Shown here: in pieces, positions 1 to 64,000 of the stretch | How the letters are laid out: each line of letters opens with the position of its first letter | Position numbering within the stretch: position 1 is the first letter of the stretch | Source of the DNA: Gammaproteobacteria bacterium | GTDB taxonomy: Bacteria; Pseudomonadota; Gammaproteobacteria; SZUA-140 | Direction: 5' to 3' | NCBI GenBank assembly: GCA_016712635.1 | Contig: JADJQS010000008.1 | Location: 139,268-203,267, forward strand | DNA length: 64,000 bases | Notes under the pieces: generated by a model | What the model was told of the DNA's origin: nothing | Database searches by the model: none | Seen by the model: only the letters and a program-made list of their open reading frames with translations | Program-made: the position numbers and the translations under genes

Positions 1-313
1 GTATCAGCAGGCGCTTGACCTCGGTCTCAAGCCGTTCGTCCTCCTGCCGGACCCGTTTCAGCTCTTCCTGCGCCAGCGCGCGCACGGCGGGATCCTTGTC
101 TCCGAGCATCTCCTCCGTCGCGGCGATCTCGGCGCGGTTGTCGCGGTAGGCGTCGAAGGCGGAGATGAGCGGGCCGAGCTGGGCGAATTCCCTGGACAGC
201 TCGCGGAAACGCTGCGTCTGGGCGATGGTGCCGGCGTCTGACAGCAGCGCCTGCAGTTCCTGCAGGCGCTCGGCCAGTGAGTCCAGCTTGCGCTCGATGG
301 ACGGCGTCAACAC
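1..313 (-). CDS. prfA: peptide chain release factor 1, N-terminal part (gene continues beyond the window start); GTG/TTG start immediately after the hemA stop
   Basis: Minus-strand translation of 1-310 reads TPSIERKLDSLAERLQELQALLSDAG..., which matches the PrfA N-terminus. hemA-prfA order is conserved. Confidence 0.8.
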   Translation of the reverse strand, partial: MLTPSIERKLDSLAERLQELQALLSDAGTIAQTQRFRELSREFAQLGPLISAFDAYRDNRAEIAATEEMLGDKDPAVRALAQEELKRVRQEDERLETEVKRLLI

Positions 314-316
314 GGA

Positions 317-1606
317 TTACTCGTCCGGATCCTTCAGGTCGAGCAGCTCGCGCGCGGCGCGCAGCAGGTCGTTGCGCCCCTCGAAGCCGGCACGGCGCAT
401 CTGCGCCGTCAGGTCGTGCGCGAGCTTGTTGGTCAGCGCGTAGGCGAGGAGCGCGAGGACCTTGTCGGGATCGGCGCCGCTGCGCAGCATGCGGCGGGCC
501 TTTTCCAGTTCTCCCTCGCGCAACGCCTCGGCATGATCGCGGTATGCGCGGATGGCGGTGACGGCGTCGAGCGAGCGCAGCCAGCCCATGAAGCGCAGGG
601 TCTGCGCATCGATGATGTCCTCCGCCTGCAGCGCGGCCTGCTGGCGCGAACGCAGGCCCTCGTCGATGATCTCCTTGAGGTCGTCCACGGTGTAGAGGTA
701 GACGTCGTTGAGCGAGCCCACCTCGGGCTCGATGTCGCGCGGCACGGCGATGTCGACCATCAGCATGGGCCGGTGCCGGCGCGCCTTGACCGCGCGCTCC
801 ACCGCGCCCTTGCCGAGGATGGGCAGCTGGCTCGCGGTAGAGGAGATCACGATGTCGGCTTCGGCGAGGTAGGCCGGGATCTCGGCCAGCGTGATGGCCA
901 GCCCGTTGACGGCTTTCACCAGGTTCTCGGCGCGCGCCAGCGTGCGGTTGGCGATGATCAGGCGCTGGATGCCGTTTTCGCGCAGATGGCGCGCGGCCAG
1001 CTCGATGGTGTCGCCGGCGCCGATGAGCAGCGCGGTGTGTCCCGCGAGCGAGCTGAAGATCTGCCTGGCGAGGCTCACGGCCGCGAACGCCACCGATACC
1101 GGGCTCGCCCCGATCGCGGTATCGGTGCGGATCTGCTTGGCGACGGAGAAGGTGTGCTCGAACAGCTTGTTGAGGAGCTTGCCTACGGTCCCGGCCTGTT
1201 TGGCCGCTAAATAGGCATCCTTGATCTGTCCAAGGATCTGGGGTTCGCCCAGGATCATGGAGTCCAGCCCGCTCGCCACCCGCAGCAGGTGCCTTACCGC
1301 GCCCTGGTCGGGATGAGTGTAGAGATAGGGTTCGATCTCCTCCGGGCGCAGCTTGTGGTACTCGCGGAACCAGTCGATGACGATGCGGCCGTCCGGCTGG
1401 TCGAGGCAGCATACCAGCTCGGTGCGGTTGCAGGTGGACAGTATGGCCGCCTCGCTGATGTGGACGTTCGATGTGAGGTCGCGCAGGATCGTCGGCAGCC
1501 GGTCGGGCGGGAACGCCACGCGCTCCCGCACCGGCAGAGGAGCCGTCTTATGATTGAGGCCGATGGCGACTAACGGCATGGATGTCCGCCCGGCGTATCC
1601 GTGCAC
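317..1606 (-). CDS. hemA: glutamyl-tRNA reductase
   Basis: The 429-aa ORF has HemA features (MPLVAIGLNHKTAPL..., CNRTE active-site region, NAD-binding GAGD). The true start is probably the M at about 1579. Confidence 0.9.
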   Translation of the reverse strand: MHGYAGRTSMPLVAIGLNHKTAPLPVRERVAFPPDRLPTILRDLTSNVHISEAAILSTCNRTELVCCLDQPDGRIVIDWFREYHKLRPEEIEPYLYTHPDQGAVRHLLRVASGLDSMILGEPQILGQIKDAYLAAKQAGTVGKLLNKLFEHTFSVAKQIRTDTAIGASPVSVAFAAVSLARQIFSSLAGHTALLIGAGDTIELAARHLRENGIQRLIIANRTLARAENLVKAVNGLAITLAEIPAYLAEADIVISSTASQLPILGKGAVERAVKARRHRPMLMVDIAVPRDIEPEVGSLNDVYLYTVDDLKEIIDEGLRSRQQAALQAEDIIDAQTLRFMGWLRSLDAVTAIRAYRDHAEALREGELEKARRMLRSGADPDKVLALLAYALTNKLAHDLTAQMRRAGFEGRNDLLRAARELLDLKDPDE

Positions 1607-1750
1607 GCCAGCAATGTCTTGGTTCGGGTTTGATGAGCAGGGACAATTTTAACTGATTTTCTTGAGATAAAAGGCTATTATTGTGCTGTCAGACTGTCCC
1701 CGGAAGCGCCTGATCAAGCCTTCCCGCTTTTGTCCACGAAGGACCGGCAT

Positions 1751-3487
1751 ATGCGAAGCTCACCTTTAACTGTTCTGGCGGGAGTCCTCTGTGCGGGGCT
1801 TTCCGCCTGTTCCACTATGGGCGTGCACGAACAGGGGGCCGCATTCGCGCCGGCGTCCGCGGCGGGGGAAACCGCGCACGGAGCCGCTCCGGATTTCCCC
1901 TCCATAGAGCTCAGCGGCGAGCTATTGTATCAGATCCTCGAGGCCGAGATCGCGTTGCAGCGCCGCCACTACGACGTCGCCGGGGCGCGTTATCTCGAAT
2001 TGACTGAGGCGACACGCGATCCGCGCTTTGCAGAAATGGCGACGAAGATCGCCATCTTCTCCCGCGATGACGCCCACGCCCTTCAGGCCGCGCGGCTCTG
2101 GACGGAGCTCGATCCCGCCCAGATCGAGGCGCATCAGATGGTGGTCGTCGCCTCCATCAGGACGGGCGAGGTGGATGCCGCCCTGCCGCACATAGAATTT
2201 CTGCTGGAACCGCGCGAAGGGTTCGAAGATGGATTCAATCTCATCGCCAGCCTGCTGAGCCGCGATGAGGACGTTGCCGCCGCATTACAGCTTCTGGAGC
2301 GGTACATCGCCGGGCACGACGACAACCGGATGGCGTATTTCAATTACGCCCAGTTCGCGGTCCGCATGGGGCAGCTGGCCAAGGCGGAGGAGGCGATTGA
2401 CCGCTGTCTCGCGCTGGAGCCAGGCGCGGTCGACGCCATCGCCCTTCGCGTCAGGGTGCTGCAGCAGCAGAGACGTGAAGCGGAGGCGCTCAACTTCATG
2501 GCGGAGTCGGCGCGGCGGTTTCCCGAGGATACGCGGCTCGGCCTGATGTACGCCCGCATGCTGGTCGACGCCAAACGGCTGGAAGAGGCGACCGCGCAGT
2601 ATGAGCTGGTGCTCGGCCGGATGGGGCCCGACACGGACGTCCTGCTGGCTCTCGGGATGATCAACCTGCAGCTCAACCGCCTCGGCGATGCGGAGAAATA
2701 CCTGCTCCAGGCCGCGCAGGACAAAGGCGCAGGCAACGATGCACTGTTCTATCTGGGCCTGCTCGAGGAAGGTCGCAACAACGCCGCCGCCGCCATCGGA
2801 CACTATGCCGCCGTGGCGGGCAGCAGCCTGTATCCCGAGGCGCGGATACGCATCGTGGTTCTGCTCGCCGGTGAAGGGCGCATGGACGAGGCGCGCGAAC
2901 AGCTGAACACCCTGCGTATGCAGTTCCCCGACCAGCAGAAACGCCTCTACCAGGTCGAGGGCGAGATTCTGCGCGGCGCCGGCCGGAGCGAGGAGGCGAT
3001 GAAGGTCCTCAGCGCGGCGCTTGATTCCAGCCCGGGCGATTTTGACCTGCTCTACCAGCGCGCCATCACGGCGGACTCCCTGGGCCAGATGGACGTCTTC
3101 GAAGACGACCTGCGCGCCATTATCGAGCGCGATCCCGACAACGTCGACGCCCTCAATACGCTCGGCTATACGCTCGCTGACCGCACCGACCGCTACGAAG
3201 AGGCCTACGTGTACATCCAGCGCGCACTCGCCCGGAGCCCGCAGAACAACGCGATCCTGGACAGCATGGGCTGGGTGCTGTATCGCCTGGGCAATCACAA
3301 GGAGGCCATCAAGTACCTGCGCCGTTCGCTGGAGATCAAGCAGGATCACGAGGTCGCCGCGCATCTGGGCGAGGTGCTGTGGGTCTCCGGCGCGCGCGAG
3401 GAGGCGATCAACGTGTGGGAACAGGCGCTGGAGCTGTTCCCGGACGACAAGCTGCTGCTGGATGTCATGAAACGATTCGGCCAGTGA
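1751..3487 (+). CDS. TPR-repeat lipoprotein (signal peptide + lipobox LSAC)
   Basis: Long ORF rich in TPR-like helices (YLELTEATRDPRFAEMATKIAIF...). N-terminus is MRSSPLTVLAGVLCAGLSACS. It lies upstream of lolB as in Pseudomonas-type gene order. Confidence 0.75.
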   Translation: MRSSPLTVLAGVLCAGLSACSTMGVHEQGAAFAPASAAGETAHGAAPDFPSIELSGELLYQILEAEIALQRRHYDVAGARYLELTEATRDPRFAEMATKIAIFSRDDAHALQAARLWTELDPAQIEAHQMVVVASIRTGEVDAALPHIEFLLEPREGFEDGFNLIASLLSRDEDVAAALQLLERYIAGHDDNRMAYFNYAQFAVRMGQLAKAEEAIDRCLALEPGAVDAIALRVRVLQQQRREAEALNFMAESARRFPEDTRLGLMYARMLVDAKRLEEATAQYELVLGRMGPDTDVLLALGMINLQLNRLGDAEKYLLQAAQDKGAGNDALFYLGLLEEGRNNAAAAIGHYAAVAGSSLYPEARIRIVVLLAGEGRMDEAREQLNTLRMQFPDQQKRLYQVEGEILRGAGRSEEAMKVLSAALDSSPGDFDLLYQRAITADSLGQMDVFEDDLRAIIERDPDNVDALNTLGYTLADRTDRYEEAYVYIQRALARSPQNNAILDSMGWVLYRLGNHKEAIKYLRRSLEIKQDHEVAAHLGEVLWVSGAREEAINVWEQALELFPDDKLLLDVMKRFGQ

Positions 3488-3556
3488 GCGCGCGGACAGA
3501 CTCCATGGCCGCCGTGGATTGAGCTTCCGCCCGATGCCTTTCGTGCCCCGTATGCG

Positions 3557-4186
3557 ATGATCCGTCGCTGCTCCTTCCCGCGAATACTGACGGGAATCCT
3601 GCTTCCCCTGCTCGTCATCTCCTGCGCCTCGGTGCCGGACGGCCCGTCGCTGCCGCACGGGGAGACCGACACCGCCTGGTCCGCGCGCCGCGCGGCCCTG
3701 CAGGGGATGCAGTCCTGGGATTTCAGCGGCCGCATCTCGGTGAGCGGCCCGGATGGTTCCTGGAACGCGCGTATCCGCTGGGCCCAGCGGGGTGATGCCT
3801 ACGACATCGATTTCATGTCGCTGTTCGGGCAGAGGGTGGCGCGGATGGAGAGCAGCGGGGGCGCCGTGGCACTGCAGCTGCCGAACGAGGAACCGCTGCG
3901 CGCCGCGACCGCCGGAGAACTGCTGGCGGCGAGCTTTGGCTGGTCTGCGCCGGTTGACGCACTGCGTTACTGGGTGCTCGGGACTCCGCAGCCGCGGCAT
4001 GAGGCGACGACCCGGCTCGACGGGCGCGGCCGCCTGTCCAGCCTCGAGCAGGAAGGCTGGCGTATCGAGTATCCGCAGTACATCGGCGTCGGGGGGGCGG
4101 CAGGCGACCTGCCCCGCAAGCTCACCCTGGAGGGCGCGTCCCTGAGCATCCGCCTGGTGATCGATGACTGGTATCTCGCGGAGTGA
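3557..4186 (+). CDS. lolB: outer-membrane lipoprotein LolB
   Basis: 209 aa with lipoprotein signal (LLVISCAS). Matches the lolB-ispE-prs synteny. Confidence 0.8.
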   Translation: MIRRCSFPRILTGILLPLLVISCASVPDGPSLPHGETDTAWSARRAALQGMQSWDFSGRISVSGPDGSWNARIRWAQRGDAYDIDFMSLFGQRVARMESSGGAVALQLPNEEPLRAATAGELLAASFGWSAPVDALRYWVLGTPQPRHEATTRLDGRGRLSSLEQEGWRIEYPQYIGVGGAAGDLPRKLTLEGASLSIRLVIDDWYLAE

Positions 4187-4240
4187 GTGAGACTCCGGTC
4201 CTTGTGGCGTATACTGTCGCGGTTTCCGCAGGCCCCGCCG

Positions 4241-5155
4241 ATGAGTTTGACCGACACGCCATCCCGTAATGAAAATCCCGCCCCGCAGCCGGATCCCGGG
4301 CGCGGCTGGCCGGCGCCGGCCAAGATCAACCGCTTCCTGCACATCACCGGCCGCCGCGCCGACGGTTACCACCTGCTGCAGACGGTGTTCCAGTTTCTGG
4401 ACTATTGCGACACCCTTGATTTCGCCCTGCGCGCCGACGGCGTCATCCGCCGTGCCACGCCCGTGCCCGGTATCGATCCCGAGGCCGACCTGGCCGTGCG
4501 TGCTGCACGCCTGCTGCAGCGCCACGCCGGGGTCCCGGACGGGGCCGACATCGGCCTGGTGAAACGCATCCCGCTGGGGGGTGGCCTGGGGGGAGGGAGT
4601 TCGGATGCCGCGACCACACTGTGCGCGCTTAACTGTCTATGGAATCTTGAAATTCCGCTGGATGAGCTGGCCGCCCTGGGATTGAGGCTGGGGGCGGATG
4701 TCCCGGTGTTCGTGCACGGGCAGGCGGCGTGGGCGGAGGGCGTGGGCGAAGTCCTCACCCCGCTGTCGCTGGACGAGCCCTGGTACCTCGTGGTGTCTCC
4801 GGATGCACAGGTATCCACCGCCGAGATCTTTGCCGCGCCGGAATTGACACGCGACAGCGATGCCCTCACAATAGGCGGCTTTCTTTCGGGCGATCATGGG
4901 GTTAATGTGTGCGAGCCGGTCGTGCGTGCGCGCTATCCCGCGGTGGCCGAGGCGCTGGACTGGCTGAGCCGTTACGCGCCCGCCCGCATGAGCGGGACCG
5001 GTGCCTGTGTGTTCGCGCCCTTCGTCGAGCGGCGCGCGGCCGATGATCTGCTGCGGCGTCTGCCTGCGGACTGGCACGCCTTCGTGGCCAGGGGGCGCAA
5101 TCGTTCGCCCCTGCTGGCCAGGGTCGCGTTACACTGTGCGGGGCGTGCGCGGTGA
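4241..5155 (+). CDS. ispE: 4-diphosphocytidyl-2-C-methyl-D-erythritol kinase
   Basis: AKINRFLHITGRRADGYHLLQTVFQ and PLGGGLGGGSSDAATTL (GHMP kinase motif). The start is taken at the internal Met. Confidence 0.9.
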   Translation: MSLTDTPSRNENPAPQPDPGRGWPAPAKINRFLHITGRRADGYHLLQTVFQFLDYCDTLDFALRADGVIRRATPVPGIDPEADLAVRAARLLQRHAGVPDGADIGLVKRIPLGGGLGGGSSDAATTLCALNCLWNLEIPLDELAALGLRLGADVPVFVHGQAAWAEGVGEVLTPLSLDEPWYLVVSPDAQVSTAEIFAAPELTRDSDALTIGGFLSGDHGVNVCEPVVRARYPAVAEALDWLSRYAPARMSGTGACVFAPFVERRAADDLLRRLPADWHAFVARGRNRSPLLARVALHCAGRAR

Positions 5156-5178
5156 TCAGCCCGGGCGGGAGGAATGCA

Positions 5179-5253
5179 TGGGGTGTCGCCAAGCGGTAAG
5201 GCACGGGATTTTGATTCCCGCATACCCAGGTTCGAATCCTGGCACCCCAGCCA
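5179..5253 (+). tRNA. tRNA-Gln (anticodon UUG)
   Basis: TGGGGTGTCGCCAAGCGGTAAGGCACGGGATTTTGATTCCCGCATACCCAGGTTCGAATCCTGGCACCCCAGCCA is near-identical in architecture to E. coli tRNA-Gln. It has a 7-bp acceptor stem and ends in CCA. Confidence 0.9.
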
Positions 5254-5371
5254 ATTATGCCCGGGCGACGCCGCGGGCCGGGATGACACATTTGAACATG
5301 CAGTGTGATACCAGGGGTGCGCAGGCGTGAACTTTACCACTGACAGCGAATCCGGCGGGATCTTCCGGCAG

Positions 5372-6310
5372 ATGGTGGTGTTCAGCGGAACAGCACATCG
5401 CCTGCTGGCGCAGAGCATCGTCGCCCGCCTGAATCTGACGCTCGGCCAGGCCAACGTCGACCGCTTCAGTGACGGCGAGGTCCACATCGATATCGCCGAG
5501 AACGTGCGCGGCAAGGATGTGTTCATAGTGCAGCCGACCAGCGCGCCGACGGATACCCACCTGATGGAGCTGCTGCTGATGGTGGATGCGATACGCCGCT
5601 CCTCGGCCTACCGCATCACGGCGGTGATCCCGTATTTCGGCTATTCGCGCCAGGACCGGCGTCCGCGTTCGGCGCGCGTTCCGATCAGCGCCCGCGTGGT
5701 GGCGGACATGATCACCAACGTCGGCACCGACCGCGTCCTGACAGTGGACCTGCACGCCGACCAGATCCAGGGATTCTTCGACATCCCGGTGGACAATGTG
5801 TACGCCTCGCCGGTGCTGCTGACCGACATCTGGCGCAGCAAGTATCCGCGCGTGATCGTGGTGTCGCCGGACGTCGGCGGGGTGGTGCGCGCGCGCGCGA
5901 TGGCGAAGCAGCTCGGCGGCGCCGACCTGGCGATCGTCGACAAGCGCCGTCCCGGTCCGAACATCGCCAAGGTAATGAACATCATCGGCGACGTACGCGA
6001 CCGCACCTGCGTCATGCTCGACGACATGGTGGACACGGCGGGCACCCTGTGCGAGGCGTCGCGCGTACTGAAGGAGGAGGGCGCCGCCAAGGTGGTCGCC
6101 TACTGTACGCATCCGGTGCTGTCGGGAGCGGCCGTGGAGCGCGTCAACACTTCCGTGCTCGACGAGCTGGTGGTGACGGACACCATCCCGCTGTCGGCGG
6201 ACGCGGTGCTGTCTCCCAGGATCCGCCAGCTGTCGGTGGCGGACATGCTGGCCGAGACCATGCGCCGCATCAATGCGGAGGAGTCGGTCAGCTCGATCTA
6301 CATGGATTGA
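5372..6310 (+). CDS. prs: ribose-phosphate pyrophosphokinase
   Basis: [54 protein letters not shown]...[10 protein letters not shown] aligns with E. coli Prs. Confidence 0.92.
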
Positions 6311-6413
6311 CCGGCGGTCCGCGGCCGCGGGGCGCGGGGTTCTACGGGGTTTTTTGGGTCGGTTCCGGCTGGTCGCGGCCGGTGCCGGTGTTGGGTAACT
6401 GAGGAGAAATATC

Positions 6414-7094
6414 ATGAACGTGAGTTTTGAACTGAATGCGCAAGTCCGTCACGACAGCGGGAAGGGAGCGAGCCGCCGCCTGCGCCGTGAAGGCAAGGTG
6501 CCCGCCATCATGTACGGCAGCGGGCAGCAGCCCGTGAGTCTTGTGCTGGACCATGACGCGGTGCGGCACAGCCTGGAGAACGAGGCCTTTTACTCGCACA
6601 TCCTCACCGTCAACGTCGACGGCCAGGCGGTGCAGGCGGTGCTCAAGGATCTCCAGCGCCACAGCTACCGTCCGATCATCATGCACATGGATCTCCAGCG
6701 CATCAGCGAGACCGAGGAACTGCGCATGCATGTTCCGCTGCACTTCATCGGCGAGGCATCAGCCCCCGGCGTCAAGCTGGGAGGCGGTATCGTTTCGCAC
6801 CTGGTGACGGACGTCGAGGTTACGTGTCTGCCCAGGCATCTGCCGGAATACCTCGAGGTGGACGTCAGCAGCCTGCAGCTGAACGAGACCCTGCATCTTT
6901 CCGACATCAAGCTGCCCGAGGGCGTCAGGATCATCGCGCTGACGCACGGGGCCGAGCATGACCTGCCGGTGGTGTCGATCCATGTCCCGCGCGCGGCCGT
7001 CGAGGCCGAAGCCGCACCTGCAGCGGAGGCCGTGGCGGCCCCGGCCGCAGGCGAGGCCAAGCAGGAAGGCGAGGCGAAGGGCGGCAAGGGCTAA
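6414..7094 (+). CDS. rplY: 50S ribosomal protein L25 / general stress protein Ctc
   Basis: [35 protein letters not shown]. The acidic/Ala-rich C-terminal extension is typical of Ctc-type L25. Confidence 0.9.
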
Positions 7095-7127
7095 AAGGGC
7101 TAAGACACGAGCGCCGGGGCGGCCTTC

Positions 7128-7733
7128 TTGTCGGCGCCGATCGAAGTCATCGCCGGCCTGGGAAACCCGGGCGGCGACTATCAGGATACGCGCCACAATG
7201 CGGGTTTCTGGTTGCTCGACGATCTTGCGCGGCAACTCGGTGTCGAGTTCAGGGCGGAGCGCCGTTTCCATGCGGAGACGGCGCGCGCCGATCTGGACGG
7301 ACACCCCTGCCACTTGCTCAAGCCCGTCACCTTCATGAACCGCAGTGGCCAGGCGGTCGCCGCGCTCGCGCGTTATTACCGCGTTCCACTCGAGAGGATC
7401 CTGGTGGTGCACGACGAGATCGACCTGCCGCCGGGGATTGCGCGGCTCAAGCGCGGCGGCGGGCACGGTGGGCACAACGGGCTGCGCGACATAATCGAGG
7501 TGTTCGGCGGCGCGGCGGATTTCCTGCGCCTGCGCCTGGGGGTGGGGCGGCCGGCCAGCAGCGACGACGTGGTGAACTATGTGCTGCACGCACCCTCGGT
7601 TACGGACCGCGCCCTGATACGCACGGCGATCGACGATGCCATCGCGGTGCTGCCGCTAGTCGTGTCCGGTGAGGCCGGGCGCGCCATGAACCGGCTCCAC
7701 CGCCGCAGGGACGACAACGCAAAGCCGGAATAG
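7128..7733 (+). CDS. pth: peptidyl-tRNA hydrolase
   Basis: IAGLGNPGGDYQDTRHNAGFWLLDDLA. Matches the prs-rplY-pth-ychF synteny. Confidence 0.9.
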   Translation: MSAPIEVIAGLGNPGGDYQDTRHNAGFWLLDDLARQLGVEFRAERRFHAETARADLDGHPCHLLKPVTFMNRSGQAVAALARYYRVPLERILVVHDEIDLPPGIARLKRGGGHGGHNGLRDIIEVFGGAADFLRLRLGVGRPASSDDVVNYVLHAPSVTDRALIRTAIDDAIAVLPLVVSGEAGRAMNRLHRRRDDNAKPE

Positions 7734-7754
7734 CAACGGCAGGAGCTTTCGAAT

Positions 7755-8843
7755 ATGGGATTCAAATGCGGCATCGTCGGACTGCCCAACGTGGGCAAGT
7801 CGACGCTGTTCAATGCGCTGACCAAGGCCGGCATCGACGCGAGCAACTATCCGTTCTGCACCATCGAGCCGAACGTGGGCGTGGTCCCGATGCCGGACCC
7901 GCGCCTGGCGGCGCTCGCCGCCATCGTCAGGCCGCAGCGCGTGCTGCCGACCACCATGGAGTTCGTCGACATCGCGGGTCTGGTGGCCGGCGCCTCCAAG
8001 GGAGAGGGGCTCGGCAACAAGTTCCTGGCGCATATCCGCGAGACCCAGGCCATCGCCCATGTGGTGCGCTGCTTCGAGAACGACGACATCGTGCACGTCG
8101 CGGGCCGGATTGATCCGCTGGCGGACATCGAGACGATCGATACGGAACTGGCCCTGGCGGATATGGAGACTGTGGAGCGCGCACTTGAGCGTATCGCGCG
8201 CCAGACCCGCAGCGGGGACAAGGAGGCCCTGGCGCGGCAGGCCTTGCTGGAGAAACTGCGCGCGCATCTCGATACTGCGGCACCGGTGCGATCCCTGGGA
8301 CTGGGCGACCAGCTGGACAAACTGCAGGATCTGCACCTGTTGACAGCCAAGCCGACGATGTACATCGCCAACGTGGCGGAGAACGGCTTCGAGAATAATC
8401 CGTTGCTCGACCGCGTGCGCGCCTTCGCCGCGGCGGAAGGCGCCGAGGTGGTGCCGGTGTGCGCGGCGATCGAATCCGAGATCGCGGAACTGCCGGATGA
8501 GGAAAAGGCGGAGTTCCTCGCCGACCTGCATCTGGACGAGCCCGGCCTCAACCGGGTGATCCGGGCCGGTTACCGCCTGCTGAAGCTGCAGACCTATTTC
8601 ACCGCCGGTGAGAAAGAGGTGCGCGCCTGGACCATTCCGGTCGGCGCCACCGGCCCGGAGGCGGCCGGGGTGATTCACACGGATTTCCAGAAGGGTTTCA
8701 TCCGCGCCGAGGTCATCGCCTATGCCGATTTCATCGCCTGCAATGGCGAGCAGGGCGCGAAGGAGGCGGGCAAGTGGCGCCTGGAAGGCAAGGAGTACAT
8801 CGTCCAGGACGGCGATGTCATCCACTTCCGGTTTAACGTCTAG
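7755..8843 (+). CDS. ychF: redox-regulated ATPase YchF (Obg family GTPase)
   Basis: [23 protein letters not shown] and a C-terminal TGS domain. Confidence 0.93.
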
Positions 8844-8973
8844 GCGAGGAGGCTGTCGGACGGTAATCTAAAAAAGAAAAGTCGACGACCCGGCCGTTTC
8901 GTACTTGTCGCGCTGCGAGCGAATTCGGTATGATTATCTGCCGCTTTCCTCTCTATCCTTCGCACTGCATTCC

Positions 8974-9050
8974 GGCTATGTAGCTCAGTCGGTTAGAGCA
9001 CAGCATTCATAATGCTGGTGTCCCTGGTTCGAGTCCAGGCATAGCCACCA
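8974..9050 (+). tRNA. tRNA-Met (elongator, anticodon CAU)
   Basis: GGCTATGTAGCTCAGTCGGTTAGAGCACAGCATTCATAATGCTG...GCATAGCCACCA closely matches E. coli metT-type tRNA. Confidence 0.9.
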
Positions 9051-9510
9051 TCTTTCCATCCGAATAATGGCTCATGGCATCGGGCGCATGCTGCCGTTTG
9101 AGAATCAGGTTCTCAGGCGGCGCCATGAGCCCATGCGGATAGCGCCTTCTCATGTCCGCGCGACGCGCTTCCAGCCTGTGGTTTCAGATGTTCATCGCAG
9201 TAGCTCCCGGGGAAACGACGTTGTCGGCTTACAGTAAATTCGCTTTGTTCACGGAGGAATGCCTGGCATTTCACAACGATGTTCCGGTGGGGCGTGGTGC
9301 TGGTGGTGCTAGAGGTACACCGCTGATCGCCACGCCACCCTGTGTTCAAACGTCCGGGTCTCAATGCCTCATACATAGCGCGATTGACAGGCGCGGATCG
9401 TGAATGTGGCTTCTTATTGATATCTAAAAAAATTGATCCGATGTGCAAAATTCATTGATATTTAAGAAACTAACAATGTGCAAAAATTATGGAGAAATTA
9501 AGGAAAAACT

Positions 9511-9540
9511 TTGACTGCAATCACCAATTGTGATTAAACT
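9511..9540 (+). promoter_or_regulatory. putative sigma70-type promoter (TTGACT-17-TAAACT) with an operator-like inverted repeat AATCAC-N5-GTGATT (9519-9535) in the spacer; upstream direct repeats aATGTGCAAAAtt at 9441-9453 and 9475-9488
   Basis: AT-rich 300-bp leader between tRNA-Met and the first secreted-protein gene. The motifs were read directly from the sequence. Confidence 0.3.
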
Positions 9541-9722
9541 TGCCCTGAGTGTCTGGTCGGAAGGCGGTTCTGAGCGATTCCCCGGATGGAAGGTTGTGTA
9601 GCCCAGTGTTGCGCATGCACTCGGTTTCTCAGGGAGGTTTCTCATTAAGGACAATATAAGACACTGTTATATATATAATTTATAACAGTTTCTGCTCATA
9701 ATATATTCATTGGGAGAGACAA

Positions 9723-10745
9723 ATGAAGAAACTAACTTCTCTGTCCTTGGCGCCAGCCGCGATTTTCATCAGCGGCGCTGCCATGGCGGCACCGATCGGT
9801 GGCTACGACGCGTGGACGGTTAACGCGGGTACCATCACGGCGACCTGCCCGGCGGGCCATACGTGTTCCAACCTGGATGCCACCGGCAACGGCATTCTGC
9901 AGCAAAAGATGGTGGACAACGCTGACACCACCGTTTCCTACTTCCGTACCATCGTAGTCGACGAAGGCACCACCGCGACGGACCTGGCCTCGGTACAGGC
10001 CCTGGGTTTCCGCGTTGAAGGCCAGATCGGCATCGACGGCGGCGGCGGCAACAACTACACCAACCGCAGCGTGATCAAGGGCGGCTCGATCCTGGGCAAC
10101 GACCAGATGTCGACCATGGCCGAAGTCAACAGCGGCGCCCTGCAGGCGGGCAGCCTGGCCCCTGTCGTATTGGACCAAGAGCAGGGCCTGGGCTCGACTG
10201 CCCGTCGCATGGACTGGCATTTCCATGAGAACGGCGTGCACTACCTCGAGTTGAACGCCTACTCCTCCGGCGGTGTTGCCGGCGGCGGCACGGGCAACGA
10301 GGGCGCCATCACGGTGCGTCGTTCAGGCAACCTGACCCTCGGCGGCACCCTGACGCTGGATCCGAGCATCACTGAAGGTTCCCAGACCTTGGCCTATGCG
10401 GCCGGCAACTCCGTCACGGCGGTGTGGCTGACGCAGGCGGCCTCGGGCGTCGGTTCCTTCACGAACCGGACCCTCGGTCTGCAGCGCTATACCGTGGTGA
10501 CGGGCGCAGGCGGTCCCAAGACCAACGTCGGCGGCACCTCGATCGACGCGAGCAACAGGGATGGCGCGGGTAACTTCGCGATCACCCTGAATGCCACCGG
10601 CTCCGAGATCAGCGGTACGCAGTTCGGCTGGAACAATGCCCTGTTCGGTAACACGCCCCAGGAGTACTTCACCAACTCGCTCAACAGCGCGTTGGCAGCT
10701 CCCCCGGCGCCGGGTACCTACACCAATGACTTCGTCATTCCCTAA
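9723..10745 (+). CDS. secreted Gly/Thr/Asn-rich protein, paralog A (Sec signal MKKLTSLSLAPAAIFISGAAMA)
   Basis: Good RBS (GGGAGAGAcaaATG). N-terminal conserved module W-V-N-AGTIT-C...C-LDATG-GILQQ...VSYFRTIVVDEG is shared with the downstream paralog. No recognisable family. Confidence 0.7.
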   Translation: MKKLTSLSLAPAAIFISGAAMAAPIGGYDAWTVNAGTITATCPAGHTCSNLDATGNGILQQKMVDNADTTVSYFRTIVVDEGTTATDLASVQALGFRVEGQIGIDGGGGNNYTNRSVIKGGSILGNDQMSTMAEVNSGALQAGSLAPVVLDQEQGLGSTARRMDWHFHENGVHYLELNAYSSGGVAGGGTGNEGAITVRRSGNLTLGGTLTLDPSITEGSQTLAYAAGNSVTAVWLTQAASGVGSFTNRTLGLQRYTVVTGAGGPKTNVGGTSIDASNRDGAGNFAITLNATGSEISGTQFGWNNALFGNTPQEYFTNSLNSALAAPPAPGTYTNDFVIP

Positions 10746-10769
10746 CGACGCCTAGACAGGAGAGTAATC

Positions 10770-11699
10770 ATGAATCGCAAATATATAGCTTTGGCGATGG
10801 CGTCCGCGGGAGGGTTGCTGATTTCGGGTTCAGCCCTGGCGGGTTCCGCCGCAGCACACAATGCACCATTGAGCTTTGACCAGTACTCGGTCACCAACGG
10901 CACCATCACCGATACCTCGGTTGAGTGCGCCTCCACGTGGACCTGCGTGTCCCTGGATGCCACCAGCCCCGGTTTGCTGATGCAGCAGGTCACCGATCCG
11001 GGTAACGGCGTCTCCTTCATCCGCACCATCGTGGTGGAAGAGAACGCGAACGGCACGACGGCTGCGGGCCTGACGTTCTGGCAGGAAGCCCAGACGTATG
11101 CCAGCGGTGTCCTCAACAACAACATTGCCTTGACACAGGGAATTGTGGATGGCGGCATGGACTTCCGCGTCGACATTTACGAGCAGGCCTTCCGTACGGA
11201 CGGGGATATCTCCATCCCGACCAGCGGCGGCGGCGGCGCGGAGATGTACATGAACCAGACGATCGCCACGGCCGGTCAGACCTTCCAGCAGGATGGCGTG
11301 AACGGCAACGCGCGTCAGCGCATCGACCAGGTCCAGGGCACCAACCCGGGCAAGTTCACCTATGCCTCCATCGACGGCGCGGCGTTCATGCCGACCGTGG
11401 GCGGTACGCTGGGTGGCACGGTGATGCCGGCGCTGGCCTATGCCTCGACGGACGGCATCAGCGTGGTGTGGATCGGTGCGGATCAGCCGGGTAACTACGC
11501 GGCCTCGCTGCGTCAGTTCGGTTACCAGGAATTCCGCAACTGGGGTTCGATCGCGGTGACCGCTCCGGGCACCAACGTCGCGGCCGGCTCCTCGAGCTAC
11601 ATGGCGCAGGGCCCTCTGGGCCAGTTCACCGCCAACGGCTCGTGGGACTGGGATGCGGCGCTGTGGGATCTGGGCGCTGCGCCCTCCGGCCCGCCCTGA
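10770..11699 (+). CDS. secreted Gly/Thr-rich protein, paralog B (signal MNRKYIALAMASAGGLLISGSALA)
   Basis: RBS AGGAGAG. Shares YSVTNGTITDT...SLDATSPGLLMQQVTDPGNGVSFIRTIVVEE and a ...SVVWIG segment with paralog A. Confidence 0.7.
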   Translation: MNRKYIALAMASAGGLLISGSALAGSAAAHNAPLSFDQYSVTNGTITDTSVECASTWTCVSLDATSPGLLMQQVTDPGNGVSFIRTIVVEENANGTTAAGLTFWQEAQTYASGVLNNNIALTQGIVDGGMDFRVDIYEQAFRTDGDISIPTSGGGGAEMYMNQTIATAGQTFQQDGVNGNARQRIDQVQGTNPGKFTYASIDGAAFMPTVGGTLGGTVMPALAYASTDGISVVWIGADQPGNYAASLRQFGYQEFRNWGSIAVTAPGTNVAAGSSSYMAQGPLGQFTANGSWDWDAALWDLGAAPSGPP

Positions 11700-11787
11700 T
11701 CGTAGTTTTGTAGCAGTACGGGTCGCAGTCTGACCCAGGATATATCATCCCAAAGATATATCCGCGTTAGTGGTAGCAACGTCAGTT

Positions 11788-11815
11788 AGGGGGGGCATTG
11801 CCCCCCCTTTTTTTG
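11788..11815 (+). terminator. rho-independent terminator (AGGGGGGGcattgCCCCCCCTTTTTTT)
   Basis: Perfect G7/C7 stem followed by a T-run, directly after the paralog B stop. Confidence 0.8.
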
Positions 11816-12015
11816 TTTCCGGTTTCCTGCGACTTACCGAAATCCTCCAGATGCACCGGGCTGAAACGGGGTGCGATCCTCCATTCTGCGCATCGAGGTA
11901 ATGGGGAGGATAAGTATCTATCCCGTCAGGACCGGCGCGTGCAATACCGTTCGAAGCGGCCTGGATGACGGCTTCTCCGGCTCATGTGAGCGATACGACT
12001 GGCTCGCGGGTTGAT

Positions 12016-12297
12016 TTACAGACGCAGCAGATTCAGTATGCGCAAGCCGCCGCCTTCAATGACCTCGTAGGATACTTCCACCATATCGTTGACCGAGAGA
12101 GGGATCAGTGATTCCCGGGATGCGATGAAACGGATCGGCGCTTGCGACTCGGCGTCAAGGATGACGAAGGTGTTGCCGGCCCGGTCGATGGACACGATGT
12201 TGCCCATATGCATATTCTCGCCCAGGCTGTCGCAGGCGTTCGCCGGACCTGAAGCAAGCAGGACGGCGGATAACAGTGCAGCAGTTGAATATTTCAT
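12016..12297 (-). CDS. small periplasmic protein (signal peptide), possibly CusF-like / stress-response β-barrel
   Basis: MKYSTAALLSAVLLASGPANA signal. Strong SD (GGAGGA) 7 nt upstream of the ATG. Contains an MHM motif. Divergent from a BaeSR-like two-component system. Confidence 0.6.
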   Translation of the reverse strand: MKYSTAALLSAVLLASGPANACDSLGENMHMGNIVSIDRAGNTFVILDAESQAPIRFIASRESLIPLSVNDMVEVSYEVIEGGGLRILNLLRL

Positions 12298-12507
12298 GAC
12301 TTGATCCTCCATGGGTTGGCCCGGTCTGCCCCAGATTAACCCCATGGAGCATCATTCGCCAAGCCGCTGCGCCATCTCTATGGCGTTCCAGGTGGCGGTT
12401 CAATAAACTGATGCCATGTACGTGAAATCGCACGCCGCGTGTCTGCATCTGGCGCCGTATCGGCGTGCGCACCTCATTGGATACCCGCGCCTTTCCTGCA
12501 AGCGTGT

Positions 12508-13956
12508 ATGAATCTGTCGATACGGCATAAGATCTTCCTGATATTGCTGTTATCGATCGGTCTCGTGGTGACGAGCATGACGGTGCTGATGACCTGGTCG
12601 CTGGAGCAGGTATTCGTACGCTTCATCGATGGTCAACAGCAGACGAGGATTCAAGGCATCGCGCAGCGCATCGAGAGGGAATACATCGAGGGTAGCGGCT
12701 GGGAGCGTCTCGATGAGAATCAGCTTCTGTGGGCGCAAATGCTGCTCGGGAACATCGATAATACGGTACAGCACCGTCCCGAGCTGTTCACGCCATCATC
12801 CACAGGGCACGCCGAGATCGTCCGGGACCGTGATCTGCTGCTGGCCCAAATCAAGCTTACCGAAGGCGGCTTTCTGCAGGCGGACCGCCGGGTCATGCTG
12901 CTCGACGCGGACAAATCGATCATCTACGGCGAGCCCGAGCTGGCGGACCTGCTTACCCTGCGTCCGATCACCGTCGACAAGCGCACCGTCGGCTACCTCG
13001 GAGTACTGCCCGGACCGTCGCTGGCGGACCTGAGCGCAGCCCATATACTCGACCAGCAGACCGACGCCTTCGCGTTCATTGCGCTGACGGTGATGCTGGT
13101 ATCCGCGCTGCTGGCCTACGCGTTTGCGGACCGCCTGATACAGCCATTGCGCGCCATTACCGAAGGTTCGCACGCCCTGGCGGCCGGGCATTACGATTCA
13201 CGCGTCCCGGTCCGGGGTTCGGATGAGCTGGGCCGGCTCGCACGGGATTTCAACAGCCTCGCCGAGGCGTTGCAGCACAACGAAGGGATACGCCGCCAAT
13301 GGGTTGCGGACATCTCGCACGAAATACGCACGCCGCTGGCTGTATTGCGCGGGGAACTCGAGGCCCTGCAGGACGGCGTGCGGTCACTGGATAGCAAGGC
13401 GGTCAATTCCCTGCATGGGGAAATCCTGCGCCTTAATCGCCTGGTGGACGATCTTTACGAGCTGTCCATGACCGATCTCGGCGCCTTGCAGTACCGCAAG
13501 ACCTTGGTGGATCCCGTCGCCATCCTGCTCGACGACCTCAAGTCGCACACCGAAGAGTTCCGCGCCGTCAATATCGATGTCACGCTGGAGAACCGGCTTG
13601 CCGAGGCAATATCCCTCAGCGCGGACCCGGACAGGCTGGAACAGCTGTTCTACAACCTGCTGGGCAATACGCTGCGCTATACGGACGCCGGTGGCCGCCT
13701 GCTGATCCGGGTGAGCCGGGACGAGCAGCAACTGATCCTGGATTTCATGGATTCCGCGCCGGGTGTTCCGGAGGAGGATATGCCGCGCCTGTTCGACCGG
13801 CTTTACCGCGTCGAGTCCTCCCGCAGCCGTGCCTTCGGCGGTGCGGGACTCGGGCTGGCCATTTGTCGTAATATCGTGCATGCCCATGGCGGGACCATCT
13901 CCGCGCAGACTTCCAGCCTGGGCGGACTGTGGGTGCGTGTCACGCTGCCTCTGTAG
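12508..13956 (+). CDS. two-component sensor histidine kinase, BaeS-like
   Basis: N-terminal TM region, HAMP, and an H-box VADISHEIRTPLAVLRGELEALQDGVR that closely resembles BaeS. HATPase motifs are present (GAGLGLAICRNIV). Confidence 0.85.
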   Translation: MNLSIRHKIFLILLLSIGLVVTSMTVLMTWSLEQVFVRFIDGQQQTRIQGIAQRIEREYIEGSGWERLDENQLLWAQMLLGNIDNTVQHRPELFTPSSTGHAEIVRDRDLLLAQIKLTEGGFLQADRRVMLLDADKSIIYGEPELADLLTLRPITVDKRTVGYLGVLPGPSLADLSAAHILDQQTDAFAFIALTVMLVSALLAYAFADRLIQPLRAITEGSHALAAGHYDSRVPVRGSDELGRLARDFNSLAEALQHNEGIRRQWVADISHEIRTPLAVLRGELEALQDGVRSLDSKAVNSLHGEILRLNRLVDDLYELSMTDLGALQYRKTLVDPVAILLDDLKSHTEEFRAVNIDVTLENRLAEAISLSADPDRLEQLFYNLLGNTLRYTDAGGRLLIRVSRDEQQLILDFMDSAPGVPEEDMPRLFDRLYRVESSRSRAFGGAGLGLAICRNIVHAHGGTISAQTSSLGGLWVRVTLPL

Positions 13957-13968
13957 GAAAGGATCGAA

Positions 13969-14715
13969 ATGAATGACGTGAGCTCTCAACGGATACTGGT
14001 GGTCGAGGACGAGGACAAGCTGCTTCAGCTGCTGCAGGACTATCTCGCCGACGCCGGGTTCACCCCGTCCGGGCTCAGGGACGGCAAGAAGGTGATCCCG
14101 TGGGTGCGCGAGCACAAGCCGGATCTCATCCTGCTGGACATCATGCTTCCCGGCCAGGACGGCCTGGAGATCTGCCGGGCGATACGCTCCTTCAGCCAGG
14201 TGCCGATCATCTTCATCACCGCGCGGGTGGAGGAGATCGACCGCCTGCTGGGACTGGAACTGGGCGGGGACGACTATATCTGCAAGCCGTTCAGCCCGCG
14301 CGAAGCCATCGCGCGCATCAAGGCGGTACTGCGGCGGCTGGCGGCCGCGGAGCATCCCGCCGCCTCTTCCGGAAATATATTGTCGCTGGACCTGAACAGC
14401 CACCGTGTCTGGGCGGGAGAGCGCAGCGTGGTGCTCACCACGGTCGAGTTCAAGCTGCTGGAGACCCTCCATCGCGAACCGGGCCGGATATATTCCCGCG
14501 CGTACCTGATGGATCGCATCTACCAGGACAGCCGAATCGTTTCCGACCGCACGATCGACAGCCATATCAAAAAGCTGCGGAAAAAACTCGCAGCCCTGAT
14601 CCCCGACATGGAGATCATCCACTCGGTGTACGGCGCGGGATATCGTTACGAGCCCGTAGCTTCCGCGGGGGATACATCCACAAATCACAAGGATACAGCC
14701 GAGGTTTCACGATAG
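13969..14715 (+). CDS. OmpR-family response regulator, BaeR-like
   Basis: RILVVEDEDKLL...LILLDIMLPGQDGLEICRAIR...ICKPFSPREAIARIKAVLRR plus a winged-helix C-terminus. Confidence 0.88.
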   Translation: MNDVSSQRILVVEDEDKLLQLLQDYLADAGFTPSGLRDGKKVIPWVREHKPDLILLDIMLPGQDGLEICRAIRSFSQVPIIFITARVEEIDRLLGLELGGDDYICKPFSPREAIARIKAVLRRLAAAEHPAASSGNILSLDLNSHRVWAGERSVVLTTVEFKLLETLHREPGRIYSRAYLMDRIYQDSRIVSDRTIDSHIKKLRKKLAALIPDMEIIHSVYGAGYRYEPVASAGDTSTNHKDTAEVSR

Positions 14716-14889
14716 TTACCGATTCTTTCCCGAATTCATGCGCAGTCCGCCCGCATCCTTGCACTGGTCACGGCGGACGCCATTCGACCTGCGACTCACG
14801 ACGAGTCATCGTCAATCCCTCTGAGGGCAGCTCACCGATTGTCCGCCTGAACATCCCAGCAACCGCGTCAGTAGAGCGGGGATCAGGCC

Positions 14890-15516
14890 ATGATCGATTA
14901 CAACCGGCGGCTTCTGTTCGTCCATATCGCCAGGACCGGCGGCACGAGCATCGAAACCGTGTTCGCCGGCATCGACTGGTGCCATATCGATCTGCCGACG
15001 AAGCACCTGTCCGCCGCGCAGGCGCGCGCCTGCTACGGTGAGGAAATCTGGAACAGCTTCACCAAGTTCACCGTGGTGAGAAATCCCTGGGACAGGCTGG
15101 TGTCCATGCGGGCGGCGGGATCATGGTGCTTCGATGAGCGGTGCGCCCGGGGCTGTGACATGAAGGCATTCCTGGAGCAGCTCAGGCCGCATCCGAACGA
15201 GAGGTATCAATCGCTTTTCTATCACGAGGTGATTGATGAAAAACTGGACCACGTGCTCCGCCATGAATCCCTGCAGCAGGATCTGTCGCGCATGTTGATG
15301 GGCCGGGGGCTCGCGCCCGTCGTCCTGCCGCATGTGGAGGCCACGCGCAGGGAACACTACAGCCGCTATTACACGCCGGAGTCGGCGAAGATGGTCAGGA
15401 CGATGTTCAGGACGGACATCGACGACTACGGTTACCGCTTTGAGCTGGCCACTTTCGCGCGGGACGCCGCCAGCGGTCCCCTGTCACGGTATCCCGGCAT
15501 GCTCTCGGGCGCCTGA
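14890..15516 (+). CDS. sulfotransferase family protein
   Basis: LLFVHIARTGGTSIE (PAPS-binding 5'PSB-like motif) and RNPWDRLVSM (3'PB motif), characteristic of the sulfotransferase family 2/3. Confidence 0.65.
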   Translation: MIDYNRRLLFVHIARTGGTSIETVFAGIDWCHIDLPTKHLSAAQARACYGEEIWNSFTKFTVVRNPWDRLVSMRAAGSWCFDERCARGCDMKAFLEQLRPHPNERYQSLFYHEVIDEKLDHVLRHESLQQDLSRMLMGRGLAPVVLPHVEATRREHYSRYYTPESAKMVRTMFRTDIDDYGYRFELATFARDAASGPLSRYPGMLSGA

Positions 15517-15582
15517 CCGCGCCTCTCACCGTCGATCTCCCTCAGAATCATTTACAGGCAACGGTGCGCAATTTAGCAAGGG

Positions 15583-16566
<984 letters not shown>

Positions 16567-16684
16567 TCATTCTACTCCGCCGTTTCTTGACAGCCTATAG
16601 GTCGGGTGATAGTTTGCCAATAAAAACGAGACCTTGGCGATATCCGCCGAGCGTTTCCCAGACCTCCCGATGTGTGCGCATGGC

Positions 16685-17146
16685 ATGTTCGCAACGATGA
16701 TCAGGATTGCCGGTTTCGCCGTCCTCGCGGCGATTGGCCTGGCGGGCTGTGCCACTGCGCCGATGCAGGAGATGAGTGACGCCCGCCAGTCGGTGCAGGC
16801 CGCGCACGAGGCCGGCGCCCGCGACTACGCCTCCCACAACCTCCGCATCGCCGCCGAATACCTGGAAGAGGCCGAACGCGAACTCGAGCTGCGCTATTTC
16901 AGCCGCGCGCGGCACGACGCCGTGGTGGCCAGGAGCGAGGCGCAGAAGGCGCGCAACGTCACCCTCGCCATCCGTGAGGCCGAGGGCGAGATCGACCGAT
17001 CCGGCGCCTCAGAGGACGTGGTGCGGCAGGCCACCGACCTGCTGCTCGACGCGATGCAGGCGGCTGTCGAGGGCAAGGACAAGAAGGCCATCCGCCTCGC
17101 CGACGAGGCCAGGACCCTGCTGCAACAGCCTGCTGCCGCGCCCTGA
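16685..17146 (+). CDS. DUF4398-like lipoprotein
   Basis: Signal + lipobox (AIGLAGCATAP) and a coiled Ala/Glu-rich body. The start was chosen at the internal Met before the signal peptide. Confidence 0.6.
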   Translation: MFATMIRIAGFAVLAAIGLAGCATAPMQEMSDARQSVQAAHEAGARDYASHNLRIAAEYLEEAERELELRYFSRARHDAVVARSEAQKARNVTLAIREAEGEIDRSGASEDVVRQATDLLLDAMQAAVEGKDKKAIRLADEARTLLQQPAAAP

Positions 17147-17154
17147 TCTCGCGG

Positions 17155-17718
17155 ATGAAGCGCATCGAGCGGATCTTTGAAGGGGCGCTGTGGAACAGCC
17201 GCTACATCGTGCTGCTGGCGGTGATCTCCAGCCTGCTGGCCGGCGTCGCGATGTTCTACATGGCCACCATCGACGCCGTCTTCATGCTGGCGCACCTGGG
17301 CGACTACGCCTCGCCCGCGCTCGAGGACGACGCGCGCAGCGAGCTGCGCGGCGCCGCCATCACCCATGTGGTCGAGATCGTGGACGGTTACCTGCTGGCG
17401 ACGGTGATGCTGATCTTCGCGCTCGGCCTGTACGAGCTGTTCATCAGCAAGATCGACCAGGCGACGCACGCGGAGAATTCCTCCAACGTGCTGCTGATCG
17501 ACAGCCTGGACGACCTCAAGGCCCGCCTCGCCAAGGTGATCCTGATGATCCTCATCGTGAAGTACTTCGAGCATGCGATCGCGATGGAATTCGAGTCCCC
17601 GCTCGACCTGCTCTATCTGGCCGGCGGCATCACCCTGATCGGCCTTGCCCTGTATCTGACGCACGCCGGCGAACACAAGGACGGGGCGTCCGCGGACCGG
17701 TCCGGCGCCGCGCACTAG
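17155..17718 (+). CDS. YqhA-family (UPF0114) inner-membrane protein
   Basis: MKRIERIFEGALWNSRYIVLLAVISSLLAG... has the same architecture as E. coli YqhA. Confidence 0.8.
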   Translation: MKRIERIFEGALWNSRYIVLLAVISSLLAGVAMFYMATIDAVFMLAHLGDYASPALEDDARSELRGAAITHVVEIVDGYLLATVMLIFALGLYELFISKIDQATHAENSSNVLLIDSLDDLKARLAKVILMILIVKYFEHAIAMEFESPLDLLYLAGGITLIGLALYLTHAGEHKDGASADRSGAAH

Positions 17719-17728
17719 GCGCCGCGGC

Positions 17729-19126
17729 CTAGTCGATACGACCGTCGCGCGCCGCCTTCAGCACCAGCGCGTCGAACTCCTCCGCCGACAGCAGCCCGCG
17801 TTCCGCCACCAACTCGCGCACCGGGCGTCCGCTCTGCTCCGAGGCCTTGGCCACCTCGGCCGCAGCCGCGTAGCCGATGCGCGTATTGAGCAGCGTGGCG
17901 AGGCCGACGCTGGCGTGGAGGAATTCCCGGCAGCGCTCGCGGTCCACGCGCAATCCCTTCAGGTTGCGTTCCGTCGCGGCTCTGATCGCGTTCGTCAGCC
18001 AGTCCATCGCGTCGAACAGGGCCGAGCCCAGCGCCGGCATCATCACGTTCAGTTCGAGCTGGCCGGCCTGCGTCATCGCCGCCACCGCGGCATCCTGGCC
18101 CAGGACCTGGTAGCACACCTGGTTCAGCATCTCGAACATCACCGGATTGACCTTGCCGGGCATGATGCTCGAGCCGGGCTGCACCGCCGGCAGCACGATC
18201 TCGCCCAGGCCGGTGCGCGGGCCGGAGGCGAGCAGGCGCATGTCGTTGGCGATGCGCGTCAGCTCCAGCGCGAGGTCACGGATGGCGGAGGACAGCTGCT
18301 GCACGTCGTACATCGACTGCATCTGCGCGGCGAGGTCGGCTGCCGGGCGGATGGGCTCGCCGGTCAGGCGCGCCAGTTCGGCGGCGACGTTGGCGACATA
18401 ACCGGGCGCGGTATTGAGGCCGGTGCCGGCGGCGCTGCCCCCGAGACCGATCTCGCACAGCAGCGGGCGCACGGCCTCGATCCGGCCTGCGCAGCGGCGC
18501 AGCGTCCACGCGTAGGCGGCGAATTCGCGTCCCAGCGTGGTCGGTACCGCATCCTGCAGGTGGGTGCGGCCGCTCTTGACGGTATCTCCTTCGCGCGCCG
18601 CAATTGCAGCATATTCGTCCGCCATCGCGCGCACCGCCGCGCACAGGCGCGGCAGCTTGGCGAGCGCCGCGAGACGGATGGCGGTCGGGATGGTGTCATT
18701 GGTGCTCTGGCCCATGTTGACGTGGTCGTTGGGGTGCACCGGCCGGTATTCGCCGCGCTTGCCGCCGAGCGCGACGCTGGCCAGGTTCGCGATCACCTCG
18801 TTGCTGTTCATGTTGTGGCTGGTGCCGGCGCCGGCCTGGAAGCGGTCGACGACGAACTGGTCGATAAACTCGCCGGCCAGGATGCGGTCGGCGGCGGTGA
18901 TGATCGCCGCGGCGAGTGTGTCGTCGAGCCAGCCCGCCTGCCGGTTGGCGGCCGCCGCGGCGCGCTTGATGCGTACGTGGGCGAGCACGAAGTCGCGGTC
19001 CGGGCGCCTGCCGCTGATCGGAAAGTTGTCCACCGCACGCTGGGTCTGGATGCCGTACCAGGCGCCGTCGTGGACCCGGATCTCGCCCAGGCTGTCTTTT
19101 TCGTTGCGAAACGTGCCGCTGCTCAT
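17729..19126 (-). CDS. aspA: aspartate ammonia-lyase (class II fumarase/aspartase family)
   Basis: GSSIMPGKVNPVMFEMLNQVCYQVLG signature. C-terminal ...ERGLLSAEEFDAL and the QTQRA N-terminal motif fit AspA better than FumC. The ORF-track start at 19306 is probably an over-extension; the start is taken at MSSGTFRNEKDS. Confidence 0.8.
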   Translation of the reverse strand: MSSGTFRNEKDSLGEIRVHDGAWYGIQTQRAVDNFPISGRRPDRDFVLAHVRIKRAAAAANRQAGWLDDTLAAAIITAADRILAGEFIDQFVVDRFQAGAGTSHNMNSNEVIANLASVALGGKRGEYRPVHPNDHVNMGQSTNDTIPTAIRLAALAKLPRLCAAVRAMADEYAAIAAREGDTVKSGRTHLQDAVPTTLGREFAAYAWTLRRCAGRIEAVRPLLCEIGLGGSAAGTGLNTAPGYVANVAAELARLTGEPIRPAADLAAQMQSMYDVQQLSSAIRDLALELTRIANDMRLLASGPRTGLGEIVLPAVQPGSSIMPGKVNPVMFEMLNQVCYQVLGQDAAVAAMTQAGQLELNVMMPALGSALFDAMDWLTNAIRAATERNLKGLRVDRERCREFLHASVGLATLLNTRIGYAAAAEVAKASEQSGRPVRELVAERGLLSAEEFDALVLKAARDGRID

Positions 19127-19277
19127 GCTGTCGCCTTCTGCCGGATGATATGGGAATGAGACGGGCGCGGACGCTGGCCGCGCCGCCGCGTATACTGGCG
19201 GTGCAATGGGGCAGATATTACGTGACGGCCGCATGCATGAAAAGCCGTTTCCCGCGCGGCGCGCGCAGGTTCCCGCC

Positions 19278-19562
19278 ATGACACAGACGACCATGGTTCC
19301 ATGCATCCGCTGCCAGGTTTCCGGGCGCGTGCAGGGCGTGTACTACCGCGCCGCGACCCGGCGCCAGGCGCAGGCGCTCGGACTGACCGGCTGGGTGCGC
19401 AACCTGCCCGACGGCCGCGTCGAGCTGGTCGCGATGGGGGATGAGCGCCGCTTGCACGAGCTGCGCGACTGGCTGTGGCAGGGCCCGCCGCGCGCCGAGG
19501 TCGTCGCCGTGGAGTGCGCGCGCGCGGAGCATCCGCCGCTGCCGCAGTTCGAGGTCAGGTGA
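19278..19562 (+). CDS. acyP: acylphosphatase
   Basis: VQGVYYRAATRRQAQALGLTGWVRNLPDGRVELVAMG matches the acylphosphatase signature. Confidence 0.85.
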   Translation: MTQTTMVPCIRCQVSGRVQGVYYRAATRRQAQALGLTGWVRNLPDGRVELVAMGDERRLHELRDWLWQGPPRAEVVAVECARAEHPPLPQFEVR

Positions 19563-19583
19563 GACGGTGACGGGAAAGAAATG

Positions 19584-19666
19584 GGGACAGATTTATTACC
19601 CTCGGACGGGGACAGATTTATAAATCTGTCCCCTATACCGCTTCCGGGGAAAATAAATCTGTCCCC
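19584..19666. repeat. REP-like palindromic element cluster (half unit, full unit GGGGACAGATTTATAAATCTGTCCCC at 19608-19633, half unit)
   Basis: A perfect 26-bp palindrome with flanking half-sites. Member of the dispersed family (see findings). Confidence 0.85.
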
Positions 19667-19678
19667 ATTTTTAGATGA

Positions 19679-22114
19679 TTACTTGATGCACACCGTGCGT
19701 ACGGTGTGCAGGTCGGTGATGCCCTGGAGCACCTTCTCGATACCGTCCTGCTTCAGGGTGCGCATTCCCTCCTGCAGGCCCAGCGCCAGCATCTCCGAGA
19801 CCTGGGCGTGATCCAGGATCTGCTTCTTGAGGGCGTTGGTCGCGTAGAGCAGCTCGTGGATGCCGAGCCGGCCTTTGTACCCTGTGTCGTCGCAGGTCTT
19901 GCAGCCCTTGGGGTGGTAAAGCGTGAACTTGCCGTTCGTGGTGAACTTCTCCCGCCATTCCTTCAGCACAGTGTCGTATAACGCCTGTTTCTCGTCCTCC
20001 GGCGCTGTGGGCGCAACCAGCTCGTAGCAGTATTCCGCGACCATTTCCCGGATTTCCTCCTCCGTCGGCTCGAACGGTACCTTGCAGGCGACGCACAGGC
20101 GCTTGGCGAGGCGCTGGGCCAGGATGCCGATCAGGGCGTCGGCGAAGTTGAACGGATCCATGCCCATGTCGAGCAGGCGGGTGACTGTCTCCGGCGCCGT
20201 GTTGGTGTGCAGGGTGGACAGCACCAGGTGGCCGGTGAGCGAGGCCTCGATGCCGATGCTGGTGGTCTCCTTGTCGCGCATCTCGCCGACCATGATGATG
20301 TCGGGGTCGGCGCGCAGGAAGGAGCGCATCGCCGCCGCGAAGTTGAAGCCGATCTTCGGCTTCACTTCCACCTGGCGCAGGCCGCGCTGGGTGATTTCGA
20401 CCGGGTCCTCCGCGGTCCAGATCTTCACGTCGGGTGTATTCAGGTATCCGAGCACGGAGTGCAGCGTGGTCGTCTTGCCCGAGCCCGTCGGGCCGCACAC
20501 GAAGATCAGGCCGTAGGGTTTGGAGATCATGCGCTTCAGGGCGGTCATGTTGCGCTCCGACAGCCCGATCTTCTCCAGCGGCACCGGCTCGCCGCTCGCC
20601 AGGATGCGCATGACCACGTCTTCCATGTCGGCCGCCGTCGGGATGGTGGCGACGCGCAGCTCGATCTTCAGCATGCCGAATTTCTTGAAGTCGATCTTGC
20701 CGTCCTGCGGCTTGCGTTTCTCCGAGATGTCGAGTTCGGCCATGATCTTGATGCGCGCGACCACCGCGCTGCGCATCTTGGCCGGGATCTCGTAGTAGTT
20801 CTTCAGGTCGCCGTCCTTGCGGATGCGCACGATGGTCTTCTTCTTGCCCGGATAGGGTTCGATGTGGATATCGGATGCGCCCTGCTGGTAGGCATCGATG
20901 ATGATCTTGTTGACCAGCTTGACGATGACGTTGTCCTGCACCGAGGTCTCGCCGTATTCCTCCTCCTTGCCGTCCTTTTCGGTGTCGTCATACCCGAGGG
21001 TGAAGTCGTCGAGCGACTCGCTTTCGATGGCGGACATCGAGTACAGCGTCGTGATGGTGTGCTCGATCTCCTCCTTCGAGGCCATCACCGGCTCGACATA
21101 CAGGTTGGAATGGAAGCGCACGGCGTCGAGCGCCTCGCGGTCCATCGGGTTTTCCAGCGCGATGACCAGCTTGTTGTTGAAGTAGTGCACCGGCACGATG
21201 CCGTGCTTGCGCACCAGGTCCTCGGGGATGTACTTGATCGCCTCCGGGTTGATCTTGAACTTGCCCAGGTCGATGAACGGGATGCCGAGCTTTTCGGACA
21301 GGGCCTGCATGATCTCGCCCATGTTGATGGTGCCGAGCTCCATCAGCACCTGGCCGATCTGCATGTTCTTGCCCTGGGTGCGGTACAGCTTCTGCGCCTC
21401 CAGGGCGTCGTCGAGATTCTGCTGCGTGATGAACTTTTCCTTCACCAGGATTTCGCCGAGGCGTAGCTTGGGGGCCGCCTTGTGGTGGCGGAGCACCTCC
21501 TCCAGCGCCTCGGTGGTCTCGACGTTCTTCAGCGCGGCGGCGTGCACCTCGGCCGAATCATCCACTAACGGCACCTCCACCGCCTCCGCCACCTCCGCCG
21601 CGGCGTCGGCCGGCGCCTCCGCGGGCGTCAGGCGATACTGCTCCGTCGAGGTGTGCGGCACGAAGGCGTGGCAATAGCGCTGGTTCGGCAGCATGGGGTA
21701 CAGGTAGAGCCCGCCGGCATCGCTGCGGTATCCGAGGGTGACGTCCGACAGCGTGCTGCCATCCTTCAGCTCGATCCGGTACTGGAGGATGCGCGAGCCC
21801 TGGTTGGCGGGTTGCGCGGCCTTTTCCGGCGCGAGCTGCTCCGGCGCCCACGCGCGCGGTTGCGGGAGCTGGAAATACCTGAACCTGGTGAAGGCGATGT
21901 CCTGGGTCGCCCCGCCGTCGACGGCGACGGAGATGGATTTTTCGTCGCGCTGGAACTTCTGCAAAGTCCCGGAGAGGGTGGTGCCGTCATGCAGGACCAG
22001 CTCGATCTGCTCCCCGGCCTTGAGGGCATTCTTGATATCGATCTCCGCCAGCGGTGGCGGCAGGATCGGAAGGATATGGCTGGGCTTGAGCTTCTGTGCC
22101 GGGGACGATGACAT
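19679..22114 (-). CDS. GspE/PilB/MshE-family secretion ATPase with c-di-GMP-binding MshEN-type N-domain and an additional roughly 220-aa N-terminal extension
   Basis: C-terminal Walker A (GPTGSGKTT), Asp/His boxes and tetracysteine region (CVACK...CKTCDDTGYKGR). The T2SSE_N region has two MshEN-type motifs (RLGEILVKEKFITQQNLDDALEAQ; QIGQVLMELGTINMGEIMQALSEK). The extra N-terminus carries two related modules (IELVLHDGTTLSG...; IELKDGSTLSD...). The true start is uncertain. Confidence 0.8.
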   Translation of the reverse strand: MSSSPAQKLKPSHILPILPPPLAEIDIKNALKAGEQIELVLHDGTTLSGTLQKFQRDEKSISVAVDGGATQDIAFTRFRYFQLPQPRAWAPEQLAPEKAAQPANQGSRILQYRIELKDGSTLSDVTLGYRSDAGGLYLYPMLPNQRYCHAFVPHTSTEQYRLTPAEAPADAAAEVAEAVEVPLVDDSAEVHAAALKNVETTEALEEVLRHHKAAPKLRLGEILVKEKFITQQNLDDALEAQKLYRTQGKNMQIGQVLMELGTINMGEIMQALSEKLGIPFIDLGKFKINPEAIKYIPEDLVRKHGIVPVHYFNNKLVIALENPMDREALDAVRFHSNLYVEPVMASKEEIEHTITTLYSMSAIESESLDDFTLGYDDTEKDGKEEEYGETSVQDNVIVKLVNKIIIDAYQQGASDIHIEPYPGKKKTIVRIRKDGDLKNYYEIPAKMRSAVVARIKIMAELDISEKRKPQDGKIDFKKFGMLKIELRVATIPTAADMEDVVMRILASGEPVPLEKIGLSERNMTALKRMISKPYGLIFVCGPTGSGKTTTLHSVLGYLNTPDVKIWTAEDPVEITQRGLRQVEVKPKIGFNFAAAMRSFLRADPDIIMVGEMRDKETTSIGIEASLTGHLVLSTLHTNTAPETVTRLLDMGMDPFNFADALIGILAQRLAKRLCVACKVPFEPTEEEIREMVAEYCYELVAPTAPEDEKQALYDTVLKEWREKFTTNGKFTLYHPKGCKTCDDTGYKGRLGIHELLYATNALKKQILDHAQVSEMLALGLQEGMRTLKQDGIEKVLQGITDLHTVRTVCIK

Positions 22115-22260
22115 GGCTTGTTCCTGAGTTTTCCCTTCATTATCAAGGGTCTGTGAGCGAATGGCCGGCGCACCGGCGTGCCGGCGCGGCCGGATGGCCG
22201 TTCCCTTCCAGGCCCCTGAGGCCGGGCAGCTATGCCCGGATTTTCAGACCCTTAGGCTAT

Positions 22261-23124
22261 TTATCGGACAAAGCGCAAACGCATTGAGAGGTCGGTCGCA
22301 AAAACATCCTTGGTCAGTGCGCCGATGGAGATGCGATCCACCCCGGTCAGGGCGATCGCGCGGATATTGTCGAGCGTAATGCCGCCCGAGGCCTCGAGCA
22401 GGGCCTGTCCCTGGTGGCGGTCAACGGCCTCGCGCAGGGTATCGAGGTCGAAATTGTCCAGCAGCACGATGTCGGCCCCGGCCGCGATGGCCTCGGCCGC
22501 GCCGTCGAGGTCCTCCACCTCGGTCTCGACCGGCAGGCCGGTGCCGAGCGCGCGGGCGGCCTCGATCGCCCGCGTGATCGAACCGCTGGTCGCGATGTGG
22601 TTCTCCTTGATCAGGATGCCGTCGTAGAGCCCGAGGCGATGGTTGGCGCCGCCGCCGCAGCGCACGGCGTATTTCTGCGCGCGGCGCAGCCCCGGCAGTG
22701 TCTTGCGCGTGTCGAGCAGGACCACCGGAAGGTCCCCTATGCGCGTGCGGTAGGCCGCGGTCCGGGTCGCCGTGCCGGACAGCGTCTGCAGGAAGTTGAG
22801 CGCGGTGCGCTCGCCGGTGAGCAGCGTGCGCGCCGGCCCGTGCAGGCGGCACAGCGTCTGTCCCGCGGAGATCGCTGCGCCGTCCGCCAGCGTCCACTCC
22901 ACCGTCACACCGCCGCCGAGCTGTGCGAATACCGCCTCGAACCAGGCCTGGCCGCACAGCACGGCCGACTCGCGGCTGATCACCGCGCCCTCGGCGCGCA
23001 ACTCCGCCGGCACCAGGCGCGCCGTCACGTCGCCGCCGCCGACGTCCTCGGCCAGCGCGCGCGCGACATCCTCGCGCACGATGGAAGCCTCCGGCCCCGC
23101 CATTGTCCGGGAGTCTGTCTTCAT
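22261..23124 (-). CDS. nadC: nicotinate-nucleotide pyrophosphorylase (carboxylating)
   Basis: LLTGERTALNFLQTLSGTAT...LLDTRKTLPGLR...ENHI matches the QPRTase family. Confidence 0.9.
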   Translation of the reverse strand: MKTDSRTMAGPEASIVREDVARALAEDVGGGDVTARLVPAELRAEGAVISRESAVLCGQAWFEAVFAQLGGGVTVEWTLADGAAISAGQTLCRLHGPARTLLTGERTALNFLQTLSGTATRTAAYRTRIGDLPVVLLDTRKTLPGLRRAQKYAVRCGGGANHRLGLYDGILIKENHIATSGSITRAIEAARALGTGLPVETEVEDLDGAAEAIAAGADIVLLDNFDLDTLREAVDRHQGQALLEASGGITLDNIRAIALTGVDRISIGALTKDVFATDLSMRLRFVR

Positions 23125-23311
23125 ATCCCTGTTTCCTCGCCGCGCTGCGTCGTCGGATACGGCCGATTGTCACATATCCGGCGGCCGGATGAATTCCATT
23201 TTACATGCCCTCCGGATCGCGTCACCGCCGCCCCGGATCGCCATGGCATCCATGGGCGCAAATGCGGATAATTGGGGCACGACCCCAAACGGCACGGCAA
23301 GGAGAGAAGGC

Positions 23312-24100
23312 ATGAAACCGCTCTGGATCGGCACGCTCTTGTTCACCCTCGCGCTCGGCGCGGCAAACGCCGCCGTCGTCACGAAGGAGATCGACTACAC
23401 GGTCGACGGCACCACCCTGAAGGGCTATCTGACCTATGACGACGCCGTCAAGGGCGCGCGCCCCGGTGTCCTGGTCGTCCACGAATGGTGGGGCATGAAC
23501 GACTATGCCCGCAAGCGCGCGCGCATGCTGGCGGAGCTCGGTTACACCGCCTTCGCCCTGGACATGTACGGCGACGGCAAGCACGCCCATCACCCCGATG
23601 AGGCCGGCAAGTTTTCCAGCGAGGTCATGAAAAACCAGGAGCTGGCGCGGGCGCGTTTCAACGCCGCGCTGGAGGTCCTGCGCAAGGTAAAGACCGTCGA
23701 TCCGCAGCGCGTCGCCGCCATCGGCTACTGCTTCGGCGGCGCGGTGGCGCTGCAGATGGCCCGCTACGGCACGGATCTCGCGGGCGTGGTCAGCTTCCAC
23801 GGCAGCCTCGCCCCGGTCAGCCCGGCCGAGCCCGGCGCCATCAGGGCGAAACTCCTGGTCCTGACCGGCGGCGACGATCCCTTCGTCCCGGCGGAGCAGG
23901 TGGAGCAGTTCAGGCAGGAGATGGACACCGCGAAGGCGGATTACCGGGTGATCGTCTATCCCGGCGCCAGGCACAGCTTCACCAGCGTCGAGGCGGACAA
24001 GTACGGCAAGGAATTCAACCTGCCGCTGGCCTACGACAAGGCGGCCGACGCGGCCTCCTGGAAGGAGATGCAGGACTTTTTCGATCAGGTCCTCAAGTGA
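23312..24100 (+). CDS. dienelactone hydrolase family protein (secreted)
   Basis: RBS AAGGAGAGAAGG. Signal peptide MKPLWIGTLLFTLALGAANA. Motifs VLVVHEWWG and GYCFGG are DLH-fold. Confidence 0.8.
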   Translation: MKPLWIGTLLFTLALGAANAAVVTKEIDYTVDGTTLKGYLTYDDAVKGARPGVLVVHEWWGMNDYARKRARMLAELGYTAFALDMYGDGKHAHHPDEAGKFSSEVMKNQELARARFNAALEVLRKVKTVDPQRVAAIGYCFGGAVALQMARYGTDLAGVVSFHGSLAPVSPAEPGAIRAKLLVLTGGDDPFVPAEQVEQFRQEMDTAKADYRVIVYPGARHSFTSVEADKYGKEFNLPLAYDKAADAASWKEMQDFFDQVLK

Positions 24101-24465
24101 GCTCAGATCTCGCCCTGTCCGCTCTCCCGTAGCCCGGATGGAGCGTAGCGGAATCCGGGGGTCTCAGGATTCCCCGGATTCCGGCGCTTCGCGCGTGCAT
24201 CCGGGCTACATGGTGCGCTTGAATGTCCCGCGCAATGGCCCTATATCAGTCGGGGAATAACAAGGCGGACGGCCCGGGCAATACCGCGCCGCCGCCGGGG
24301 ATCCGGAAGACACGGATATTCGATCAATTCCGGGGGCCTCTGATTAAGTATTGACCGTCATTCCCGCGGAAGCGGGAATCCAGGAAGGTAATACTGGATG
24401 CCCGCCTGCGCGGGCATGACGAATTAATCGATTCTCCCCGTTGCCATAGACCGGAGTGCATTGCC

Positions 24466-27069
<2,604 letters not shown>

Positions 27070-27104
27070 ATGATAAGCTGCTTGCTATTAGATAGGGTTC
27101 TACA

Positions 27105-27302
27105 ATGTTGGAAATCTTCAGCGACATAAAAAGCCATTTCGACAGCTTGCAAGATCGCCTTGATGTATTTGGGAAATATGGAGTTCAGGTTGAGGGGTGG
27201 TTGAAAGGAGAGCTCCTGTTTAAGCTAAGTAAAATGAAGGACGAAGGCCTTATATTCGATTTCGATCGAGAAGTGTTAATTATGGGGACTAAGAAAAGAT
27301 AG
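27105..27302 (+). CDS. hypothetical protein (low-GC islet; possibly the 5' fragment of a disrupted gene)
   Basis: 65-aa ORF in an AT-rich segment. A second open frame (27330-27620) without an ATG start follows, so the gene may be decayed. Confidence 0.3.
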   Translation: MLEIFSDIKSHFDSLQDRLDVFGKYGVQVEGWLKGELLFKLSKMKDEGLIFDFDREVLIMGTKKR

Positions 27303-27720
27303 ATCTGAGGATAACAACTAACGATAGGGCTCAGCATTGGGTAGAGTTAAAGAATTAGACCAGTAAACAAAAAAGGAAGGTCTTATGACCCAAAATTCTA
27401 CTTTGGTGATAAACACGTAGGCATTTTTAATGATGTCGAAAAACTTAAATCTATATCGGAACCAAAATGGTTGGTGATATTAATAACGCCCAATACGACT
27501 AATGAAAAATGGGAAGAAGGAGTTCGGATTTTTGAGATTAAATACAATATCAATATTGAATCACATCAATCGCCTTCAATGTTCCAGGAGAATTATTTCT
27601 TAGGGTTGATTAGCATAAAATAAACTGCGGAAGAAAAGCCAATGTAACGGTGTAAAGTCTTGCGCCGCTACAATTTCTTACTATAAGACTTAGCGTCGTT
27701 ATTTTAAGGGGGGCAATCCA

Positions 27721-28098
27721 ATGCGATATAGTTATTGGGTTACTAATAAGCATCTTCTGATATGCGCAGCATTCATCTTTACAATTCTTGTCGTATCATC
27801 CCAAGTCGTTGCAGGTAAATTATATAGCCCCGCTGAATTACGTAGCATGGTAAAAAGCGGTAATTATCCACCTCAAGGAAAGGTTACGGATACTGAGACC
27901 CAAGCAATGAGCTTTCGTGCTTGTACGGAGCAAATCAATCAGATTATAGGCTCCATAACGCCAGAATATCCTGTAGAAATAATTGTCGATACGCAGATCA
28001 TGAAAATGATAAAAGCGTGGACTAATGACGGAGCGATTACACTTACATGTAGCGGACCTGATGAAAAATTTACTTTCACCACGGCACCGTATAAATGA
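27721..28098 (+). CDS. hypothetical secreted/membrane-anchored protein (low GC)
   Basis: 125 aa with an N-terminal hydrophobic segment (LLICAAFIFTILVVSSQVVA). AT-rich codon usage is distinct from the host. Confidence 0.5.
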   Translation: MRYSYWVTNKHLLICAAFIFTILVVSSQVVAGKLYSPAELRSMVKSGNYPPQGKVTDTETQAMSFRACTEQINQIIGSITPEYPVEIIVDTQIMKMIKAWTNDGAITLTCSGPDEKFTFTTAPYK

Positions 28099-28204
28099 GC
28101 AAACAGAATAACATCATCAAAAGGGTCAGTACCCTTTGTTGATCGAGCTTTGATTCCCTTGATCCGTTCCTTGGCTCGAATGTCAGGCGCCGAGTGAGGC
28201 CAGA

Positions 28205-28408
28205 TTGGACATATCCTTATTACTCTGGGGTCTGCTGTTCAGCTCGATCGGGCTCGGCTTCTTCATCTATGGCAGGAAGCAGAAGGCGGTCGTTCCGCTG
28301 GTGTGCGGGCTGGCCCTCATGATCTATCCGTACTTCGTCTCCAGCACGTTTCCGCTCGTCTCGATCGGGGCCGTGCTCATGGCCATTCCGTATTTCGTCA
28401 GGATATAG
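28205..28408 (+). CDS. small hydrophobic membrane protein (67 aa, two TM helices)
   Basis: MDISLLLWGLLFSSIGLGFFIYGRK...ALMIYPYFVSS...LMAIPYFVRI shows an internal repeat of two TM hairpins. Confidence 0.45.
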   Translation: MDISLLLWGLLFSSIGLGFFIYGRKQKAVVPLVCGLALMIYPYFVSSTFPLVSIGAVLMAIPYFVRI

Positions 28409-28474
28409 GTCAAGATCAATGGGATCTTCTGGCGAAAGCAGTCAAAGAGCTGGTGGCTTCCTGGAGGCAGAGAA

Positions 28475-28763
28475 ATGAGCAAAGCGTACACTGAAATATC
28501 TGCCGGCCTGAAGGAGGCGATCTCCCACGCCAAGGGAAAGAAAACCAGGACTCAGGATGCATCGCCATGAACCTATCGACGTCAAGGCCATTCGCGAGAA
28601 GACCGGGATGAGCCAGCAGCGGTTCTGCGCAACCTTTGGGATTTCGCTTGGTACCCTGCGTCATTGGGAGCAGGGCTTGCGTGCCCCGAGAGGTGCGGCG
28701 CGGGTGTTGCTCAAGGTGGTTGCTAGTAACCCGAAGGTGGTAATGAAGGCAATTGGCGAATAG
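28475..28763 (+). pseudogene. HigA/NadS-like HTH antitoxin, frameshifted (N-terminal 31 codons in one frame, HTH body in +1 frame)
   Basis: MSKAYTEISAGLKEAISHAKGKK... aligns with the intact paralog at 29275 (EILEGIREIRRGEHG). The HTH (KAIREKTGMSQQRFCATFGISLGTLRHWEQGLRAPRGAARVLLKV) continues in the next frame. The break maps to an A4 run near 28533-28536. Confidence 0.6.
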
Positions 28764-28952
28764 CCGGGAATAAATGAGGGAGAATTATTTTTTCTGCCCC
28801 GGTTATTTCCGGATAAGACATTGGCTTTATTGATTTCAAGGTGACCGCTGTGTAATTTCTTTCGCGAAAAGAGATTTTGTTCCTGCTGTCAGCCACAGGG
28901 AGGTGGCCGCCATGATGTACAGCTCTGTTGCTTCGCTTGACGTTATACGTCA

Positions 28953-29282
28953 ATGACGTATAACATGCCGTTGTTCACCTTTATCGAAACGAAACTGTTT
29001 TCACGGCTGGCAAGCGATTATCTGTCGGATGAGGAATACGCCTTGCTGCAGGGTACGCTGGCCGCGAACCCGGAGACTGGAAATCTGGTGCCGGGTTCAG
29101 GCGGTGTGCGCAAGCTGCGCTGGGCGCAGCCGGGCCGGGGCAAGCGGGGCGGGGTGCGTGTCATCTACTATGTCAGGTCGAGTGCAGGCATGATCTGGAT
29201 GCTGACGATCTACGCGAAGAACGAGGCGCAGAATATTCCTGCGCACATCCTGCGCGAGATCCGGGAGGAGATCGATGGCTAA
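28953..29282 (+). CDS. type II toxin, RelE/ParE superfamily (HigB-like, toxin-first arrangement)
   Basis: 109 aa with KLRWAQPGRGKRGGVRVIYYV...MIWMLTIYAKNE, typical of HigB-like killer proteins. It overlaps the downstream HTH antitoxin gene by 8 bp. Confidence 0.7.
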   Translation: MTYNMPLFTFIETKLFSRLASDYLSDEEYALLQGTLAANPETGNLVPGSGGVRKLRWAQPGRGKRGGVRVIYYVRSSAGMIWMLTIYAKNEAQNIPAHILREIREEIDG

Positions 29283-29547
29283 GGCGAAGCGCAACGTCGG
29301 CGTGGAGATTCTCGAAGGCATCCGCGAGATCAGGCGCGGGGAGCATGGCCGCGTCATCAACCTGCCGTCCATCGCCGCCATTCGCGAAGGCACCGGCCTG
29401 TCCCAGTCCCGCTTTGCCGAATTGCTGGGTGTTTCCGTGCGCACGCTGCAGGAATGGGAACAGGGGCGCCGGGCGCCGACCGGCGCGGCGCGCACGCTGC
29501 TGATGATCGCGCACAGGAATCCGCGCGCCTTGCTGGATGTGTCTTGA
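29275..29547 (+). CDS. HigA/NadS-like HTH antitoxin
   Basis: IREGTGLSQSRFAELLGVSVRTLQEWEQGRRAPTGAARTLLMI is an XRE-type HTH with the W-E-Q-G-R motif. Confidence 0.75.
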   Translation: MAKAKRNVGVEILEGIREIRRGEHGRVINLPSIAAIREGTGLSQSRFAELLGVSVRTLQEWEQGRRAPTGAARTLLMIAHRNPRALLDVS

Positions 29548-29705
29548 AATGAGAGCCGGACAATCGGGCAGACCACGTCTTCAGGATTCGGAAGGATGGA
29601 GAAAGTGGGTTGGTACCTTTCTCTGCCAGCGGCAGTGTGGTCCGCTCCAAGGGATCAAAAAGCCACGTTGCAAAGCGGGTCGTCAAGCATCAGAAGGACA
29701 TGCAA

Positions 29706-30162
29706 ATTGGAAATATGGATAGACGCAGATGCATGCCCGGTTGTCGTAAAGGAGATTTTATTCCGGGCGGCAGAACGGACAAAAACCAGGGTAACGCTGG
29801 TTGCAAATCAGGATATTAAAATCCCGCCTTCAAGGTATGTTACCTGCCTGCGCGTGATGCCGGGTTTTGATGTTGCCGACAATGAGATTGTTAAGAGGGT
29901 AAATGACGGCGATCTGGTCATCACAAGTGACATACCCCTGGCGGATCTGGTTTTGACTAAAGGTGGTTGTGCCTTAAGCCCGCGGGGTGAGTTATTCACC
30001 CATGAAAATATCAAATCCAGGCTTAATATAAGAGACTTTATGGATACTCTGCGCAGCAGCGGTATACGCACAGGCGGGCCATCCACCCTGAGTCAAAGCG
30101 ATCGCAAGGCGTTCGCGGACCATCTCGATAAGTGGCTTTTCAATAAGCAGATAAATCTGTAA
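29706..30162 (+). CDS. YaiI/YqgE-like DUF188 (UPF0178) family protein
   Basis: [34 protein letters not shown]...[10 protein letters not shown]...[16 protein letters not shown] closely parallels E. coli YaiI. A TTG start is inferred because the ORF-track start at 29596 adds a non-homologous leader. Confidence 0.7.
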
Positions 30163-30260
30163 GTATTAGCTGCGGATCACCTGGTCCGGGGATAATCGGG
30201 TACAACCCCATTAAATCAACGTTGATGCAGGTATAGAATTGAGTTTCGGACGATGGAGGT

Positions 30261-30494
30261 ATGGATATGGCCGCTACTCTGAAGGAATTGGAACAGCTGG
30301 CTCGGGCCCTGGAGGCCGAGGAGCGGGCGAAACTGGCCGAGGCTCTGCTCGAGTCGCTGCACTCTCCGCTCTCGGACATCGAGGCGGCCTGGGCGCGGGA
30401 GATCGAAGACCGCGTCGCCGCTTTTGACCGTGGTGAAATGAAGAGTTACGCGGCTGAGGATGTGTTTGCGGAAGCGCGGCGCACATCGCGGTGA
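30261..30494 (+). CDS. addiction-module antitoxin (putative addiction module component, Phd/ParD-like, TIGR02574-type)
   Basis: 77 aa. LKELEQLARALEAEERAKLAEALLESL...IEAAWAREIEDRVAAFDRGEM is characteristic of this antitoxin family. It overlaps the toxin by 4 bp. Confidence 0.7.
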   Translation: MDMAATLKELEQLARALEAEERAKLAEALLESLHSPLSDIEAAWAREIEDRVAAFDRGEMKSYAAEDVFAEARRTSR

Positions 30495-30793
30495 AACACG
30501 CCAGGTTTGTTGCCGCCGCCCGGCGTGAGTTCCTGGCACAGGTAATCTACTACAACGAAGAAGAATCCGGACTTGGTGCCCGCTTTACGGCTGCGGTCGA
30601 AGAGGCTGTTATCCGGGCCCTTGCCTTCCCGCTCGCCGGGTCACCTGCGACCCGGAGCACGCGGCGAGTCTTTGTCAAAGACTTCCCCTTTGCGGTCGTA
30701 TATCGACCCCATGCCGACGGCATTACGGTGTTCGCGCTCGCGCATCACTCGCGCCAGCCGGGTTACTGGAAATTACGTGTTCAGGAGCGCTAG
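30491..30793 (+). CDS. type II toxin, RelE/ParE family
   Basis: 100 aa, GTG start overlapping the antitoxin stop. ...RVFVKDFPFAVVYRPHADGITVFALAHHSRQPGYW is a RelE/ParE fold signature. Confidence 0.7.
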   Translation: MKHARFVAAARREFLAQVIYYNEEESGLGARFTAAVEEAVIRALAFPLAGSPATRSTRRVFVKDFPFAVVYRPHADGITVFALAHHSRQPGYWKLRVQER

Positions 30794-30838
30794 ACAGTTG
30801 GCAGACAGGACGGGTGGTATTGTCACACAAGGAAAATC

Positions 30839-31438
30839 ATGGCGCTGTTCCTGAGTCTGTGGATCAAGCTGTTCTTCGTGCTGACGCCGTTCTTCGGACT
30901 CACGATGTTCCTCAGCATGACGGAAGGGTATGACGAGCACCGTCGGCGCAAACTCGCCCTGGCGGTGTCCGCGGCGGTGGCGATGCTGTGCCTGATCCTG
31001 TTTTTCGCCGGCCGGCAGATCTTTTCGCTGTTCGGCATCACGCTGGATTCTTTCCGCATCGGTGCCGGCGTGCTGCTGATGCTGTCGGGTATCGCGCTGG
31101 TGCAGGGCAGGGCGGGCGCGGCCGATGCCGCCCGCGAGGGCGATGTCGCGGTGGTGCCGCTGGCGATGCCGATCATCGTCGGTCCGGCCACCACGGGCAC
31201 GCTGCTCGTCATGGGGGCCGAGCTGAACACGGTGGCGGCCAAGGCCGTCGGCAGCCTGGCGCTGTTCGCCGCCGTGCTGTGCATGGCGGCGGTACTGCTC
31301 GCGGGTTCGTTTTTTCAGCGCCTGATGGGCGTCAGGGGTATCGCGGTCCTCAGCAAGCTGACCGGACTGATCCTGGCGGCACTGGCCGCGCAGATGATCA
31401 TGACGGGGATCCAGGGATTCATCGGCGTTCAGCCGTGA
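30839..31438 (+). CDS. MarC-family (UPF0056) integral membrane protein
   Basis: 199 aa, 6 TM. LFFVLTPFFGLTMFLSMTEG...MPIIVGPATTGTLLVMG matches MarC/YhgN family motifs. Confidence 0.8.
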   Translation: MALFLSLWIKLFFVLTPFFGLTMFLSMTEGYDEHRRRKLALAVSAAVAMLCLILFFAGRQIFSLFGITLDSFRIGAGVLLMLSGIALVQGRAGAADAAREGDVAVVPLAMPIIVGPATTGTLLVMGAELNTVAAKAVGSLALFAAVLCMAAVLLAGSFFQRLMGVRGIAVLSKLTGLILAALAAQMIMTGIQGFIGVQP

Positions 31439-31474
31439 CATCACCTCGAATCAAGCATCCAGGATAAAACGGCT

Positions 31475-31891
31475 TTATTGCCCCGTCGACTCGGGCAGCG
31501 AAAAATCCAGCGCCGCGACGATCCGGTTCAGGCGCCCCTGCTCGCCGCCGCCCAGCATCAGCTCCGCGTTGGCGGCGCCCGCGTTGCGGATCGAGAGTTC
31601 GATTTTCTCGATGAACAGCCGGCTGCACTCCGCGACCTTATCCTTGAGCAGTGCCAGCAGTAACGGGATATCCTCCGGCTTCTTCACCCACGCCTCGATG
31701 AAAAGGCCCTCCTTGACCTTGATCTTTGCGTTGGAGGCGTGTTTTCCCAGCAGGACATTGAAGATGGAGCACCAGTCCCCGGGGGCCTGGTGCGATAACC
31801 TGAAAAAGAGATCGATATAGGGTTCCTTCCTGATCCTTGGCGGCCGTTTGTCATCGATGCCGACGATCTGAATGTCACTGATACCCTCCAT
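31475..31891 (-). CDS. hypothetical protein
   Basis: 138-aa ORF with no recognised motif and moderate GC. It does not overlap any identified gene in this window. Confidence 0.4.
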   Translation of the reverse strand: MEGISDIQIVGIDDKRPPRIRKEPYIDLFFRLSHQAPGDWCSIFNVLLGKHASNAKIKVKEGLFIEAWVKKPEDIPLLLALLKDKVAECSRLFIEKIELSIRNAGAANAELMLGGGEQGRLNRIVAALDFSLPESTGQ

Positions 31892-32246
31892 TGCCTTGCC
31901 TCCATCGTGCGCCTGTGTGAATCAGGCCATCATCGTGCCGGATCGGCACCCATGCCATCGGGAAAACAACGAACAGTCGTGGAGAGGGGCGGGGTAGAGC
32001 CGGAGTGTCCATCGCCCCCATGTTAGCGGCCGCTGCGATGGGTTCAGCAGCGCTGTTTGCCGATATTCCGGGCCCGCCCAAAAGGCTCTTGCAGATGATA
32101 AGCATTGTTGCGTGGATCCCAAATCGGAGAATCCGGACAGGGGAATGTGCTTTCGCTATAATCCGACGAGCCTTGGCCGGAACATTCAAGGCGTCAGTAC
32201 CCGTTTTTCTTCTGCGTTGATCAATCAAATCGAACCCGGGATCCAG

Positions 32247-32588
32247 ATGAGCACCTTGCCCAAATGTCCGCAATGCAGTTCCGAATACACCTATGAAGAC
32301 GCGGGCATGTATATCTGCCCCGAATGCGCCCATGAATGGTCGCCGCAGGCCGCGGCGGAGGCGGTGGATGAGAAGCGCGTCGTGCGCGATGCCTACGGCA
32401 ACGAACTGAAGGACGGCGACTCGGTGACGGTGATCAAGGACCTGAAGGTGAAGGGATCCTCCGCCGTGGTCAAGGTCGGCACCAAGGTGAAGAACATCCG
32501 CCTCGTCGACGGCGACCACGACATCGACTGCCGCATCGACGGCGTCGGCGCGATGGGCCTGAAGTCGGAGTTCGTGAAGAAGGCCTAG
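32247..32588 (+). CDS. phnA: PhnA/YjdC zinc-ribbon protein
   Basis: [31 protein letters not shown]...[42 protein letters not shown] is the canonical PhnA. The ORF-track N-terminal extension is ignored. Confidence 0.88.
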
Positions 32589-32605
32589 GCTCCATTTATG
32601 TGTTA

Positions 32606-32630
32606 GGGGACAGATTTTAAATCTGTCCCC
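32606..32630. repeat. REP-like palindrome GGGGACAGATTTTAAATCTGTCCCC
   Basis: Perfect palindrome 18 bp after the phnA stop. Confidence 0.85.
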
Positions 32631-32942
32631 TTGTAGTCGTGTCCCCCTGTGGTCACGAATGATCTGGAGCGGAATTCAAGCGCGTAGGCATTGTGGGCAA
32701 GCGTTTGTTCGTGTTCCTGTCGGTCATGCTCCCGGTGGGGTGCTCTGCCCAGGCCGCTGAACAGGCATCCGGGCAAAGGCTCGATGAGGTCGCCGAACGC
32801 GGCGCAGCCGTGGCAGATCGACATCGCATATAGGGAACTGCCCGATGGCGCAGGCTCGACTACCCGGCCCGCGATGCGAAGCCGGTCGCCGCCATACACA
32901 AATCGCCGCTAACTGTTGTACCCGCGAGCCTGTGTTATCTGT

Positions 32943-32980
32943 GAAAAAAAAGCCCCTGCCACCGGGCGGTGACAGGGGCT
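32943..32980 (-). terminator. rho-independent terminator of cbbM (minus strand: AGCCCCTGTCACCgcccGGTGGCAGGGGCTTTTTTTT)
   Basis: GC-rich 12-bp stem followed by T8, 20 bp after the cbbM stop. This makes cbbM monocistronic. Confidence 0.8.
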
Positions 32981-33002
32981 CTGTTGCGGATGGACCCGCC
33001 GC

Positions 33003-34295
33003 CTACTTGAACTTCGCCAGCTTGTCGCGCCAGCCCGGGAAGAGCATGTCGGCGTCTTTCGGGAACGAGTAGAAGGCGCGCGCGAATTCGCGGTGCTCCT
33101 TGGCGTACTCGACCGGGTTGGCGCCGGCCTTCCAGCACTCATAGGACTGCCGCAGCGAGATGGCGCCGGCGGCCGGGCTGTCGATGTGGCCGTAGGAGCC
33201 GCCGCCGGCGGTGTTGACCAGGTTGCCGTGGCCGAGGTTCTGGAAGAAGCCCGGCAGGCGCAGCGCGTTCATGCCGCCGGAGATGATCGGCGTCGTGGGT
33301 TTCATTCCGTACCACTTCTGCAGGTACACCGGGCCGCGGCTCTCGTCGCGCTCGATCATGTAGGCAATGATCTTGTCGTCGCCTTCGCCTTCCATCTTGC
33401 CGTAGCCCATGGTGCCGACGTGGATGCCGGAGGCGCCCTGCAGACGGCTCATCTTTGCCAGTACGAACGCGGTGTAGCCGCGCTTGGACGAGGGCGAGGT
33501 GACGGCGCCGTGGCCGGCGCGGTGGTAGTGCAGGTACTGGTCGGGGTACTGGCGACGCGCTGTCGTCACCATGCCGGGGCCGCCGACATAGCCGTCCACC
33601 AGGAAGGCCAGCTTGTCCGCGTCGGAGCCGAAGGTCTCCAGCGCGAAGTCGGCGCGGGCGCACATCTCGTAGTGGTCGTCGGCCGTGATGTTGAGGGAGA
33701 ACAGCTTGGCCTCGCCGGTCTTGTCCTGCGCACGCTTCAGCGAATCGTAGACCAGCGGCAGCGTCTTCTTCAGAGGAGAGAACACCTGGTTGCCCTGCGG
33801 CTCGTCGTTCTTGATGAAGTCGCCGCCGAGCCAGAACTCGTACGCAGCCTTCGCGAAGGGCTCGGGACGCAGGCCCAGCTTGGGCTTGATGATGGTGCCG
33901 GAGATGTAACCGCCGTCCTTGATCGGGCGGCCGAGGATGCGCCACAGGTCGGAGATGTCCTTGGACGGGCCGTCGAACAGCTGGATCGCGCGCGGCGGCA
34001 CGTGGAAGTCGATCATTCTGCCGTATTCGATGTCGCCCATGCCCTGGTTGTTGCCGATGGTCAGGGTCAGGAAGGACACCATCATCATGCGGCCGTCGGT
34101 GACGTTGCGGTCGAACAGGTCCAGCGGATAGGCGATGCGCATGTCCTCGTTCTGCTCGTCGATGTAGTAGACGAGCGCGTCGACGCCCTTGGTGAAATCG
34201 TCGGTCGTGCTGACTTCCACGTTGGTGCCGGTGGACGATTCGGCGGCGAAATGCGCGGCGGCCTCCAGATAGCCATGGCCGGCCTTCGGCTTCAT
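33003..34295 (-). CDS. cbbM: ribulose-1,5-bisphosphate carboxylase/oxygenase, form II large subunit
   Basis: Near-collinear with Rhodospirillum rubrum CbbM ([28 protein letters not shown]...[14 protein letters not shown]...[13 protein letters not shown]...). The conserved N-terminus continues upstream but out of frame (see finding). Confidence 0.93.
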
Positions 34296-34659
34296 CTTGT
34301 AGGCGACCAGGATATGATTACCCTCGTTGATCAGGTCTTGTTCTTTGAGGGCAAGGTTTGCGTAACGTTTGGACTGGATCCATCTGATTCTCCCAATGAC
34401 GATAAATGACCGACAAAATGTGCGATTATAGGCGATCGGGAAAATCCAAGGAAGTCTGTATGGTTATTTATACTTACTCCAGGTCCGGATATGGCAACTG
34501 GGGTATGCGCTAGCTGATTGATTTACAACGTACTCTTCATGCAGTTCGCCCCGAGCATAGGGGATGAATGAGCCGGATTGCGGGTACGTTAGCGCCGGAC
34601 AGGGCGTGAGATGCCGACCGTGCGTACACGCTGATTCAAATCGTAAGGAGCAGTGTGAG

Positions 34660-34984
34660 CAGTCTGCCTGAATGCCCGCAGTGCAATTCCGGATACTCCT
34701 AATTAAGACTCGGGCAAATACATCTGCCCAGAATGTGCCCATGAATGTGGCCGCGGGGGGCGGTGAATGACAAGGGCGTGCGCGTGCCGCGGCAACAGCT
34801 GAAGGACGGCGACTCGGTGACAGTGATCAAGGTCCTGAAGGTGAAGGGCACGTCCACCGTGGACAAGGTCGGCACCAGGGAGAAGAACATCCGCCTCGTC
34901 GACGGCGATCACGACATCGACTGCCGCATCGACGGCATCGGCGGTATGGGCCTGATGTCGGAGTTCGTGAAGAAGGCCTGGCCG
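34660..34984 (+). pseudogene. decayed duplicate of phnA (internal stops/deletion in the 5' half; 3' 190 bp about 90% identical to intact phnA)
   Basis: Translation gives ...[95 protein letters not shown]. The nucleotide stretch was compared by eye with 32400-32588. Confidence 0.75.
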
Positions 34985-34985
34985 T

Positions 34986-35087
34986 AATATATTTGGGGTC
35001 AGAGTAAAAACCCCTTCCGGAGCTGCGTGGCTGAAGCCAGGCGCCGGGCTGGTGGGTGGCGAAGGTTTTTACTCTGACCCCAAATAT
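34986..35087. repeat. MITE-like hairpin element: perfect 24-bp terminal inverted repeats (ATATTTGGGGTCAGAGTAAAAACC ... GGTTTTTACTCTGACCCCAAATAT) around a 51-bp core
   Basis: Read directly from the sequence. It sits exactly at the junction between the phnA pseudogene and the dsrE-like gene. Confidence 0.8.
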
Positions 35088-35114
35088 GATTGGTAGATAC
35101 CCTGTGAGGCAGCC

Positions 35115-35435
35115 ATGAAACTCGGCGTCATCATCGAGACGAACGAACCCGAAACGGCCTGGAACGGCGTGCGCTTCTGCAACGCAGCGCTGAAGAAGGG
35201 TCATTCCGTGAAGCTGTTCCTGATGAGCGCAGGCGTCGAGATCGAGAATATCCGGGGCGGCAAGTACGACATTGTGCTCCAGCTCGAGGAGTTCTCCGTC
35301 AACGGCGGCAAAGTGCTCGCCTGCGGCACCTGCATGAAATCGCGCAACCAGTCCGAATCGGATGTCTGCCCGACCTCGACCATGAACGACTGCGTGGAAA
35401 TGGCGGAGTGGGCGGACAAGGTAGTGACGTTCTGA
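35115..35435 (+). CDS. DsrE/DsrF-like sulfur-relay family protein (cytoplasmic)
   Basis: 106 aa. MKLGVIIETNEPETAWNGVRFCNAALKKGHSVKLFLMSAGV...ACGTCMKSR has the DsrE/TusD fold with conserved Cys. Confidence 0.75.
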   Translation: MKLGVIIETNEPETAWNGVRFCNAALKKGHSVKLFLMSAGVEIENIRGGKYDIVLQLEEFSVNGGKVLACGTCMKSRNQSESDVCPTSTMNDCVEMAEWADKVVTF

Positions 35436-35630
35436 GCTGCCCCGGGCATGGCCTGAGACATGTCCCCGTGATGCTCACTGTTCAGCCTCCGGATAAGCCA
35501 TGACGTTTCCATGGATTCTGTTCCGCAGCGCGATGTTGCGCCGCCCGGCGCGCGGTATGGCAGGTTTTCCGGGCGGTCGATGATGCCTGTATAATCTGCC
35601 TCCGGTTCCTGTTATCACACGAGAGGCCGC

Positions 35631-36383
35631 ATGATCGAGCTGTTGTCCGACCCGAATGCCTGGATCGCCTTTATTACGCTGACCGCCCTCGAGCTCGTGC
35701 TCGGGATCGACAACATCATCTTCATCTCGATCCTGGTCGACAAGCTGCCGGAGGCGCAGCGCGCGCTGGCACGCCGTCTCGGGCTGTTCTTCGCGATGTT
35801 CACGCGCATCGGCCTGCTGTTCCTGCTGGCGTGGATCGTCGGCCTGACGGCCCCGCTGTTCACCGCGCTTGAGGAGGAGATCTCCGGGCGCGACCTCATC
35901 CTGATCACCGGCGGCCTCTTCCTGCTGTGGAAGAGCACGATGGAGATCCACCAGTTGCTGGAGGGCGAGCCGGGCCATTCTTCCTCGGCGGTGCGCGCCA
36001 CGTTCACGTCCGTCATCGTACAGATCGCGATCATCGACATCGTGTTCTCGCTCGATTCCATCATCACCGCCGTGGGCATGGTCGATCACGTCGAGATCAT
36101 GGTCGCGGCGGTGGTTGCCTCGGTCGCCCTGATGATGTTCTTTGCCGGCCCCATCAGCCGCGTCGTCTCAGCGCATCCGACCATCAAGGTGCTGGCGCTC
36201 GCCTTCCTGTTCGTCATCGGCGTAGTGCTGGTTGCCGACGGTTTCGACCACCACATCCCGAAGGGCTACGTCTACTTCGCCATGGCCTTCGCGGTCGCGG
36301 TCGAGATCATCAACCTGCGCATGCGCAAGCGCGCCGCCAGGCCGGTCGAACTGCGCGAACCCTACACGCGGGACGGTGAATGA
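35631..36383 (+). CDS. TerC-family integral membrane protein
   Basis: ALELVLGIDNIIFISILV...IAIIDIVFSLDSIITAVGM are TerC/Alx family motifs. Confidence 0.85.
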   Translation: MIELLSDPNAWIAFITLTALELVLGIDNIIFISILVDKLPEAQRALARRLGLFFAMFTRIGLLFLLAWIVGLTAPLFTALEEEISGRDLILITGGLFLLWKSTMEIHQLLEGEPGHSSSAVRATFTSVIVQIAIIDIVFSLDSIITAVGMVDHVEIMVAAVVASVALMMFFAGPISRVVSAHPTIKVLALAFLFVIGVVLVADGFDHHIPKGYVYFAMAFAVAVEIINLRMRKRAARPVELREPYTRDGE

Positions 36384-36438
36384 GGCGGGCGTGAGACATC
36401 CGCCGCCGGGAATGCGTCCGACATCGAGATAAGCACGG

Positions 36439-36726
36439 ATGATGCGCCTGCTGCCGTTGATTCTGGCGCTGGTCTTTCCGGCGGCGGCCGTTCCGGCCCC
36501 CGTCTGTCATATCCACCCTCCGGCATCGGAGAGTGATGCCGCTCCGCCGGCCATCGTCGGACCGTACGGCTCGATCAATGCGTGCGAACAGGCAAACGCC
36601 CTGCTCTACTCAGGACAGGGCCGCTGCCATTGCGCATTCGACGGCGCGGGCTGGCAGGACCGGCCGATGCTGCCGGAACTGCCGCAGGACCCGGCGCAGG
36701 CCCCGTTTTTTGACCGGAATAATTGA
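36439..36726 (+). CDS. small secreted Cys-containing hypothetical protein
   Basis: MMRLLPLILALVFPAAAVPAPV signal, 95 aa. No family was recognised. Confidence 0.4.
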   Translation: MMRLLPLILALVFPAAAVPAPVCHIHPPASESDAAPPAIVGPYGSINACEQANALLYSGQGRCHCAFDGAGWQDRPMLPELPQDPAQAPFFDRNN

Positions 36727-37059
36727 GATCGGAAGGCGAGTACGGCCCGGTCAAGTTGCTGTGGCGTGGCGTGTCTCCGGTGGAGCCGGGCCAGGCAGCC
36801 GGAACAGGAATGGCAGTTGCTGCGGGCCTTCATCGGTTATTTCGACCGGCACACCGGCGAGCAGATCCAGACCGTCACCATCACAGAACTCTTATGCCGC
36901 CGTCACCCGGGGACCAGGCCGAGGTGCCCTGCGACATTATGTCGCAGGCGTACACAGACCCGGGCCGAATATACTGGCCGTGACTGTCGAGACCGGGGCC
37001 AGGCACCGTCCCCGCGTCCCGGACTTCGCTGCAATGACTCAACAAGGAAGGAGATATTC

Positions 37060-37479
37060 ATGAAACTGATTTCCCGATGGGCGCTGCTGCTCGCCCTGCT
37101 GGCCGCGGCAGCCGTTTCCCCTGTCATGGCGGGAGACACGGACCCGCTGTTCATCAATCTGACGACCGATGACCCGCACCGTGCCGAGATGGCCATCTCT
37201 TTCGGCAAGAATCAGTTCGAGCGCGGCCATCCCCTGACGATCTTCCTGAATGACAAGGGCGTGCATATCGGATCCAGGGCCGACGCCGCCAAGTTCGCCA
37301 GCCATCAGAAGGTGCTGGGAGAGCTGATCGGCAAGGGCACCGTGGTGCTGATCTGTCCCATGTGCATGAAGCATTACGGCGTGGATGAGGGCGATCTGCT
37401 GCCGGGATTGAAGGTCAGCAATCCCGAGCTCAGCGGCGCCGCGCTGTTCGAGGACGACGCCCGGACACTCACCTGGTAG
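37060..37479 (+). CDS. DsrE/DsrF-like family protein with Sec signal peptide (periplasmic)
   Basis: RBS GGAAGGAGAtattcATG. MKLISRWALLLALLAAAAVSPVMA signal. ...LTIFLNDKGVHIG...VVLICPMCMKHYG is a DsrE-like core. Confidence 0.7.
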   Translation: MKLISRWALLLALLAAAAVSPVMAGDTDPLFINLTTDDPHRAEMAISFGKNQFERGHPLTIFLNDKGVHIGSRADAAKFASHQKVLGELIGKGTVVLICPMCMKHYGVDEGDLLPGLKVSNPELSGAALFEDDARTLTW

Positions 37480-37711
37480 AGGGTGCCGGGGTCATTCCCC
37501 GGCGTGTACCGCGGGACCGGATAGTTGACCGGAGGCCTCGGTTTTTTCTGCATCACTGCCTGTCACCCGAATCGTTTTAACACCCGCCTGCGCCAGGCTC
37601 CCTGGCCTTGCCATGAGGTGGATACCTCCGGGTCCGCTGGACTATGCTTTATATGCGCCCGTCCGCGAGCGGCTTTTGTGGCGCAACTACCTGTCCAGTG
37701 GAGATCCGAGC

Positions 37712-38656
37712 ATGAAAACAACAAAGCGATTCCGGGTGGTGTTGGCAGTGCTGGTTATCGGAGCGGTATTCCTCGGCATGTCGGCCTGCGGTGGCGACGA
37801 CGACGGCCTGGGTGAAACGAATACGGAGACAAGGACCGCGACGCTGGGCAACGACATGAAAAATATCCCGCTCGTCGCGAATCAGCAGACGGAGATCAGT
37901 TTCACCTACCTGATCCCCGGGGCGATCACGTCCAAGGGCGATTACACGATCAATTTCACCGAGACGCTCAAGAACGTCTCCCTGAGTTCCGCGCCGATCG
38001 CGAAGAATACCAACAGGCTGGAGACGCTCAGGATGCTGGCCGCGGTGCTGATCAAGGACGCCTTTGCGCAGGAGGAGTCGCAGGTCACCGTGTTCGTCTC
38101 CTACCCGGACGATCCGGACGTCTGTTCCAGCCCCAATGTATTCGGGCCGTATACCATCCTCGGCGCGATCGGCACCGCGTTGACGAGCAACACCCAGACG
38201 GCCGCCCCGACGGATGCCGTGATCAATATCTCGAACCTGGGCAGTGTCGAGGTGTGCGTGGTGACCACGCCGCCCATCAACGCGTTCCTGACGGTGACGG
38301 GCGTGGCTGTCGACCTGGAGGACTGTGCCGCGCCGACTGTCACCATCGCCAACACCGACTGGTCCGGGACGTACACCTGCGACAATTTCGGCGCGGGAGA
38401 CGAAGGGGGCGACGTCGACCTGACGATCACCCGGAACCAGGACGGCAGCTATCACTACACGGACGGATCGGCGGAATACGACGGCCACCTGTGCGGGAAC
38501 AAATTCAAATTCAGCGGCGGCGTCGCCAGTTCCTACACGGAGAGCGGCACGCTGGTATTCAGCAGCAATACGGCGGCGACGAAGACCTCCACCTGGAACA
38601 GCATCCCGCCCGGATTCAGCGGCGGCAACTGTTCCGATACGCTGGAACGCCAGTAG
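37712..38656 (+). CDS. hypothetical lipoprotein (LGMSACGG lipobox), Thr/Cys-rich
   Basis: MKTTKRFRVVLAVLVIGAVFLGMSACGG, about 315 aa. No recognised domain. Confidence 0.55.
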   Translation: MKTTKRFRVVLAVLVIGAVFLGMSACGGDDDGLGETNTETRTATLGNDMKNIPLVANQQTEISFTYLIPGAITSKGDYTINFTETLKNVSLSSAPIAKNTNRLETLRMLAAVLIKDAFAQEESQVTVFVSYPDDPDVCSSPNVFGPYTILGAIGTALTSNTQTAAPTDAVINISNLGSVEVCVVTTPPINAFLTVTGVAVDLEDCAAPTVTIANTDWSGTYTCDNFGAGDEGGDVDLTITRNQDGSYHYTDGSAEYDGHLCGNKFKFSGGVASSYTESGTLVFSSNTAATKTSTWNSIPPGFSGGNCSDTLERQ

Positions 38657-38679
38657 GGAGTCGGTTCCGAAGCGGCGCC

Positions 38680-38943
38680 TCAGGCAGCATCGTCCCCGGG
38701 TTCTACGGCGGGGGCCGTGCGGCCATGCAGGTGCCGGATCGCCTGCACGCTGGCGAAGGTCGAGACGCAGTAGGGCACGAGGAAGGTCAGCCCGATCTTG
38801 ACCCATTCCGTCAGCGTGACCGACCCGGACAGCAGCTTGTCGCCGTGGTTGATCAGGGCGAGGATGCAGCCGACGAAGGCCGCGACCTTCAGAGCACGCG
38901 CGGCGACCGAGCGTTGCAGTGCGATGTCGAACCAGTCGCGCAT
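38680..38943 (-). CDS. small hydrophobic membrane protein (hypothetical)
   Basis: 87 aa with two predicted TM segments. It ends immediately before a REP cluster. Confidence 0.4.
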   Translation of the reverse strand: MRDWFDIALQRSVAARALKVAAFVGCILALINHGDKLLSGSVTLTEWVKIGLTFLVPYCVSTFASVQAIRHLHGRTAPAVEPGDDAA

Positions 38944-38950
38944 AATGAAT

Positions 38951-39034
38951 GGGGACAGATTTCGGTGGTATCGGGGACAGATTTAAAATCTGTCCCCGTA
39001 TTGCCGCAAGGGGACGGATTTGAAATCCGTCCCC
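38951..39034. repeat. REP-like cluster (half unit; GGGGACAGATTTAAAATCTGTCCCC at 38973-38997; variant GGGGACGGATTTGAAATCCGTCCCC at 39010-39034)
   Basis: The palindromes were read directly. The variant unit carries paired compensatory changes. Confidence 0.85.
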
Positions 39035-39043
39035 ATTCCTTTC

Positions 39044-40345
39044 CTAGAACTTCCAGGCGTAACTGGCCGCGAGCTCCCACTCGTCCATGCGCAGCGTGAT
39101 GGTCTGGCCGGGGTCGAGCGGATTCGCGCCGCTGACCTCCTTCTCCGGCGCGTACATGGCGGCGAAGCTCCATTCGCCGGCATCGCCGAGACGCCGGGTG
39201 AATCCGGCGGTGAGATGCTGCTCCATCACGCCGGGCGCAAGGATGTTGAACAGCACTTCGCTGTCCGGGATCGGCTGGTCGCAGCGGCTGTAGCCGACGC
39301 GCCAGGTCCAGTCCTCGTCGCGCACCCACTGGTAGCCGAGTTTGAACACCGTGACGTCTTCCCAGCCGAAGCCGGCACCGCCGTCGTTGCCGAGCTGCGC
39401 GGTCTGCAGGTTCGGCAGCATCGGCGCGCCGACCGACTCGATGTCGCTGTACCAGATGCGCTGCACGTCGAGCAGCAGCATCGTGGCCGGGCTGGTCTCC
39501 CAGGCCAGGCCGAGAGCCATGGTCGCCGGGATATTGAAGCCGCCCTGCTCGGCGAACAGGCCGCGGTACTGGTCGAACTCGTCCATCCGCATCTCGGTCT
39601 GGTAGGCGGCGCCGAGCGTGAGCCCGGTCTGCACCTCGCTGGTGATTCCGATGCGGGCGCCGTAGCCGATCGAGGTGTCGTGGCCGTTGTCGGTCAGATT
39701 GTCCGGATCGCTGGAGAAGCCTTGCGCGCCGAAGGCGGCGAGGCCGGTGGCCTCGAAGCGCTGGTAGGCGAGGATCGGGCTGACGCCCCAGGCGGTCGAG
39801 TCGTTGAGCCGCTGAGCGTAGCTGACGTTGACGAAGAGCTGCGCGAGGTCGACGCCGGTCCCGGCCTCTCCGCCGAAGAAGCCGCCGAAGTACGTCCCGG
39901 CGCCGCCGCCGGCGCTGTCCGGCCAGTCGGTGTTCATGCCGCCGTTCGCATAGACGCTGACCCCGAGTGCACGGTCGTCGTCGAGCATGCGGTTCCAGCC
40001 AAAGTGCGGGATCAGGAAATATTCGCTGTCGCTGTCCACCGTTTCCGGCGTCAGGCCGAAGCTGTTCGGTGCACCCGAGGGCGCGCCACTCACGGTATAC
40101 GAGCGGTGCGGGCTGAACAGCGCCACGCCGGCATCGATCCGGTTGCCGACATTGACCATGCCGGCCGGATTGGCGGCCGCGGCCAGGCTGTCCTGCGCCA
40201 GCGCGGTGCCCGCGCCGGCCAGTCCCTTTTCCTTCACGCTGTACGCGTGCGAGAAATAACCGTTGGTGGCCGCGGCGTCGCCCGCGGCGAACAGCGCGGT
40301 GAACGCGCCCGCCAGGGCGAGATTCCTGTTCTTGTGCATGTGCAT
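39044..40345 (-). CDS. FadL/TodX/OmpP1-family outer-membrane transporter of hydrophobic compounds
   Basis: Signal peptide, β-barrel-like alternating pattern, and C-terminal ...ELAASYAWKF (aromatic terminal residue). NPA/Gly-rich loops are typical of FadL. Confidence 0.7.
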   Translation of the reverse strand: MHMHKNRNLALAGAFTALFAAGDAAATNGYFSHAYSVKEKGLAGAGTALAQDSLAAAANPAGMVNVGNRIDAGVALFSPHRSYTVSGAPSGAPNSFGLTPETVDSDSEYFLIPHFGWNRMLDDDRALGVSVYANGGMNTDWPDSAGGGAGTYFGGFFGGEAGTGVDLAQLFVNVSYAQRLNDSTAWGVSPILAYQRFEATGLAAFGAQGFSSDPDNLTDNGHDTSIGYGARIGITSEVQTGLTLGAAYQTEMRMDEFDQYRGLFAEQGGFNIPATMALGLAWETSPATMLLLDVQRIWYSDIESVGAPMLPNLQTAQLGNDGGAGFGWEDVTVFKLGYQWVRDEDWTWRVGYSRCDQPIPDSEVLFNILAPGVMEQHLTAGFTRRLGDAGEWSFAAMYAPEKEVSGANPLDPGQTITLRMDEWELAASYAWKF

Positions 40346-40684
40346 CCCCTCGGTGTGTTGTTATGGTGGCGACCGGCTGCTCTCACGGCGTCCGGGTAAA
40401 GGTCCGGAGTATAACCTCTGGCGGCGGCACGGCCCTATCCCCCTCAGGCGGCGCTCCCCGGCCCATTAGTTGACCGGAACTGTAAGGTATTCGGCCGGCG
40501 CCTGACGGGTCAGGCGCGGCAGCATCGACTTCGGGCGGTTTCTGCGCCCAGGTTTTAATTGCCAATCCGGGGCGGGGTCTGGGCTGGCGGCTCCGGAGGG
40601 TGCGAATCCGATATAATCGGGAGTCCCGGCGGGTCGCGTTTCCGGTCGATCCCCGGGTTCCCAAGTGAAACTGTCGGAGCGGGG

Positions 40685-41152
40685 ATGGATTTGAACGAAG
40701 TGTTTCCCAGCGGTTACCTGCACTATCTGGCGGGCGGACTGCTGATCGGCGGCGGGACGGCCCTGTTGTTCATCGGCGCCGGACTGATCGGCGGCATGAG
40801 CGGCATTTACTCGTCGGTCTGGTCCTGGTTTTCGCGCGCGCCCCATTTCCAGCAGGAGCGCATCCGGGGCAGCCGCGACTGGCGGCTGGTCTACTCGATC
40901 GGGCTGATCCTGGGGGCATTCCTCTGGCTCATTACCGGCGGTACGGCCTGGAGCACGGGCATCGGCGCGTGGCAACTGCTGCTCGGCGGGTTCGTCGCCG
41001 GATTCGGCGCGCGGCTCTCGAACGGCTGTACCTCCGGCCATGGCATCTGCGGTGTGGCCGCGCTGCAGCCGCCGTCCCTGCTGGCGGTGATCATCTTCAT
41101 GGCGACCGCGATCGCGACCGCGAACATTATGCGCGCGATGGGTGGCGCATGA
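40685..41152 (+). CDS. YeeE/YedE-family (DUF395) sulfur-compound transporter, half 1
   Basis: ...GGFVAGFGARLSNGCTSGHGICG matches the YeeE/YedE conserved Cys motif. Translationally coupled to half 2 (ATGA overlap). Confidence 0.75.
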   Translation: MDLNEVFPSGYLHYLAGGLLIGGGTALLFIGAGLIGGMSGIYSSVWSWFSRAPHFQQERIRGSRDWRLVYSIGLILGAFLWLITGGTAWSTGIGAWQLLLGGFVAGFGARLSNGCTSGHGICGVAALQPPSLLAVIIFMATAIATANIMRAMGGA

Positions 41153-41610
41153 GCGGGGGATGCACAAACCTGAAGTCCTATGGTTGCCTGTTCGTGCTCG
41201 CCGGCGGCCTGATGGCGGGTTATGGGCTCAGCCTGTCGGGCATGGTGCGGCCCGAGGTCGTGCTGAGTTTTCTGCGCTTCGAGGATATGGGATTGCTATT
41301 GGTGCTGGCCGGGGCCTCCGGGACGGCGTTGCTGGCCTATCAGGTGGCGCCGCGCGTCATGCGCCAGCCGCTGGCCGCCCCGGTCTTCAGCGTATACTCA
41401 TCGGTACTGAACGGGCGCACGCTCGGCGGCGCGGCCATCTTCGGCGTCGGCTGGGGCATCTGCGGCGTATGCCCGGGGCCCGCGATGGCCGGTCTCGGTG
41501 CGGGCGACGGGTCCCTGCTGTTCTCGCTGCTGGGCATGCTGGCGGGCGCCTATGTGCAGGGCCGCTATTTCGGCGAGGTGCCGCTGGAGGCTGCGCGAAA
41601 CCGGAGTTGA
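41149..41610 (+). CDS. YeeE/YedE-family (DUF395) sulfur-compound transporter, half 2
   Basis: MSGGCTNLKSYGC... and ...FGVGWGICGVCPGP. Paired two-gene arrangement. Confidence 0.75.
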   Translation: MSGGCTNLKSYGCLFVLAGGLMAGYGLSLSGMVRPEVVLSFLRFEDMGLLLVLAGASGTALLAYQVAPRVMRQPLAAPVFSVYSSVLNGRTLGGAAIFGVGWGICGVCPGPAMAGLGAGDGSLLFSLLGMLAGAYVQGRYFGEVPLEAARNRS

Positions 41611-41635
41611 ACAGCTGACGGGCGCGGAGGTAAAT

Positions 41636-41722
41636 GGGGACAGATTTACCTGCATGGGGACTACCTGCTGCTTGGGGACAGATTTGAAATCTGTCCCCGT
41701 CTGCCCGTGATAAATCTGTCCC
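41636..41722. repeat. REP-like cluster (half; GGGGACAGATTTGAAATCTGTCCCC at 41674-41698; half)
   Basis: Lies directly upstream of the hrpB start. Confidence 0.85.
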
Positions 41723-41734
41723 GGCATCCCCGCC

Positions 41735-44245
41735 ATGACCCCCCTCCCCATCGACGAAGTCCTTCCCGATCTCCGCGCGGCGCTGGCGCATCACCGCGCG
41801 GTGGTGCTGCAGGCGCCGCCGGGTGCGGGCAAGACCACCGGCGTGCCGCCGGCGCTGCTCGACGAGCCCTGGCTCGCGGGCGGGACCATCCTGATGCTGG
41901 AGCCGCGCCGGCTCGCGGCGCGCGCGGCGGCGGCGCGCATGGCAAAGCTGCGCGGCGAGGACATCGGCGGCACGGTCGGCTACCACATCCGCTTCGAGAG
42001 CCGGACGTCCAGGCGCACGCGCATCAAGGTGGTGACCGAAGGCATCCTCACCCGCCACCTGCAGACCGACCCCGGACTGAAGGACGTCGGGCTCGTAATC
42101 TTCGACGAATTCCATGAGCGCCACCTGCACGCGGACCTCGCGCTCGCGCTGTGCCTCGACGCCCAGCGCGGCCTGCGCGAGGACCTGAAGATCCTCGTCA
42201 TGTCGGCGACGCTGGATGGCGAGGCGGTGTCGCGCCTGCTCGGCGGTGCGCCCATGGTCACCAGCCGCGGGCGCAGTTTCCCGGTGGACCTGCGCTATCT
42301 GCCGCGCGATCCGGCCGGACCGCTGCCGTCCGTCGTGGCCGATGCGATCGCGGGCGCGCTGGCGCGCGACGAGGGTGATGTGCTCGCCTTCCTGCCCGGT
42401 GCGTGGGAGATCCGCCGCGCGCAGGGACTGCTGGAGCAGCGGCTGAACGGGACCGCGGAGGTGTTTCCGCTCTACGGTGACCTGCCATGGGAGGCGCAGG
42501 ACCGCGCCATCCAGCCGGCCGTCGGGCGGCGGCGCGTGGTGCTGGCGACGCCGATCGCCGAGACCAGCCTGACCATCGAGGGCATCCGCATCGTGGTGGA
42601 TTCCGGCTTCGCGCGCGCGCCGCAATACGATCCCGCGACGGGACTGTCGCGCCTGACCACGCATCGCATCTCGCGCGCCTCGGCTGACCAGCGCACCGGG
42701 CGCGCCGGCCGCCTGGCGCCGGGCGTGTGCTACCGCCTGTGGGGCGAGGCGACGCAGCGCGGCCTGCTGGCGCACTCGCTGCCGGAGATCCGCACTGCCG
42801 ACCTCGCGCCGCTCGCGCTGGAGCTTGCGGCCTGGGGCGTGCGCGACGCGAACGCGCTCGACTGGCTCGACCCGCCGCCCGCCGCCGCGTTCGATCAGGC
42901 GCGCACGCTGCTGACGGAACTCGACGCGCTGGACGGCGCCGGCCTGATCACCGGGGCGGGCCGCGCGATGGTGCGCCTGCCGCTGCATCCGCGCCTCGCG
43001 CACATGCTGTTCGCGGCCGAGCGGCTCGGCCTCGGCGCGCTGGCCTGCGCGGTCGCGGCGCTGCTCTCCGAACGCGACATCTTCACCGGCGAGGCACGGC
43101 GTGCGGCCGACTTTGCGCAGCGCCTCGATGCCTTGCGTGCATTCCAGCGCGGCGGGCGCCAGGCCGCGCTCGCGAGCGGGGCGGACGCCGGCGGCTGCGC
43201 GCGCGTCACGCAGGCCGCGCAGCAGTACCGGCGCCTGCTGTCCGCCGCCCAGGATGAGAACGCCGATGCCGCCCGGGCGGGCCTGCTGCTCGCGCTTGCC
43301 TACCCCGACCGCGTCGGCCTGCAGCGGGCGCCGGGCGACAACCGCTACCTGCTGGCCTCCGGCCGCGGTGCGCGCCTGCACGAGTCCGAGATGCGGCTGC
43401 GCCAGCCGTGCCTCGTCGCGGCGAGCCTCGACGCGGGCGAGATCGAAGGACTGATCCATCTGGCCGCGCCGCTCGATGTCGGCGTGCTGCGGGAGCACTT
43501 CGGCGCGCACATCCGCAGGGAAGACGTCGTGCGCTGGGACGCCCAGCAGCAGGCCGTGATCGCGCGCCGCGAGGAACGCTTCGGCGCGCTCGTGCTCGAG
43601 GCGCGGCCGCTGCAGCGGGAGGCGGACGCGGAACAGGTGCGCGCGGCGATGCTGGACGGCATCCGTCGCCTCGGCCTCGACGCGCTGCCCTGGACGCGCG
43701 AGGCGCGCGAGTGGCAGGCGCGCGTGCTGTCGCTGCGCGCATGGCTGCCGGACGAGGCGTGGCCGGACCTGTCCGATGCGGCGCTGCTCGCGACGCTCGG
43801 GGAGTGGCTCGGTCCGTACCTGGACGGCGTCACGCGCCGCGAGCATCTGGCGCGGCTCGACCTGTCGTCCATCCTGAAGGCCCGGCTCGACTGGGACGCC
43901 GCCCGGCGTCTCGAGGAGGGCGCGCCCACGCATATCGCGGTGCCGAGCGGTTCGCGCCTGCGTCTCGAGTACGCCGCCGGCGAACCGCCGGTGCTGCGCG
44001 TCAAGCTGCAGGAGATGTTCGGCTGCGCCGACACGCCGCGCGTCGCCTTCGGCCGCGTGCCGGTCACCCTGCACCTGCTCTCGCCCGCGCAGCGCCCGAT
44101 CCAGGTCACGCAGGACCTGCGCGGCTTCTGGGAGCGCACCTACGCGGAGGTGAGGAAGGAGCTGAAGGGCCGCTACCCCAAGCACCCCTGGCCCGACGAT
44201 CCCTGGAGCGCCACGCCCACCGCGCGCGCCAGGCCCCGCAAGTGA
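41735..44245 (+). CDS. hrpB: ATP-dependent RNA helicase HrpB (DEAH-box)
   Basis: 836 aa. LQAPPGAGKTT, DEFHER and HrpB-C domain order. The N-terminus MTPLPIDEVLPDLRAAL is HrpB-like. Confidence 0.9.
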   Translation: MTPLPIDEVLPDLRAALAHHRAVVLQAPPGAGKTTGVPPALLDEPWLAGGTILMLEPRRLAARAAAARMAKLRGEDIGGTVGYHIRFESRTSRRTRIKVVTEGILTRHLQTDPGLKDVGLVIFDEFHERHLHADLALALCLDAQRGLREDLKILVMSATLDGEAVSRLLGGAPMVTSRGRSFPVDLRYLPRDPAGPLPSVVADAIAGALARDEGDVLAFLPGAWEIRRAQGLLEQRLNGTAEVFPLYGDLPWEAQDRAIQPAVGRRRVVLATPIAETSLTIEGIRIVVDSGFARAPQYDPATGLSRLTTHRISRASADQRTGRAGRLAPGVCYRLWGEATQRGLLAHSLPEIRTADLAPLALELAAWGVRDANALDWLDPPPAAAFDQARTLLTELDALDGAGLITGAGRAMVRLPLHPRLAHMLFAAERLGLGALACAVAALLSERDIFTGEARRAADFAQRLDALRAFQRGGRQAALASGADAGGCARVTQAAQQYRRLLSAAQDENADAARAGLLLALAYPDRVGLQRAPGDNRYLLASGRGARLHESEMRLRQPCLVAASLDAGEIEGLIHLAAPLDVGVLREHFGAHIRREDVVRWDAQQQAVIARREERFGALVLEARPLQREADAEQVRAAMLDGIRRLGLDALPWTREAREWQARVLSLRAWLPDEAWPDLSDAALLATLGEWLGPYLDGVTRREHLARLDLSSILKARLDWDAARRLEEGAPTHIAVPSGSRLRLEYAAGEPPVLRVKLQEMFGCADTPRVAFGRVPVTLHLLSPAQRPIQVTQDLRGFWERTYAEVRKELKGRYPKHPWPDDPWSATPTARARPRK

Positions 44246-44458
44246 CCGGGCAGGAACGCGGGGATGGATCGTTTGCCGATGACTGCTCATGGTTCGATGG
44301 GTCTGACAGCGGTGATCCCGGCAAGATTTACACGGCATGAGCACGCGCTATACAATTTTGCATCGCTGTACCATCCACACAGATGCCGCGAATGATCGCG
44401 GTAAATCCCATCCGCCTGCCCGGTTACGCACCCTTGCGGGCAAGGATCCAGGATCTTC

Positions 44459-46249
44459 ATGCATCAGAAGCATCTGCAGATAGCCGCGCAGTTCCATCAG
44501 GCGGGCGAGCTCGAAAAGGCCGAGGCACTCTATCTCCAGATACTGCAGCAGTCGCCGCGCGACCCGGATGTCATGCAACTGCTCAGCCTGGTGGCGAGCC
44601 AGACCGGGCGGCACGGGCTCGCGGCTGAATATATAGAGCAGGCGATTGCAATAACGGGCGGAACCCCGGCGTCCTGCTTTCATCTCGCACAATCCTTCGA
44701 GGCGCTGGGTCGGCTCGATGATGCCGTGTCGGCGTACCGCCGGTCCCTCGCGCTGAAGCCGGACTTCATCGAAGCCTTGTCCAGGCTCGCCTGGCTGCAG
44801 GGAAGCCGGTCGGAAGACAGTCGTGAACTCCTTGGGCGCGGCCTGGCCGCGCATCAGGCCGGGCAGCGCGTGCAGGCGCTCCGGTATATCGGACAGGCCA
44901 TCGAGACGGCGGGCGGGGCTCCCGCATCCCGCTATCACCTCGCCCGTGCCCTGGAATCGCTGGATCAGGTCGAGGAGGCCCTGTCATCGTATCGCATGGC
45001 TCTCGCGTCAGACCCGGGCCTTGCAGAGGCATTGTTCAGGCTCGCACTGCTGCTGGGGAAACAGGCGCGGGAAGGCCGCGAACTGCTCGAGTGCTACACG
45101 AATCTTGCACGACACTTCCTGGCGCAGGGAAAGCTGGCGGCGGCCGAGGTTTTTTGCCGGGAGGTGCTCGACAGGGACGGGAGCAATGCGGGCGCAACGG
45201 CGACCCTGGAGGCGATCTTCAGTAAGCTCGGCTTGTACGATGACGGGCATGGATCGAAGCCGGATCCCCGGGCAGGCGACGCGGCCGGCCCCCGCTACCT
45301 GCTGGTAAAAAGCTGGGGCAGCGGATTCTGGAGTGACGTCAGCTCCGTGCTTGGCGCATTGCTGCTCGCCGAGGTCACCGGACGGACTCCGGTTGTCCAC
45401 TGGGGAAGCAACAGCCTGTTCAGGGACGACAGCGGCCGGGATGCCTTCGGGTTGTACTTCAGCCCCGTTTCCCGCTGCACCCTCGACGATCTGGTGCAAC
45501 TCGGCGGCGCGGATGTCTTTCCGCCGAAATGGAACCAGGCGAACCTGTCCCGGGAAGACCTGTCCCGGTGGGTGGGCGCGTACTCCCGCCTGTCGCCCAT
45601 GTACTACGTGAATCGGAAGGAGACGATCGTCGTCTGCGATTTCTACGTCAACGTCGCAGACGTGGTGCCATGGATACCCGTCCGGCATCCGATGCACGGC
45701 CGCAGCGTCCCCGACGTGTTTCGCTGGCTGATACAGAAGTATGTGGTCCCGCGCCAGCACATCGTCGAGCAGGCGGATGCGTTCTGTCGCGCGCACCTGG
45801 CCGGGCGCCCCTTTGTCGCGATACATCTGCGCGGCTCGGACAAGATCCGGGAGTTCGGGGAGCTGGAGGCCATCAATGAGTCACTGATCCGGCAACTTGA
45901 CGCGATCGACCCCGGCTGGCCGATCTTCGTGTTGACGGATGACGAGCACTGGTTGCGGGCCCTGAGGGAGCGATTCGGTGAGCGGGTGGTGGCGACATCC
46001 TGCACGCGCTCCGGCACGACGCAGGGCGTGCACTTCGCCGCCGAGGGAAATGATCGGGTGAGGGTCGGAACGGAGGTCATGGTCGACTCCCTTATCGCTC
46101 TGCGCGCCACGCGGTTCATCGGCGCCGGGGCGTCCAATGTGTCGGGGTTTATCTCCCTGATGAAGGACTGGGCCGCAGCCGACTGCATGATGTCGAGCCT
46201 TCCCGTGATATTGCAGCGCAATCTGTACATCTATTCCTATTTTGAATGA
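44459..46249 (+). CDS. TPR-repeat protein fused to a C-terminal putative glycosyltransferase-like domain (GT23/O-FucT-like HxRGSD motif)
   Basis: N-terminal ~250 aa are TPR repeats (AEALYLQILQQSPRDPDVMQLL...). The C-terminal ~330 aa contain VAIHLRGSDK, reminiscent of the fucosyltransferase-superfamily HxRxGD. The domain call is tentative. Confidence 0.55.
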   Translation: MHQKHLQIAAQFHQAGELEKAEALYLQILQQSPRDPDVMQLLSLVASQTGRHGLAAEYIEQAIAITGGTPASCFHLAQSFEALGRLDDAVSAYRRSLALKPDFIEALSRLAWLQGSRSEDSRELLGRGLAAHQAGQRVQALRYIGQAIETAGGAPASRYHLARALESLDQVEEALSSYRMALASDPGLAEALFRLALLLGKQAREGRELLECYTNLARHFLAQGKLAAAEVFCREVLDRDGSNAGATATLEAIFSKLGLYDDGHGSKPDPRAGDAAGPRYLLVKSWGSGFWSDVSSVLGALLLAEVTGRTPVVHWGSNSLFRDDSGRDAFGLYFSPVSRCTLDDLVQLGGADVFPPKWNQANLSREDLSRWVGAYSRLSPMYYVNRKETIVVCDFYVNVADVVPWIPVRHPMHGRSVPDVFRWLIQKYVVPRQHIVEQADAFCRAHLAGRPFVAIHLRGSDKIREFGELEAINESLIRQLDAIDPGWPIFVLTDDEHWLRALRERFGERVVATSCTRSGTTQGVHFAAEGNDRVRVGTEVMVDSLIALRATRFIGAGASNVSGFISLMKDWAAADCMMSSLPVILQRNLYIYSYFE

Positions 46250-46439
46250 CCCGCCCGGCGCTTCGGGCTGCGACATGGCCTGCCGCCGGCCGTGTGTAAA
46301 CCGCGCATCCCGTGTATACCCTTCTCCCGCGCCCGAAAATAAATCTGTCCCGGGTTTTGTAGTACAGTTTAGGGGCGTCCCGGCGTGGCAGGGGCGCGGA
46401 AGGGATGCTTTGATCACAACCGGTTCAGGGGGCGGCATC

Positions 46440-47634
46440 ATGTACGGACGTTCGCGCGCGGCGGGTATCGCGCTTTGCATGGCGGCCATCGGCGCGCTCG
46501 CGGGTTGCGCGAGCGGTCATCCTGCGTTCCACGGGGCGCATTCGATGGCCGGCCACGCGGCGAAGCCGGCGGATTCCGGCCAGCCCGCCGCGGAGGTCCC
46601 GGTCCTGGACCTCAGTCACCTGTCCGCGCTGCAGGACATCCTCCCAGCGCTCGCGGACAGGCGCGTGGTCTATGTCGGCGAGACCCACGACCGCTACGCG
46701 CATCACCTGACCCAGCTCGAGATCATCAAGGCCATGCACGCGTCGAATCCTCGCCTCGCGATCGGCATGGAGATGTTCCAGCAGCCGTTCCAGGGTTACC
46801 TGAACGATTACATCGCCGGCGTGCTGAGCGAGAGCGAGATGCTGGTCGCGACGGAATACTTCCGGCGCTGGCGCTACGACTACCGCCTCTACGCCCCGAT
46901 CCTGCGCTACGCGCGCGACAACGGGCTGCCGGTGGTGGCCCTGAACGTGGCGGGCGACCTGGTCGAGAAGGTGCGCGCGCAGGGCATCGACGGGCTGGAC
47001 GCGGCGGATCGCGCCCGCCTGCCGGCGGACATCGAGCGCGGGAACGCGGAGTACGAGGCGCGCCTGCGGGCCATCTATGAACTGCATCCGCACACCGAGG
47101 GGCGCGGCTTCGAGCGCTTCCTCGACGGCCAGCTGGTGTGGGACGAAGGGATGGCCGAGCGGGCGGCGCGCTATCTGGAGGAGCATCCCGGTCACGCGAT
47201 GGTGGTGCTGGCAGGCAGCGGCCACCTCGCCTACGGCGACGGCATCCCGCGGCGCCTCGAGCGCCGCGTGCCGGTGCAGGGTGCAATCGTATTGAACGGC
47301 TGGGAGGGAGAGATCGCGCCCGGGGTGGCGGATTACCTGCTCATGCCGGCGGAGCGGACCCCTGCCCGCCGCGGGCCGCATCGGCGCGCTGCTCGCCCCG
47401 GACGGCGACGGCCTGAAGGTGGACTCCTGCACCGCGGACAGCGCCTGCGCCGCGGCCGGCATCGAACGTGGCGACCGCCTGCTCACGATCGACGAGGTGC
47501 CGGTTGCGGATCTCGCCGACGTGAACGCCGTGATGTGGGACCGCAAGCCGGACGAGACGGTCACGCTGTCGCTGCGGCGCGAACGCTGGTTCGCCCCGGC
47601 GGAGGAGAGGACGGTCGAGTTGAAATTGCGTTGA
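46440..47634 (+). CDS. ChaN-family (Tiki/TraB-like) lipoprotein with C-terminal PDZ domain; apparent +1 frameshift in a C4 run (47359-47362)
   Basis: Lipobox ALAGCAS. The ChaN-like body runs in frame 0 to ...ADYLLMPAER. The PDZ domain (DGDGLKVDSCTADSACAAAGIERGDRLLTIDEVPV...) continues in frame +1. Removing one C gives a seamless protein. Confidence 0.6.
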
Positions 47635-47674
47635 GCGCGGCCCGCCTGCAGGCGCGGGACGGGGCCTTGCGCGC

Positions 47675-47964
47675 TCAGGGCTTGGGGAGCAGGAACTCCA
47701 CGCCGATCCGGTAGTGCTCGTTGGCCTTGCGCACCCAGCGTACCTTGGCGTCGCGCGGCTCCGCCCAGTCGTCGTATCCTTCCAGGCGCAGCGTCTGGTT
47801 CAGGCTGAGCGGTTCCTCCAGCGACAGGCCGGCGCCGTTTCCGCTGACGTCGAGCAGGGTGCCCTTCTTGCCGCCGCCCGCCGCGTTCGCGGTGGTGTAG
47901 GTGATGTCCATGTTGATGCTGATGCGGAGATTCTTCCGCAGCTCGATGTGTTCGATCTGCACGG
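47675..47964 (-). CDS. PilZ-domain protein (c-di-GMP receptor)
   Basis: RxxxR (LRKNLR) and DxSxxG (DVSGNGAG) motifs. GTG start with a GGGGGAAG SD was chosen. The ORF-track extension to 48016 would run into a REP palindrome. Confidence 0.6.
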
Positions 47965-47999
47965 CACTTCCCCCCTGGCGGACTATATAGATCTGACTT

Positions 48000-48024
48000 G
48001 GGGCAGATTTATACATCTGTCCCC
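48000..48024. repeat. REP-like palindrome GGGGCAGATTTATACATCTGTCCCC (degenerate)
   Basis: Read from the sequence. It lies upstream of the pilZ-domain gene. Confidence 0.75.
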
Positions 48025-48146
48025 TTATTATGGGTTCAGCATAGCATCATCGGGGGGCGGGGGAGAAGCCGGGAGAGGCGGGGTGTAAGGCGTGAGGGGT
48101 GAGGAGGGAAGGTTAAAAGCCTTGTTTCCGCGGTAAGTCATTAGCC

Positions 48147-48172
48147 GGGGACAGATTTACAAATCTGTCCCC
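48147..48172. repeat. REP-like palindrome GGGGACAGATTTACAAATCTGTCCCC
   Basis: Perfect 26-bp palindrome 29 bp downstream of the acnA stop. Confidence 0.85.
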
Positions 48173-48200
48173 TTTGTGTCGTGTCTTGTCGCCTCGCCCC

Positions 48201-50999
<2,799 letters not shown>

Positions 51000-51204
51000 G
51001 ATGTGCGTGTAATTTGGCGTGTCCCTGATTATTGTTTTGATGTCATTCCCGCGTCAGCGGTAATCCGGCATGTGCTGAATCAGCACCACTGGATTCCGGG
51101 TCTCCGCTGCACTGCGCCCGGAATGACGGATTGATCCGGCCGCCTCGGATGCGCGGGCCGCGCGGGCGCAGCAGAGGGCGATTATAACCGATGGCGGCGG
51201 ATTT

Positions 51205-52047
51205 TCAGCGATTTTCACCCGCGCTGATGCGCAGCAGCACGCGGTCGAGCAGGCGCTGGGGCAGCAGGCGGCGCGCCCAGGCGAACAGCCGGGTCGGCAC
51301 GGTGACGTGGTAGCGCGCGCGCGGGCGCGGGCTCTCCAGCGCGGCGATCAGCCGGTCCAGCACCGCCTCCGGCGGCAGCGTGAAGGGCGCGGCGGGCCCG
51401 GGTTTGGAGAGGCGCCGCTCCATGCCCTCGTAGCGCGCGCGGTGGACGCTGCGCGCGGGGTCGATGTGGCGGTAAAACGCCGCGCGCGCGTTGGCGCGGA
51501 AGCGGCTCGCGATCGGCCCCGGCTCGATCAGCACCACGTGGATGCCGCTCCCCGCCAGTTCGAGGCGCAGCGTGTCGGTCAGGCCTTCGAGCGCGAACTT
51601 GCTGGCGTTGTAGGCGCCGCGGTAGGGCAGGGCGACCAGGCCGAGCAGCGAGCTGTTGTTGACGATGCGGCCGTGGCCCTGCGCGCGCATCACCGGGATG
51701 ACGCGGTTGATGAGCTCCAGCGTGCCGAACAGGTTGGTCTCGAACTGCGCGCGGATCGCCGCGCGGCTGAGGTCCTCGACCGCGCCCGGCTGGCCGTAGG
51801 CGGCATTGTTGAACAGCGCGTCGAGCGTGCCTCCGGTGGCGGTGAGCACCGCGTCCACCGCGGCATGGATCGAGGCCGGATCGTCGAGGTCCAGCCGCAG
51901 GCTCTCGAATCCTTCGTCCGCCAGCCGTGCCACATCCTCAGGCTTGCGCGCCGTCGCGAACACGCGGTAACCGCGCGCCTTCAGCCCGCGCGCCGCACAC
52001 TCGCCGATGCCGGAGGAGCAGCCGGTGATGAGGATGGATTGGGGCAT
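51205..52047 (-). CDS. SDR-family short-chain dehydrogenase/reductase
   Basis: ILITGCSSGIGECAA (TGxxxGIG), NNAA, and the YNASK catalytic motif. Confidence 0.85.
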   Translation of the reverse strand: MPQSILITGCSSGIGECAARGLKARGYRVFATARKPEDVARLADEGFESLRLDLDDPASIHAAVDAVLTATGGTLDALFNNAAYGQPGAVEDLSRAAIRAQFETNLFGTLELINRVIPVMRAQGHGRIVNNSSLLGLVALPYRGAYNASKFALEGLTDTLRLELAGSGIHVVLIEPGPIASRFRANARAAFYRHIDPARSVHRARYEGMERRLSKPGPAAPFTLPPEAVLDRLIAALESPRPRARYHVTVPTRLFAWARRLLPQRLLDRVLLRISAGENR

Positions 52048-52059
52048 GCGATGCTTCAT

Positions 52060-52173
52060 GTCAGAGGTGAGGCGTCAGGCGTGAGGTGTGTGGCGGGAAA
52101 CACAACGCTTGCAACGATGTTGATGATAGATATTACTTTCCTCACTCCTCACTCCTCACTCCTCAATCCTCAC
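52060..52173. repeat. inverted tandem-heptamer arrays: GTGAGGN x5 (52060-52094) and TCCTCAC x5 (52139-52173), 44-bp spacer
   Basis: Read directly. The arms are reverse complements. They lie between the DUF1614-like gene stop and the SDR gene start. Confidence 0.8.
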
Positions 52174-52844
52174 GCCAGGAGAACCGCCACGATCCCCGTC
52201 AGGAAAATCCCGTCGAACGTGCCCGCGCCGCCGATGGAGGCGACCGGCACGCCCATGCGGCGGATGTTGCCGAGGCGCAGCAGGTCGGCACCGATGAGCA
52301 CGCCCAGCGTGCCGCAGATGTAGGCCAGCGGCGCGCTCTGCTCGCTGTTGATCAGCAGCGCGACGATCGCGGCCGTGAGCGGGGCGATGAAGATCGGCAT
52401 GCCGATTCCGATGCCGGCGACCGGGCGGCTGAAGGCGTGGCACACCGCGGTGACCAGCGCGGTCGCGATCAGCACCTGATGCACCGGCAGGGGATGGTGG
52501 TTCATCAGGTAGAACGAGAACATCACCGGGATCAGGCCGCCGCCGACGTTGATCGCGATCATGGTGCGGCCCTTGAATTCCTTCATCGCCCGCTGCAGCA
52601 GGCCGCGCAGCCGCTCCGGCACCTGCTCCAGCGAGGCGGCCTCGGCGCGCACGCTGAACAGCGGCAGGTTGATCGCGCTGCCGAACAGCGAGCTGAACAG
52701 CAGCAGGATCGCGGAGTGCTGCGACAGGCCGAGCTTCTCGAACGCGATGGTGAGCGCGCCAACCTGCACGAAGGCGACCAGGAAGGCGATCAGCAGGATG
52801 AAGCCGAACAGATAGGGCGGCGAGAACGGGGATTTCATGCCCAT
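52170..52844 (-). CDS. polytopic membrane protein, DUF1614-like (tentative)
   Basis: 224 aa, about 6 TM. Family assignment is from memory of DUF1614-type sequences and is low confidence. It is flanked on both sides by heptamer inverted-repeat arrays. Confidence 0.5.
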   Translation of the reverse strand: MGMKSPFSPPYLFGFILLIAFLVAFVQVGALTIAFEKLGLSQHSAILLLFSSLFGSAINLPLFSVRAEAASLEQVPERLRGLLQRAMKEFKGRTMIAINVGGGLIPVMFSFYLMNHHPLPVHQVLIATALVTAVCHAFSRPVAGIGIGMPIFIAPLTAAIVALLINSEQSAPLAYICGTLGVLIGADLLRLGNIRRMGVPVASIGGAGTFDGIFLTGIVAVLLA

Positions 52845-52853
52845 GGCGGTGGA

Positions 52854-53043
52854 AAGGATAGGACTAAGGACTTAGGACTGAGGACTGAGTAAAAACCCAA
52901 AATACAAATTCTATGGGTGGGCATGGGTATTTACCCACGTGAACCGCGACGTTTATTTTCGCGTGGGCGCGAACTTCGCGCTCACCCCGCGATTCACAGG
53001 TTTTGATTTTCACTCAGTCCTCAGTCCTTAGTCCTAAGTCCTG
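52854..53043. repeat. inverted tandem-heptamer arrays: AGGACTN x4-5 (52854-52891) and NAGTCCT x4 (53013-53043), ~120-bp spacer
   Basis: Read directly. The arrays are reverse complements of each other. The distal array supplies the last ~8 codons of the upstream ABC transporter ORF. Confidence 0.8.
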
Positions 53044-54816
53044 TGTTATGCGCTCGCGCTGGCGCTGCTCCTGCTGCAGCGCCCACATCCTGGCGTACAC
53101 CCCGGCGCCGGCGAGCAGCTCGCGGTGCGTGCCCTGCTCGACCAGACGGCCTTGTTCCATCACCAGGATGCGGTCTGCGTCGACGATGGTCGACAGGCGG
53201 TGCGCGATGACCAGCGTGGTGTGGTCGGCCGCGACCTCGCGCAGCGCGCGCAGGATCGCCTGCTCGGATTCCGAGTCGAGCGCCGAGGTGGCCTCGTCGA
53301 ACACCAGGATGCGCGGCTGCTTGAGGATGGCGCGTGCGATCGCGATGCGCTGTTTTTCGCCGCCGGAGACCTTGAGCCCGCGCTCGCCGACGACGGTGTC
53401 GAAGCCGTCGGGCAGGTTTGCGATGAAGCGAGTCAGGTGCGCCATCTCCGCCGCGCGCTCGATCTCCGCGCGGTCCGCCTCGGGGCGCGCGTAGGCGATG
53501 TTGTAATAGATGGTGTCGTTGAACAGCACCGTGTCCTGCGGCACGATGGCGATGGCCGCGCGCAGGCTCTGCTGGGAGATGTCGCGGATGTCGGCGCCGT
53601 CGATGCGGATCGCGCCCCGGTCGACGTCGTAGAAGCGGAACAGCAGGCGGACCAGGGTGGACTTGCCGCCGCCGCTCGGGCCCACCACCGCCACCTTCTG
53701 CCCGGGCGTGATCTCGAAGCTGATATCGTCGAGGATGCGGCGGCGGTCGTTGTAGGCGAAGCCGACGCGGTCGAAGACGACATGGCCGCGCCCCGCGGGC
53801 AGCGCGGGCGCGGCATGCCTGTCGTTCACGTCACGCTGCTCGGCAAGCAGCCGGAACATGCGCTCCATGTCCGCCAGCGAATGCTTGATCTCGCGATACA
53901 CGAAGCCGAGGAAGTTCATCGGGATGAACATCTGCATCATGTAGACGTTGATCATGACGAGGTCGCCCAGCGTCATGCCGCCGTTGGCGACGCCGCGCCC
54001 GGCCAGCAGCAGCATCCCGGTCATGCCGAAGGTGATGATGGCGCCCTGGCCGATGTTGAGCGAGGCGAGCGAGGTCTGGCTCCTGATCGCGGCGCCCTCC
54101 CAGTCGCGCAGGTTGGCGTCGTAGCGGCGCGCCTCGTAGTCCTCGTTGCCGAAGTACTTCACGGTCTCGTAGTTGAGCAGGCTGTCGATCGCCCGGGTGT
54201 TGGCCTTCGAGTCCATCTCGTTCATCTCGCGCCGGAACTTCATGCGCCATTCGGTCACCAGCAGCGTGAAGGCGATGTAGATGACGGCGCAGCCGAGCGG
54301 GATGAGGGCGAACCAGGCGTCGTAACTGATCAGCAATATGACCGCGATCAGGCCGATCTCGATCAGCGTCGGCAGGATGTTGAACACCATGAAATTGAGC
54401 AGGAAGCTGATGCCGCGGCTGCCGCGTTCGATGTCGCGTGACACGCCGCCGGTCTGGCGGTCGAGGTGGAAGCGCAGCGACAGCGAGTGCAGGTGGCGGA
54501 ACACCTGCAGCGCGATGCGGCGGATCGAGCTCTGGGTGACCTTGGCGAAGATGGCGTCGCGCAATTCGCCGAACACCACACCGGCGAGGCGCACCGCGCC
54601 GTAGCCGAGGATCAGCCCGAGCGGGACGAGGATGACCGGCTGCAGGCTGGCGTCGAGGGCATCGACGATGTGCTTGAGCACCAGCGGGACGCCGACGTTG
54701 GCGACCTTGGCCAGGACCAGGCAGAACAGGGCGAGCAGCACCCGCGGCTTGTGTTCCCACAGGAAGGGGAGCAGGGTCTTCAGGGTGTGCCAGTCGTTGC
54801 GCTCGGGCGGGGTCAT
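53014..54816 (-). CDS. ABC transporter permease/ATP-binding protein, Atm1/ABCB7-like exporter
   Basis: TMD with ...LNYETVKYFGNEDYEARRYD (Atm1-type). NBD has GPSGGGKST, LSGGEKQRIAIAR, and ILVFDEATSALD. Confidence 0.85.
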   Translation of the reverse strand: MTPPERNDWHTLKTLLPFLWEHKPRVLLALFCLVLAKVANVGVPLVLKHIVDALDASLQPVILVPLGLILGYGAVRLAGVVFGELRDAIFAKVTQSSIRRIALQVFRHLHSLSLRFHLDRQTGGVSRDIERGSRGISFLLNFMVFNILPTLIEIGLIAVILLISYDAWFALIPLGCAVIYIAFTLLVTEWRMKFRREMNEMDSKANTRAIDSLLNYETVKYFGNEDYEARRYDANLRDWEGAAIRSQTSLASLNIGQGAIITFGMTGMLLLAGRGVANGGMTLGDLVMINVYMMQMFIPMNFLGFVYREIKHSLADMERMFRLLAEQRDVNDRHAAPALPAGRGHVVFDRVGFAYNDRRRILDDISFEITPGQKVAVVGPSGGGKSTLVRLLFRFYDVDRGAIRIDGADIRDISQQSLRAAIAIVPQDTVLFNDTIYYNIAYARPEADRAEIERAAEMAHLTRFIANLPDGFDTVVGERGLKVSGGEKQRIAIARAILKQPRILVFDEATSALDSESEQAILRALREVAADHTTLVIAHRLSTIVDADRILVMEQGRLVEQGTHRELLAGAGVYARMWALQQEQRQRERITQDLGLRTED

Positions 54817-54947
54817 GACACGCCCAGCTTACCGGGGGGTTGCCGCACAGGCAATGAAGGTCCGCCCGCCCGTTTATGCCCTCGGCTTGAATTTTCCCGG
54901 GAAAAGCCCCATCGTCTGGTGTGGTTTGTAACAGAAGGGGTACGCGA

Positions 54948-55274
54948 ATGCCGATTTACGAATATTCCTGCGGCGCCTGCGGGCACGCACTGGAAGCGAT
55001 GCAGAAGATGAACGACCCGGCGCTGACCGACTGTCCCGCCTGCGGCAAGCCGGCGCTGAAGAAGCAGATATCCGCCGCGGGCTTCGTGCTCAAGGGCGGC
55101 GGCTGGTACGCCACCGATTTCCGCGACAAGGGCAAGAAGAAGGACGACACCCAGAAAGACGACACCCAGAAAGACGACGCCAAGAAAGACTCCAAGTCTG
55201 CCGCTGCGGGCGATGCCCCCGCGCCGGCCGCCGCCGGGTGTGGCTCGGGCGCCTGCGACGCCTGCGCGGACTGA
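54948..55274 (+). CDS. FmdB-family zinc-ribbon protein
   Basis: MPIYEYSCGACGH...CPACG CxxC pairs and an acidic/Lys-rich tail. Conserved partner of DUF502 upstream of aspS. Confidence 0.8.
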   Translation: MPIYEYSCGACGHALEAMQKMNDPALTDCPACGKPALKKQISAAGFVLKGGGWYATDFRDKGKKKDDTQKDDTQKDDAKKDSKSAAAGDAPAPAAAGCGSGACDACAD

Positions 55275-55286
55275 CCCGGCCGCCGC

Positions 55287-55910
55287 ATGGCATTGTTTCG
55301 CAAGTATCTCATTGCCGGGCTCATCGTCTGGGTGCCGGTGGTCGCGACCCTGTTCGTCATCAAGGTGGTCGTCGACCTGCTCGACCAGGTGCTGCTGATC
55401 CTGCCGGGGCGCTTCCACCCCGACACGCTGCTGGGATTCCACCTCCCCGGCCTCGGGGTGCTGCTCTCGATCTTCGTCGTGCTCGCGACCGGCGTGGTCG
55501 TCGCCAACCTGTTCGGGCGCCAGCTGGTGGCGGCCTGGGAGGCGCTGATGGCGCGCATTCCGCTGGTACGCACCATCTATTCGAGCGTGAAGCAGCTCAC
55601 CGAATCGGTGTTTACCACCACGGGGATGTCCTTCCGCAAGGTGCTGCTGATCCAGTTCCCGGGTCCGGGCATGTGGACGCTCGCCTTCTATACCGGCGAA
55701 CTGTCGGGCGAGGTGAGCGAGCGCCTGGAGCAGGAGCTGATCAACGTGTATGTCCCCACCGTCCCGATACCGACCACCGGCTATTTCATCATGATGTCGC
55801 GCGCCGACGTCATCGAAATCGACATGTCGGTGGACGACGCCCTCAAGATGATGCTCACACTGGGCGTGATCATCCCGGAGTGGAAGAAGCGGGAGCTGAC
55901 CGGTAGCTGA
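55287..55910 (+). CDS. DUF502 family membrane protein
   Basis: MALFRKYLIAGLIVWVPVVATLFV...IPLVRTIYSSVKQL is typical of DUF502. Confidence 0.75.
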   Translation: MALFRKYLIAGLIVWVPVVATLFVIKVVVDLLDQVLLILPGRFHPDTLLGFHLPGLGVLLSIFVVLATGVVVANLFGRQLVAAWEALMARIPLVRTIYSSVKQLTESVFTTTGMSFRKVLLIQFPGPGMWTLAFYTGELSGEVSERLEQELINVYVPTVPIPTTGYFIMMSRADVIEIDMSVDDALKMMLTLGVIIPEWKKRELTGS

Positions 55911-55930
55911 CGGAGGCGGTTTCCCCAACA

Positions 55931-56061
55931 GGGGGACAGATTTCAAATCTGTCCCCGAACACCGTTGTCCCCGACCGCCGACGGATGAGCTTGAGATAAA
56001 TCGGGGACAGACTTCAAGTCTGTCCCTTTCCGTCATGGGGACGGATTTGAAATCCGTCCCC
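55931..56061. repeat. REP-like cluster of three full palindromes (55931-55956 GGGGGACAGATTTCAAATCTGTCCCC; 56003-56026 GGGGACAGACTTCAAGTCTGTCCC; 56037-56061 GGGGACGGATTTGAAATCCGTCCCC)
   Basis: Lies in the 5' leader of aspS. Two units are compensatory variants. Confidence 0.85.
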
Positions 56062-56149
56062 GAATATGCGGAAAGTGATAGAATACCCCGCTCAACCGGC
56101 CGCGGCCGGTTCGTGCTTCGTTTCCGACATCCAACTTTCAACTGAATCT

Positions 56150-57925
56150 ATGCGCACCCACTACTGCGGTCACGTCACCGAGGCCCTGGTCGACCAGGAG
56201 GTTGAACTCTGCGGCTGGATGCACCGCCGGCGCGACCACGGCGGCGTGATCTTCGTCGACCTGCGCGACCGCGAGGGCCGGGTGCAGGTGGTGTTCGATC
56301 CGACGGTGCCCGACAGCTTCCTGGTCGCGGAGAAGGTGCGCAGCGAATTCGTGCTGCGCGTCAAGGGTCGCGTGCGGCCGCGCCCGCCCGGCACCGTGAA
56401 CCCCGACCTGCCGACCGGCCGGGTCGAGGTGCTGTGCCGCGAACTGGAGATCCTGAACCCGGCGGAGACGCCGCCGTTCGTGCTCGACGAGGACAGCGAG
56501 GTGAACGAGGACGTGCGCCTGCGCTACCGCTACCTCGACCTGCGCCGGCCGCTCATGCTGCGCAACCTCACGCTGCGTTTCCAGGTGGCGCGCACGCTGC
56601 GCCGCCACCTCGAGGACCAGGGTTTCATGGAGATCGAGACCCCGATCCTGACCAAGTCCACGCCGGAGGGCGCGCGCGACTTCCTGGTGCCGAGCCGCAA
56701 CAGCCCGGGCGAATTCTATGCCCTGCCGCAGTCGCCGCAGCTGTTCAAGCAACTGCTGATGGTGGCGGGCATGGACCGCTATTACCAGATCGTGCGCTGC
56801 TTCCGCGACGAGGACCTGCGCGCCGACCGCCAGCCCGAATTCACCCAGCTCGACATCGAGACCTCGTTCCTCGACGACGAGCAGTTGATGACGCTGATGG
56901 AGCGCATGATCCGCGAACTGTTCGCGGAAGTGCTCGAGGTGGCGCTGCCCGACCCGTTCCCGCGCATGACCCACGCCGAGGCGGTGGCGCGCTTCGGCAT
57001 CGACCGCCCGGACCTGCGCATCCCGCTCGAGCTGACCGAGGTCACCGACCTGATGAAGGCGGTCGATTTCAAGGTATTTGCCGGCCCGGCCAACGACCCG
57101 CACGGCCGCATCGCCGCGCTGCGCCTGCCGCGCGGCGGCGAACTGACGCGCAAGGAGATCGACGACTACACCCAGTTCGTCGCCATCTACGGCGCGCGGG
57201 GGCTGGCCTACATCAAGGTCAACCAGCGCGCCGGCGGCCGCGACGGCCTGCAGTCGCCGATCCTCAAGTTCCTGCCCGACGACGTCATCGCGGCGATCCT
57301 CGAGCGCACCGGGGCGGAGGACGGCGACCTGATCTTCTTCGGCGCCGACAAGGCCAAGGTCGTCAACGAATCGCTCGCCGCGCTGCGCGTGAAACTCGGT
57401 CATGACCGCGGCCTGGTCGCGCACGGCTGGCGCCCGCTGTGGGTGGTCGATTTCCCGATGTTCGAGTGGGACGACAAGGGCAACCGCTGGGCCGCGCTGC
57501 ACCACCCGTTCACGCGGCCGCGCGTCCGGGACGCCGCCGAGCTGGAGGCCAGCCCGGGCCAGGCCACCTCGTTCGCCTACGACATGGTGCTGAACGGCAC
57601 CGAGGTCGGCGGCGGCTCGATCCGCATCCACCGCAGCGAGATCCAGTCGGCGGTGTTCCGCCTGCTCGGCATCAGCGACGAGCAGGCCGAGGCCAAGTTC
57701 GGCTTCCTGCTGCGCGCCCTCAAGTTCGGCTGCCCGCCGCACGGCGGCATCGCCTTCGGCCTCGACCGCCTGGTGATGCTGATGACGGGCTCGCCGTCGA
57801 TCCGCGACGTGATCCCCTTCCCCAAGACGCAGACCGGCGCCTGCCTGATGACCGATGCGCCATCGCCGGTCGACGAGGAGCAGTTGCGCGAACTCGGCCT
57901 CCGCATCCGCAAGGCGGCGCCGTAG
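56150..57925 (+). CDS. aspS: aspartate--tRNA ligase
   Basis: [43 protein letters not shown] plus class II motifs ([18 protein letters not shown]; GGGSIRIH). Confidence 0.95.
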
Positions 57926-58154
57926 CGGGATGCGCGGCGCAAGCCGCGGTGACGCAACGGGTTTTTATCCCGTGACCGTGTCATTGCGGCGCTGCTTTGT
58001 TAACATGGATGCCAGCCGCCTCTTGATATTCAGACTGACCGCAGCAAAGTTGTTCCAAACAGGCATGTAGCCCGGATGGCGCGCAGCACCTCCATCCGGG
58101 CTACGATTCTGATCCGACCTGCGATTTTGATTGATTGAGTGAGGTTGTAGCGCC

Positions 58155-59252
58155 ATGACCGCGAACGCCGCCGTCGTTCCGACCGCACCGGACGTCACCG
58201 GTGAGGAGTGGGAGGCCCGCATCCGCGCCGCCAAGGCCGCGCTGGGCGAGCGCCTGCTCATCCTCGGCCACCACTACCAGCGCGAGGAGGTCTACCGCCA
58301 CGCCGATGTGAGCGGCGACTCGCTCAAGCTGTCGCGCCAGGCGGCGGCCTCGCGCGCCGAATTCATCGTGTTCTGCGGTGTGCACTTCATGGCGGAGGTG
58401 GCCGACATCCTGACCCGGCCGGAACAGCGCGTCATCCTGCCCGACCTCAGCGCCGGCTGTTCCATGGCCGACATGGCGAACCTCGCCAAGGTCGAGCGCG
58501 CCTGGCGCGAGCTGGCCACCGTGCTCGCGCCGGACGAGACCGTGACGCCGGTCACCTACATCAATTCCGCCGCCGACCTCAAGGCCTTCTGCGGCCGCCA
58601 CGGCGGCATCGTCTGCACCTCGTCGAACGCCGGCCGCATCCTCGAGTGGTCGTTCGCGCGGCGCGCGAAGGTGCTGTTCTTCCCCGACCAGCACCTCGGC
58701 CGCAACACCGGCCACCGCATGGGTATCCCGCTCGACGAGATGGTGGTATGGGACTTCAACCAGCCGCTCGGCGGCCTGACGCCGGAGCAGATCCGGAATG
58801 CGCGCATCATCCTGTGGAAGGGCTTCTGTTCGGTGCACCAGATGTTCCGCCCCGAGCACGTCGACCGCTTCCTCGCGCAGTACCCGGAGGCGAAGGTCAT
58901 CTCGCACCCGGAATGCTCGTTCGAGGTGTGCCAGAAGTCGGACTTCGTCGGCTCGACCGAGTACATCATCCGGACCGTCGCCGATTCGGCGCCCGGCACG
59001 CGCTGGCTGGTCGGCACCGAGCTCAACATGGTGCAGCGCCTGCACGAGCGCCACCGCCACGAGGGCAAGTCCGTGCACTTCATGTCGCCGACGATCTGCA
59101 TGTGCTCGACCATGTTCCGCATCGACCCGCCGCATCTGTGCCGGGCGCTGGAGGCGCTGGTCGAGGGTCGCGTGATCAACCAGATCTCGGTGCCGGCGGA
59201 CGAGGCCGCCGAGGCGCGGCTGGCGCTGGAGCGGATGCTGGACCTGCCGTAG
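58155..59252 (+). CDS. nadA: quinolinate synthase A
   Basis: CGVHFMAE, CSMADMA and HPECS cysteine motifs. The overlapping 424-aa minus-strand ORF is spurious. Confidence 0.9.
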   Translation: MTANAAVVPTAPDVTGEEWEARIRAAKAALGERLLILGHHYQREEVYRHADVSGDSLKLSRQAAASRAEFIVFCGVHFMAEVADILTRPEQRVILPDLSAGCSMADMANLAKVERAWRELATVLAPDETVTPVTYINSAADLKAFCGRHGGIVCTSSNAGRILEWSFARRAKVLFFPDQHLGRNTGHRMGIPLDEMVVWDFNQPLGGLTPEQIRNARIILWKGFCSVHQMFRPEHVDRFLAQYPEAKVISHPECSFEVCQKSDFVGSTEYIIRTVADSAPGTRWLVGTELNMVQRLHERHRHEGKSVHFMSPTICMCSTMFRIDPPHLCRALEALVEGRVINQISVPADEAAEARLALERMLDLP

Positions 59253-59320
59253 GGGGACAGATTTCAAATCTGTCCCCTTCTCCTTTCGGTAAGGTATGGG
59301 GACAGACTTAAGTCTGTCCC
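59251..59320. repeat. REP-like cluster (GGGGGACAGATTTCAAATCTGTCCCC 59251-59276; GGGGACAGACTTAAGTCTGTCCCC 59297-59320)
   Basis: Starts at the nadA stop codon. Confidence 0.85.
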
Positions 59321-59328
59321 CATGTCCT

Positions 59329-59949
59329 ATGACGGTCATCTTCCTCCACGGCATCTGGATGACCGGCCCCGACATGGCGGTGCTGCGCCGCCGCGTGCGC
59401 GCCTGCGGTTTCCCGGTCCGGCAGTTTTCCTATCCGAGCGTACGCATCCCCCCGCGCGAGAACGCCGCGCGCCTGCAGCGCTGGCTCGCGGGCGTCGAGG
59501 CCGACACGGTGCATTTCGTCGCGCACAGCCTGGGCGGGCTGGTGCTGCGCTGGCTGCTGCACGATTTCCCCGCCCAGCGGCCCGGCCGCGTCGTCACCCT
59601 CGGCACGCCGCACGCCGGCAGCCGGGTCGCGGCGGCCTGCGTCCGGCGGCCGGTGCTGCGCCGGGTGCTGGGCGCGAGCGTGGAGCGGGGCCTGCTCGGC
59701 GACCTCCCGCCCTGGGACGGCACGCGCGAGCTCGGCGTCATCGCCGGTACGCGCGAATTCGGCATCGGGCGCTTCGTCACCCGCCTGGCGCCGCCCCACG
59801 ACGGCACGGTGGAGGTCGGCGAGACCTGCCTCGACGGCATGACGGATTTCGTCACCGTCCGCGCCACGCATCTGGGGCTGCTCTATTCCGCGGCGGCCGC
59901 GCGGCAGGTGTGCGCCTTCCTCGCCGGCGGGCGTTTCCAGGGTGGGTAG
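59329..59949 (+). CDS. alpha/beta-hydrolase fold protein (lipase/esterase-like, GHSLGG nucleophile elbow)
   Basis: MTVIFLHGIWMTG...VHFVAHSLGGLV. Confidence 0.7.
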   Translation: MTVIFLHGIWMTGPDMAVLRRRVRACGFPVRQFSYPSVRIPPRENAARLQRWLAGVEADTVHFVAHSLGGLVLRWLLHDFPAQRPGRVVTLGTPHAGSRVAAACVRRPVLRRVLGASVERGLLGDLPPWDGTRELGVIAGTREFGIGRFVTRLAPPHDGTVEVGETCLDGMTDFVTVRATHLGLLYSAAAARQVCAFLAGGRFQGG

Positions 59950-59993
59950 GGGACGGATTTGTCGGATAAGGGGACAGACTTAAGTCTGTCCCC
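59949..59993. repeat. REP-like cluster (half unit + GGGGACAGACTTAAGTCTGTCCCC 59970-59993)
   Basis: Read from the sequence. Confidence 0.8.
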
Positions 59994-60100
59994 TTGCTTA
60001 TGCTTATATATATGGATGGCGAGTTACAAGCGGCGGAAAAATCGCTACACTGCAACCAATTCCGCTCCGTACCCGTCCCCACGGGGATGACACTCATTTT

Positions 60101-60619
60101 ATGGCACGCATACTCGGCATAGACCCAGGTTCGCGCGTGACCGGTTTCGGCGTGATCGAGACCGGCGGCCGCAAGCCCGTGTACATCGCGAGCGGCTGCG
60201 TCCGCAGCGACGACGACGACCTGGCGCGGCGCCTGAAGACCATCTTCGAGGGCCTGTGCGCGGTCATCGCCGAGCACCGACCGGACGAGGCGGTGATCGA
60301 GAACGTGTTCGTCAAGCGCAACATCGAGTCCGCCCTGAAGCTGGGCCAGGCGCGCGGGGCCGCGATCACCGCCCTCGCGATCCACGGGCTGAGCGTCCAC
60401 GCCTACAGTCCGGCCCAGATCAAGCTCGCCGTCGCCGGCAAGGGCAACGCCGCCAAGGAGCAGATCCAGCACATGGTGCGCGCGCTGCTCAGCCTCCCCG
60501 CGGCGCCGCAGGCCGACGCCGCCGACGCGCTTGCCTGCGCGCTGTGCCACTGCCACACCGGCGCAACGCTCGCGCACATCGCGCGCGCCGGCGCGCTGGC
60601 GCGGGAACAGCGGCTGTGA
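60101..60619 (+). CDS. ruvC: crossover junction endodeoxyribonuclease RuvC
   Basis: MARILGIDPGSRVTGFGVIE...ENVFV matches RuvC catalytic motifs. Confidence 0.93.
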   Translation: MARILGIDPGSRVTGFGVIETGGRKPVYIASGCVRSDDDDLARRLKTIFEGLCAVIAEHRPDEAVIENVFVKRNIESALKLGQARGAAITALAIHGLSVHAYSPAQIKLAVAGKGNAAKEQIQHMVRALLSLPAAPQADAADALACALCHCHTGATLAHIARAGALAREQRL

Positions 60620-61215
60620 TCGGGCGCCTGCGCGGCACGCTGGTCCAGCGCCAGGCCCCGTTCCTGCTGCTCGACGTGAACGGCGTCGGCTACGAGCTCG
60701 AGGCCACCATGAGCACCTTCAGCGACCTGCCCGCGCCGGGCGCCGAGTGCGTGGTCTACACCCACCTGATCGTGCGCGACGACGCCCACCTGCTGTACGG
60801 TTTCGCCGACCTCGCCGAGCGCGCGCTGTTCCGCGAGCTGATCAAGGTCAACGGCGTCGGCGCGCGCATGGCAATGAACGTGCTGTCCGCCATGCCGGTC
60901 GGAGAGTTCGCGCGCAGCATCCACGAGGGCGACACCGCCGCGCTGACCCGGGTGCCGGGCATCGGCAGGAAGTCGGCCGAGCGCCTGATCGTCGAGATGC
61001 GCGACCGCCTCGGCGAAGATCACCCCGCCGGCGCGCCGGCGCTTGCCGCCGCCCGCCCCGGCGCGCCGGCCGATCCGGTGCACGACGCGGTGAGCGCGCT
61101 CGCCGCGCTCGGCTACAAGCCGCACGAGGCGAGCCGCATGGTGCGGGGCATCGACGCCACGGGCAAGAACAGCGAGGAGATCATCCGCTCCGCGCTGCAG
61201 GCGGCGGTGAGATAG
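60616..61215 (+). CDS. ruvA: Holliday junction DNA helicase RuvA
   Basis: GTG start overlapping the ruvC stop. IGRLRGTLV...LLDVNGVGYEL...KVNGVGARMAMNVLS (HhH motifs). Confidence 0.9.
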   Translation: MIGRLRGTLVQRQAPFLLLDVNGVGYELEATMSTFSDLPAPGAECVVYTHLIVRDDAHLLYGFADLAERALFRELIKVNGVGARMAMNVLSAMPVGEFARSIHEGDTAALTRVPGIGRKSAERLIVEMRDRLGEDHPAGAPALAAARPGAPADPVHDAVSALAALGYKPHEASRMVRGIDATGKNSEEIIRSALQAAVR

Positions 61216-61218
61216 CGC

Positions 61219-62259
61219 ATGATCGAGACCGACCGCATCATCATGGCGGAGGGCCTCCGCGGCGAGGACGTGGTGGATCGCGCGGTGCGCCCGGCCCGGC
61301 TCGCCGACTACGTCGGGCAACTGGCCGTGCGCGAGCAGATGGAGATCTTCATCCGCGCCGCCGGGGCGCGCAACGAGGCGCTCGATCACACCCTGATCTT
61401 CGGGCCGCCCGGCCTCGGCAAGACCACGCTCGCCCACATCATCGCCAACGAGCTCGGCGTGAACCTGCGCCACACCTCGGGTCCGGTGCTGGAGCGCGCC
61501 GGCGACCTCGCCGCGCTGCTCACCAACCTGGAGCCGAAGGACGTCCTGTTCATCGACGAGATCCACCGCCTGAGCCCGGTCATCGAGGAGGTGCTCTATC
61601 CGGCGATGGAGGACTACCAGCTCGACATCATGATCGGCGAGGGCCCGGCGGCGCGCTCCATCAAGCTCGACCTGCCGCCCTTCACGCTGGTCGGGGCGAC
61701 CACGCGCGCCGGCCTGCTCACCTCGCCGCTGCGCGACCGCTTCGGCATCGTGCAGCGGCTGGAGTTTTACACGGTGGAGCAGCTGACCGCCATCGTGACG
61801 CGCGCGGCCGGCATCCTCGGGGTGCCGATCGACGCGGCGGGGGCGGGCGAGATCGCGCGCCGCTCGCGCGGCACCCCGCGCATCGCCAACCGCCTGCTGC
61901 GGCGGGTGCGCGACTACGCCGAGGTGCGCCAGGACGGGCGCGTCACCGGCGCGGTCGCCGACCAGGCCCTGCGCATGCTCGACGTGGACGCCGGCGGCCT
62001 CGATGCCATGGACCGCCGCCTGCTGCTGACCATCATCGAGAAGTTCGAAGGCGGCCCGGTCGGCGTGGACAGCCTGGCGGCCGCAATCGGCGAGGAGCGC
62101 GGCACCATCGAGGACGTGATCGAGCCGTTCCTGATCCAGGAGGGCTACCTCATGCGCACCGCGCGCGGCCGCATGGTGATGCGCGGCACCTATCAGTACC
62201 TCGGGCTGACCCCGCCGGACCGGGCGGCGCCGGCACCGGACCTGTTCGGGGTGCAATGA
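61219..62259 (+). CDS. ruvB: Holliday junction DNA helicase RuvB
   Basis: [20 protein letters not shown], and the C-terminal winged helix. Confidence 0.95.
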
Positions 62260-62358
62260 CGGGTTTTCCGCGGTTTTTCCGCGCCACGCGCGGAAAATGC
62301 GCCGCAATCTCCATGACATGACGTCCGATTTCCTCTAATATTCCCGACTTTGTGACAC

Positions 62359-62817
62359 GTGACGATGGCGCGATCGCCCATGTTTTACTGGCCGGTGCGG
62401 GTGTATTACGAGGATACCGACAGCGGCGGCGTGGTTTACTACGCCAATTACCTGAAATATATGGAGCGTGCGCGCACGGAATGGCTGCGGAACCTGGGCA
62501 TCGAACAGGATGTCCTGGCCAGGAGCGAGGGAATCATCTTCGCGGTGCGCTCGCTGGCGATCGACTACCTGCGCCCGGCCCGTTTCAACGAGCAGCTGTA
62601 TGCCGGCGCCGAGGTGCGCGCGCGCCGCGCGGCGAGCCTCGAGTTCGCGCAGCGCGTGGTGCGCGCCGACAGCCGGCCGGCCGCGGAGGCGGTGCGGGAG
62701 GGCGGCGCGGAGGAACTGTGCACGGCGCGTGTGCAGATCGTGTGCGTGGACGCGGCGGGGCTGCGGCCGCGGCGCATACCGGAATACCTGATGGCGGAGA
62801 CACTGAGTGAAGGTTGA
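62359..62817 (+). CDS. ybgC: tol-pal system-associated acyl-CoA thioesterase
   Basis: WPVRVYYEDTDSGGVVYYANYLKYMERARTEW is a 4HBT hot-dog fold. Position is upstream of tolQ. Confidence 0.88.
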   Translation: MTMARSPMFYWPVRVYYEDTDSGGVVYYANYLKYMERARTEWLRNLGIEQDVLARSEGIIFAVRSLAIDYLRPARFNEQLYAGAEVRARRAASLEFAQRVVRADSRPAAEAVREGGAEELCTARVQIVCVDAAGLRPRRIPEYLMAETLSEG

Positions 62818-63525
62818 CTTGTCGTTGTTCCACCTGGTGACGAACGCCAGCTTCCTGGTGCAGATGATCATGCTGCTCCTGCTGCTGGCCTCGGTCGCGT
62901 CCTGGACCCTGATCTTCCGCAAGTGGCGCGAGCTGAAGACCGCGCGCCTGACCATGGACCAGTTCGAGGACCGCTTCTGGTCGGGCGGCGACATCGCCGA
63001 GCTGCACCAGAAGATCTCCGCGCGCAAGCAGGTGATCCAGGGCGCCGAGCAGCTCTTCAACGTCGGCTTCACCAGCTACCTGCACATCCTGAAGAAGAAG
63101 GGCGCGAGCACGGCCGAGGTGCTGGACGGCACGCGCCGCGCGATGCGCGTGGCGCTCAACCGCGAGGCGGACAAGCTCGAGACCCACCTGCCGTTCCTCG
63201 CCACCGTCGGTTCGATCAGTCCCTTCGTCGGCCTGTTCGGCACGGTGTGGGGCATCATGAATTCCTTCCGCGCGCTCGGCAACGTGAGCCAGGCGACGCT
63301 GGCGATGGTCGCCCCCGGCATCGCCGAGGCGCTGATCGCCACCGCCATGGGCCTGTTCGCGGCCATCCCGGCCGTCATCGCCTATAACCGCTACGTTCAC
63401 GAGGTGGAGCGGATGATCAACCGCTACGACAACTTCCTCGAGGAATTCACCGCCATCCTGCAGCGCCAGACGCCGAGCGGCCTCGGCGGCGGCAGGTCCG
63501 CGGTCGTCACGGAGGAGGCCGACTG

Positions 63526-63526
<1 letters not shown>
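62807..63526 (+). CDS. tolQ: Tol-Pal system protein TolQ
   Basis: GTG start. ...LLLLLASVASWTLIF... and the MotA/TolQ/ExbB C-terminal motif. Confidence 0.9.
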
Positions 63527-63957
<431 letters not shown>

Positions 63958-63961
63958 CCCG

Positions 63962-64000
63962 ATGAAGCGACCGAATCTGCTGGCGGAGATCGCGTCCGGC
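63962..64000 (+). CDS. tolA: TolA, N-terminal fragment (continues beyond the window)
   Basis: MKRPNLLAEIASG begins right after tolR. Position is consistent with the ybgC-tolQRA operon. Confidence 0.5.
   Translation, partial: MKRPNLLAEIASG

Follow-up and report, generated by a model that had tools for sequence, protein, structure and literature searches.

A paired family of secreted proteins beside tRNA-Met in a gammaproteobacterium and its possible tie to an HAE3-type exporter

The A-B locus and its control regions

The window analyzed in this work is a 64,000-nucleotide stretch of a gammaproteobacterial contig (JADJQS010000008.1). Within it, a tRNA-Met(CAT) gene at positions 8974 to 9050 (forward strand; ARAGORN; Rfam, 72 bits) is followed on the same strand by two tandem genes, referred to here as A (9723 to 10745; 340-aa precursor) and B (10770 to 11699; 309-aa precursor). 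Both open reading frames (ORFs) have a ribosome-binding site and, as the first-pass annotation of this DNA had recognized, encode Sec signal peptides: MKK...AMA followed by A in protein A and MNRK...ALA followed by G in protein B. Their coding status is solid, with 40 homologues of A and 29 of B at 45 to 93% identity. The tRNA gene is a conserved left neighbor that lies outside the A-B unit. Downstream of B are a small ORF with a signal-peptide-like N-terminus (12016 to 12345, reverse strand) and, on the forward strand, genes for a histidine kinase (12439 to 13956) and an OmpR-family response regulator (13969 to 14715), called BaeS-like and BaeR-like after their best NCBIfam matches. The small ORF shares 60% identity over 98 aa with a counterpart at the same position in the related locus L011 and returned no match in a Pfam scan; its membership in the A-B unit is uncertain. 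Loci of this layout, designated type I (the window, L001, and L011), always have the BaeS/BaeR-like pair just to the right of A-B and lack the exporter genes described below in their vicinity. Judged by gene position, this pair is a candidate for the regulation of A-B.

The interval between the tRNA and gene A had been described as an AT-rich noncoding stretch of about 650 bp. No credible gene is present in its 672 bp (9051 to 9722), but only the 3' half is AT-rich: GC content is 0.38 to 0.45 at 9250 to 9700 versus 0.55 to 0.58 at 9051 to 9400 and ∼0.65 for the genome. The segment from 9051 to 9400 is a variable noncoding spacer for which blastn against all fetched loci gave no match. In L001, similarity to the window ends directly 3' of the tRNA, where three extra genes are inserted.

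Upstream of the promoter candidate, on the forward strand, lies an AT-rich region with direct repeats (9416 to 9493). As annotated previously, ATGTGCAAAA occurs in exactly two copies (9441 and 9476, 35 bp start to start); a second direct repeat, ATTGATAT, is found at 9416 and 9454. Taken alone, the ATGTGCAAAA 10-mer pair is not significant, as 42 of 100 window shuffles gave at least two matches at ≤1 mismatch. Orthologous leaders also contain the heptamer TGTGCAA upstream of their −35 box, in two copies in L001 and one in L009, at differing spacings. The region may include an UP element or a site for an activator. A consensus scan placed a sigma-70-type promoter candidate at 9511 to 9540 (forward strand), at the TTGACT/TAAACT pair proposed earlier, with a spacer of 18 nt instead of 17. 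Its −35 hexamer is invariant and its −10 region similar across three orthologous leaders. The scan also detected a second promoter-like site at 9679 to 9707; the transcription start is putative. The spacer does contain the reported inverted repeat AATCAC-N5-GTGATT (9519 to 9535); however, the L001 orthologue lacks it and L009 retains no more than part of it, and so it is probably due to chance. The direct repeat is itself conserved only in part in the orthologous leaders.

From this promoter, a putative 5' untranslated region (UTR) of ∼175 nt would extend from 9547 to 9722 on the forward strand. Much of it is conserved in L001 and L009, as is a hairpin before the ribosome-binding site of gene A (GGGAGAG, 9712 to 9718). 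The hairpin, ACTGTTATA-N9-TATAACAGT at 9663 to 9689, retains its arms with a changed loop length in the second A-B pair of L001 and in L018. Conservation also covers TTTCTC-containing repeats at 9623 to 9644, where GGTTTCTCA occurs twice (9623 and 9636). The notion of a structured leader was not borne out for the 5' UTR as a whole, which folds no better than its shuffles (z = −1.0).

The 3' UTR (11700 to 11818, forward strand) is both structured and conserved, as indicated by fold energy, covariation, and a terminator scan. The strong terminator that had been noted after B is present at 11788 to 11808 as a 9-bp G+C stem with a T run, and three further hairpins precede it (11720 to 11736, 11738 to 11763, and 11764 to 11782). 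Its fold has an energy of −45.2 kcal/mol (z = −4.57), a value equaled by none of 200 shuffles. An alignment of five copies has 34 shared base pairs, compensatory changes occur in 4 of these, and a covariance model built for the element matches solely downstream of type-I A-B pairs.

The two genes use native codons in an apparently expression-adapted way. CGT accounts for 0.38 to 0.40 of Arg codons in A and B versus 0 to 0.23 elsewhere, and GGG plus GGA for 0 to 0.10 of Gly codons versus 0.08 to 0.57; GGT makes up 0.24 to 0.29 of Gly codons in A and B. In view of this codon usage, the strong ribosome-binding sites of both genes, and the structured 3' UTR, we infer that A and B are highly expressed.

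Proteins A and B and their family

Mature A (∼32.4 kDa, pI 4.6) is modeled as all-beta and carries a conserved Cys42/Cys48 pair; mature B is ∼29.4 kDa with a pI of 4.05. Both proteins are acidic, rich in Gly, Thr, Ala, and Asn, and very poor in Lys, and the Cys pair is invariant and common to both. The first-pass annotation held that, beyond a shared N-terminal module, A and B were divergent and of low complexity. This description does not hold: homology is detected by BLASTP (E = 2e-11) and spans the whole proteins when an alignment of A homologues (A1) is compared with an alignment of B homologues (A2) using hhalign (273 columns, probability 99.8%, E = 7.5e-30), while both proteins are well conserved and modeled as folded all-beta domains. 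By these alignments, A and B are full-length paralogues. In the AlphaFold2 (AF2) models, ∼20 strands are predicted to form an antiparallel meander, with a pLDDT of 69.8 and a pTM of 0.63 for A and a pLDDT of 58 for B, whose N-terminal half is modeled with confidence and whose C-terminal half is modeled poorly. The polar residues Q61, E99, and Q152 vary little or not at all among family members.

With regard to localization, the reported lack of a known sorting signal was upheld, as no PEP-CTERM, LPXTG, or RTX model from Pfam or NCBIfam was matched. The signal peptides of A and B end in signal peptidase I sites, the +1 residue is not a Cys, so that a lipobox is lacking, and a hydrophobic C-terminal segment is absent from the A1 and A2 alignments. 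Protein A ends in NDFVIP, with the last Pro invariant among A homologues, and B in APSGPP; many other relatives end in ...FG-x-A-P-x-F.

The earlier statement that the proteins belong to no recognized family also stands: Pfam and NCBIfam gave no matches to A or B at E ≤ 10, PDB profile searches with either protein gave nothing significant, and Foldseek searches of the models had no match at E ≤ 0.001 in PDB or BFVD. The best Foldseek matches (OccK/OpdK, TOM40, VDAC, and OmpG) have TM-scores of ≤0.25 and E values of ≥0.087; beta-supersandwich enzymes are among the other weak matches. An exhaustive profile search, on the other hand, retrieved 362 clusters (50% identity) at E ≤ 1e-3, 222 at E ≤ 1e-10, and 30 at E ≤ 1e-30; all relatives whose source was looked up come from uncultured bacteria. 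When 66 diverse members were scanned against Pfam and NCBIfam, nothing was found beyond three one-member matches near E = 0.01, namely, Lustrin_cystein in Pfam (E = 0.0038) and choice_anch_C (E = 4.8e-4) and Myxo_Cys_RPT (E = 0.0077) in NCBIfam. Models for S-layer proteins, pilins, adhesins, and SLH domains were not matched. The A/B family is thus wide and unmodeled in these databases.

Where complete pairs are found, A precedes B in all 17 cases. The pair occurs twice in L001 and three times each in L002 and L006, in strict alternation and with A-B intergenic gaps of ∼0 to 45 bp (stop codons included), which indicates that the A-B pair duplicates as one unit. The family also includes fused relatives of ∼650 to 765 aa that comprise two complete family domains in tandem. 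Their genes adjoin those of NHL/FlgD_ig and Big_9/Cadherin proteins, and no RND pump is present there.

Genomic context of the family

The position of the pair next to a tRNA had been taken as a sign of acquisition, and the corresponding reading is a horizontally acquired surface cassette at tRNA-Met, with a dedicated operator formed by the spacer inverted repeat and the direct repeats. Consistent with it are the tRNA adjacency itself, the AT-rich leader, the existence of repeats in that leader, and the variable 3' boundary of the tRNA with its three extra genes in L001. Composition and gene order nonetheless argue against it. GC3 of A and B is 0.82, equal to that of rplY, pth, and ychF, and their codon choice matches that of native highly expressed genes. 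The order rplY-pth-ychF-(tRNA-Met)-A-B-...-kinase-regulator is common to the window and its relatives L001, L009, and L011; the same tRNA follows ychF in L001, and rplY-pth-ychF lies directly upstream of gene A in L009, so that A-B and the kinase/regulator genes are conserved beyond the variable point. The last 25 nt of the tRNA have no second copy in the window at ≤3 mismatches, leaving no att-like repeat. The ORFs from 9051 to ∼16200 encode A, B, the small ORF product, the kinase, the regulator, a sulfotransferase-like protein, and an FMN-reductase-like protein, the last two matching L001 genes; judged by this gene order and by synteny, no integrase is evident among them. As for the proposed operator, the inverted repeat is unconserved, and shuffled sequences yield the 10-mer pair too often for it to be significant. 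We therefore consider acquisition at this tRNA highly improbable, the reading being largely refuted by synteny and composition. In other genomes, A-B pairs lie in quite different housekeeping contexts, the type-III loci among them.

More distant members of the family have a recurrent context. In eight of nine informative distant loci (L019, L021, L022, L026 [partial], L029, L033, L034, and L035 [variant]; the exception is L020), a family gene heads an operon, with a co-directional cluster downstream that encodes, in order, a LolA-like/DUF1329 protein, a small ribbon-helix-helix (RHH)/zinc-ribbon-like protein, a DUF1302 outer-membrane barrel, an HAE3-type RND (MMPL) pump, a second, small barrel of the outer membrane (∼300 aa), and a large TPR protein. 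Each of these operons carries one family gene, at the front, and in four of them strong terminator-like hairpins stand between it and the LolA-like gene. A terminator after the first gene is the usual layout where an abundant first product is followed by scarcer machinery. The periplasmic protein matches LolA_like with an E value of 2.5e-46; the pump is best matched by the HAE3 model and also by HpnN- and MmpL-type models, all below their curated cutoffs. The ∼300-aa barrel ends in ...TLYY, ...TVYF, or ...NLYF, as in outer-membrane beta-signals, gave no significant match in Pfam or NCBIfam (best E = 0.028), and is unrelated to the A/B family.

Among close relatives of the window, the cluster is found divergently oriented beside A-B pairs at four distinct loci (L008/L015, L016, L002, and L006/L014), and the association with the exporter holds from ∼25% to 85% identity, across the whole family. 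In the clade of the window, one A-B locus per genome adjoins the cluster and the others, including that of the window, are dispersed; the metagenome-assembled genomes (MAGs) SJ243 and SJ336, for instance, each have one cluster-adjacent A locus and at least two dispersed A-B loci. A tblastn search with the cluster proteins found no exporter cluster in the 64-kb window. Judging from the related MAGs, the genome from which the window derives may carry one elsewhere.

Possible functions and comparison with known systems

As a tentative explanation, we propose that A and B form an abundant extracytoplasmic pair that works with an Ame-like HAE3 exporter. According to this model, roughly equal and large amounts of the two proteins would be made from one stable bicistronic mRNA and exported by Sec, and A and B would then assemble into a hetero-oligomer that resides in the outer envelope or on the cell surface. 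In that position, outside the cytoplasm, the A:B complex would be an abundant partner of the exporter, most likely as acceptor, carrier, or organizer of a hydrophobic substance moved outward by the pump, the LolA-like protein, and the DUF1302 barrel. A small-molecule cargo of this kind is suggested by the HAE3, HpnN, and MmpL matches, the LolA_like partner, the O-methyltransferase gene inserted in the clusters of L022 and L029, and the AmeABCD precedent. The A-B copy of the window may be tuned by the BaeSR-like envelope-stress system encoded beside it. The exporter link rests on gene linkage, which shows neither physical nor functional interaction. Counting against the exporter reading are the lack of the cluster in the 64-kb window, the fused relatives, which occur in another context without the RND pump, and the AF2 models, which are only moderate (pLDDT 70 and 58).

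Alternatively, A and B could be subunits that assemble by themselves into a surface structure, such as a coat, an S-layer-like sheet, or a fibril, with the cluster acting as secretion or assembly machinery by a protein-export route undescribed so far. Several properties fit: the proteins are acidic, contain very little Lys and Cys (traits that suit S-layer proteins but are unspecific), and abound in Gly, Thr, Asn, Ala, and beta structure; codon usage suggests high expression, and both UTRs could stabilize the mRNA; as many as three A-B pairs stand in tandem, and there are three or more loci per genome; and the succession of family gene, terminator, and machine genes recalls pilin and fimbrial operons. 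Furthermore, the TPR protein and AlgE-like barrel resemble outer-membrane translocons of the Slam type and those for polymer export, the A-B pairs of L002 and L006 are followed by a secreted Peptidase_M10, and the fused relatives adjoin Cadherin/Big-type surface proteins. However, the known cargoes of RND/HAE3 pumps are lipids and small hydrophobic molecules rather than folded proteins (PMC6394551), and the O-methyltransferase genes within two operons likewise point to small-molecule cargo. In addition, ∼30 kDa is small for S-layer proteins, and neither the S-layer (including SLH), pilin, and adhesin models nor the fold searches gave a match. We regard a surface structure as somewhat unlikely.

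It is more doubtful still that the exporter linkage is only historical for the window and that A and B, as secreted or periplasmic proteins, work independently of the exporter, for example in the envelope-stress response of a BaeSR-like regulon or as beta-sandwiches that bind or degrade carbohydrates. The type-I loci, with a BaeS/BaeR-like pair and no exporter nearby, and the type-III loci would agree with such independence, as would the conserved Q61, E99, and Q152 and the weak Foldseek matches to OpgG, YgjK, heparinase, and amine oxidases. Yet the BaeSR synteny is confined to close relatives (kinase identity of ≥71%), the exporter association is family-wide, and the beta-supersandwich matches are uninformative because of their TM-scores (≤0.25) and E values (above 0.08). 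An integral outer-membrane channel, with A and B as a porin pair, is a quite improbable reading, even though signal peptides, ∼20 meander strands, high-expression signals typical of porins, the ...FG-x-A-P-x-F ends of many relatives, and the top (insignificant) Foldseek matches to OccK/OpdK, TOM40, VDAC, and OmpG would accord with it. The tails of A and B are Pro-rich and lack a beta-signal of alternating hydrophobic residues with an aromatic end, which the unrelated ∼300-aa cluster neighbor does carry; TM-scores to barrels stay at ≤0.25 despite a pTM of 0.63; outer-membrane-protein Pfam models are unmatched at E ≤ 10; and the conserved disulfide-bearing N-terminal module is atypical.

Several known systems invite comparison. 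In the Escherichia coli mdtABCD-baeSR locus, baeSR lies directly downstream of envelope/efflux genes. The window has a similar order, with the best-matching models being BaeS and BaeR and the pair downstream of envelope-related genes; however, the scores fall below the NCBIfam equivalog cutoffs (416 versus 500 bits for the kinase and 296 versus 380 bits for the regulator), and the terminator and the oppositely oriented small ORF separate A-B from the kinase gene. Binding-protein-first ABC operons of the malEFG type and major-subunit-first pilus operons place a terminator or hairpin between the abundant first product and the machinery. The family-headed operons share this arrangement, with the family gene first, a strong hairpin and T run, and membrane-machinery genes thereafter, but A and B have no sequence or fold relation to binding proteins or pilins, and the machinery is of the RND rather than the ABC or usher type. 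Joint encoding of a TPR protein and an AlgE-like barrel is reminiscent of AlgK/AlgE, PgaA, BcsC, and Slam, DUF1302 being described as an AlgE-like 18-strand barrel (PMC13499233). The matches of the cluster TPR protein to PrsT, PgaA, and BcsC models nevertheless represent generic TPR similarity below curated cutoffs, and near the clusters there is no polysaccharide synthase but instead an RND pump.

The remaining comparison is with AmeABCD-type systems, for which a tetrapartite HAE3 RND exporter (PMC6394551) and the cofitness of DUF1302 and DUF1329 proteins with an RND pump (bioRxiv 10.1101/072470) provide precedents; the set considered includes the DUF1302/DUF1329/COG4447/COG1033 cofitness cluster of Castellaniella defragrans, Shewanella, and Pseudomonas. 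The published systems lack anything equivalent to the A/B family and contain a COG4447 Ycf48-like propeller (AmeC), whereas the family-linked clusters have an unrelated ∼300-aa barrel without a Pfam match and add the large TPR protein and the small RHH/zinc-ribbon-like protein; the window itself has only the A-B pair and no exporter genes. The DUF1302 barrel, the LolA-like/DUF1329 protein, and the HAE3/MMPL RND pump are common to both, and the position of the family within operons of this kind offers a testable lead to the function of A and B.

Organization and nativeness of the A-B locus

In the window, rplY (6414-7094), pth (7128-7733), and ychF (7755-8843) precede a tRNA-Met(CAT) gene (8974-9050; called with ARAGORN and Rfam), which was the sole match in an Rfam scan of 8800-12100. 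The interval 9051-9722 holds no credible gene. Its first 350 bp have a GC content of 0.55-0.58 and match no related locus; the AT-rich part is confined to 9400-9700, where GC content is ~0.38 versus ~0.65 in the surroundings. Two open reading frames follow, A (9723-10745; 340 aa) and B (10770-11699; 309 aa), separated by 24 nt, each with a Sec-type N-terminus and a strong ribosome-binding site (GGGAGAG and AGGAGAG, respectively). A terminator with a 9-bp G+C stem and a T run (11788-11808) closes the unit. The kinase and regulator encoded downstream have BaeS and BaeR as their best matches, both below the equivalog cutoffs. Between B and the kinase gene lies a small ORF on the minus strand (12016-12345) with a signal-peptide-like start and no Pfam match; an ORF in the same place in locus L011 shares 60% identity with it, and it was not detected in locus L001.

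The first-pass annotation, a reading of the sequence alone, had proposed that this pair was acquired. While its observations were largely confirmed, that inference was not borne out. A and B have the same GC3 (0.82) as rplY, pth, and ychF, codon usage is native, the tRNA 3' end has no second copy within the window, and gene order is shared with relatives: rplY-pth-ychF-A-B with the MAG SJ336 (locus L009), A-B-small ORF-kinase-regulator with SJ243 (L011), and A-B-kinase-regulator with IPM20 (L001). A genomic island at tRNA-Met was therefore rejected, and we regard the locus as a native bicistron. In L001, the pair is duplicated and is separated from the tRNA by three other genes. The window and L001 cease to be similar right after tRNA-Met; L001 continues with DUF3015, Lnb_N/DUF7843, and alpha/beta hydrolase genes (3868-7416), and the window has 350 bp of unique noncoding DNA at that position (9051-9400). 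Given the shared synteny, A-B-kinase-regulator forms a conserved block, and the point of variation lies on its tRNA-facing side.

Within A and B, CGT accounts for 0.38-0.40 of Arg codons and GGT for 0.24-0.29 of Gly codons, and GGG and GGA are almost absent; the values for 12 other sampled genes are 0-0.23 for CGT and 0.08-0.57 for GGG plus GGA. Such codon choice is expected of highly expressed genes in G+C-rich proteobacteria, and the bicistron is probably highly expressed.

A large family of secreted proteins absent from Pfam and NCBIfam

A word-indexed search returned 40 homologues of A and 29 of B at 45-93% identity (plus one A match at 31%), all from metagenomes or MAGs labeled Gammaproteobacteria, with no name beyond "hypothetical protein" and no Pfam domain. 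A and B are real genes. The public MAG annotation IPK65_11565 (protein P0005) is 100% identical to gene A yet only 278 aa long. It apparently starts at Met63 and so lacks both the signal peptide and the conserved Cys module (region 9723-9908), which all homologues have; the public annotation thus appears to miss the signal peptide. The protein collection held no exact copy of B, the best match being 93% identical.

By BLASTP, A and B align only over their N-terminal third (E value, 2e-11). Profile comparison aligned 273 columns (probability, 99.8%; E value, 7.5e-30), demonstrating relatedness over the whole length, so the earlier description of the two proteins as "otherwise divergent, low-complexity" was wrong. 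Mature A (~32 kDa, pI 4.6) and mature B (~29 kDa, pI 4.05) contain 36-38% Gly, Thr, and Ala, 0.4-0.9% Lys, and two Cys residues. In A, Cys42 and Cys48 are invariant across homologues; in the corresponding pair of B, conservation is complete for one Cys and at least 90% for the other. AlphaFold2 predicts an all-beta meander for both proteins (A: pLDDT 69.8, pTM 0.63; B: pLDDT 58, confident at residues 30-190 and poor in the C-terminal half). Pfam and NCBIfam scans of A and B gave zero matches at an E value of ≤10, PDB sequence-profile searches with alignments A1 and A2 (of A/B homologues) and A5 retrieved nothing, and Foldseek comparison of the models with PDB and BFVD gave no match at an E value of ≤0.001. 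The family is thus as unrecognized as it had first seemed.

An exhaustive search by HMMER, run with a profile that combined A and B, retrieved 362 representatives of 50%-identity clusters at an E value of ≤1e-3 and 222 at ≤1e-10. A word-indexed search with a diverse profile retrieved 14 proteins only, and the contig scan of genomes used a narrow pattern that recovered the close clade alone. Most representatives comprise 280-420 aa with a signal peptide and share the motifs A-P-P-x-x-F-D-x-W-x-V-x-x-G-x-I, the Cys pair, G-x-G-F-L-Q-R, Y-x-Q-T-I, F-x-D-E-x-F-V, and G-W-A, followed by a C-terminal W ... F-G-x-x-P tail in which the final residue is often F or P. Among 66 diverse members compared with Pfam and NCBIfam, no family match emerged apart from three isolated one-member matches near threshold; name and taxonomy look-up of ten distant representatives gave only metagenomic entries, none with a protein name. 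These 362 clusters define a family of secreted proteins missing from both collections. In P0123, a giant Cys-rich metagenomic protein of 2809 aa, the Cys-pair module (profile positions 27-65) is matched 35 times, which may reflect a repeat protein made of such modules or a compositional artifact.

Among the matches listed, ~35 are tandem two-domain members of 650-765 aa in which both family domains are complete. We considered these as strict A+B Rosetta stones and rejected the idea: both halves score more A-like, which indicates independent duplication. In one such locus (L036, 9270-15526), a transposase lies upstream of the fused member (672 aa), and the genes after this member encode a 787-aa NHL/FlgD_ig protein, a Big_9/Cadherin_5 protein, and a 222-aa protein without assignment. 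A second (L037, 10001-14530) has the same upstream genes, and the gene after its fused member runs into the contig end. Neither locus carries an RND cluster. An MshE-like T2SS/T4P ATPase (MshEN and T2SSE domains) is encoded 8 kb downstream of B (19679-22114, minus strand), and a similar one lies 9 kb upstream of the fused gene in L037 (1-1099, minus strand), probably by coincidence.

Conserved elements in the leader and 3' UTR

All repeats listed in the first-pass annotation are present; its promoter spacer of 17 nt measures 18 nt. An alignment of three orthologous leaders, from L009, L001 pair 1, and the window, shows an unvarying -35 box (TTGACT), a similar -10 region, and TGTGCAA motifs that reappear upstream with differing spacing; conservation is strong in the blocks between 9547 and the start codon. 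The inverted repeat AATCAC/GTGATT in the spacer is not conserved among these leaders and was rejected as an operator. For a 9-bp hairpin, ACTGTTATA-N9-TATAACAGT (9663-9689), the arms and the ~35-nt spacing from the start codon are preserved as loop length varies (7 nt in L001 pair 2); the element also occurs in L018. Because arms and distance are kept as the loop changes, an RNA hairpin fits better than a dimer operator. The whole 5' UTR folds no better than shuffled sequences (z score, -1.0), and the proposal of a structured RNA leader was set aside, leaving this hairpin and a possible 5'-terminal stem weakly indicated by two compensatory pairs among three sequences. The conserved stretch of the 5' UTR also contains GGTTTCTCA twice, 13 bp apart (9623-9644). 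These copies complement the ribosome-binding site GGGAGAG, and the predicted fold pairs them with it; they might sequester this site or serve as a response-regulator site.

The 3' UTR (11700-11818) folds into three hairpins plus the terminator (z score, -4.57). Thirty-four pairs are common to five copies, 4 with compensatory changes. The element corresponds to no Rfam family, and its covariance model matches only after the A-B pairs that adjoin BaeSR-like genes. It could be an mRNA stabilizer or a 3'-UTR-derived small RNA.

Linkage of the family to an Ame-like export cluster

In the window's clade, the family occurs as an A-B pair in three kinds of locus. Type I adjoins BaeSR-like genes (window, L001, and L011). 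Type II is divergent from and adjoins a LolA-like/DUF1302/MMPL/300-aa/TPR cluster (L008, identical to L015, and L016, with three tandem pairs in L002 and in L006, identical to L014). Type III lies near corC/rimP-nusA (L003, L007, L012, and L013). All three types occur in SJ243. SJ336 has types II and III and, next to ychF, a further locus (L009) on a contig that stops short of the kinase position. The triple arrays (L002, 14368-15779; L006, 16380-17857) are followed by genes for a 197- to 198-aa protein without a Pfam match and a Peptidase_M10 metalloprotease.

When contexts were compared by tblastn with neighbor proteins, the same cluster was present in 8 of the 9 distant loci with enough flanking DNA, the exception being L020. 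The family gene stands first in a co-directional cluster in L019, L021, L022, L029, L033, and L034, with a partial cluster in L026 and a variant form in L035. It is followed by a strong terminator-like hairpin, an O-methyltransferase gene (L022 and L029 only), and genes for a LolA_like/DUF1329 protein (E value, 2.5e-46), a 136- to 166-aa protein with weak RHH and zinc-ribbon matches, a DUF1302 protein, an MMPL-type RND pump (best model, HAE3), a protein of roughly 300 aa, and an 890-aa TPR protein. The roughly 300-aa protein (L019, 16530-17576; L021, 7786-8685; L008, 3319-4275) gave nothing significant in Pfam or NCBIfam but is probably a second outer-membrane barrel, its C-terminus (...TLYY or ...NLYF) being a canonical outer-membrane-protein beta-signal; homology between it and the A/B family was looked for and rejected. 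The O-methyltransferase gene of L022 (9040-10050) and L029 (3491-4501) lies after the family gene and before the LolA-like gene; its product (Methyltransf_2 plus dimerization domain) suggests that the cargo might be a methylated small molecule.

A and B are thus paralogous Sec-signal proteins of a large unmodeled family, encoded by a native bicistron that is conserved. The family's linkage to an Ame-like envelope export cluster is also conserved, and a terminator follows the family gene. We infer that A and B would be expressed highly and equally and would sit in the outer envelope or at the surface. An A:B hetero-oligomer is suggested by the invariant pairing, by the joint duplication of both genes, and by tandem-domain fusions that arose independently. 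Judging from gene context, the proteins may be the exporter's abundant partner. The role we favor is that of an acceptor or carrier of hydrophobic cargo, since the pump type (HAE3), the LolA-like protein, and the O-methyltransferase within the operons each point to a small hydrophobic substrate.

The main rivals are that the family is itself the cargo, or a subunit of a surface structure, and that the dispersed copy in the window acts without the exporter. In its fullest form, the former posits an undescribed outer-envelope pathway whose cargo or major subunit is the A/B family: an abundant beta-rich protein, possibly carrying a methylated lipid, would be brought to the cell surface or assembled there by a DUF1302 (AlgE-like) barrel and a second barrel, together with a LolA-like carrier, an HAE3 RND pump, and a TPR scaffold. 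We consider this version unlikely; if true, it would supply the first concrete substrate for a subtype of the long-uncharacterized DUF1302/DUF1329 systems. A porin reading is disfavored by the C-termini of A and B and by the lack of any barrel match. The main interest is the family-exporter link: by heading a distinct operon subtype, the family offers a concrete candidate partner or cargo for DUF1302/DUF1329/HAE3-RND systems, and abundant "hypothetical" genes of uncultured gammaproteobacteria in wastewater and sediment gain a context.

The system is of a known yet unexplained kind. Clusters of the DUF1302/DUF1329/HAE3-RND type occur widely in Proteobacteria, have pleiotropic fitness phenotypes, and are tied to hydrophobic-compound tolerance and outer-membrane vesicles, with substrate and mechanism still unknown (PMC3110197, bioRxiv 10.1101/072470, PMC13499233, PMC6394551); DUF1302 was still called functionally dark in a 2026 paper (PMC13499233). 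Our literature search found no description of a cluster subtype with the A/B family or the TPR protein. DUF1302 and DUF1329 proteins have also been detected in nanopods and vesicles prepared from Delftia (PMC3110197). Also close to the linked cluster is a DUF1302/DUF1329/BNR/RND cofitness group, a proposed exporter of an envelope component (bioRxiv 10.1101/072470). The closest described system is AmeABCD of Castellaniella defragrans, which comprises a DUF1302 barrel, a DUF1329 LolA-like protein, a COG4447 protein, and an HAE3 pump and is implicated in hydrophobic-compound export (PMC6394551); in the linked cluster, the roughly 300-aa putative barrel stands at the place that AmeC (COG4447) takes in the published systems.

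Follow-up and report, generated by a model that had tools for sequence, protein, structure and literature searches.

The window, as we call the whole 64-kb stretch of DNA analysed here, carries a family of perfectly symmetric palindromes, 24–26 bp long, in the gaps between housekeeping genes. The family comprises 11 exact palindromes, 2 degenerate palindromes and 7 solo arms. These occupy ten intergenic loci between 19583 and 59993, the loci within these 64 kb holding 1–3 units plus solo arms. The 12-nt arm, GGGGACRGAYTT, occurs exactly 28 times, against a mean of 0.05 and a maximum of 1 in shuffled sequence. With up to 2 mismatches allowed there are 34 arms, every one within 19583–59993, and positions 1–19500 hold none at this threshold. 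The dispersed palindromes described in the first-pass annotation are thus real. Its count of at least 18 units was conservative, and its coordinates were right to within 1–2 nt (19583 rather than 19584; 59253–59321 rather than 59251–59320).

The features are listed below with the strand of each arm; palindromes are unstranded. TIR matches refer to the terminal inverted repeat of TIRYT (TIR-associated tyrosine, Y1/HUH) genes, discussed in the next section.

19583..19600, + strand: outer left arm GGGGACAGATTTATTACC, 16/18 TIR match; pairs with 19649–19666
19608..19633: 26-bp perfect palindrome, centre AT, nested within the outer arm pair
19649..19666, − strand: outer right arm GGGGACAGATTTATTTTC, 18/18 TIR match; 12-nt solo arm at 19655
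32606..32630: single 25-bp palindrome past the stop of a yjdM/phnA-like gene, convergent with cbbM
38951..38962, + strand: solo 12-nt arm; next palindrome 10 nt on
38973..38997: exact 25-bp palindrome
39010..39034: exact 25-bp palindrome with G7 in both arms, GGGGACGGATTT
41636..41647, + strand: solo arm in the hrpB leader, directly past a stop codon
41674..41698: exact 25-bp palindrome in the hrpB leader
41712..41723, − strand: solo arm CGGGACAGATTT, continuing ...AT; folds paired with the 41636 arm
46335..46352, − strand: solo full-length repeat CGGGACAGATTTATTTTC, 17/18 TIR match, arm at 46341; the "half" unit of the first reading
47999..48024: degenerate palindrome TGGGGCAGATTTATACATCTGTCCCC
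48147..48172: 26-bp palindrome, centre AC, downstream of the acnA stop
48087–48111 and 48185–48209: separate 25-nt inverted repeat enclosing the 48147–48172 palindrome
55932..55956: 25-bp palindrome upstream of aspS
56003..56027: C10-variant degenerate palindrome, one arm mismatch (AGGGAC)
56037..56061: G7-variant exact palindrome directly before the aspS ORF
56066–57925: aspS
59253..59277: 25-bp palindrome beginning one base past the nadA TAG stop
59298..59321: 24-bp C10-variant palindrome without a centre base, abutting the next gene's ATG
59949..59960, + strand: solo G7 arm overlapping the final base of a TAG stop
59970..59993: 24-bp C10-variant palindrome upstream of ruvC

Every site lies between ORFs on a gene map drawn from GC3 and backed by NCBIfam names, in agreement with the extragenic placement first proposed. 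Three loci (19583–19666, 32606 and 48147) separate convergent genes and the remaining loci separate tandem genes, the placement expected of classical REP/BIME elements; most copies directly follow stop codons or sit in leaders. The sole caveat is the unit at 47999–48024, which overlaps a small ORF solely in that ORF's unlikely N-terminal extension. The peptides that recur in antisense ORFs are, as first suggested, translations of GGG ACA GAT TTS AAA TCT GTC CCC. The centre of the palindrome, TTNAA, recalls an anticodon stem-loop.

All window units fold into strong DNA hairpins (z −5.7 to −10.3), and the cluster at 19578–19671 forms one long hairpin closed by two full repeats. An Rfam scan of the window returned two tRNAs and nothing else. 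A CRISPR array, already rejected in the first reading, does not fit: the units are perfect palindromes, irregularly spaced (9–122 nt) and dispersed over 40 kb. Chromosome sites of the parS, matS or NBS type, Tn3-family ends, attC, dif and sequencing-adapter artefacts were dropped on sequence grounds alone.

The arm and the terminal repeat of TIRYT genes

The arm is identical to the first 12 nt of an inverted repeat, GGGGACAGATTTATTTTC. In Thioalkalivibrio, Ectothiorhodospira, Aquisalimonas, Pseudomonas and several organisms from metagenomes, this repeat encloses a Y1/HUH transposase gene of ~230 aa (Pfam Y1_Tnp). At three of the window's solo arms the match continues into the longer repeat, at 18/18, 17/18 and 16/18 positions, with 0 such matches expected by chance. 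Di Nocera, De Gregorio & Rocco (2013, BMC Genomics 14:522; PMC3733652), who described TIR repeat families and TIRtrons, named the gene class TIRYT and found these RAYT-like genes flanked by GGGGWSAS inverted repeats, which are dispersed as singles, dimers and clusters. All window arms begin GGGGACAG or GGGGACGG; GGGGACAG fits the published motif, and arms with A7 fit it exactly.

TIRYT proteins are Y1 transposases close to the RAYTs. Searched with Thioalkalivibrio tkm1558 (Additional file 5 of Di Nocera et al. 2013), the databases yielded 7859 proteins at E ≤ 1e-30; the 120 matches listed are ~190–260 aa long and all but one carry Pfam Y1_Tnp. PF01797 (Y1_Tnp) scores 46–52 bits on TIRYT proteins against a cut-off of 23, and H60, H62 and Y121, corresponding to the HUH motif and catalytic tyrosine, are invariant in the alignment. 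The best solved relative of the TIRYT profile is E. coli TnpA-REP (4ER8, E = 1.8e-7). On the NCBIfam RAYT equivalog NF047646, TIRYT proteins reach 73.3 and 77.6 bits, below the cut-off of 80. By sequence comparison, TIRYT is a sister class of RAYT and not a strict member. To our knowledge, the biochemistry of a TIRYT enzyme is unreported to date. The class corresponds to subclass 2.1 of the TnpA-REP-like Y1 proteins of Quentin et al. 2018 and probably also to the Group 1 RAYTs of Bertels et al. 2017.

We inspected the flanking DNA of nine TIRYT-related proteins. The Aquisalimonas gene (L234) is bracketed by a perfect 21-bp inverted repeat, AAAGGGGACAGATTTATTTTC, and the same repeat flanks the gene on either side in P. 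fluorescens (L247) and in L248. At these three loci, as at L251 and L252, the repeat downstream of the gene takes in the TAA and finishes exactly 10 nt past the stop; in L251 and L252 it is the G7 variant. Thioalkalivibrio (L232) and Ectothiorhodospira (L233) retain the upstream repeat with a degenerate downstream arm, and the repeat is also associated with a TIRYT-type gene in L237. A soda-lake contig (L259) combines a TIRYT gene with 19 arms in 18 kb. Most of its arms form inverted doublets of 66–177 bp, mostly 66–75 bp with a conserved spacer; doublets directly flank the gene, and a 177-bp doublet has G7 in both arms.

Judged by sequence, the window unit joins, head to head, the outer 12 nt from two copies of a longer, 18–24-nt terminal inverted repeat, and the window palindromes resemble a shortest version of the 54–177-bp doublets beside TIRYT genes elsewhere. 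The perfect 24–26-bp palindrome is absent from every locus with a visible TIRYT gene, so the link rests on sequence identity and graded forms rather than on one genome holding both. Reciprocally, tblastn with 11 RAYT/TIRYT sequences found no TIRYT gene in the window, as first reported for RAYTs, or in 141 palindrome-bearing loci (~1 Mb), and no ORF in palindrome-bearing loci matched a strict HUH...Y motif. TIRYT homologues occur at 10 loci in viral contigs, none of which carries the GGGGACAG repeat. A plasmid search with the padded palindrome returned one Marinobacter site between catabolic genes, plus chance 17-mers; tblastn of plasmids with TIRYT gave six records, the Marinobacter plasmid not among them.

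Distribution, symmetric variants and competing explanations

The palindrome is widespread. The REP reading of the first-pass annotation depended on the motif occurring beyond the window, and loci totalling 0.86 Mb, from ~73 assemblies whose labels span several phyla and include Gammaproteobacteria, Desulfobacterota and Nitrospirota, hold 140 palindromes. Viral contigs carry the palindrome too, many of their sites coming directly before ribosome-binding sites. No palindrome occurs in 0.99 Mb of metagenome loci from the window's nearest nadA relatives. The best of these shares 81% amino-acid identity. Neither excision nor insertion was seen, and two species (L031 and L061) share an orthologous palindrome site, a sign of persistence more than of recent movement. 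Strain variants differ by 17–42-bp tandem duplications, each with an arm. Searching the literature for the sequence strings gave unrelated primer matches only.

Variation is symmetric between arms. In the window, G7 occupies both arms at 39010 and 56037 and C10 both arms at 59298 and 59970, as the first reading had it. Across 188 palindromes, position 7 is AA in 140, GG in 40 and mixed in 8, and position 10 is TT in 165, CC in 21 and mixed in 2. The correlation is very strong, but the selection that the first-pass annotation read from compensatory variants is a weaker argument: the symmetric variants may be sub-families that were each copied as a whole, and not the outcome of compensating mutation, because the G7 arm occurs beside the TIRYT gene in L251 and L252 and in both arms of an L259 doublet. 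Sequence flanking the 188 palindromes is not conserved. Copies dispersed elsewhere retain AAAA/TTTT flanks; those in the window have AAT/ATT or none. Non-conserved complementary flanks extend 21 of the 188 by at least 4 bp, against 3 of 188 in the control.

This symmetry is also what operator-like duplex sites would display. Such sites would bind a dimeric protein, be it the C-terminal HTH of a domesticated TIRYT, an unrelated regulator or a nucleoid protein, and be kept for use in regulation, chromosome organisation or as roadblocks. The perfect dyad with its 0–3-nt centre, the correlated arm variants, the identity across distant taxa, the orthologous site kept between species and the position of viral-contig sites before ribosome-binding sites would all suit them. 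HTH domains have been noted in this transposase subclass (Quentin et al. 2018), and one relative (L183) has weak, sub-threshold HTH-family matches at its C-terminus. We nevertheless regard this explanation as unlikely. Three loci lie between convergent genes, where no promoter is expected; multi-unit clusters vary and include solo arms; arm lengths are graded from 12 to 24 nt; and the 12-nt arm forms part of the terminal repeat of a transposase gene. Nor does a regulator gene recur beside the sites: all-versus-all BLASTP clustering of 3949 ORFs from 120 palindrome-bearing loci gave generic families only, none adjoining sites.

Host-selected RNA hairpins, acting as 3'-end stabilisers, processing sites or terminators and spreading by function independently of a transposase, are improbable. 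The hairpins are stable, their position after stops or in leaders is apt, and in some relatives the flanks lengthen the stem with unrelated sequence; E. coli REPs, moreover, affect mRNA decay. Yet hairpin function needs no identical 24 nt across three bacterial groups and viral contigs, solo arms and full-length solo repeats cannot fold as hairpins, and the exact match to transposase gene ends would go unexplained. Intrinsic terminators are not enriched in the window (10, versus 7.7 ± 2.6 in shuffles); 4 of about 13 units are flagged as terminator-like, with weak T tails, and a T-run is missing from most.

MITEs of a DDE-type insertion sequence with ends starting GGGGACAGATTT would account for GGGG-start terminal inverted repeats and for nested and solo arms resembling MITE debris, but are very improbable and already disfavoured, since 3-bp target-site duplications number 2 of 186 against ~3.7 expected, no DDE transposase recurs near sites in the 120 loci, the sole gene found bracketed by the repeat is a Y1/HUH transposase, and 24–26 bp is far below known MITE length. 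Target-site duplications of 3–8 bp are at or below chance throughout, and their absence is as expected of Y1 transposases.

Probable origin as TIRtron derivatives and relation to known repeats

The palindromes are likely to be non-autonomous, REP/REPIN-like derivatives of a TIRtron, a single-copy TIRYT gene bracketed by inverted repeats that start GGGGACAGATTTATTTTC. Each palindrome would be two outer 12-nt repeat tips placed head to head, 0–2 nt apart. By analogy with IS200/IS605 TnpA and E. coli TnpA-REP, such a doublet in single-stranded DNA, for example the lagging-strand template, would form a hairpin mimicking the paired TIRtron ends. A TIRYT encoded elsewhere in the genome would bind this hairpin, then cut and rejoin single strands without target duplication, spreading copies into non-essential intergenic DNA. 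Local tandem duplication would then add further arms in direct orientation. Copies in 3' UTRs or leaders would fold in mRNA and may alter its stability, as a side effect rather than the family's origin. On the same analogy, we infer that TIRYT mobilises the palindromes. Two observations tell against this origin: dispersed copies elsewhere and window copies differ in their flanks, and the non-conserved stem-extending flanks are left unexplained by plain copy-and-paste of a 25-bp unit.

The palindromes belong to a known general kind, REP-like repeats, and the closest known families are the TIR repeats of TIRYT genes. Window arms and described TIRtron families share the outer GGGGWSAS motif and the mix of dispersed singles, dimers and clusters, and some described families are self-complementary. 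The bracketed gene, present in relatives but not in the window, belongs to a family widespread over bacterial classes. Three features differ. Here the outer 12 nt of the repeat are used alone, as a perfect palindrome; local density is high, with 13 palindromes and 7 solo arms in 40 kb; and the exact palindrome recurs across assemblies of several phyla. Di Nocera et al. 2013 called TIR families "moderately abundant", Bertels et al. 2017 reported ~12 occurrences of flanking 16-mers for Group 1, and Quentin et al. 2018 reported no REP-like sequences near subclass 2.1 genes.

The REP/BIME-type assignment of the first-pass annotation holds in part. As with the REPs, BIMEs and REPINs of E. coli and Pseudomonas, the units are short, clustered, extragenic palindromes, mostly downstream of genes; doublets form hairpins, target duplication is absent, and the arm is tied in other genomes to a single-copy, repeat-flanked HUH-Y1 gene. 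They are not classical REP/BIME elements, however: they lack a GTAG or CGTC tag, their perfect symmetry leaves no orientation and no BIME-type alternation, and TIRYT falls just under the RAYT cut-off. REPs are also usually lineage-specific, whereas the window palindrome is common to several phyla. IS200/IS605 elements and PATEs, their derivatives without a gene, are alike in using a Y1/HUH transposase on single-stranded hairpins, in lacking target duplication and in having short non-autonomous derivatives. They differ in that IS200/IS605 ends are distinct, imperfect hairpins in sub-terminal position and not terminal inverted repeats, the elements are multi-copy with the gene inside, and PATEs are much longer than 25 bp.

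More tentatively, one highly conserved, Group-1-RAYT-like TIRYT clade could move horizontally with a near-invariant recognition sequence, seeding REPIN-like populations, with a 24–26-bp minimal unit of two 12-nt tips, in many unrelated bacteria and their phages. If so, the non-conserved complementary flanks might reflect insertion into existing hairpin tips, or hairpin-templated repair.

REP-RAYT is a leading example of transposases that persist as single, vertically inherited copies with a population of short repeats. For the largest RAYT-like class, TIRYT or subclass 2.1, reported repeat families are modest or none. The window and related loci indicate that a TIRYT terminal repeat can amplify to REP-like density, and suggest that its 12-nt tip can persist as the repeated unit, the identical sequence recurring in many phyla. 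The 25-mer offers a concrete, short substrate for TIRYT biochemistry, and its pattern a simple annotation for repeats that cause spurious antisense ORFs and noise in the assembly and annotation of many MAGs. Should a horizontally moving clade prove to be the source, the palindromes would form a pan-bacterial REP system of identical sequence. No unit of this kind would be smaller, and a RAYT class so far credited with few repeats or none would have its first abundant repeat partner.

Intergenic palindromes of the window

The window carries a real family of palindromes, each made of two 12-nt arms placed head to head. The arm GGGGACRGAYTT occurs 28 times against 0.05 expected from shuffled sequence, and all 34 arms with at most two mismatches fall within 19583-59993. 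The window holds 11 exact palindromes of 24-26 bp, two degenerate ones and seven solo arms. The ten loci of the first-pass annotation were all recovered, with coordinates differing by no more than 1-2 nt, as were its two symmetric variants. Every unit is intergenic on an ORF map drawn from GC3 and NCBIfam names.

Surroundings of the palindrome loci, degenerate palindromes and solo arms in the window
19.6 kb: 3′ of a pilB-like gene and a short convergent ORF
32.6 kb: 3′ of a yjdM-like gene, with cbbM convergent
39.0 kb: flanked by two minus-strand genes
41.6 kb: hrpB leader
48.1 kb: downstream side of acnA
55.9-56.1 kb: upstream side of aspS
59.25 kb: directly 3′ of nadA
59.95 kb: 5′ of ruvC
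47999-48024: degenerate palindrome
56003-56027: degenerate palindrome
19583 (+): solo arm
19655 (-): solo arm
38951 (+): solo arm
41636 (+): solo arm
41712 (-): solo arm
46341 (-): solo arm
59949 (+): solo arm

Units are solitary or grouped in twos and threes, irregularly spaced with 9-122 nt between them. Solo arms face the adjacent palindrome, as in -> (-><-) <-. Across the window and 141 related loci, left-side solo arms are plus in 16 cases versus minus in 7, and right-side arms minus in 22 versus plus in 7. The cluster at 19578-19671 forms one long hairpin with AAATGGGGACAGATTTATT and AAAATAAATCTGTCCCCATTT as its outer stem, and DNA folding is strong for all units (z = -5.7 to -10.3). No target-site duplication was found. 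A weak T tail accompanies only a minority of units, and terminator-like sites between 41 and 60.5 kb are at chance level (10 vs 7.7 +/- 2.6). An Rfam scan of the window returned two tRNAs and nothing else.

The host is autotrophic, a gammaproteobacterium of high GC (about 65%) with form II RuBisCO. Of the loci fetched, the closest match comes from a MAG that bears the label Gammaproteobacteria bacterium B8 (L082), with syntenic genes at 72-77% nucleotide identity. Positions 1-19500 hold both tRNA genes (Gln, 5179-5253; Met, 8974-9050) and no palindrome unit despite comparable intergenic gaps; the sole trace is an isolated 8-mer, GGGGACAG, at 1694-1701. Between clpB (24466-27069) and cbbM, the form II RuBisCO gene (33003-34295, minus), positions 26000-36000 drop to a GC of 0.53-0.60 from about 0.66 elsewhere and carry numerous small ORFs; this segment may have been acquired.

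Two other inverted repeats lie nearby. An intergenic element at 34989-35087 is a copy of a second GGGGWSAS-type family, with perfect 24-bp inverted arms (ATATTTGGGGTCAGAGTAAAAACC / GGTTTTTACTCTGACCCCAAATAT) 51 nt apart. Its relatives are doublets of 45-75 bp in at least 13 gammaproteobacterial MAG loci, one of which (L057) shows that they sometimes surround a GGGGAC palindrome, and the family probably belongs to a different TIRYT lineage. The palindrome at 48147-48172 is itself surrounded by a 25-nt, 84% complementary repeat (48087-48111, AAGGCGTGAGGGGTGAGGAGGGAAG; 48185-48209, CTTGTCGCCTCGCCCCTCACGCCTT) whose right arm overlaps the acnA stop codon.

Terminal repeats of TIRYT genes

By sequence, each palindrome is a pair of tips from a TIRYT terminal repeat. 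In Di Nocera et al. 2013 (PMC3733652), RAYT-like genes are described that have terminal inverted repeats rather than GTAG REPs on their flanks; such a structure was called a TIRtron and its enzyme TIRYT. According to that paper, GGGGWSAS is common to many such repeats, and some are dispersed as singles, dimers and clusters in moderately abundant families. Quentin et al. 2018 equated TIRYT with their subclass 2.1 and restated the motif as GGGG[AT][CG]A[CG], to which GGGGACAG conforms. The window arms correspond exactly to nt 1-12 of the TIRYT terminal repeat. Three solo arms continue further into the long repeat (19649-19666, 18/18; 46335-46352, 17/18; 19583-19600, 16/18) where chance predicts none.

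We searched with tkm1558, the Thioalkalivibrio K90mix protein, taken from Additional file 5 of the 2013 paper, and obtained 7859 proteins at E <= 1e-30. Of these, 120 were listed; their length is ~190-260 aa and only one lacks Pfam Y1_Tnp. Identity among those named is 72-94% in Thioalkalivibrio, Ectothiorhodospira and Aquisalimonas and 67-70% in Pseudomonas. TIRYT proteins pass the Pfam Y1_Tnp model, conserve the HUH histidines and tyrosine, and have E. coli TnpA-REP (4ER8) as their best solved relative. Against the NCBIfam RAYT model they score 73-78 bits, just below the cut-off of 80. Judged by size and host range, they are probably Bertels' Group 1 RAYTs.

DNA surrounding nine of the 120 listed proteins revealed how the repeats bracket the gene. 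In Aquisalimonas (L234-L236), a perfect 21-bp inverted repeat, AAAGGGGACAGATTTATTTTC, lies on both sides. Each of three gene copies in P. fluorescens (L247) has AAAAAGGGGACAGATTTATTTTT upstream and GGGAAAATAAATCTGTCCCCTTTTT downstream, an arrangement repeated in a metagenome organism of 48% GC (L237-L246) and in L248. In Thioalkalivibrio (L232) and Ectothiorhodospira (L233), the repeat is intact upstream and degenerate downstream; in L251 and L252 the downstream copy is the variant with G at arm position 7 (G7), GGGGACGGATTTATTT. In five lineages (L234, L247, L248, L251, L252), the downstream repeat extends exactly 10 nt beyond the TAA stop (...AAA TAA ATCTGTCCCC), and the TAA therefore lies inside it. 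The TIRYT ORF thus terminates within its own repeat, so that the final two stop-codon bases are also the first two of the 12-nt palindrome tip.

Repeats of this type amplify around TIRYT genes. A soda-lake contig of GC 0.64 (L259), also present in two MAGs, combines 19 arms AAATGGGGACAGATTTATTTTCTCA within 18 kb with a TIRYT gene whose identity to tkm1558 is 84%. Three of its inverted doublets (66-75 bp) have a conserved spacer in common, longer doublets (147 and 177 bp) directly flank the gene, one with G7 in both arms, and the AAAT/ATTT flanks of the window clusters recur there. Strain variants of one locus (L237/L238/L239/L240/L245) with identical TIRYT proteins differ by arm-containing tandem duplications of 17, 40 and 42 bp. 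L259 and L262, again with identical proteins, carry a stretch ending GGAAATGGGGAC beside the gene twice in one and three times in the other. Tandem duplication is a plausible source of extra direct-orientation arms.

The forms grade into one another, from the TIRtron of about 780 bp, through doublets of 54-177 bp (L237, L248, L259) and a 38-bp near-palindrome with 18-nt arms (L234, 5404-5441), to the 24-26-bp palindromes with 12-nt arms of the window. This last form is absent from all loci with a visible TIRYT gene.

Further TIRtrons have other repeats. L248 encodes a second Y1_Tnp gene (12618-13313) 2 kb from the first, whose repeat shares the tip alone (GGGGACAGGCCACGTTT / AAACGTGGTCTGTCCCC); both genes adjoin a filamentous-haemagglutinin/CDI toxin locus. 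Another TIRtron, in L183, has repeats GGGGTCAGTTCTCGCATTGT.

Distribution across taxa and viral contigs

The same palindrome occurs in at least 120 stretches from at least about 73 assemblies among one-genome-per-species contigs. Many of the matches listed are Gammaproteobacteria, including Thioalkalivibrio, Thiohalobacter, Thiogranum, Halorhodospira and Marinobacter; others are labelled Syntrophales and other Desulfobacterota, Nitrospirota, Entotheonella, Coprothermobacterota, Chloroflexota, Thermoanaerobaculia, one actinomycete and one Clostridium, and the loci range from 29 to 68% GC. Single labels may be wrong because the majority are MAGs; the carriers listed also include cultured isolates from two phyla. 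Twenty viral contigs have the palindrome, L123, L124 and L132 (IMGVR_UViG_3300033489_000011) among them, and one of 54 kb has at least 12. Many viral copies, in this contig and others, lie between co-directional genes 10-25 nt 5′ of a Shine-Dalgarno sequence and start codon.

Conservation is confined to the 24-26 bp, with unrelated flanks even inside one genome. The four arm types (A/G at position 7, T/C at position 10) nearly always match between arms: among 188 palindromes, position 7 is AA in 140, GG in 40 and mixed in 8, and position 10 is TT in 165, CC in 21 and mixed in 2. No protein family recurrently adjoins the palindromes in 120 genome loci, and these loci contain no RAYT or TIRYT gene. 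The window likewise lacks both, bearing out the earlier statement that no RAYT gene lies in the 64 kb. The nearest NadA relatives (<=81% identity) are encoded in 80 metagenome loci totalling 0.99 Mb, none of which contains a palindrome, so the family is patchy rather than lineage-wide. Two species (L031, L061) retain an orthologous site that differs between them at the centre base alone; copies can therefore persist for long. No transposition event was observed.

In 21 of the 188 palindromes, versus 3 of 188 in the control, the flanks are complementary for 4-25 bp of non-conserved sequence. These cases are mostly Syntrophales-like and viral loci (L004, L014, L026, L060, L124, L127, L139 and others). 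L014 2835-2858 sits in a perfect palindrome of ~74 bp with a 25-bp complementary flank on each side, taking in a variant outer arm, GGGGACAGGTTT. Such extensions might reflect insertion into existing hairpins.

Placement and proposed spread of the family

The first-pass assignment to REP/BIME-type elements was essentially right as to REP type; the family's home is the TIR/TIRYT branch rather than classical REP/BIME. That branch was already outlined in 2013 and 2018. What the literature examined does not appear to describe is the palindrome in its minimal 12+12-nt form, how densely it occurs locally, and the sameness of its sequence in many taxa and in viral contigs; the palindrome strings had no match in searchable literature.

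By analogy with IS200/IS605 TnpA and TnpA-REP, a single-stranded doublet would fold into a hairpin mimicking paired TIRtron ends. A TIRYT encoded elsewhere would recognise this hairpin, then cut and rejoin single strands without target duplication, and selection would spare intergenic copies only. The symmetric variants may be sub-families copied whole, rather than compensated point mutations, and paralogous enzymes possibly serve them. As by-products, the units may affect mRNA stability or termination.

Follow-up and report, generated by a model that had tools for sequence, protein, structure and literature searches.

Introduction

Studies of PilB-type motor ATPases have usually included the partners from the same operon and considered a single regulatory N-terminal domain; in GspE and PilB, partners dock to the N1 subdomain. 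For the N-terminal c-di-GMP-binding region, a relaxed 24-residue motif pattern and a 5-residue spacer were described (Wang et al., 2016; PMC5013675). Substitution of G11 or G40 of Vibrio cholerae MshE (VcMshE) abolishes c-di-GMP binding, and in the N-domains of GspE/XpsE the motif is typically lost (PMC5013675). Thermus PilF domains with K, L or P at motif position 1 bind c-di-GMP (6-460 nM; PMC11731258), and PilB of Myxococcus xanthus binds c-di-GMP as well (PMC11656802). In Acinetobacter, TfpB has been described as a second extension motor (PMC8213720).

Here, the gene of an 811-aa ATPase was analyzed that is located in a 64,000 nt stretch of DNA (the window) from Gammaproteobacteria bacterium (assembly GCA_016712635.1, contig JADJQS010000008.1, positions 139,268-203,267). 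In the original prediction, which was made from the sequence of the window, the protein was described as an orphan, c-di-GMP-gated secretion ATPase with a novel sensory N-terminus. In the family to which it belongs, a motor is combined with one or two predicted c-di-GMP modules and with tandem beta-barrels that form a domain not described before.

Results

The ORF is translated over its full length

The ATPase gene (positions 19679..22114, minus strand, as are all parts of this gene given below) is a complete ORF of 811 aa, which comprises DUF6982-like tandem barrels, a degenerate linker, an MshEN region and a PilB-class ATPase. The ORF is real and translated over its full length. It starts with an ATG that has an AGGA Shine-Dalgarno-like site 7 nt 5' of it, and more than 100 homologues of ~800 aa have the N-terminus and the same start point in common with it. 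In close pairs dN/dS was 0.06-0.23 for residues 1-165, with 0.06-0.23 for residues 1-30 and 0.13-0.19 for the barrels, indicating purifying selection. A true start downstream of the extension had been named in the original prediction as the finding that would speak against it, and PGAP products of 624-665 aa in three close relatives (P0010-P0012) point to such a start, at an internal Met or Val that would leave residues 1-215 untranslated. However, the DNA upstream of these products on the same contigs encodes residues 1-165 with 86% amino-acid identity. The common beginning of the homologues, the selection on this region, the ribosome-binding site and the confident folded domain that is modeled for the N-terminal region likewise argue against an internal start, which is already contradicted and to which we assign a practically negligible probability. 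The short database starts of the relatives are annotation errors, and together with 'TadA' names the truncated starts show that the family is systematically misannotated.

A sigma-70-like promoter was not found for the ATPase gene. The strand opposite to the ORF carries a single terminator-like site inside it, no more than expected by chance, and an upstream riboswitch or other RNA element was rejected, the Rfam matches in the 64-kb window being two tRNAs only.

The motor core is closest to PilB

The C-terminal part had been predicted to be a canonical T2SS/T4P ATPase, which was confirmed. The N2 and C-terminal ATPase domains (residues 393-805, positions 19700..20938) match Pfam T2SSE (PF00437) with an E-value of 7.8e-117, and the catalytic and zinc-binding residues are invariant. 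They are preceded by the MshEN_C/T2SSE_N1 subdomain (residues 276-361, positions 21032..21289; Pfam PF05157, E 4.2e-19), and this subdomain could be aligned with the N-termini of PilB from Geobacter and Myxococcus. The motor carries a Walker A motif with invariant key residues (GPTGSGKT, residues 541-548, positions 20471-20494), an Asp box/atypical Walker B (DPDIIMVGEMRD, residues 603-614) and a His box (GHLVLSTLHTN, residues 628-638). Among others, G541-T543, G544, K547, D603-D605, G610-D614, G628-H629 and T634-N638 are invariant in 88 sequences. The same holds for C674, C677, C738 and C741 of the tetracysteine zinc motif (CVAC...CKTC, residues 674-741, positions 19892..20095). In this motif ~60 residues lie between the Cys pairs; the spacing is enlarged because of a family-specific helical insertion, which is seen in comparison with HofB and whose helices (residues 685-696 and 706-724) were modeled with a pLDDT >90.

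The closest solved proteins are PilB/PilF (E 1e-123 to 1e-128). In Foldseek comparisons, the predicted core matched Geobacter PilB and Thermus PilF with TM 0.84-0.88, rmsd 3.4-4.0 Å and 41-43% identity, while GspE/EpsE structures showed 36-40% identity and ATPase-core entries a TM of 0.77. For the full-length model the pTM was 0.56, so that its domain arrangement is not reliable. Among the NCBIfam models, PilB (TIGR02538) scored best with 557.4 bits (542-568 in six relatives), which is under its cut-off of 675.65. GspE (TIGR02533; 478.2 bits, relatives 463-485, cut-off 630.25) and TfpB (NF053534; 427.1 bits, cut-off 850) were also under their cut-offs. Judged by score, identity and TM, the 811-aa protein is a PilB/GspE-class ATPase that is closest to PilB. 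Thus, of the 'orphan secretion ATPase' that had been predicted, the stand-alone PilB/GspE-class ATPase holds, but it is nearer to PilB extension motors than to GspE of the T2SS.

The N-terminal domain is a predicted pair of beta-barrels

The N-terminal domain opens with a conserved proline-rich lead-in (residues 10-30, positions 22025..22087; ILPILPPPL, family consensus LPxPP), which was recognized in alignments and in the model; P20 is nearly invariant, and the segment is confidently modeled against the barrels (pLDDT 85-90). Two five-stranded beta-barrels follow. The Sm/SH3-like barrel 1 (residues 35-88, positions 21851..22012) was modeled by AF2 with a pLDDT of 95-98 and aligned by hhalign with barrel 2 (residues 110-164, positions 21623..21787), which is also defined by the model and the alignments. 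The AF2 model of the whole domain, with its two five-stranded barrels, reached a pLDDT of 89 and a pTM of 0.84. Two similar segments had been noticed here before, and they are indeed related, as a profile-profile comparison of residues 30-92 with residues 105-165 yielded a probability of 91.6% (E 8.4e-7, 55 columns). According to the model, residues ~10-165 are an internally duplicated pair of Sm/SH3/Tudor-type beta-barrels. The most conserved patch of the domain is located in barrel 2 (TLGxRxDxxGLxLYP; G124, G128, G135 and F151).

The extension had been regarded as novel and of unknown fold, but it is catalogued as Pfam DUF6982 (PF22478), and its architecture is that of a sizeable family (217 clusters at 50% identity). 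Domain search and structure prediction of the N-terminal region, as had been proposed, confirmed the two modules and modeled them as two barrels; the query N-terminus itself stays under the gathering score of PF22478 (17.1 vs 24.5 bits; E 0.006, profile positions 6-131 of 134). Five homologues (P0034, P0046, P0016, P0039 and P0041) exceed it, with 27-37 bits, and can be aligned with the query N-terminus over the full length. PF22478 is matched at E<=1 by 48 of 64 family N-termini, with nearly the whole 134-position profile being covered in homologues. When 1.84 billion representatives were searched, the best 150 matches showed the DUF6982-type domain only in this ATPase family, four giant repeat proteins being set aside. 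DUF6982 is a Pfam family without described function, and no mention of it was found in a literature search.

Sub-threshold matches to LSM, Hfq, SM-ATX and RimP-SH3 recur across the family, and Foldseek matches of the N-terminal model were tandem Tudor and LSm (Edc3) structures, which are weak (E ~2e-3, TM 0.2-0.3). PilZ was rejected as identity of the barrels: the query has no Pfam PilZ match at E<=1, PilZ is missing in the list of the 25 families with the most matching members among 64 relatives, a list that reaches down to families matched by a single member, and no PilZ structure is among the best 50 Foldseek matches. Matches to DUF4388 in some relatives were also disregarded, as no stretch passes singly and each either overlaps the MshEN-type helices or immediately precedes them. 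Barrels of the Sm/SH3/Tudor kind mediate protein or nucleic-acid contacts or oligomerization more often than ligand sensing, and classical members of the Sm fold (Hfq, LSm) form six- or seven-membered rings. By analogy, with the fold class as the sole basis, the DUF6982 domain is most likely an interaction or assembly module and less likely a small-molecule sensor. The attribute 'sensory' was therefore dropped, since the tandem Sm/SH3/Tudor-like barrels gave no sign of ligand sensing.

One MshEN module is retained and one was lost

Two 24-residue MshEN-type motifs are present as predicted, and residues 218-275 match NCBIfam NF053729 ('c-di-GMP_motif, MshE-related') with 52.7 bits (cut-off 38, E 2.7e-14). 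They are, however, off the relaxed published pattern, motif I (RLGEILVKEKFITQQNLDDALEAQ; residues 218-241, positions 21392..21463) with K at position 10 and motif II (QIGQVLMELGTINMGEIMQALSEK; residues 252-275, positions 21290..21361) with Q at position 1 and T at position 11. Moreover, the spacer comprises 10 residues (242-251) compared with 5 in MshE. When invariance was scored over 88 family members, Gly-3, Leu-6 and Leu-21 were kept in both motifs (invariant G220, L223 and L238; G254 and L272), as was Gln/Lys at position 24 (Q241 invariant, K275 nearly so). The family-invariant residues include the equivalents of VcMshE G11, G40 and Q32. PilB of Myxococcus and of Geobacter has N as residue 10 of motif I, and the spacer of Geobacter PilB has 7-8 residues. 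Deviations similar to those of the 811-aa protein thus exist in proteins with proven binding. For residues 216-390, dN/dS was 0.08-0.2.

Most ATPase relatives have two c-di-GMP modules, with 2-3 NF053729 stretches and 89-103 bits, whereas single-module members of the family score 45-56 bits. In the 811-aa protein an Ala/Glu/Pro-rich linker (residues 165-215, positions 21470..21622) takes the place of the first MshEN_N module, of which it is a remnant according to the alignment. It evolves fast (dN/dS 0.34-1.4), and the pLDDT is 32-40 over residues 170-189. As read from the sequences, the clade of the 811-aa ATPase has lost the first c-di-GMP module and a disordered linker remains. This natural loss offers a ready comparison for the effect of module number on control.

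As the motifs are off the pattern, the spacer is doubled and the first module is lost, control by c-di-GMP could be weakened. It is even conceivable that the MshEN module of this clade no longer binds c-di-GMP and that regulation, if any, runs via the barrels or partners. The Q at position 1 of motif II (R38 in MshE), the T at its hydrophobic position 11, the K at the turn position of motif I and the spacer of 10 rather than 5-6 residues would fit such a loss, as would the nearly neutral decay of the first module to a linker and the lower NF053729 scores of single-module members. On the other hand, the score still exceeds the curated cut-off, both Gly whose mutation kills binding are kept together with the Leu and Gln/Lys positions, and the region is under purifying constraint, as its dN/dS indicates. 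A residue other than Arg at position 1 is compatible with nanomolar binding in PilF, and the spacer of Geobacter PilB is longer, too. We therefore consider a loss of binding doubtful, although of appreciable probability, and c-di-GMP gating of the 811-aa ATPase likely; calling the enzyme 'c-di-GMP-gated' outright overstated what motifs that depart from the consensus, in a clade with one module lost, can suggest.

The family is widespread and its genes are solitary

The architecture is found in at least 217 clusters at 50% identity (E<=1e-10). Many of the best 150 matches in the search of 1.84 billion representatives were full-length proteins of ~770-830 aa, and 13 shorter ones that were inspected all turned out to be pieces of the same architecture cut off at a contig end. 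The profile matches also included four giant proteins (2,663-3,614 aa) with many repeated matched stretches; these were rejected as false positives because they are repetitive Ig/LRR-type proteins, as seen in the three of the four that were scanned. A search with a 10-sequence N-terminal alignment yielded seven contigs of MAGs and no cultured organism. Assemblies of MAGs with the gene include GCA_050182465.1, GCA_011322815.1, GCA_054013535.1 and GCA_050295955.1. A word-indexed search with residues 1-215 alone gave no match, a false negative according to the whole-protein and exhaustive profile searches. The family is widespread in the environment and uncharacterized, and it comes from uncultured sulfur-cycling Gammaproteobacteria.

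The ATPase gene had been placed outside any pilus or T2SS operon, with nadC and an acylphosphatase gene as neighbors, and this was borne out in the window. nadC (22261..23124, minus strand) is the next gene upstream, in the same orientation and 146 nt away, and the acylphosphatase gene (about 19278..19562, plus strand) is convergent with the ATPase gene. An aspartate ammonia-lyase-like gene (class II fumarase/aspartase family; 17729..19126, minus strand) belongs to a conserved nadC-ATPase-aspA block. In all nine distinct loci (the window and eight others) the ATPase gene is solitary among housekeeping genes: no pilus, T2SS or platform genes were found throughout the 64 kb of the window or, at the eight other loci, in the 8-10 kb around the ATPase gene, none of the nine has pilC/pilD or other pil genes beside it, and no alternative partner is conserved in the neighborhood. 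Adjacency to nadC was observed in the window and also in L001, L002-L004 and L005, in lineages down to 46% identity; in five of the nine loci the ATPase gene has no nadC beside it. In E. coli K-12 the gene order nadC-ppdD-hofB-hofC was confirmed, and since the position next to nadC equals the ppdD-hofB-hofC site, descent of the ATPase gene from an ancestral pilB at this locus is suggested.

A gene for a single-domain PilZ protein (47675..48016, minus strand; Pfam PilZ, E 1.6e-8) with the motifs RKNLR (RxxxR) and DVSGNG (DxSxxG) is unlinked to the ATPase gene. Its existence had been predicted correctly, but the end given at 47964 was out of frame. The host thus has c-di-GMP effectors.

Discussion

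Proposed function and alternatives

We regard it as moderately probable that the 811-aa protein is a PilB-class motor encoded by a solitary gene and that it serves a type IV filament machine in trans, is tuned by c-di-GMP and uses its barrels as an interaction module. The invariant catalytic and zinc-binding residues, the PilB-fold core and the well-conserved N1 docking subdomain support this. The protein would form a hexamer of the type IV pilus extension kind and, because its gene is solitary, would act on a filament machine (platform PilC, PilM or GspL-like partners) encoded elsewhere. ATP hydrolysis would drive the platform protein as in PilB, and c-di-GMP in the four-helix MshEN_N module (residues 218-275) would tune activity or engagement. 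In most family members the upstream second MshEN_N module, lost in this lineage, probably also binds c-di-GMP. The barrels might recruit a family-specific partner, or stabilize and cap the hexamer.

Several other roles have to be weighed against this. The protein could be the sole PilB of its host, that is, the type IVa extension motor at the ancestral nadC locus, from which pilA, pilC and pilD moved away and to which an N-terminal domain was added. No other model scores higher than PilB, PilB also gives the best match in structure, the gene follows nadC as in the E. coli order down to 46% identity, and a non-canonical extension motor was reported as the only one of P. fluorescens A506 (PMC8213720). 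Yet all members tested fall 110-135 bits short of the PilB equivalog cut-off, the zinc module contains the family-specific insertion, nadC is not adjacent in five of nine loci and pilC or pilD in none, which renders this role unlikely. Still less probable, and in our view very improbable, is a GspE paralogue serving a T2SS encoded elsewhere. Its GspE score of 478.2 bits and a GspE-GspL structure with the top Foldseek E-value would be in line with it, but that structure ranks first because N1 is included; score, identity and TM are consistently nearer to PilB, and the c-di-GMP motif is retained here.

Alternatively, the enzyme might no longer power a filament, but be a repurposed, PilB-derived c-di-GMP receptor or signaling ATPase whose Sm-like barrels provide a new output or substrate contact. 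For M. xanthus PilB, a signaling role in EPS control was reported in addition to pilus assembly (PMC5544727). The consistently solitary gene among housekeeping genes and the family-specific additions at both termini would also agree with a new role. This seems quite improbable, as the N1 docking subdomain and the motor residues all show the same strict conservation as in functional motors and no alternative partner is conserved in the neighborhood. Likewise, a literature search gave no PilB-class ATPase that works without a platform protein, and we know of no such case. An equally low probability is given to a non-pilus job in which the Sm-like barrels would form a ring or collar atop the hexameric motor, or bind nucleic acid or peptide, in a state set by c-di-GMP on the MshEN_N module(s). 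If the protein is a second, messenger-controlled extension motor, the concept of two motors, known from TfpB of Acinetobacter, would reach another lineage, and DUF6982 would gain its first functional context.

Comparison with known systems

The likeness to PilB (Myxococcus 3JC8, Geobacter 5TSG/5ZFR) extends over MshEN (N1), N2, the C-terminal ATPase and the tetracysteine zinc motif, and motif I resembles that of PilB in having a residue other than Gly at position 10. In contrast to PilB, the N-terminus is ~215-240 aa longer because of the tandem barrels, a helical insertion separates the Cys pairs, the equivalog score is below the cut-off, and the gene is without adjacent pilC/pilD in nine loci. 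Vibrio cholerae MshE (5HTL) has the same order of two 24-residue motifs (a four-helix bundle) followed by N1, with the key Gly, Leu and Gln kept, whereas here 10 instead of 5 residues form the spacer, the first and last residues of motif II are Q and K, and the gene is solitary, while that of MshE is part of the msh operon. The architecture table in the accessible part of Wang et al. (2016; PMC5013675) holds no 'unknown domain-MshEN-T2SSE' entry. PilF of Thermus thermophilus, the best PDB match for the MshEN region, has three consecutive GSPII/MshEN domains, and the relatives of the 811-aa protein likewise stack more than one c-di-GMP module. Unlike these proteins, PilF has no beta-barrel domain; in the relatives, which are from Gammaproteobacteria and not Deinococcus-Thermus, only the four-helix MshEN_N half is duplicated, and the 811-aa protein has lost the first copy.

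TfpB of Acinetobacter baylyi is a distinct PilB-like ATPase that occurs alongside or instead of PilB, which makes it a possible functional analog. It is a different subfamily according to the model score (427.1 vs 850 bits), and the published descriptions of TfpB that were consulted mention no DUF6982 domain. The gene of E. coli HofB lies at the same place and in the same direction with respect to nadC, and the motor parts are 32% identical, but HofB has 461 aa, no c-di-GMP motif pair and no barrels, and pilin and platform genes lie beside hofB. The barrels themselves resemble Sm/LSm/Hfq and the tandem Tudor domains of 53BP1 and FMRP in being five-stranded, and the family pattern hxhxLxDGxxhxGxLxxF is reminiscent of the Sm1 motif of Sm/LSm proteins. 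None of these gave a significant match (TM 0.2-0.3), and RNA or methyl-lysine binding and ring formation are not indicated.

The N-terminal extension of the ATPase

The ATPase ORF (19679-22114, minus strand) was present as originally predicted and encodes 811 aa from an ATG start, with an AGGA ribosome-binding site 7 nt 5' of the ATG and a gap of 146 nt to nadC. In a whole-protein search more than 110 proteins of ~785-830 aa with 46-96% identity and full query coverage were obtained, originating without exception from uncultured Gammaproteobacteria or Chromatiales. The N-termini of these homologues share a common start point and an LPxPP lead-in. In comparisons with three close relatives, dN/dS was 0.06-0.23 for residues 1-30 and 0.13-0.19 for residues 31-165, versus 0.08-0.2 for the MshEN region and 0.05-0.11 for the ATPase; purifying selection on residues 1-165 is comparable to that on the MshEN region and the ATPase. 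Three NCBI entries (P0010, P0011 and P0012) are shorter products of 624-665 aa, named 'Flp pilus assembly complex ATPase component TadA', with start calls that are late by 140-190 codons. For P0010 (locus L008, 2981-5398) and P0011 (locus L009, 3105-5519), upstream DNA of the same contig encodes residues 1-165, the barrels described below, at 86% identity. The short 'TadA' entries are start-codon miscalls, and misannotation of the family is systematic. Given the conserved N-termini, the upstream coding DNA and the low dN/dS, the true start does not lie downstream of the extension; an untranslated N-terminus is effectively refuted and the predicted extension is real.

Residues 1-172 were modelled from an alignment of 64 sequences, which yielded a confident all-beta model (pLDDT 89, pTM 0.84) with two five-stranded barrels (residues 35-88 and 110-164). 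The two halves are homologous in profile-profile comparison (probability 91.6%, E 8.4e-7), which bears out the two related modules of the original prediction. Their fold had been regarded as unknown. The protein does belong to a wholly uncharacterised family, but one that is catalogued: homologues match Pfam PF22478 (DUF6982) over nearly the entire profile, and 48 of the 64 N-termini do so at E<=1, while the query itself scores 17.1 bits, below the threshold of 24.5. Recurrent sub-threshold matches among the 64 were to LSM (19), the RimP C-terminal SH3 domain (13), SM-ATX (9), Hfq (7) and ROF (7). The Foldseek matches in the PDB were all weak and fell on tandem Tudor domains (53BP1, FMRP, SETDB1) or an LSm domain. 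Based on the modelled barrels together with these LSM, Hfq, SH3 and Foldseek matches, the N-terminal domain is predicted to be a tandem small beta-barrel of the Sm/SH3/Tudor class. No PilZ signal was found in the query at E<=1, among the 25 families most often matched by the 64 N-termini or among the 50 best Foldseek matches listed, and no mention of DUF6982 was found in the literature searched.

When 1.84 billion representative proteins were searched exhaustively with a profile, 725 matched at E<=1e-3, 217 of them at E<=1e-10. Many of the best 150 matches listed have the full family length of ~770-830 aa, and all 13 shorter matches that were read are contig-end fragments continuing into MshEN motifs. 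Judging from these 150 matches, the barrel domain seems confined to the ATPase family. Four giant repeat proteins in this set were excluded from the family.

A predicted c-di-GMP-binding module

The two 24-residue MshEN segments of the original prediction were located at residues 218-241 (motif I) and 252-275 (motif II), and the NCBIfam domain model NF053729 ('c-di-GMP_motif, MshE-related') matches residues 218-274 with 52.7 bits, above its curated cut-off of 38. The published motif RLGxx(L/V/I)(L/V/I)xxG(L/V/I)(L/V/I)xxxxLxxxLxxQ occurs in two copies with a spacer of 5 residues, and a looser version has been given for searches (PMC5013675). Motifs I and II both fall outside this relaxed pattern as well: position 10 of motif I is K, positions 1 and 11 of motif II are Q and T, and 10 residues separate the two. 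A loss of c-di-GMP binding in the clade of the window was considered. Several observations on the sequences argue against loss of function. Across the family, positions 3 (Gly; G220 and G254), 6 (Leu) and 21 (Leu) are invariant in both motifs, and position 24 is an invariant Gln in motif I and a nearly invariant Lys in motif II; substitution of the counterparts of the two glycines in MshE, G11 and G40, abolishes binding (PMC5013675). PilF domains with K, L or P at motif position 1 bind at 6-460 nM (PMC11731258). Position 10 is N in Myxococcus and Geobacter PilB, Geobacter PilB has a spacer of 7-8 residues, and M. xanthus PilB is a c-di-GMP binder (PMC11656802). As the key residues are kept, deviations also occur in PilF and PilB, and four helices were modelled (219-225, 231-246, 253-259 and 265-276), the MshEN_N module likely binds c-di-GMP.

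Most relatives carry an extra MshEN-type motif pair (IGExLV...Q / PLGEYL...Q) between the barrels and the retained pair, and therefore have two tandem MshEN_N modules; NF053729 scores 89-103 bits in 2-3 matched stretches for these proteins versus 45-56 bits for single-module members. In the clade of the window the first module has decayed to an Ala/Glu/Pro-rich linker (residues 165-215), which the model leaves disordered (pLDDT 32-40) and whose evolution is close to neutral (dN/dS 0.34-1.4). Tandem MshEN_N units are known elsewhere (PMC5013675), as are triple GSPII domains, which for traffic ATPases had until then been reported for Deinococcus-Thermus only (PMC11731258).

The motor domain

Pfam MshEN/T2SSE_N covers residues 276-361 (E 4.2e-19) and T2SSE residues 393-805 (E 7.8e-117). 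Among proteins of solved structure, the sequence is nearest to Myxococcus PilB, Thermus PilF and Geobacter PilB (E 1e-123 to 1e-128). In the full-length AlphaFold model (pLDDT 83.5) the core superimposes on PilB/PilF with TM 0.84-0.88, rmsd 3.4-4.0 A and 41-43% identity; for GspE/EpsE structures identity was 36-40%, with TM 0.77 for the ATPase-core entries among them. Walker A, Asp box and His box as well as the four cysteines C674, C677, C738 and C741 are invariant in 88 family members, and a family-specific helical insertion separates the two Cys pairs.

Genomic context

The window holds housekeeping and sulfur- and carbon-autotrophy genes, including hemA, lolB, ispE, prs, pth, ychF, clpB, form II RuBisCO, DsrE-like proteins, hrpB, aconitase, aspS, nadA, ruvCB and tolQR; beyond 48 kb, gene identities were read from the translations only. 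No pilus or T2SS component was found in the 64 kb, and the ATPase gene, flanked by nadC and acylphosphatase, lies outside any such operon, as had been stated. It is also solitary among unrelated housekeeping genes in all eight further loci, which sample the diversity of the family. No Rfam element and no convincing promoter or terminator was found near the gene.

Taken at their greatest length, the ORFs of the aspartase-like gene (17729-19306, minus strand) and acylphosphatase (19206-19562, plus strand) overlap on opposite strands; comparison with relatives places the real starts at ~19126 (465 aa) and ~19278 (94 aa), which removes the overlap. In the locus of a distant member (L007, 1-5105), genes for a PilS-like kinase, a response regulator, a GGDEF-EAL protein and a homologue of the c-di-GMP-binding pilus regulator FimW are located 5-10 kb upstream of the ATPase. 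None of the other loci showed this group, which may be a coincidence.

Other features of the window

The predicted PilZ gene exists, but the coordinates first assigned to it (47675-47964) span 290 nt and are out of frame; the gene lies at 47675-48016 (minus strand), and its single-domain product of 113 aa carries the RxxxR (RKNLR) and DxSxxG (DVSGNG) motifs in canonical form. Rfam matched nothing in the 64 kb except two tRNA genes (5179-5250 and 8974-9047, plus strand). Two adjacent, mutually similar, Gly/Thr/Ala-rich proteins with signal-peptide-like N-termini (9723-10745 and 10770-11699, plus strand) are predicted to be secreted and gave no Pfam or NCBIfam match.

Intact clpB (24466-27069) encodes 867 aa. 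In the locus of a 96%-identical relative (L001, 4887-7679) it is called as pieces of 629 aa and 61 aa with DUF5615/DUF433 genes between them, and is disrupted or assembled differently. Just past clpB, within 26000-36000, G+C falls to 53-60% (63-68% in neighbouring 2-kb bins), 27.1-30.8 kb has few confident ORFs, and the clpB-marC interval of L001 carries different genes (RelE/HTH, DUF5615/DUF433, DUF5677); the region looks like a variable or acquired island. The form II RuBisCO ORF (33003-34295, minus strand; NF010002, 837 bits) begins at profile position 30, so that ~29 N-terminal residues are absent or the start is non-standard. On its two sides are yjdM/phnA-type ORFs (32112-32588 and 34745-34987, plus strand), of which one is complete and the other repeats part of the YjdM C-terminal domain; this arrangement suggests rearrangement or insertion.

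Proposed function and origin

On balance we lean towards a PilB-class motor that would assemble as a hexamer, hydrolyse ATP and act in trans on the platform of a type IV filament whose genes lie elsewhere, with c-di-GMP regulating it via MshEN_N and the tandem barrels serving as a family-specific interaction or assembly module. Three alternatives were considered: that the protein is the sole true PilB of the cell, a GspE paralogue, or an ATPase repurposed for signalling. For the query and six diverse relatives, the PilB equivalog model gave 542-568 bits (cut-off 675.65), the GspE model 463-485 (cut-off 630) and the TfpB model 400-427 (cut-off 850). By these scores the family forms a separate branch with PilB as nearest relative, outside every named equivalog. 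The protein may be the only extension motor of its cell or an accessory one; Acinetobacter TfpB is an accessory motor, and PilB is also present in 15 of 16 TfpB-bearing species (PMC8213720). The original observation is thus confirmed and its interpretation upheld in part. Both the motor and the c-di-GMP module are of conventional type, and there is as yet no sign of a new mechanism.

What is noteworthy to the specialist is the architecture and the strict 'orphan' status. The combination of Sm/SH3-like tandem barrels, one or two MshEN_N modules, N1 and a PilB-class motor with an enlarged zinc module was undescribed in the literature searched. The block nadC - ATPase - (acylphosphatase) - aspartase-like gene was also seen in three lineages other than that of the window, at identities as low as 46%. 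In E. coli K-12, ppdD-hofB-hofC, encoding a pilin, a PilB homologue and a PilC homologue, immediately follows nadC in the same orientation, the position held by the ATPase gene in the window. This suggests, as to ancestry rather than function, that the ATPase descended from an ancestral pilB of the nadC locus.

Follow-up and report, generated by a model that had tools for sequence, protein, structure and literature searches.

The DNA analysed here is a 64-kb stretch of a gammaproteobacterial genome, hereafter referred to as the window. At the locus of interest, a gene for form II RuBisCO (cbbM) lies on the minus strand between an intact phnA (also yjdM) gene and a decayed second copy of phnA, with a perfect inverted repeat just beyond the decayed copy. 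Related loci are designated by L numbers. The features are as follows.

29548-32938: 3.4-kb block with yaiI, a toxin-antitoxin (TA) pair, marC, orf138, the intact phnA, a REP palindrome and an orf160 remnant.
32247-32588, plus strand: intact phnA/yjdM ('Wi'), 113 amino acids; orthologous to the sole phnA of L211/L212, which lack cbbM.
32606-32630: REP palindrome GGGGACAGATTTTAAATCTGTCCCC, 25 nt; eight copies of its family in the window.
32693-32899, plus strand: decayed orf160-like gene (orf160′), what is left of the gene located after phnA in L210.
32900-32938: non-homologous joint; L210-type homology ends at 32899, and homology to the cbbM allele (L082, L207/L208) begins at 32939-32946.
32941-32982, minus strand: intrinsic terminator of cbbM, with its stem at 32949-32982 plus a T-run.
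33003-34383, minus strand: cbbM, form II RuBisCO; 459 codons with a single surplus base, the open frame being uninterrupted over 33003-34295.
34376-34377, minus strand: extra base in cbbM (gene strand ATGGATC[C]AG), a +1 frameshift at codon 3.
34384-34654: divergent cbbM/phnA intergenic region, 50% GC, with motifs conserved in L081, L208 and L082.
34389-34394: ribosome-binding site within this region.
34432-34425, cbbM strand: -10-like CCTATAAT within this region.
34510-34528: conserved motif CTAGCTGATTGATTTACAA within this region.
34655-34981, plus strand: phnA pseudogene ('Wr'), positional ortholog of the intact phnA that adjoins cbbM in L082 and L208.
34989-35087: REPIN-like hairpin, its two perfect inverted arms 24 nt each and its spacer 51 nt.
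35115-35435, plus strand: DsrE-like gene, the right-hand neighbour in common with L082 and L211.
35631-36383, plus strand: terC, conserved in L082, L210 and L211 as the anchor to the right of the variable region.

The uninterrupted cbbM ORF encodes 430 amino acids and covers just the portion after an internal methionine. It gave a full-length match to the NCBIfam equivalog NF010002 (836.6 bits; cut-off, 489) and matched the Pfam families RuBisCO_large (1.4e-121) and RuBisCO_large_N (1.7e-30), and its translation contains the active-site stretch GGDFIKNDE, features in which it resembles CbbM of Rhodospirillum rubrum and of Thiobacillus-type betaproteobacteria. Its true start codon is an ATG (34383-34381) with the ribosome-binding site GGGAGA upstream; the preliminary description had called the right gene on the right strand (33003-34295) but had ended it short of 34383. 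With the extra base taken out, the product comprises 459 amino acids and is 100% identical to P0001, and many metagenomic CbbM proteins share 86-100% identity with it. The window and L081 genes differ at 12 nucleotides, all 12 of which are synonymous, and dN/dS is 0.03 relative to L207 and 0.07 relative to L082; judging from these substitutions, strong purifying selection has evidently acted on cbbM. The dS values of cbbM (0.16-0.19 versus 0.28-0.62 for flanking genes) were considered as a sign of recent horizontal transfer and discounted, because the non-coding leader is just ~85% identical to that of L208 and differs by a ~75-nt indel; constraint on the gene, whose GC3 is 0.93, accounts for the low dS. 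The GC content of cbbM is normal, and no compositional or divergence signal speaks for a recent lateral arrival.

The conserved start of CbbM (MDQSKRY…) is out of frame after codon 2 in the window and in frame in L081, L082 and L207/L208. The plus strand reads GG at 34376/7, versus a single G in L081, L208 and L082, and this codon-3 frameshift in the present assembly sets the window gene apart from the R. rubrum and Thiobacillus-type form II genes. A programmed frameshift was considered and dismissed because four relatives lack the extra base, which probably reflects either a mistake in the assembly or a mutation of very recent date. The NCBI annotation (MBK8163767.1) sidesteps the frameshift with an ATC start at 34388 and thereby masks it in the public record; a yes-or-no prediction of autotrophy for this MAG hinges on whether one base of cbbM is real.

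On its upstream side, cbbM has the AT-rich leader that had been noted earlier (50% GC, compared with 65% for the window), and a consensus promoter scan returned zero full sigma-70 matches. On its downstream side, the gene has its own terminator, again as first described: a 15-bp stem with nine GC pairs followed by T8, which begins 20 nt past the stop codon and is kept in four relatives (L081, L082 and L207/L208), the sequences beyond it being unrelated. None of cbbR, cbbQ, cbbO, cbbLS and prk was found among the scanned ORFs of the 64-kb window, and the ten ORFs outside the scan cannot encode them because they are too short (each at most 152 amino acids). The orphan status initially ascribed to cbbM is thus upheld, and the absence of adjacent cbbQ/cbbO, a divergent cbbR and other cbb genes in the 64 kb distinguishes it from the R. 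rubrum and Thiobacillus-type genes. Likewise, no cbbR, cbbQ or cbbO adjoins cbbM in L082, L083-L086, L207-L209 or the P0005 contig; a solo cbbM without cbbQ/O/R is typical for the clade. The DsrE-, TerC- and YeeE-type neighbours named in the preliminary description are present.

The intact phnA (MBK8163766.1), which had been correctly placed on one side of cbbM, scores 164.9 bits against TIGR00686 (cut-off, 80.2) and matches the Pfam families YjdM (PF03831) and Zn_Ribbon_YjdM (PF08274), with an N-terminal zinc ribbon followed by the YjdM domain; its nucleotide identity to L211 phnA is 94.4%. The remnant begins with GTG in place of ATG, carries a +1 insertion followed by a TAA at codon 16, and has a mutated stop codon (TAG to TGG); frameshifted and interrupted in this way, it does not encode a YjdM/PhnA protein. 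Its earlier position, 34660-34984, is revised to 34655-34981, and the identity of about 90% to the intact copy at the 3′ end stands (89% over 197 nt, 91% over the 3′ half and 86% overall), as does the presence of a premature stop. The dN/dS of the remnant is ~0.42, compared with 0.11-0.17 for intact copies, values at which constraint on the remnant is relaxed.

Quartet counts bear on the relationship between the two copies. With intact phnA and L211 paired against the remnant and L082 the counts were 7:0:0, and with L208 in place of L082 they were 6:1:0, in a tree that is otherwise star-like and has too few informative sites to place the remnant with L082/L208 phnA. On these counts the intact copy groups with L211 phnA and the remnant falls outside; the remnant, which had been described earlier as a decayed duplicate, is not a recent copy of the intact gene. 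An in-situ tandem duplication of phnA in the window lineage, with cbbM later inserted between the copies, would account for two direct copies on the same strand 2.4 kb apart. However, it fits neither the sister relationship of the intact copy to L211 phnA with the remnant excluded, nor the similarity of the two copies, which ends at the start and stop codons, nor their flanks, which belong to different alleles (REP-orf160 as in L210 versus cbbM-leader as in L082/L208); we consider such a duplication very unlikely.

The loci of relatives, most of them on short contigs, fall into several arrangements. L082 has the order hydrolase, cbbM (minus), one intact phnA, tfoX_C, dsrE, terC, fadL, yeeE and hrpB, and L207/L208 have the order clpB…RelE-HTH-orf109-cbbM(-)-leader-intact phnA. 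The divergent cbbM(-)/phnA(+) pair is kept in both arrangements with an intact phnA. cbbM did not insert into phnA: in these loci it already adjoins one undamaged phnA, which occupies the place of the remnant in the window. L210 has the order clpB-orf325-phnA-REP-orf160-terC and lacks cbbM. The preliminary description called for a check of whether phnA is a single, uninterrupted gene in relatives, and it is so in L211/L212 (marC-orf138-phnA-hairpin-dsrE-terC). These share the outer flanks of the window, with orf138 to the left and hairpin-dsrE to the right, and constitute an exact empty site without cbbM. The 2.4-kb cbbM segment, which accounts for 2408 extra nt in the window relative to L211/L212, is therefore a genuine indel; by alignment, its ends fall in phnA homology, with one phnA decaying. 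Close relatives that differ in the presence of cbbM are separated by a dS of about 0.1-0.2. A TerC scan of genome contigs gave a best match of 80% at the amino acid level and shared synteny in 0 of 80 loci.

The two-phnA order could in principle be an assembly artefact, a chimera of two coexisting strain haplotypes in a population-bin MAG. Oddities do occur near the 5′ end of cbbM, namely the surplus base in the gene and several small deletions close together in the remnant, and the accessions MBK8163766/7 resemble those of what we take to be a long-read activated-sludge MAG project with population bins, which counts in favour of a chimera. A long-read activated-sludge MAG project has been described (PMC9765116). 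However, the independent short-read L081 (a Logan contig from SRR31776074), at 98.5% identity, spans the intact 3′ end-REP-orf160′-cbbM-leader-remnant in the same order, and the arrangement is therefore not attributed to chimeric assembly. Furthermore, the ~9 kb of genes common to the window and L211 contain zero frameshifts relative to L211. A chimera is thus extremely unlikely.

To the left of cbbM, window positions 32589-32899 are homologous to the REP and orf160 of L210. In blastn, L210 10013-10548 and 10771-10870 aligned with window 32259-32805 and 32801-32899 (the blastn rows alone were used, as tblastx of L210 against the window was mostly noise), and the same palindrome as that at 32606-32630 occupies the orthologous spot after L210 phnA. 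The orf160 remnant has suffered an internal deletion of ~220 nt, a frameshift and a shortened 3′ end. Homology to every cbbM-bearing relative ends exactly at the T-run of the terminator. Between the decayed orf160-like gene and this terminator, ~300 nt 3′ of the intact phnA, lies the joint, the sole non-homologous one, which is placed by the end of homology and bears no recognisable signature. The 3.4-kb block that ends at the joint is missing in L207/L208, where a 0.5-kb orf109 takes its place. An Rfam scan of 32000-35600 returned two sub-threshold chance matches and nothing else.

To the right of the remnant, the perfect 24-nt inverted repeat seen earlier is borne out: its arms lie at 34989-35012 and 35064-35087, none of 100 shuffles gave such a match, and the predicted fold has an energy of -63.7 kcal/mol (z = -6.0). 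The hairpin had been read as a footprint of insertion or recombination, a reading that fails because the same site is occupied in the cbbM-less L211/L212. If a mobile element had carried cbbM into phnA, with phnA as the target duplication and a 24-bp inverted-repeat MITE as the footprint, direct repeats of phnA flanking cbbM and a perfect inverted repeat 7 nt past the remnant would both make sense. This explanation nevertheless conflicts with the hairpin at the identical position in the empty site, with the single intact phnA beside cbbM in L082 and L208, and with the borders of the segment, which are phnA homology rather than those of a transposon. The copies of phnA are 86% identical and the remnant lies outside the clade of the intact copy and L211, so they are not a target duplication, and the true joint is in the decayed orf160 and not in phnA. 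In addition, the 2.4-kb cbbM segment contains no transposase or integrase, and the 64-kb window no RAYT-like gene. We consider the chance that a mobile element brought in cbbM to be minimal.

Our analysis instead suggests that the cbbM locus is a recombination-driven gain-or-loss polymorphism of an ordinary kind rather than a transposon insertion, given that the corresponding locus of a close relative contains just one phnA and lacks the RuBisCO gene. More specifically, we propose, with about an even chance of being right, that this is a structural polymorphism of a hypervariable clpB-fadL region, in which phnA and terC would serve as anchors around lineage-specific cassettes, two alleles would have been joined by recombination and the remnant would then have decayed. 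One allele, that of L082 and L207/L208, bears a free-standing cbbM that diverges from phnA and is equipped with a ribosome-binding site, a promoter region and a terminator of its own; the other, that of L210, bears phnA-REP-orf160 and lacks cbbM. The window would combine the left side of the cbbM-less allele (…marC-orf138-phnA-REP-orf160′) with the right side of the cbbM allele (terminator-cbbM-leader-phnA-hairpin-dsrE-terC), through a single homologous crossover in flanking DNA that both alleles share, together with an illegitimate joint at 32900-32938; such an event would be homology-facilitated illegitimate recombination. The locus would thereby have been partly duplicated in tandem, leaving two phnA genes of which one was redundant, and the cbbM-adjacent copy would subsequently have decayed. 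The 102-bp hairpin, of an unrelated REP/REPIN type, would already have been present 7 nt past the phnA stop codon. The cbbM-less parental allele that this requires, orf138-phnA-REP-orf160-terC, occurs in none of the sampled genomes.

Homology-facilitated illegitimate recombination is documented (PMC3240628), and displacement in the T6SS immunity arrays of Vibrio cholerae follows a similar pattern, with gene remnants left behind (PMC5361080). The window resembles these systems in having an anchor gene, a variable cassette and decaying remnants, and in pairing an end that lies in homology with one at a non-homologous joint; it differs in that a whole anchor gene is duplicated, not a 3′ fragment, and its mechanism is what we infer from the end-points alone, the order and direction of events being likewise our reading.

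The polymorphism would also allow the step between the window and the empty site. The phnA copies form direct repeats, and as diverged 340-bp gene copies they would recombine by a RecA-type exchange. L211 phnA and the intact copy share derived states up to alignment column 298, and any crossover would therefore lie in the last ~44 nt; an exchange there would delete REP-orf160′-cbbM-leader and leave the L211/L212 arrangement, and the reverse exchange would put the segment back. We consider L211-type loci more likely to be such deletion products, in which cbbM would have been lost, than ancestral empty sites that the segment entered later.

The opposite direction, a Campbell-type gain after the L211 split, deserves consideration as a possible though less favoured course. 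A circularised donor fragment, terminator-cbbM-leader-phnA-REP-orf160′, would have undergone a single recombination with the 3′ part of the phnA already in place; cbbM would thereby have been inserted and phnA duplicated, and the incoming phnA would have decayed. The exact empty site in L211/L212, the segment ends within the last ~44 nt of phnA and the order in the window, obtainable by circular permutation from a plausible donor order cbbM-phnA-REP-orf160, all accord with it. As in Campbell-type integration and excision, phnA direct repeats bound the segment and the empty site has one hybrid repeat with a crossover in the last ~44 nt; unlike in such systems, the segment has no integrase, att site or plasmid or phage backbone. 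A back-of-envelope age for the pseudogene, from unique substitutions and dS, is ~0.03-0.05 dS units per lineage versus ~0.06-0.075 for the split between the window and L211, with overlapping error bars, and fits a gain of cbbM after that split slightly better. However, a gain requires a circularised random chromosomal fragment and a donor allele that was not observed, and direct repeats more commonly recombine to delete what lies between them. Moreover, cbbM lies at the same chromosomal place in L207, downstream of RelE-HTH, which suggests a long residence at this locus. The non-coding leader and the flanking genes show about equal divergence from L208, giving no sign of recent transfer from the L208 lineage.

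A further reading, which we regard as rather unlikely, is that phnA is a portable homology anchor through which a self-contained form II RuBisCO unit enters and leaves the chromosome by recombination, reversibly and without a transposase. If so, close strains in one community could switch carriage of cbbM on and off, and the window would represent the occupied state, with one decaying anchor locking the cassette in. For the polymorphism that we favour, the locus illustrates that a carbon-fixation gene can vary among close relatives without mobile-element machinery, homology at a small conserved gene being sufficient; that a gene copy beside an insert need not be a target duplication; and that a perfect inverted repeat next to a junction may be a bystander. 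Beyond these lessons, it is ordinary genome plasticity.

The hairpin itself appears to belong to a wider family. The exact 20-mer of its arm occurs in at least 120 metagenome contigs, with 75 hairpin pairs, and a Y1-transposase gene is present in 17 of the 120 arm-bearing contigs listed, 11-121 nt from the arm in 13 of the 17. The arm-linked transposase matches Pfam Y1_Tnp (2.6e-13); its best NCBIfam match, REP_Tyr_transpos, is below the family cut-off (71.7 versus 80 bits), and at ~230 amino acids it carries a C-terminal extension, in both respects departing from RAYTs. These matches point to membership of the 24-nt inverted repeat in a widespread family of REP/REPIN-type hairpins that is associated with Y1 (RAYT-like) transposases. 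Like described REPINs and their RAYTs (Bertels & Rainey 2011, PMC3116915; PMC3337134; PMC5581495), the window element is a long intergenic hairpin formed by an inverted pair of ~20-24 nt around a spacer, and its arm family recurs in many metagenome contigs, often as hairpins and near Y1-transposase genes. The label of MITE that it had been given fits its short length (102 bp), perfect terminal inverted repeats and zero coding capacity, but not its other properties: its flanks (…CCGTAAT on the left and GATTGGT… on the right) show no direct repeat that would mark a target-site duplication, its arms are linked to a Y1/HUH and not a DDE transposase, and it is not tied to the cbbM indel. No paper containing the arm sequence was found in the literature. 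Differences from REPINs are also apparent: classical REPs carry a GTAG or CGTC tetranucleotide at the 5′ end (PMC3733652), whereas neither tag is present at the stem ends in the arm ATATTTGGGGTCAGAGTAAAAACC or its complement, and the 64-kb window holds a single copy of the hairpin and zero RAYT genes. Finally, REPINs are described as lineage-specific, whereas the exact arm 20-mer of the window spans contigs of 33-68% GC.

We compared the locus with the genomic contexts of the closest CbbM and PhnA proteins. The features that the preliminary description had listed, namely two phnA copies, cbbM, a terminator, an AT-rich leader and an inverted repeat, are real; the gene arrays of the relatives follow them here.

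Features of the locus (window positions)
32247–32588, plus strand: intact phnA/yjdM; 113 aa; matches Pfam YjdM, its zinc ribbon and TIGR00686
34655–34981, same strand as the intact copy: decayed phnA (phnA′, the remnant); start GTG
34989–35012 and 35064–35087: inverted repeat with perfect 24-nt arms, within the 102-bp element
32606, 38973, 39010, 41674, 55932, 56003, 56037 and 59253: copies of GGGGACRGATTTNAAATCYGTCCCC, a separate REP palindrome

Comparison loci
L081 (contig from SRR31776074), 98.5% nucleotide identity to the window: phnA-REP-spacer-cbbM-phnA′, order as in the window
L082, CbbM 97% identical (aa): hydrolase, cbbM (minus), one intact phnA, tfoX_C, dsrE, terC, fadL, yeeE, hrpB
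L207/L208, CbbM 99% identical (aa): clpB…RelE-HTH-orf109-cbbM (minus)-leader-intact phnA
L210, dS 0.26–0.47: clpB-orf325-phnA-REP-orf160-terC; cbbM absent
L211/L212: RelE-HTH-HTH-yaiI-marC-orf138-phnA-hairpin-dsrE-terC…fadL-yeeE-hrpB; cbbM absent

L211 and L212 differ from the window by a dS of about 0.05–0.2 for most shared genes. Relative to L211, the window carries 2408 extra nt, and the single phnA of L211 aligns twice, once with the intact copy and its left flank and once with the remnant and its right flank. The downstream flank of the intact copy is that of the cbbM-less allele, the upstream flank of the remnant (leader and cbbM) is that of the cbbM allele, and the downstream flank of the remnant is common to the window and L211. 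The window spacer (32589–32899) is homologous to the REP and orf160 of L210, in which orf160 encodes a 160-aa protein with a lipoprotein-like N terminus after phnA. Between phnA and the cbbM terminator, 32693–32899 is a dead gene, a remnant of orf160 that lacks ~220 nt internally, carries a frameshift and is truncated at its 3′ end. The part homologous to L082 and L207 starts at 32939–32946, exactly at the T-run of the terminator (a 15-bp stem plus T-run), beyond which the three lineages are unrelated in sequence. These homology limits place the sole non-homologous joint at 32900–32938, and not within phnA, the target into which cbbM had been proposed to have inserted. An assembly chimera is excluded, as the independent contig L081 has the same arrangement. 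The earlier interpretation survives in part: the cbbM segment is a genuine indel between stretches of phnA homology, and one of the phnA copies is decaying, but the proposed target and agent, and the evidence for recent lateral arrival, do not hold. In L211/L212, which lack cbbM, phnA is a single copy; it is also single beside cbbM in L082 and L207/L208.

In the remnant, one inserted base breaks the reading frame and TAA follows at codon 16; there are several small deletions, and the stop codon is now TGG. Identity between the remnant and the intact copy is 89% across the final 197 nt and 86% overall; the L211 phnA matches the intact copy at 94.4%. In quartet counts, the intact copy pairs with the L211 phnA and the remnant falls outside (7:0:0 with L082 and 6:1:0 with L208), so the remnant did not arise by recent copying of the intact gene. 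Moreover, derived states common to the L211 phnA and the intact copy reach alignment column 298, so any crossover between the two states lies within the last ~44 nt. No grouping was resolved among the remnant and the phnA genes of L082, L208 and L210. The dN/dS is ~0.42 for the remnant versus 0.11–0.17 for intact copies, and the remnant evolves under relaxed constraint. About a dozen small window deletions relative to L081 (positions 121–240) fall in an ~80-nt stretch inside the remnant (34719–34800); across the remainder of the 2.5-kb alignment, in which L081 is 98.5% identical, there are just 19 substitutions and a single further indel. The cluster reflects a complex mutation or else a consensus error confined to this spot in a population-bin assembly.

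We infer that two alleles of a variable region became linked through a single homologous crossover plus a single illegitimate joint, a case of homology-facilitated illegitimate recombination (PMC3240628); PMC5361080 reports a similar outcome. Such a join would have yielded two phnA genes, of which the redundant one, beside cbbM, decayed; exchange between these two direct repeats would then turn the window-type state into the L211-type state and back. As deletion between repeats is the commoner reaction, we favour loss of cbbM in L211. Gain of cbbM by Campbell-type integration after the L211 split is a serious rival, and it fits a little better with the age of the pseudogene, which substitution counts and dS place, as a rough estimate, slightly after that split. 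The locus is a well-resolved, ordinary case of recombination-driven locus plasticity.

The cbbM dS is 0.16 versus L207 and 0.19 versus L082, lower than that of the flanking genes (0.28–0.62), which could be read as recent transfer. However, the non-coding leader is ~85% identical to that of L208, with a ~75-nt indel, and is as diverged as the genome background, so the low dS is best explained by constraint. The cbbM GC content (63.7%) and GC3 (0.93) lie inside the range of the neighbouring genes and give no compositional sign of foreign origin; neither they nor the leader point to a recent lateral arrival. The chromosomal neighbourhood of cbbM is the same in three lineages, downstream of clpB/RelE-HTH and upstream of phnA-dsrE-terC. 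The remoter relatives (91–94% aa identity) lie in unrelated contexts, adjoining nifV/nifW or radical-SAM and Zip genes, and are solo as well. As first described, the window cbbM stands without cbbQ, cbbO or cbbR; neither these nor cbbLS and prk occur among the scanned ORFs of the 64-kb window, the 10 ORFs outside the scan (each ≤152 aa) being too short for any of them. The window mostly encodes housekeeping functions (hemA, lolB, ispE, prs, rplY, pth, ychF, clpB, fumarase, aconitase, aspS, nadA, ruvCB and tolQR).

The 24-nt inverted repeat exceeds chance expectation, and the 102-bp element folds as a long hairpin (−63.7 kcal/mol, z = −6). The cbbM-less L211 and L212 carry the hairpin at the same place, 7 nt 3′ of the phnA stop codon; it is therefore not a footprint of the cbbM event but a bystander, and no mobile element acted as agent. 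In L082, the exact place that the hairpin takes in the window and L211, between phnA and dsrE, is occupied by a TfoX_C-domain gene (7414–7725 in locus coordinates, 103 aa), of which the window contains no trace.

At least 120 metagenome contigs (33–68% GC), sampled from marine, freshwater, sediment and saline sources, contain the exact 20-nt arm core TTGGGGTCAGAGTAAAAACC. The matches listed include 75 hairpin pairs, with spacers of 1–112 nt between arm cores, and 17 loci with a gene for a ~230-aa Y1 (IS200-like) transposase; in 13 of these loci the gene and an arm are 11–121 nt apart. The best NCBIfam match of this transposase, slightly below the cut-off, is the REP-associated tyrosine transposase; the transposases adjoining arms are only 44–67% identical to the reference protein from one such locus (L175). 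The element fits better with the REP/REPIN-RAYT kind (PMC3116915, PMC3337134) than with a MITE, although its arms lack the GTAG/CGTC tag of REPs (PMC3733652) and so broad an occurrence is unusual for repeats of the REP type, described as lineage-specific. In many hairpin copies, the outer end of the arm is tandemly duplicated over a short length along with a few flanking bases, such as AGGAGTTTGGGGTCA/AGGAGTTTGGGGTCAGAG… (examples occur in L087, L095, L110, L113, L123, L163, L191 and L194; (GGGTATTT)n in L163), which may be a signature of insertion or processing of the element. The eight GGGGACRGATTTNAAATCYGTCCCC copies are all intergenic. In L210, this second family recurs at the orthologous positions following phnA and next to fadL, and L082 has no copy within 10.5 kb; the stem base GGGGACAGA resembles the 102-bp element arm GGGGTCAGA.

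The ORF at 33003–34295 begins at an internal methionine of cbbM, upstream of which the cbbM frame continues for 27 more residues, with M-D in a different frame; the start ATG lies at 34383, with GGGAGA ahead of it. Removal of one base gives a 459-aa protein 100% identical to CbbM from an independent assembly (P0001). The extra base, at codon 3 (34376/7), is missing in four relatives, including L081, L208 and L082, and the public annotation MBK8163767.1 (461 aa, beginning MRWIQSK…) hides the insertion by using an ATC start at 34388. All 12 nucleotide differences between the window and L081 cbbM are synonymous, and dN/dS versus L207 is 0.03, so cbbM was functional until very recently, or still is. 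We lean towards an assembly error, because the extra base adjoins a GATC site and the accession series looks like one from a Nanopore-based population-bin project. PMC9765116 describes only the project itself. The neighbouring genes, over about 9 kb, show no frameshifts relative to L211, which counts against such an error; a real, very recent lesion is the less favoured reading.

The cbbM-phnA′ intergenic region has a GC content of 50%, versus 65% for the window. Two motifs are kept in L081, L208 and L082 where the region has otherwise diverged: CCTATAAT (34425–34432, cbbM strand) and CTAGCTGATTGATTTACAA (34510–34528), which are candidates for the −10 element of a promoter and for a site used by a regulator of the divergent cbbM/phnA pair. 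A simple sigma-70 scan of this region detected no full promoter.

The entire clpB–fadL interval is a hot spot of indels. A 1.7-kb stretch after clpB (27070–28800) is missing in L207; a toxin-antitoxin pair (30261–30793, within a 30168–30823 indel) is missing in L211; and a 2.66-kb block (36386–39046), containing orf95, a second DsrE-like gene, a 347-aa lipoprotein gene and orf87, is missing in L082 and present in L211. In L211 (1808–4601), a second copy of the final ~190 nt of clpB lies beyond an inserted DUF433/DUF5615 toxin-antitoxin cassette. This follows the same pattern as the phnA locus, a conserved gene plus a copy past an inserted cassette, and suggests that cassettes in this lineage turn over repeatedly in this way.
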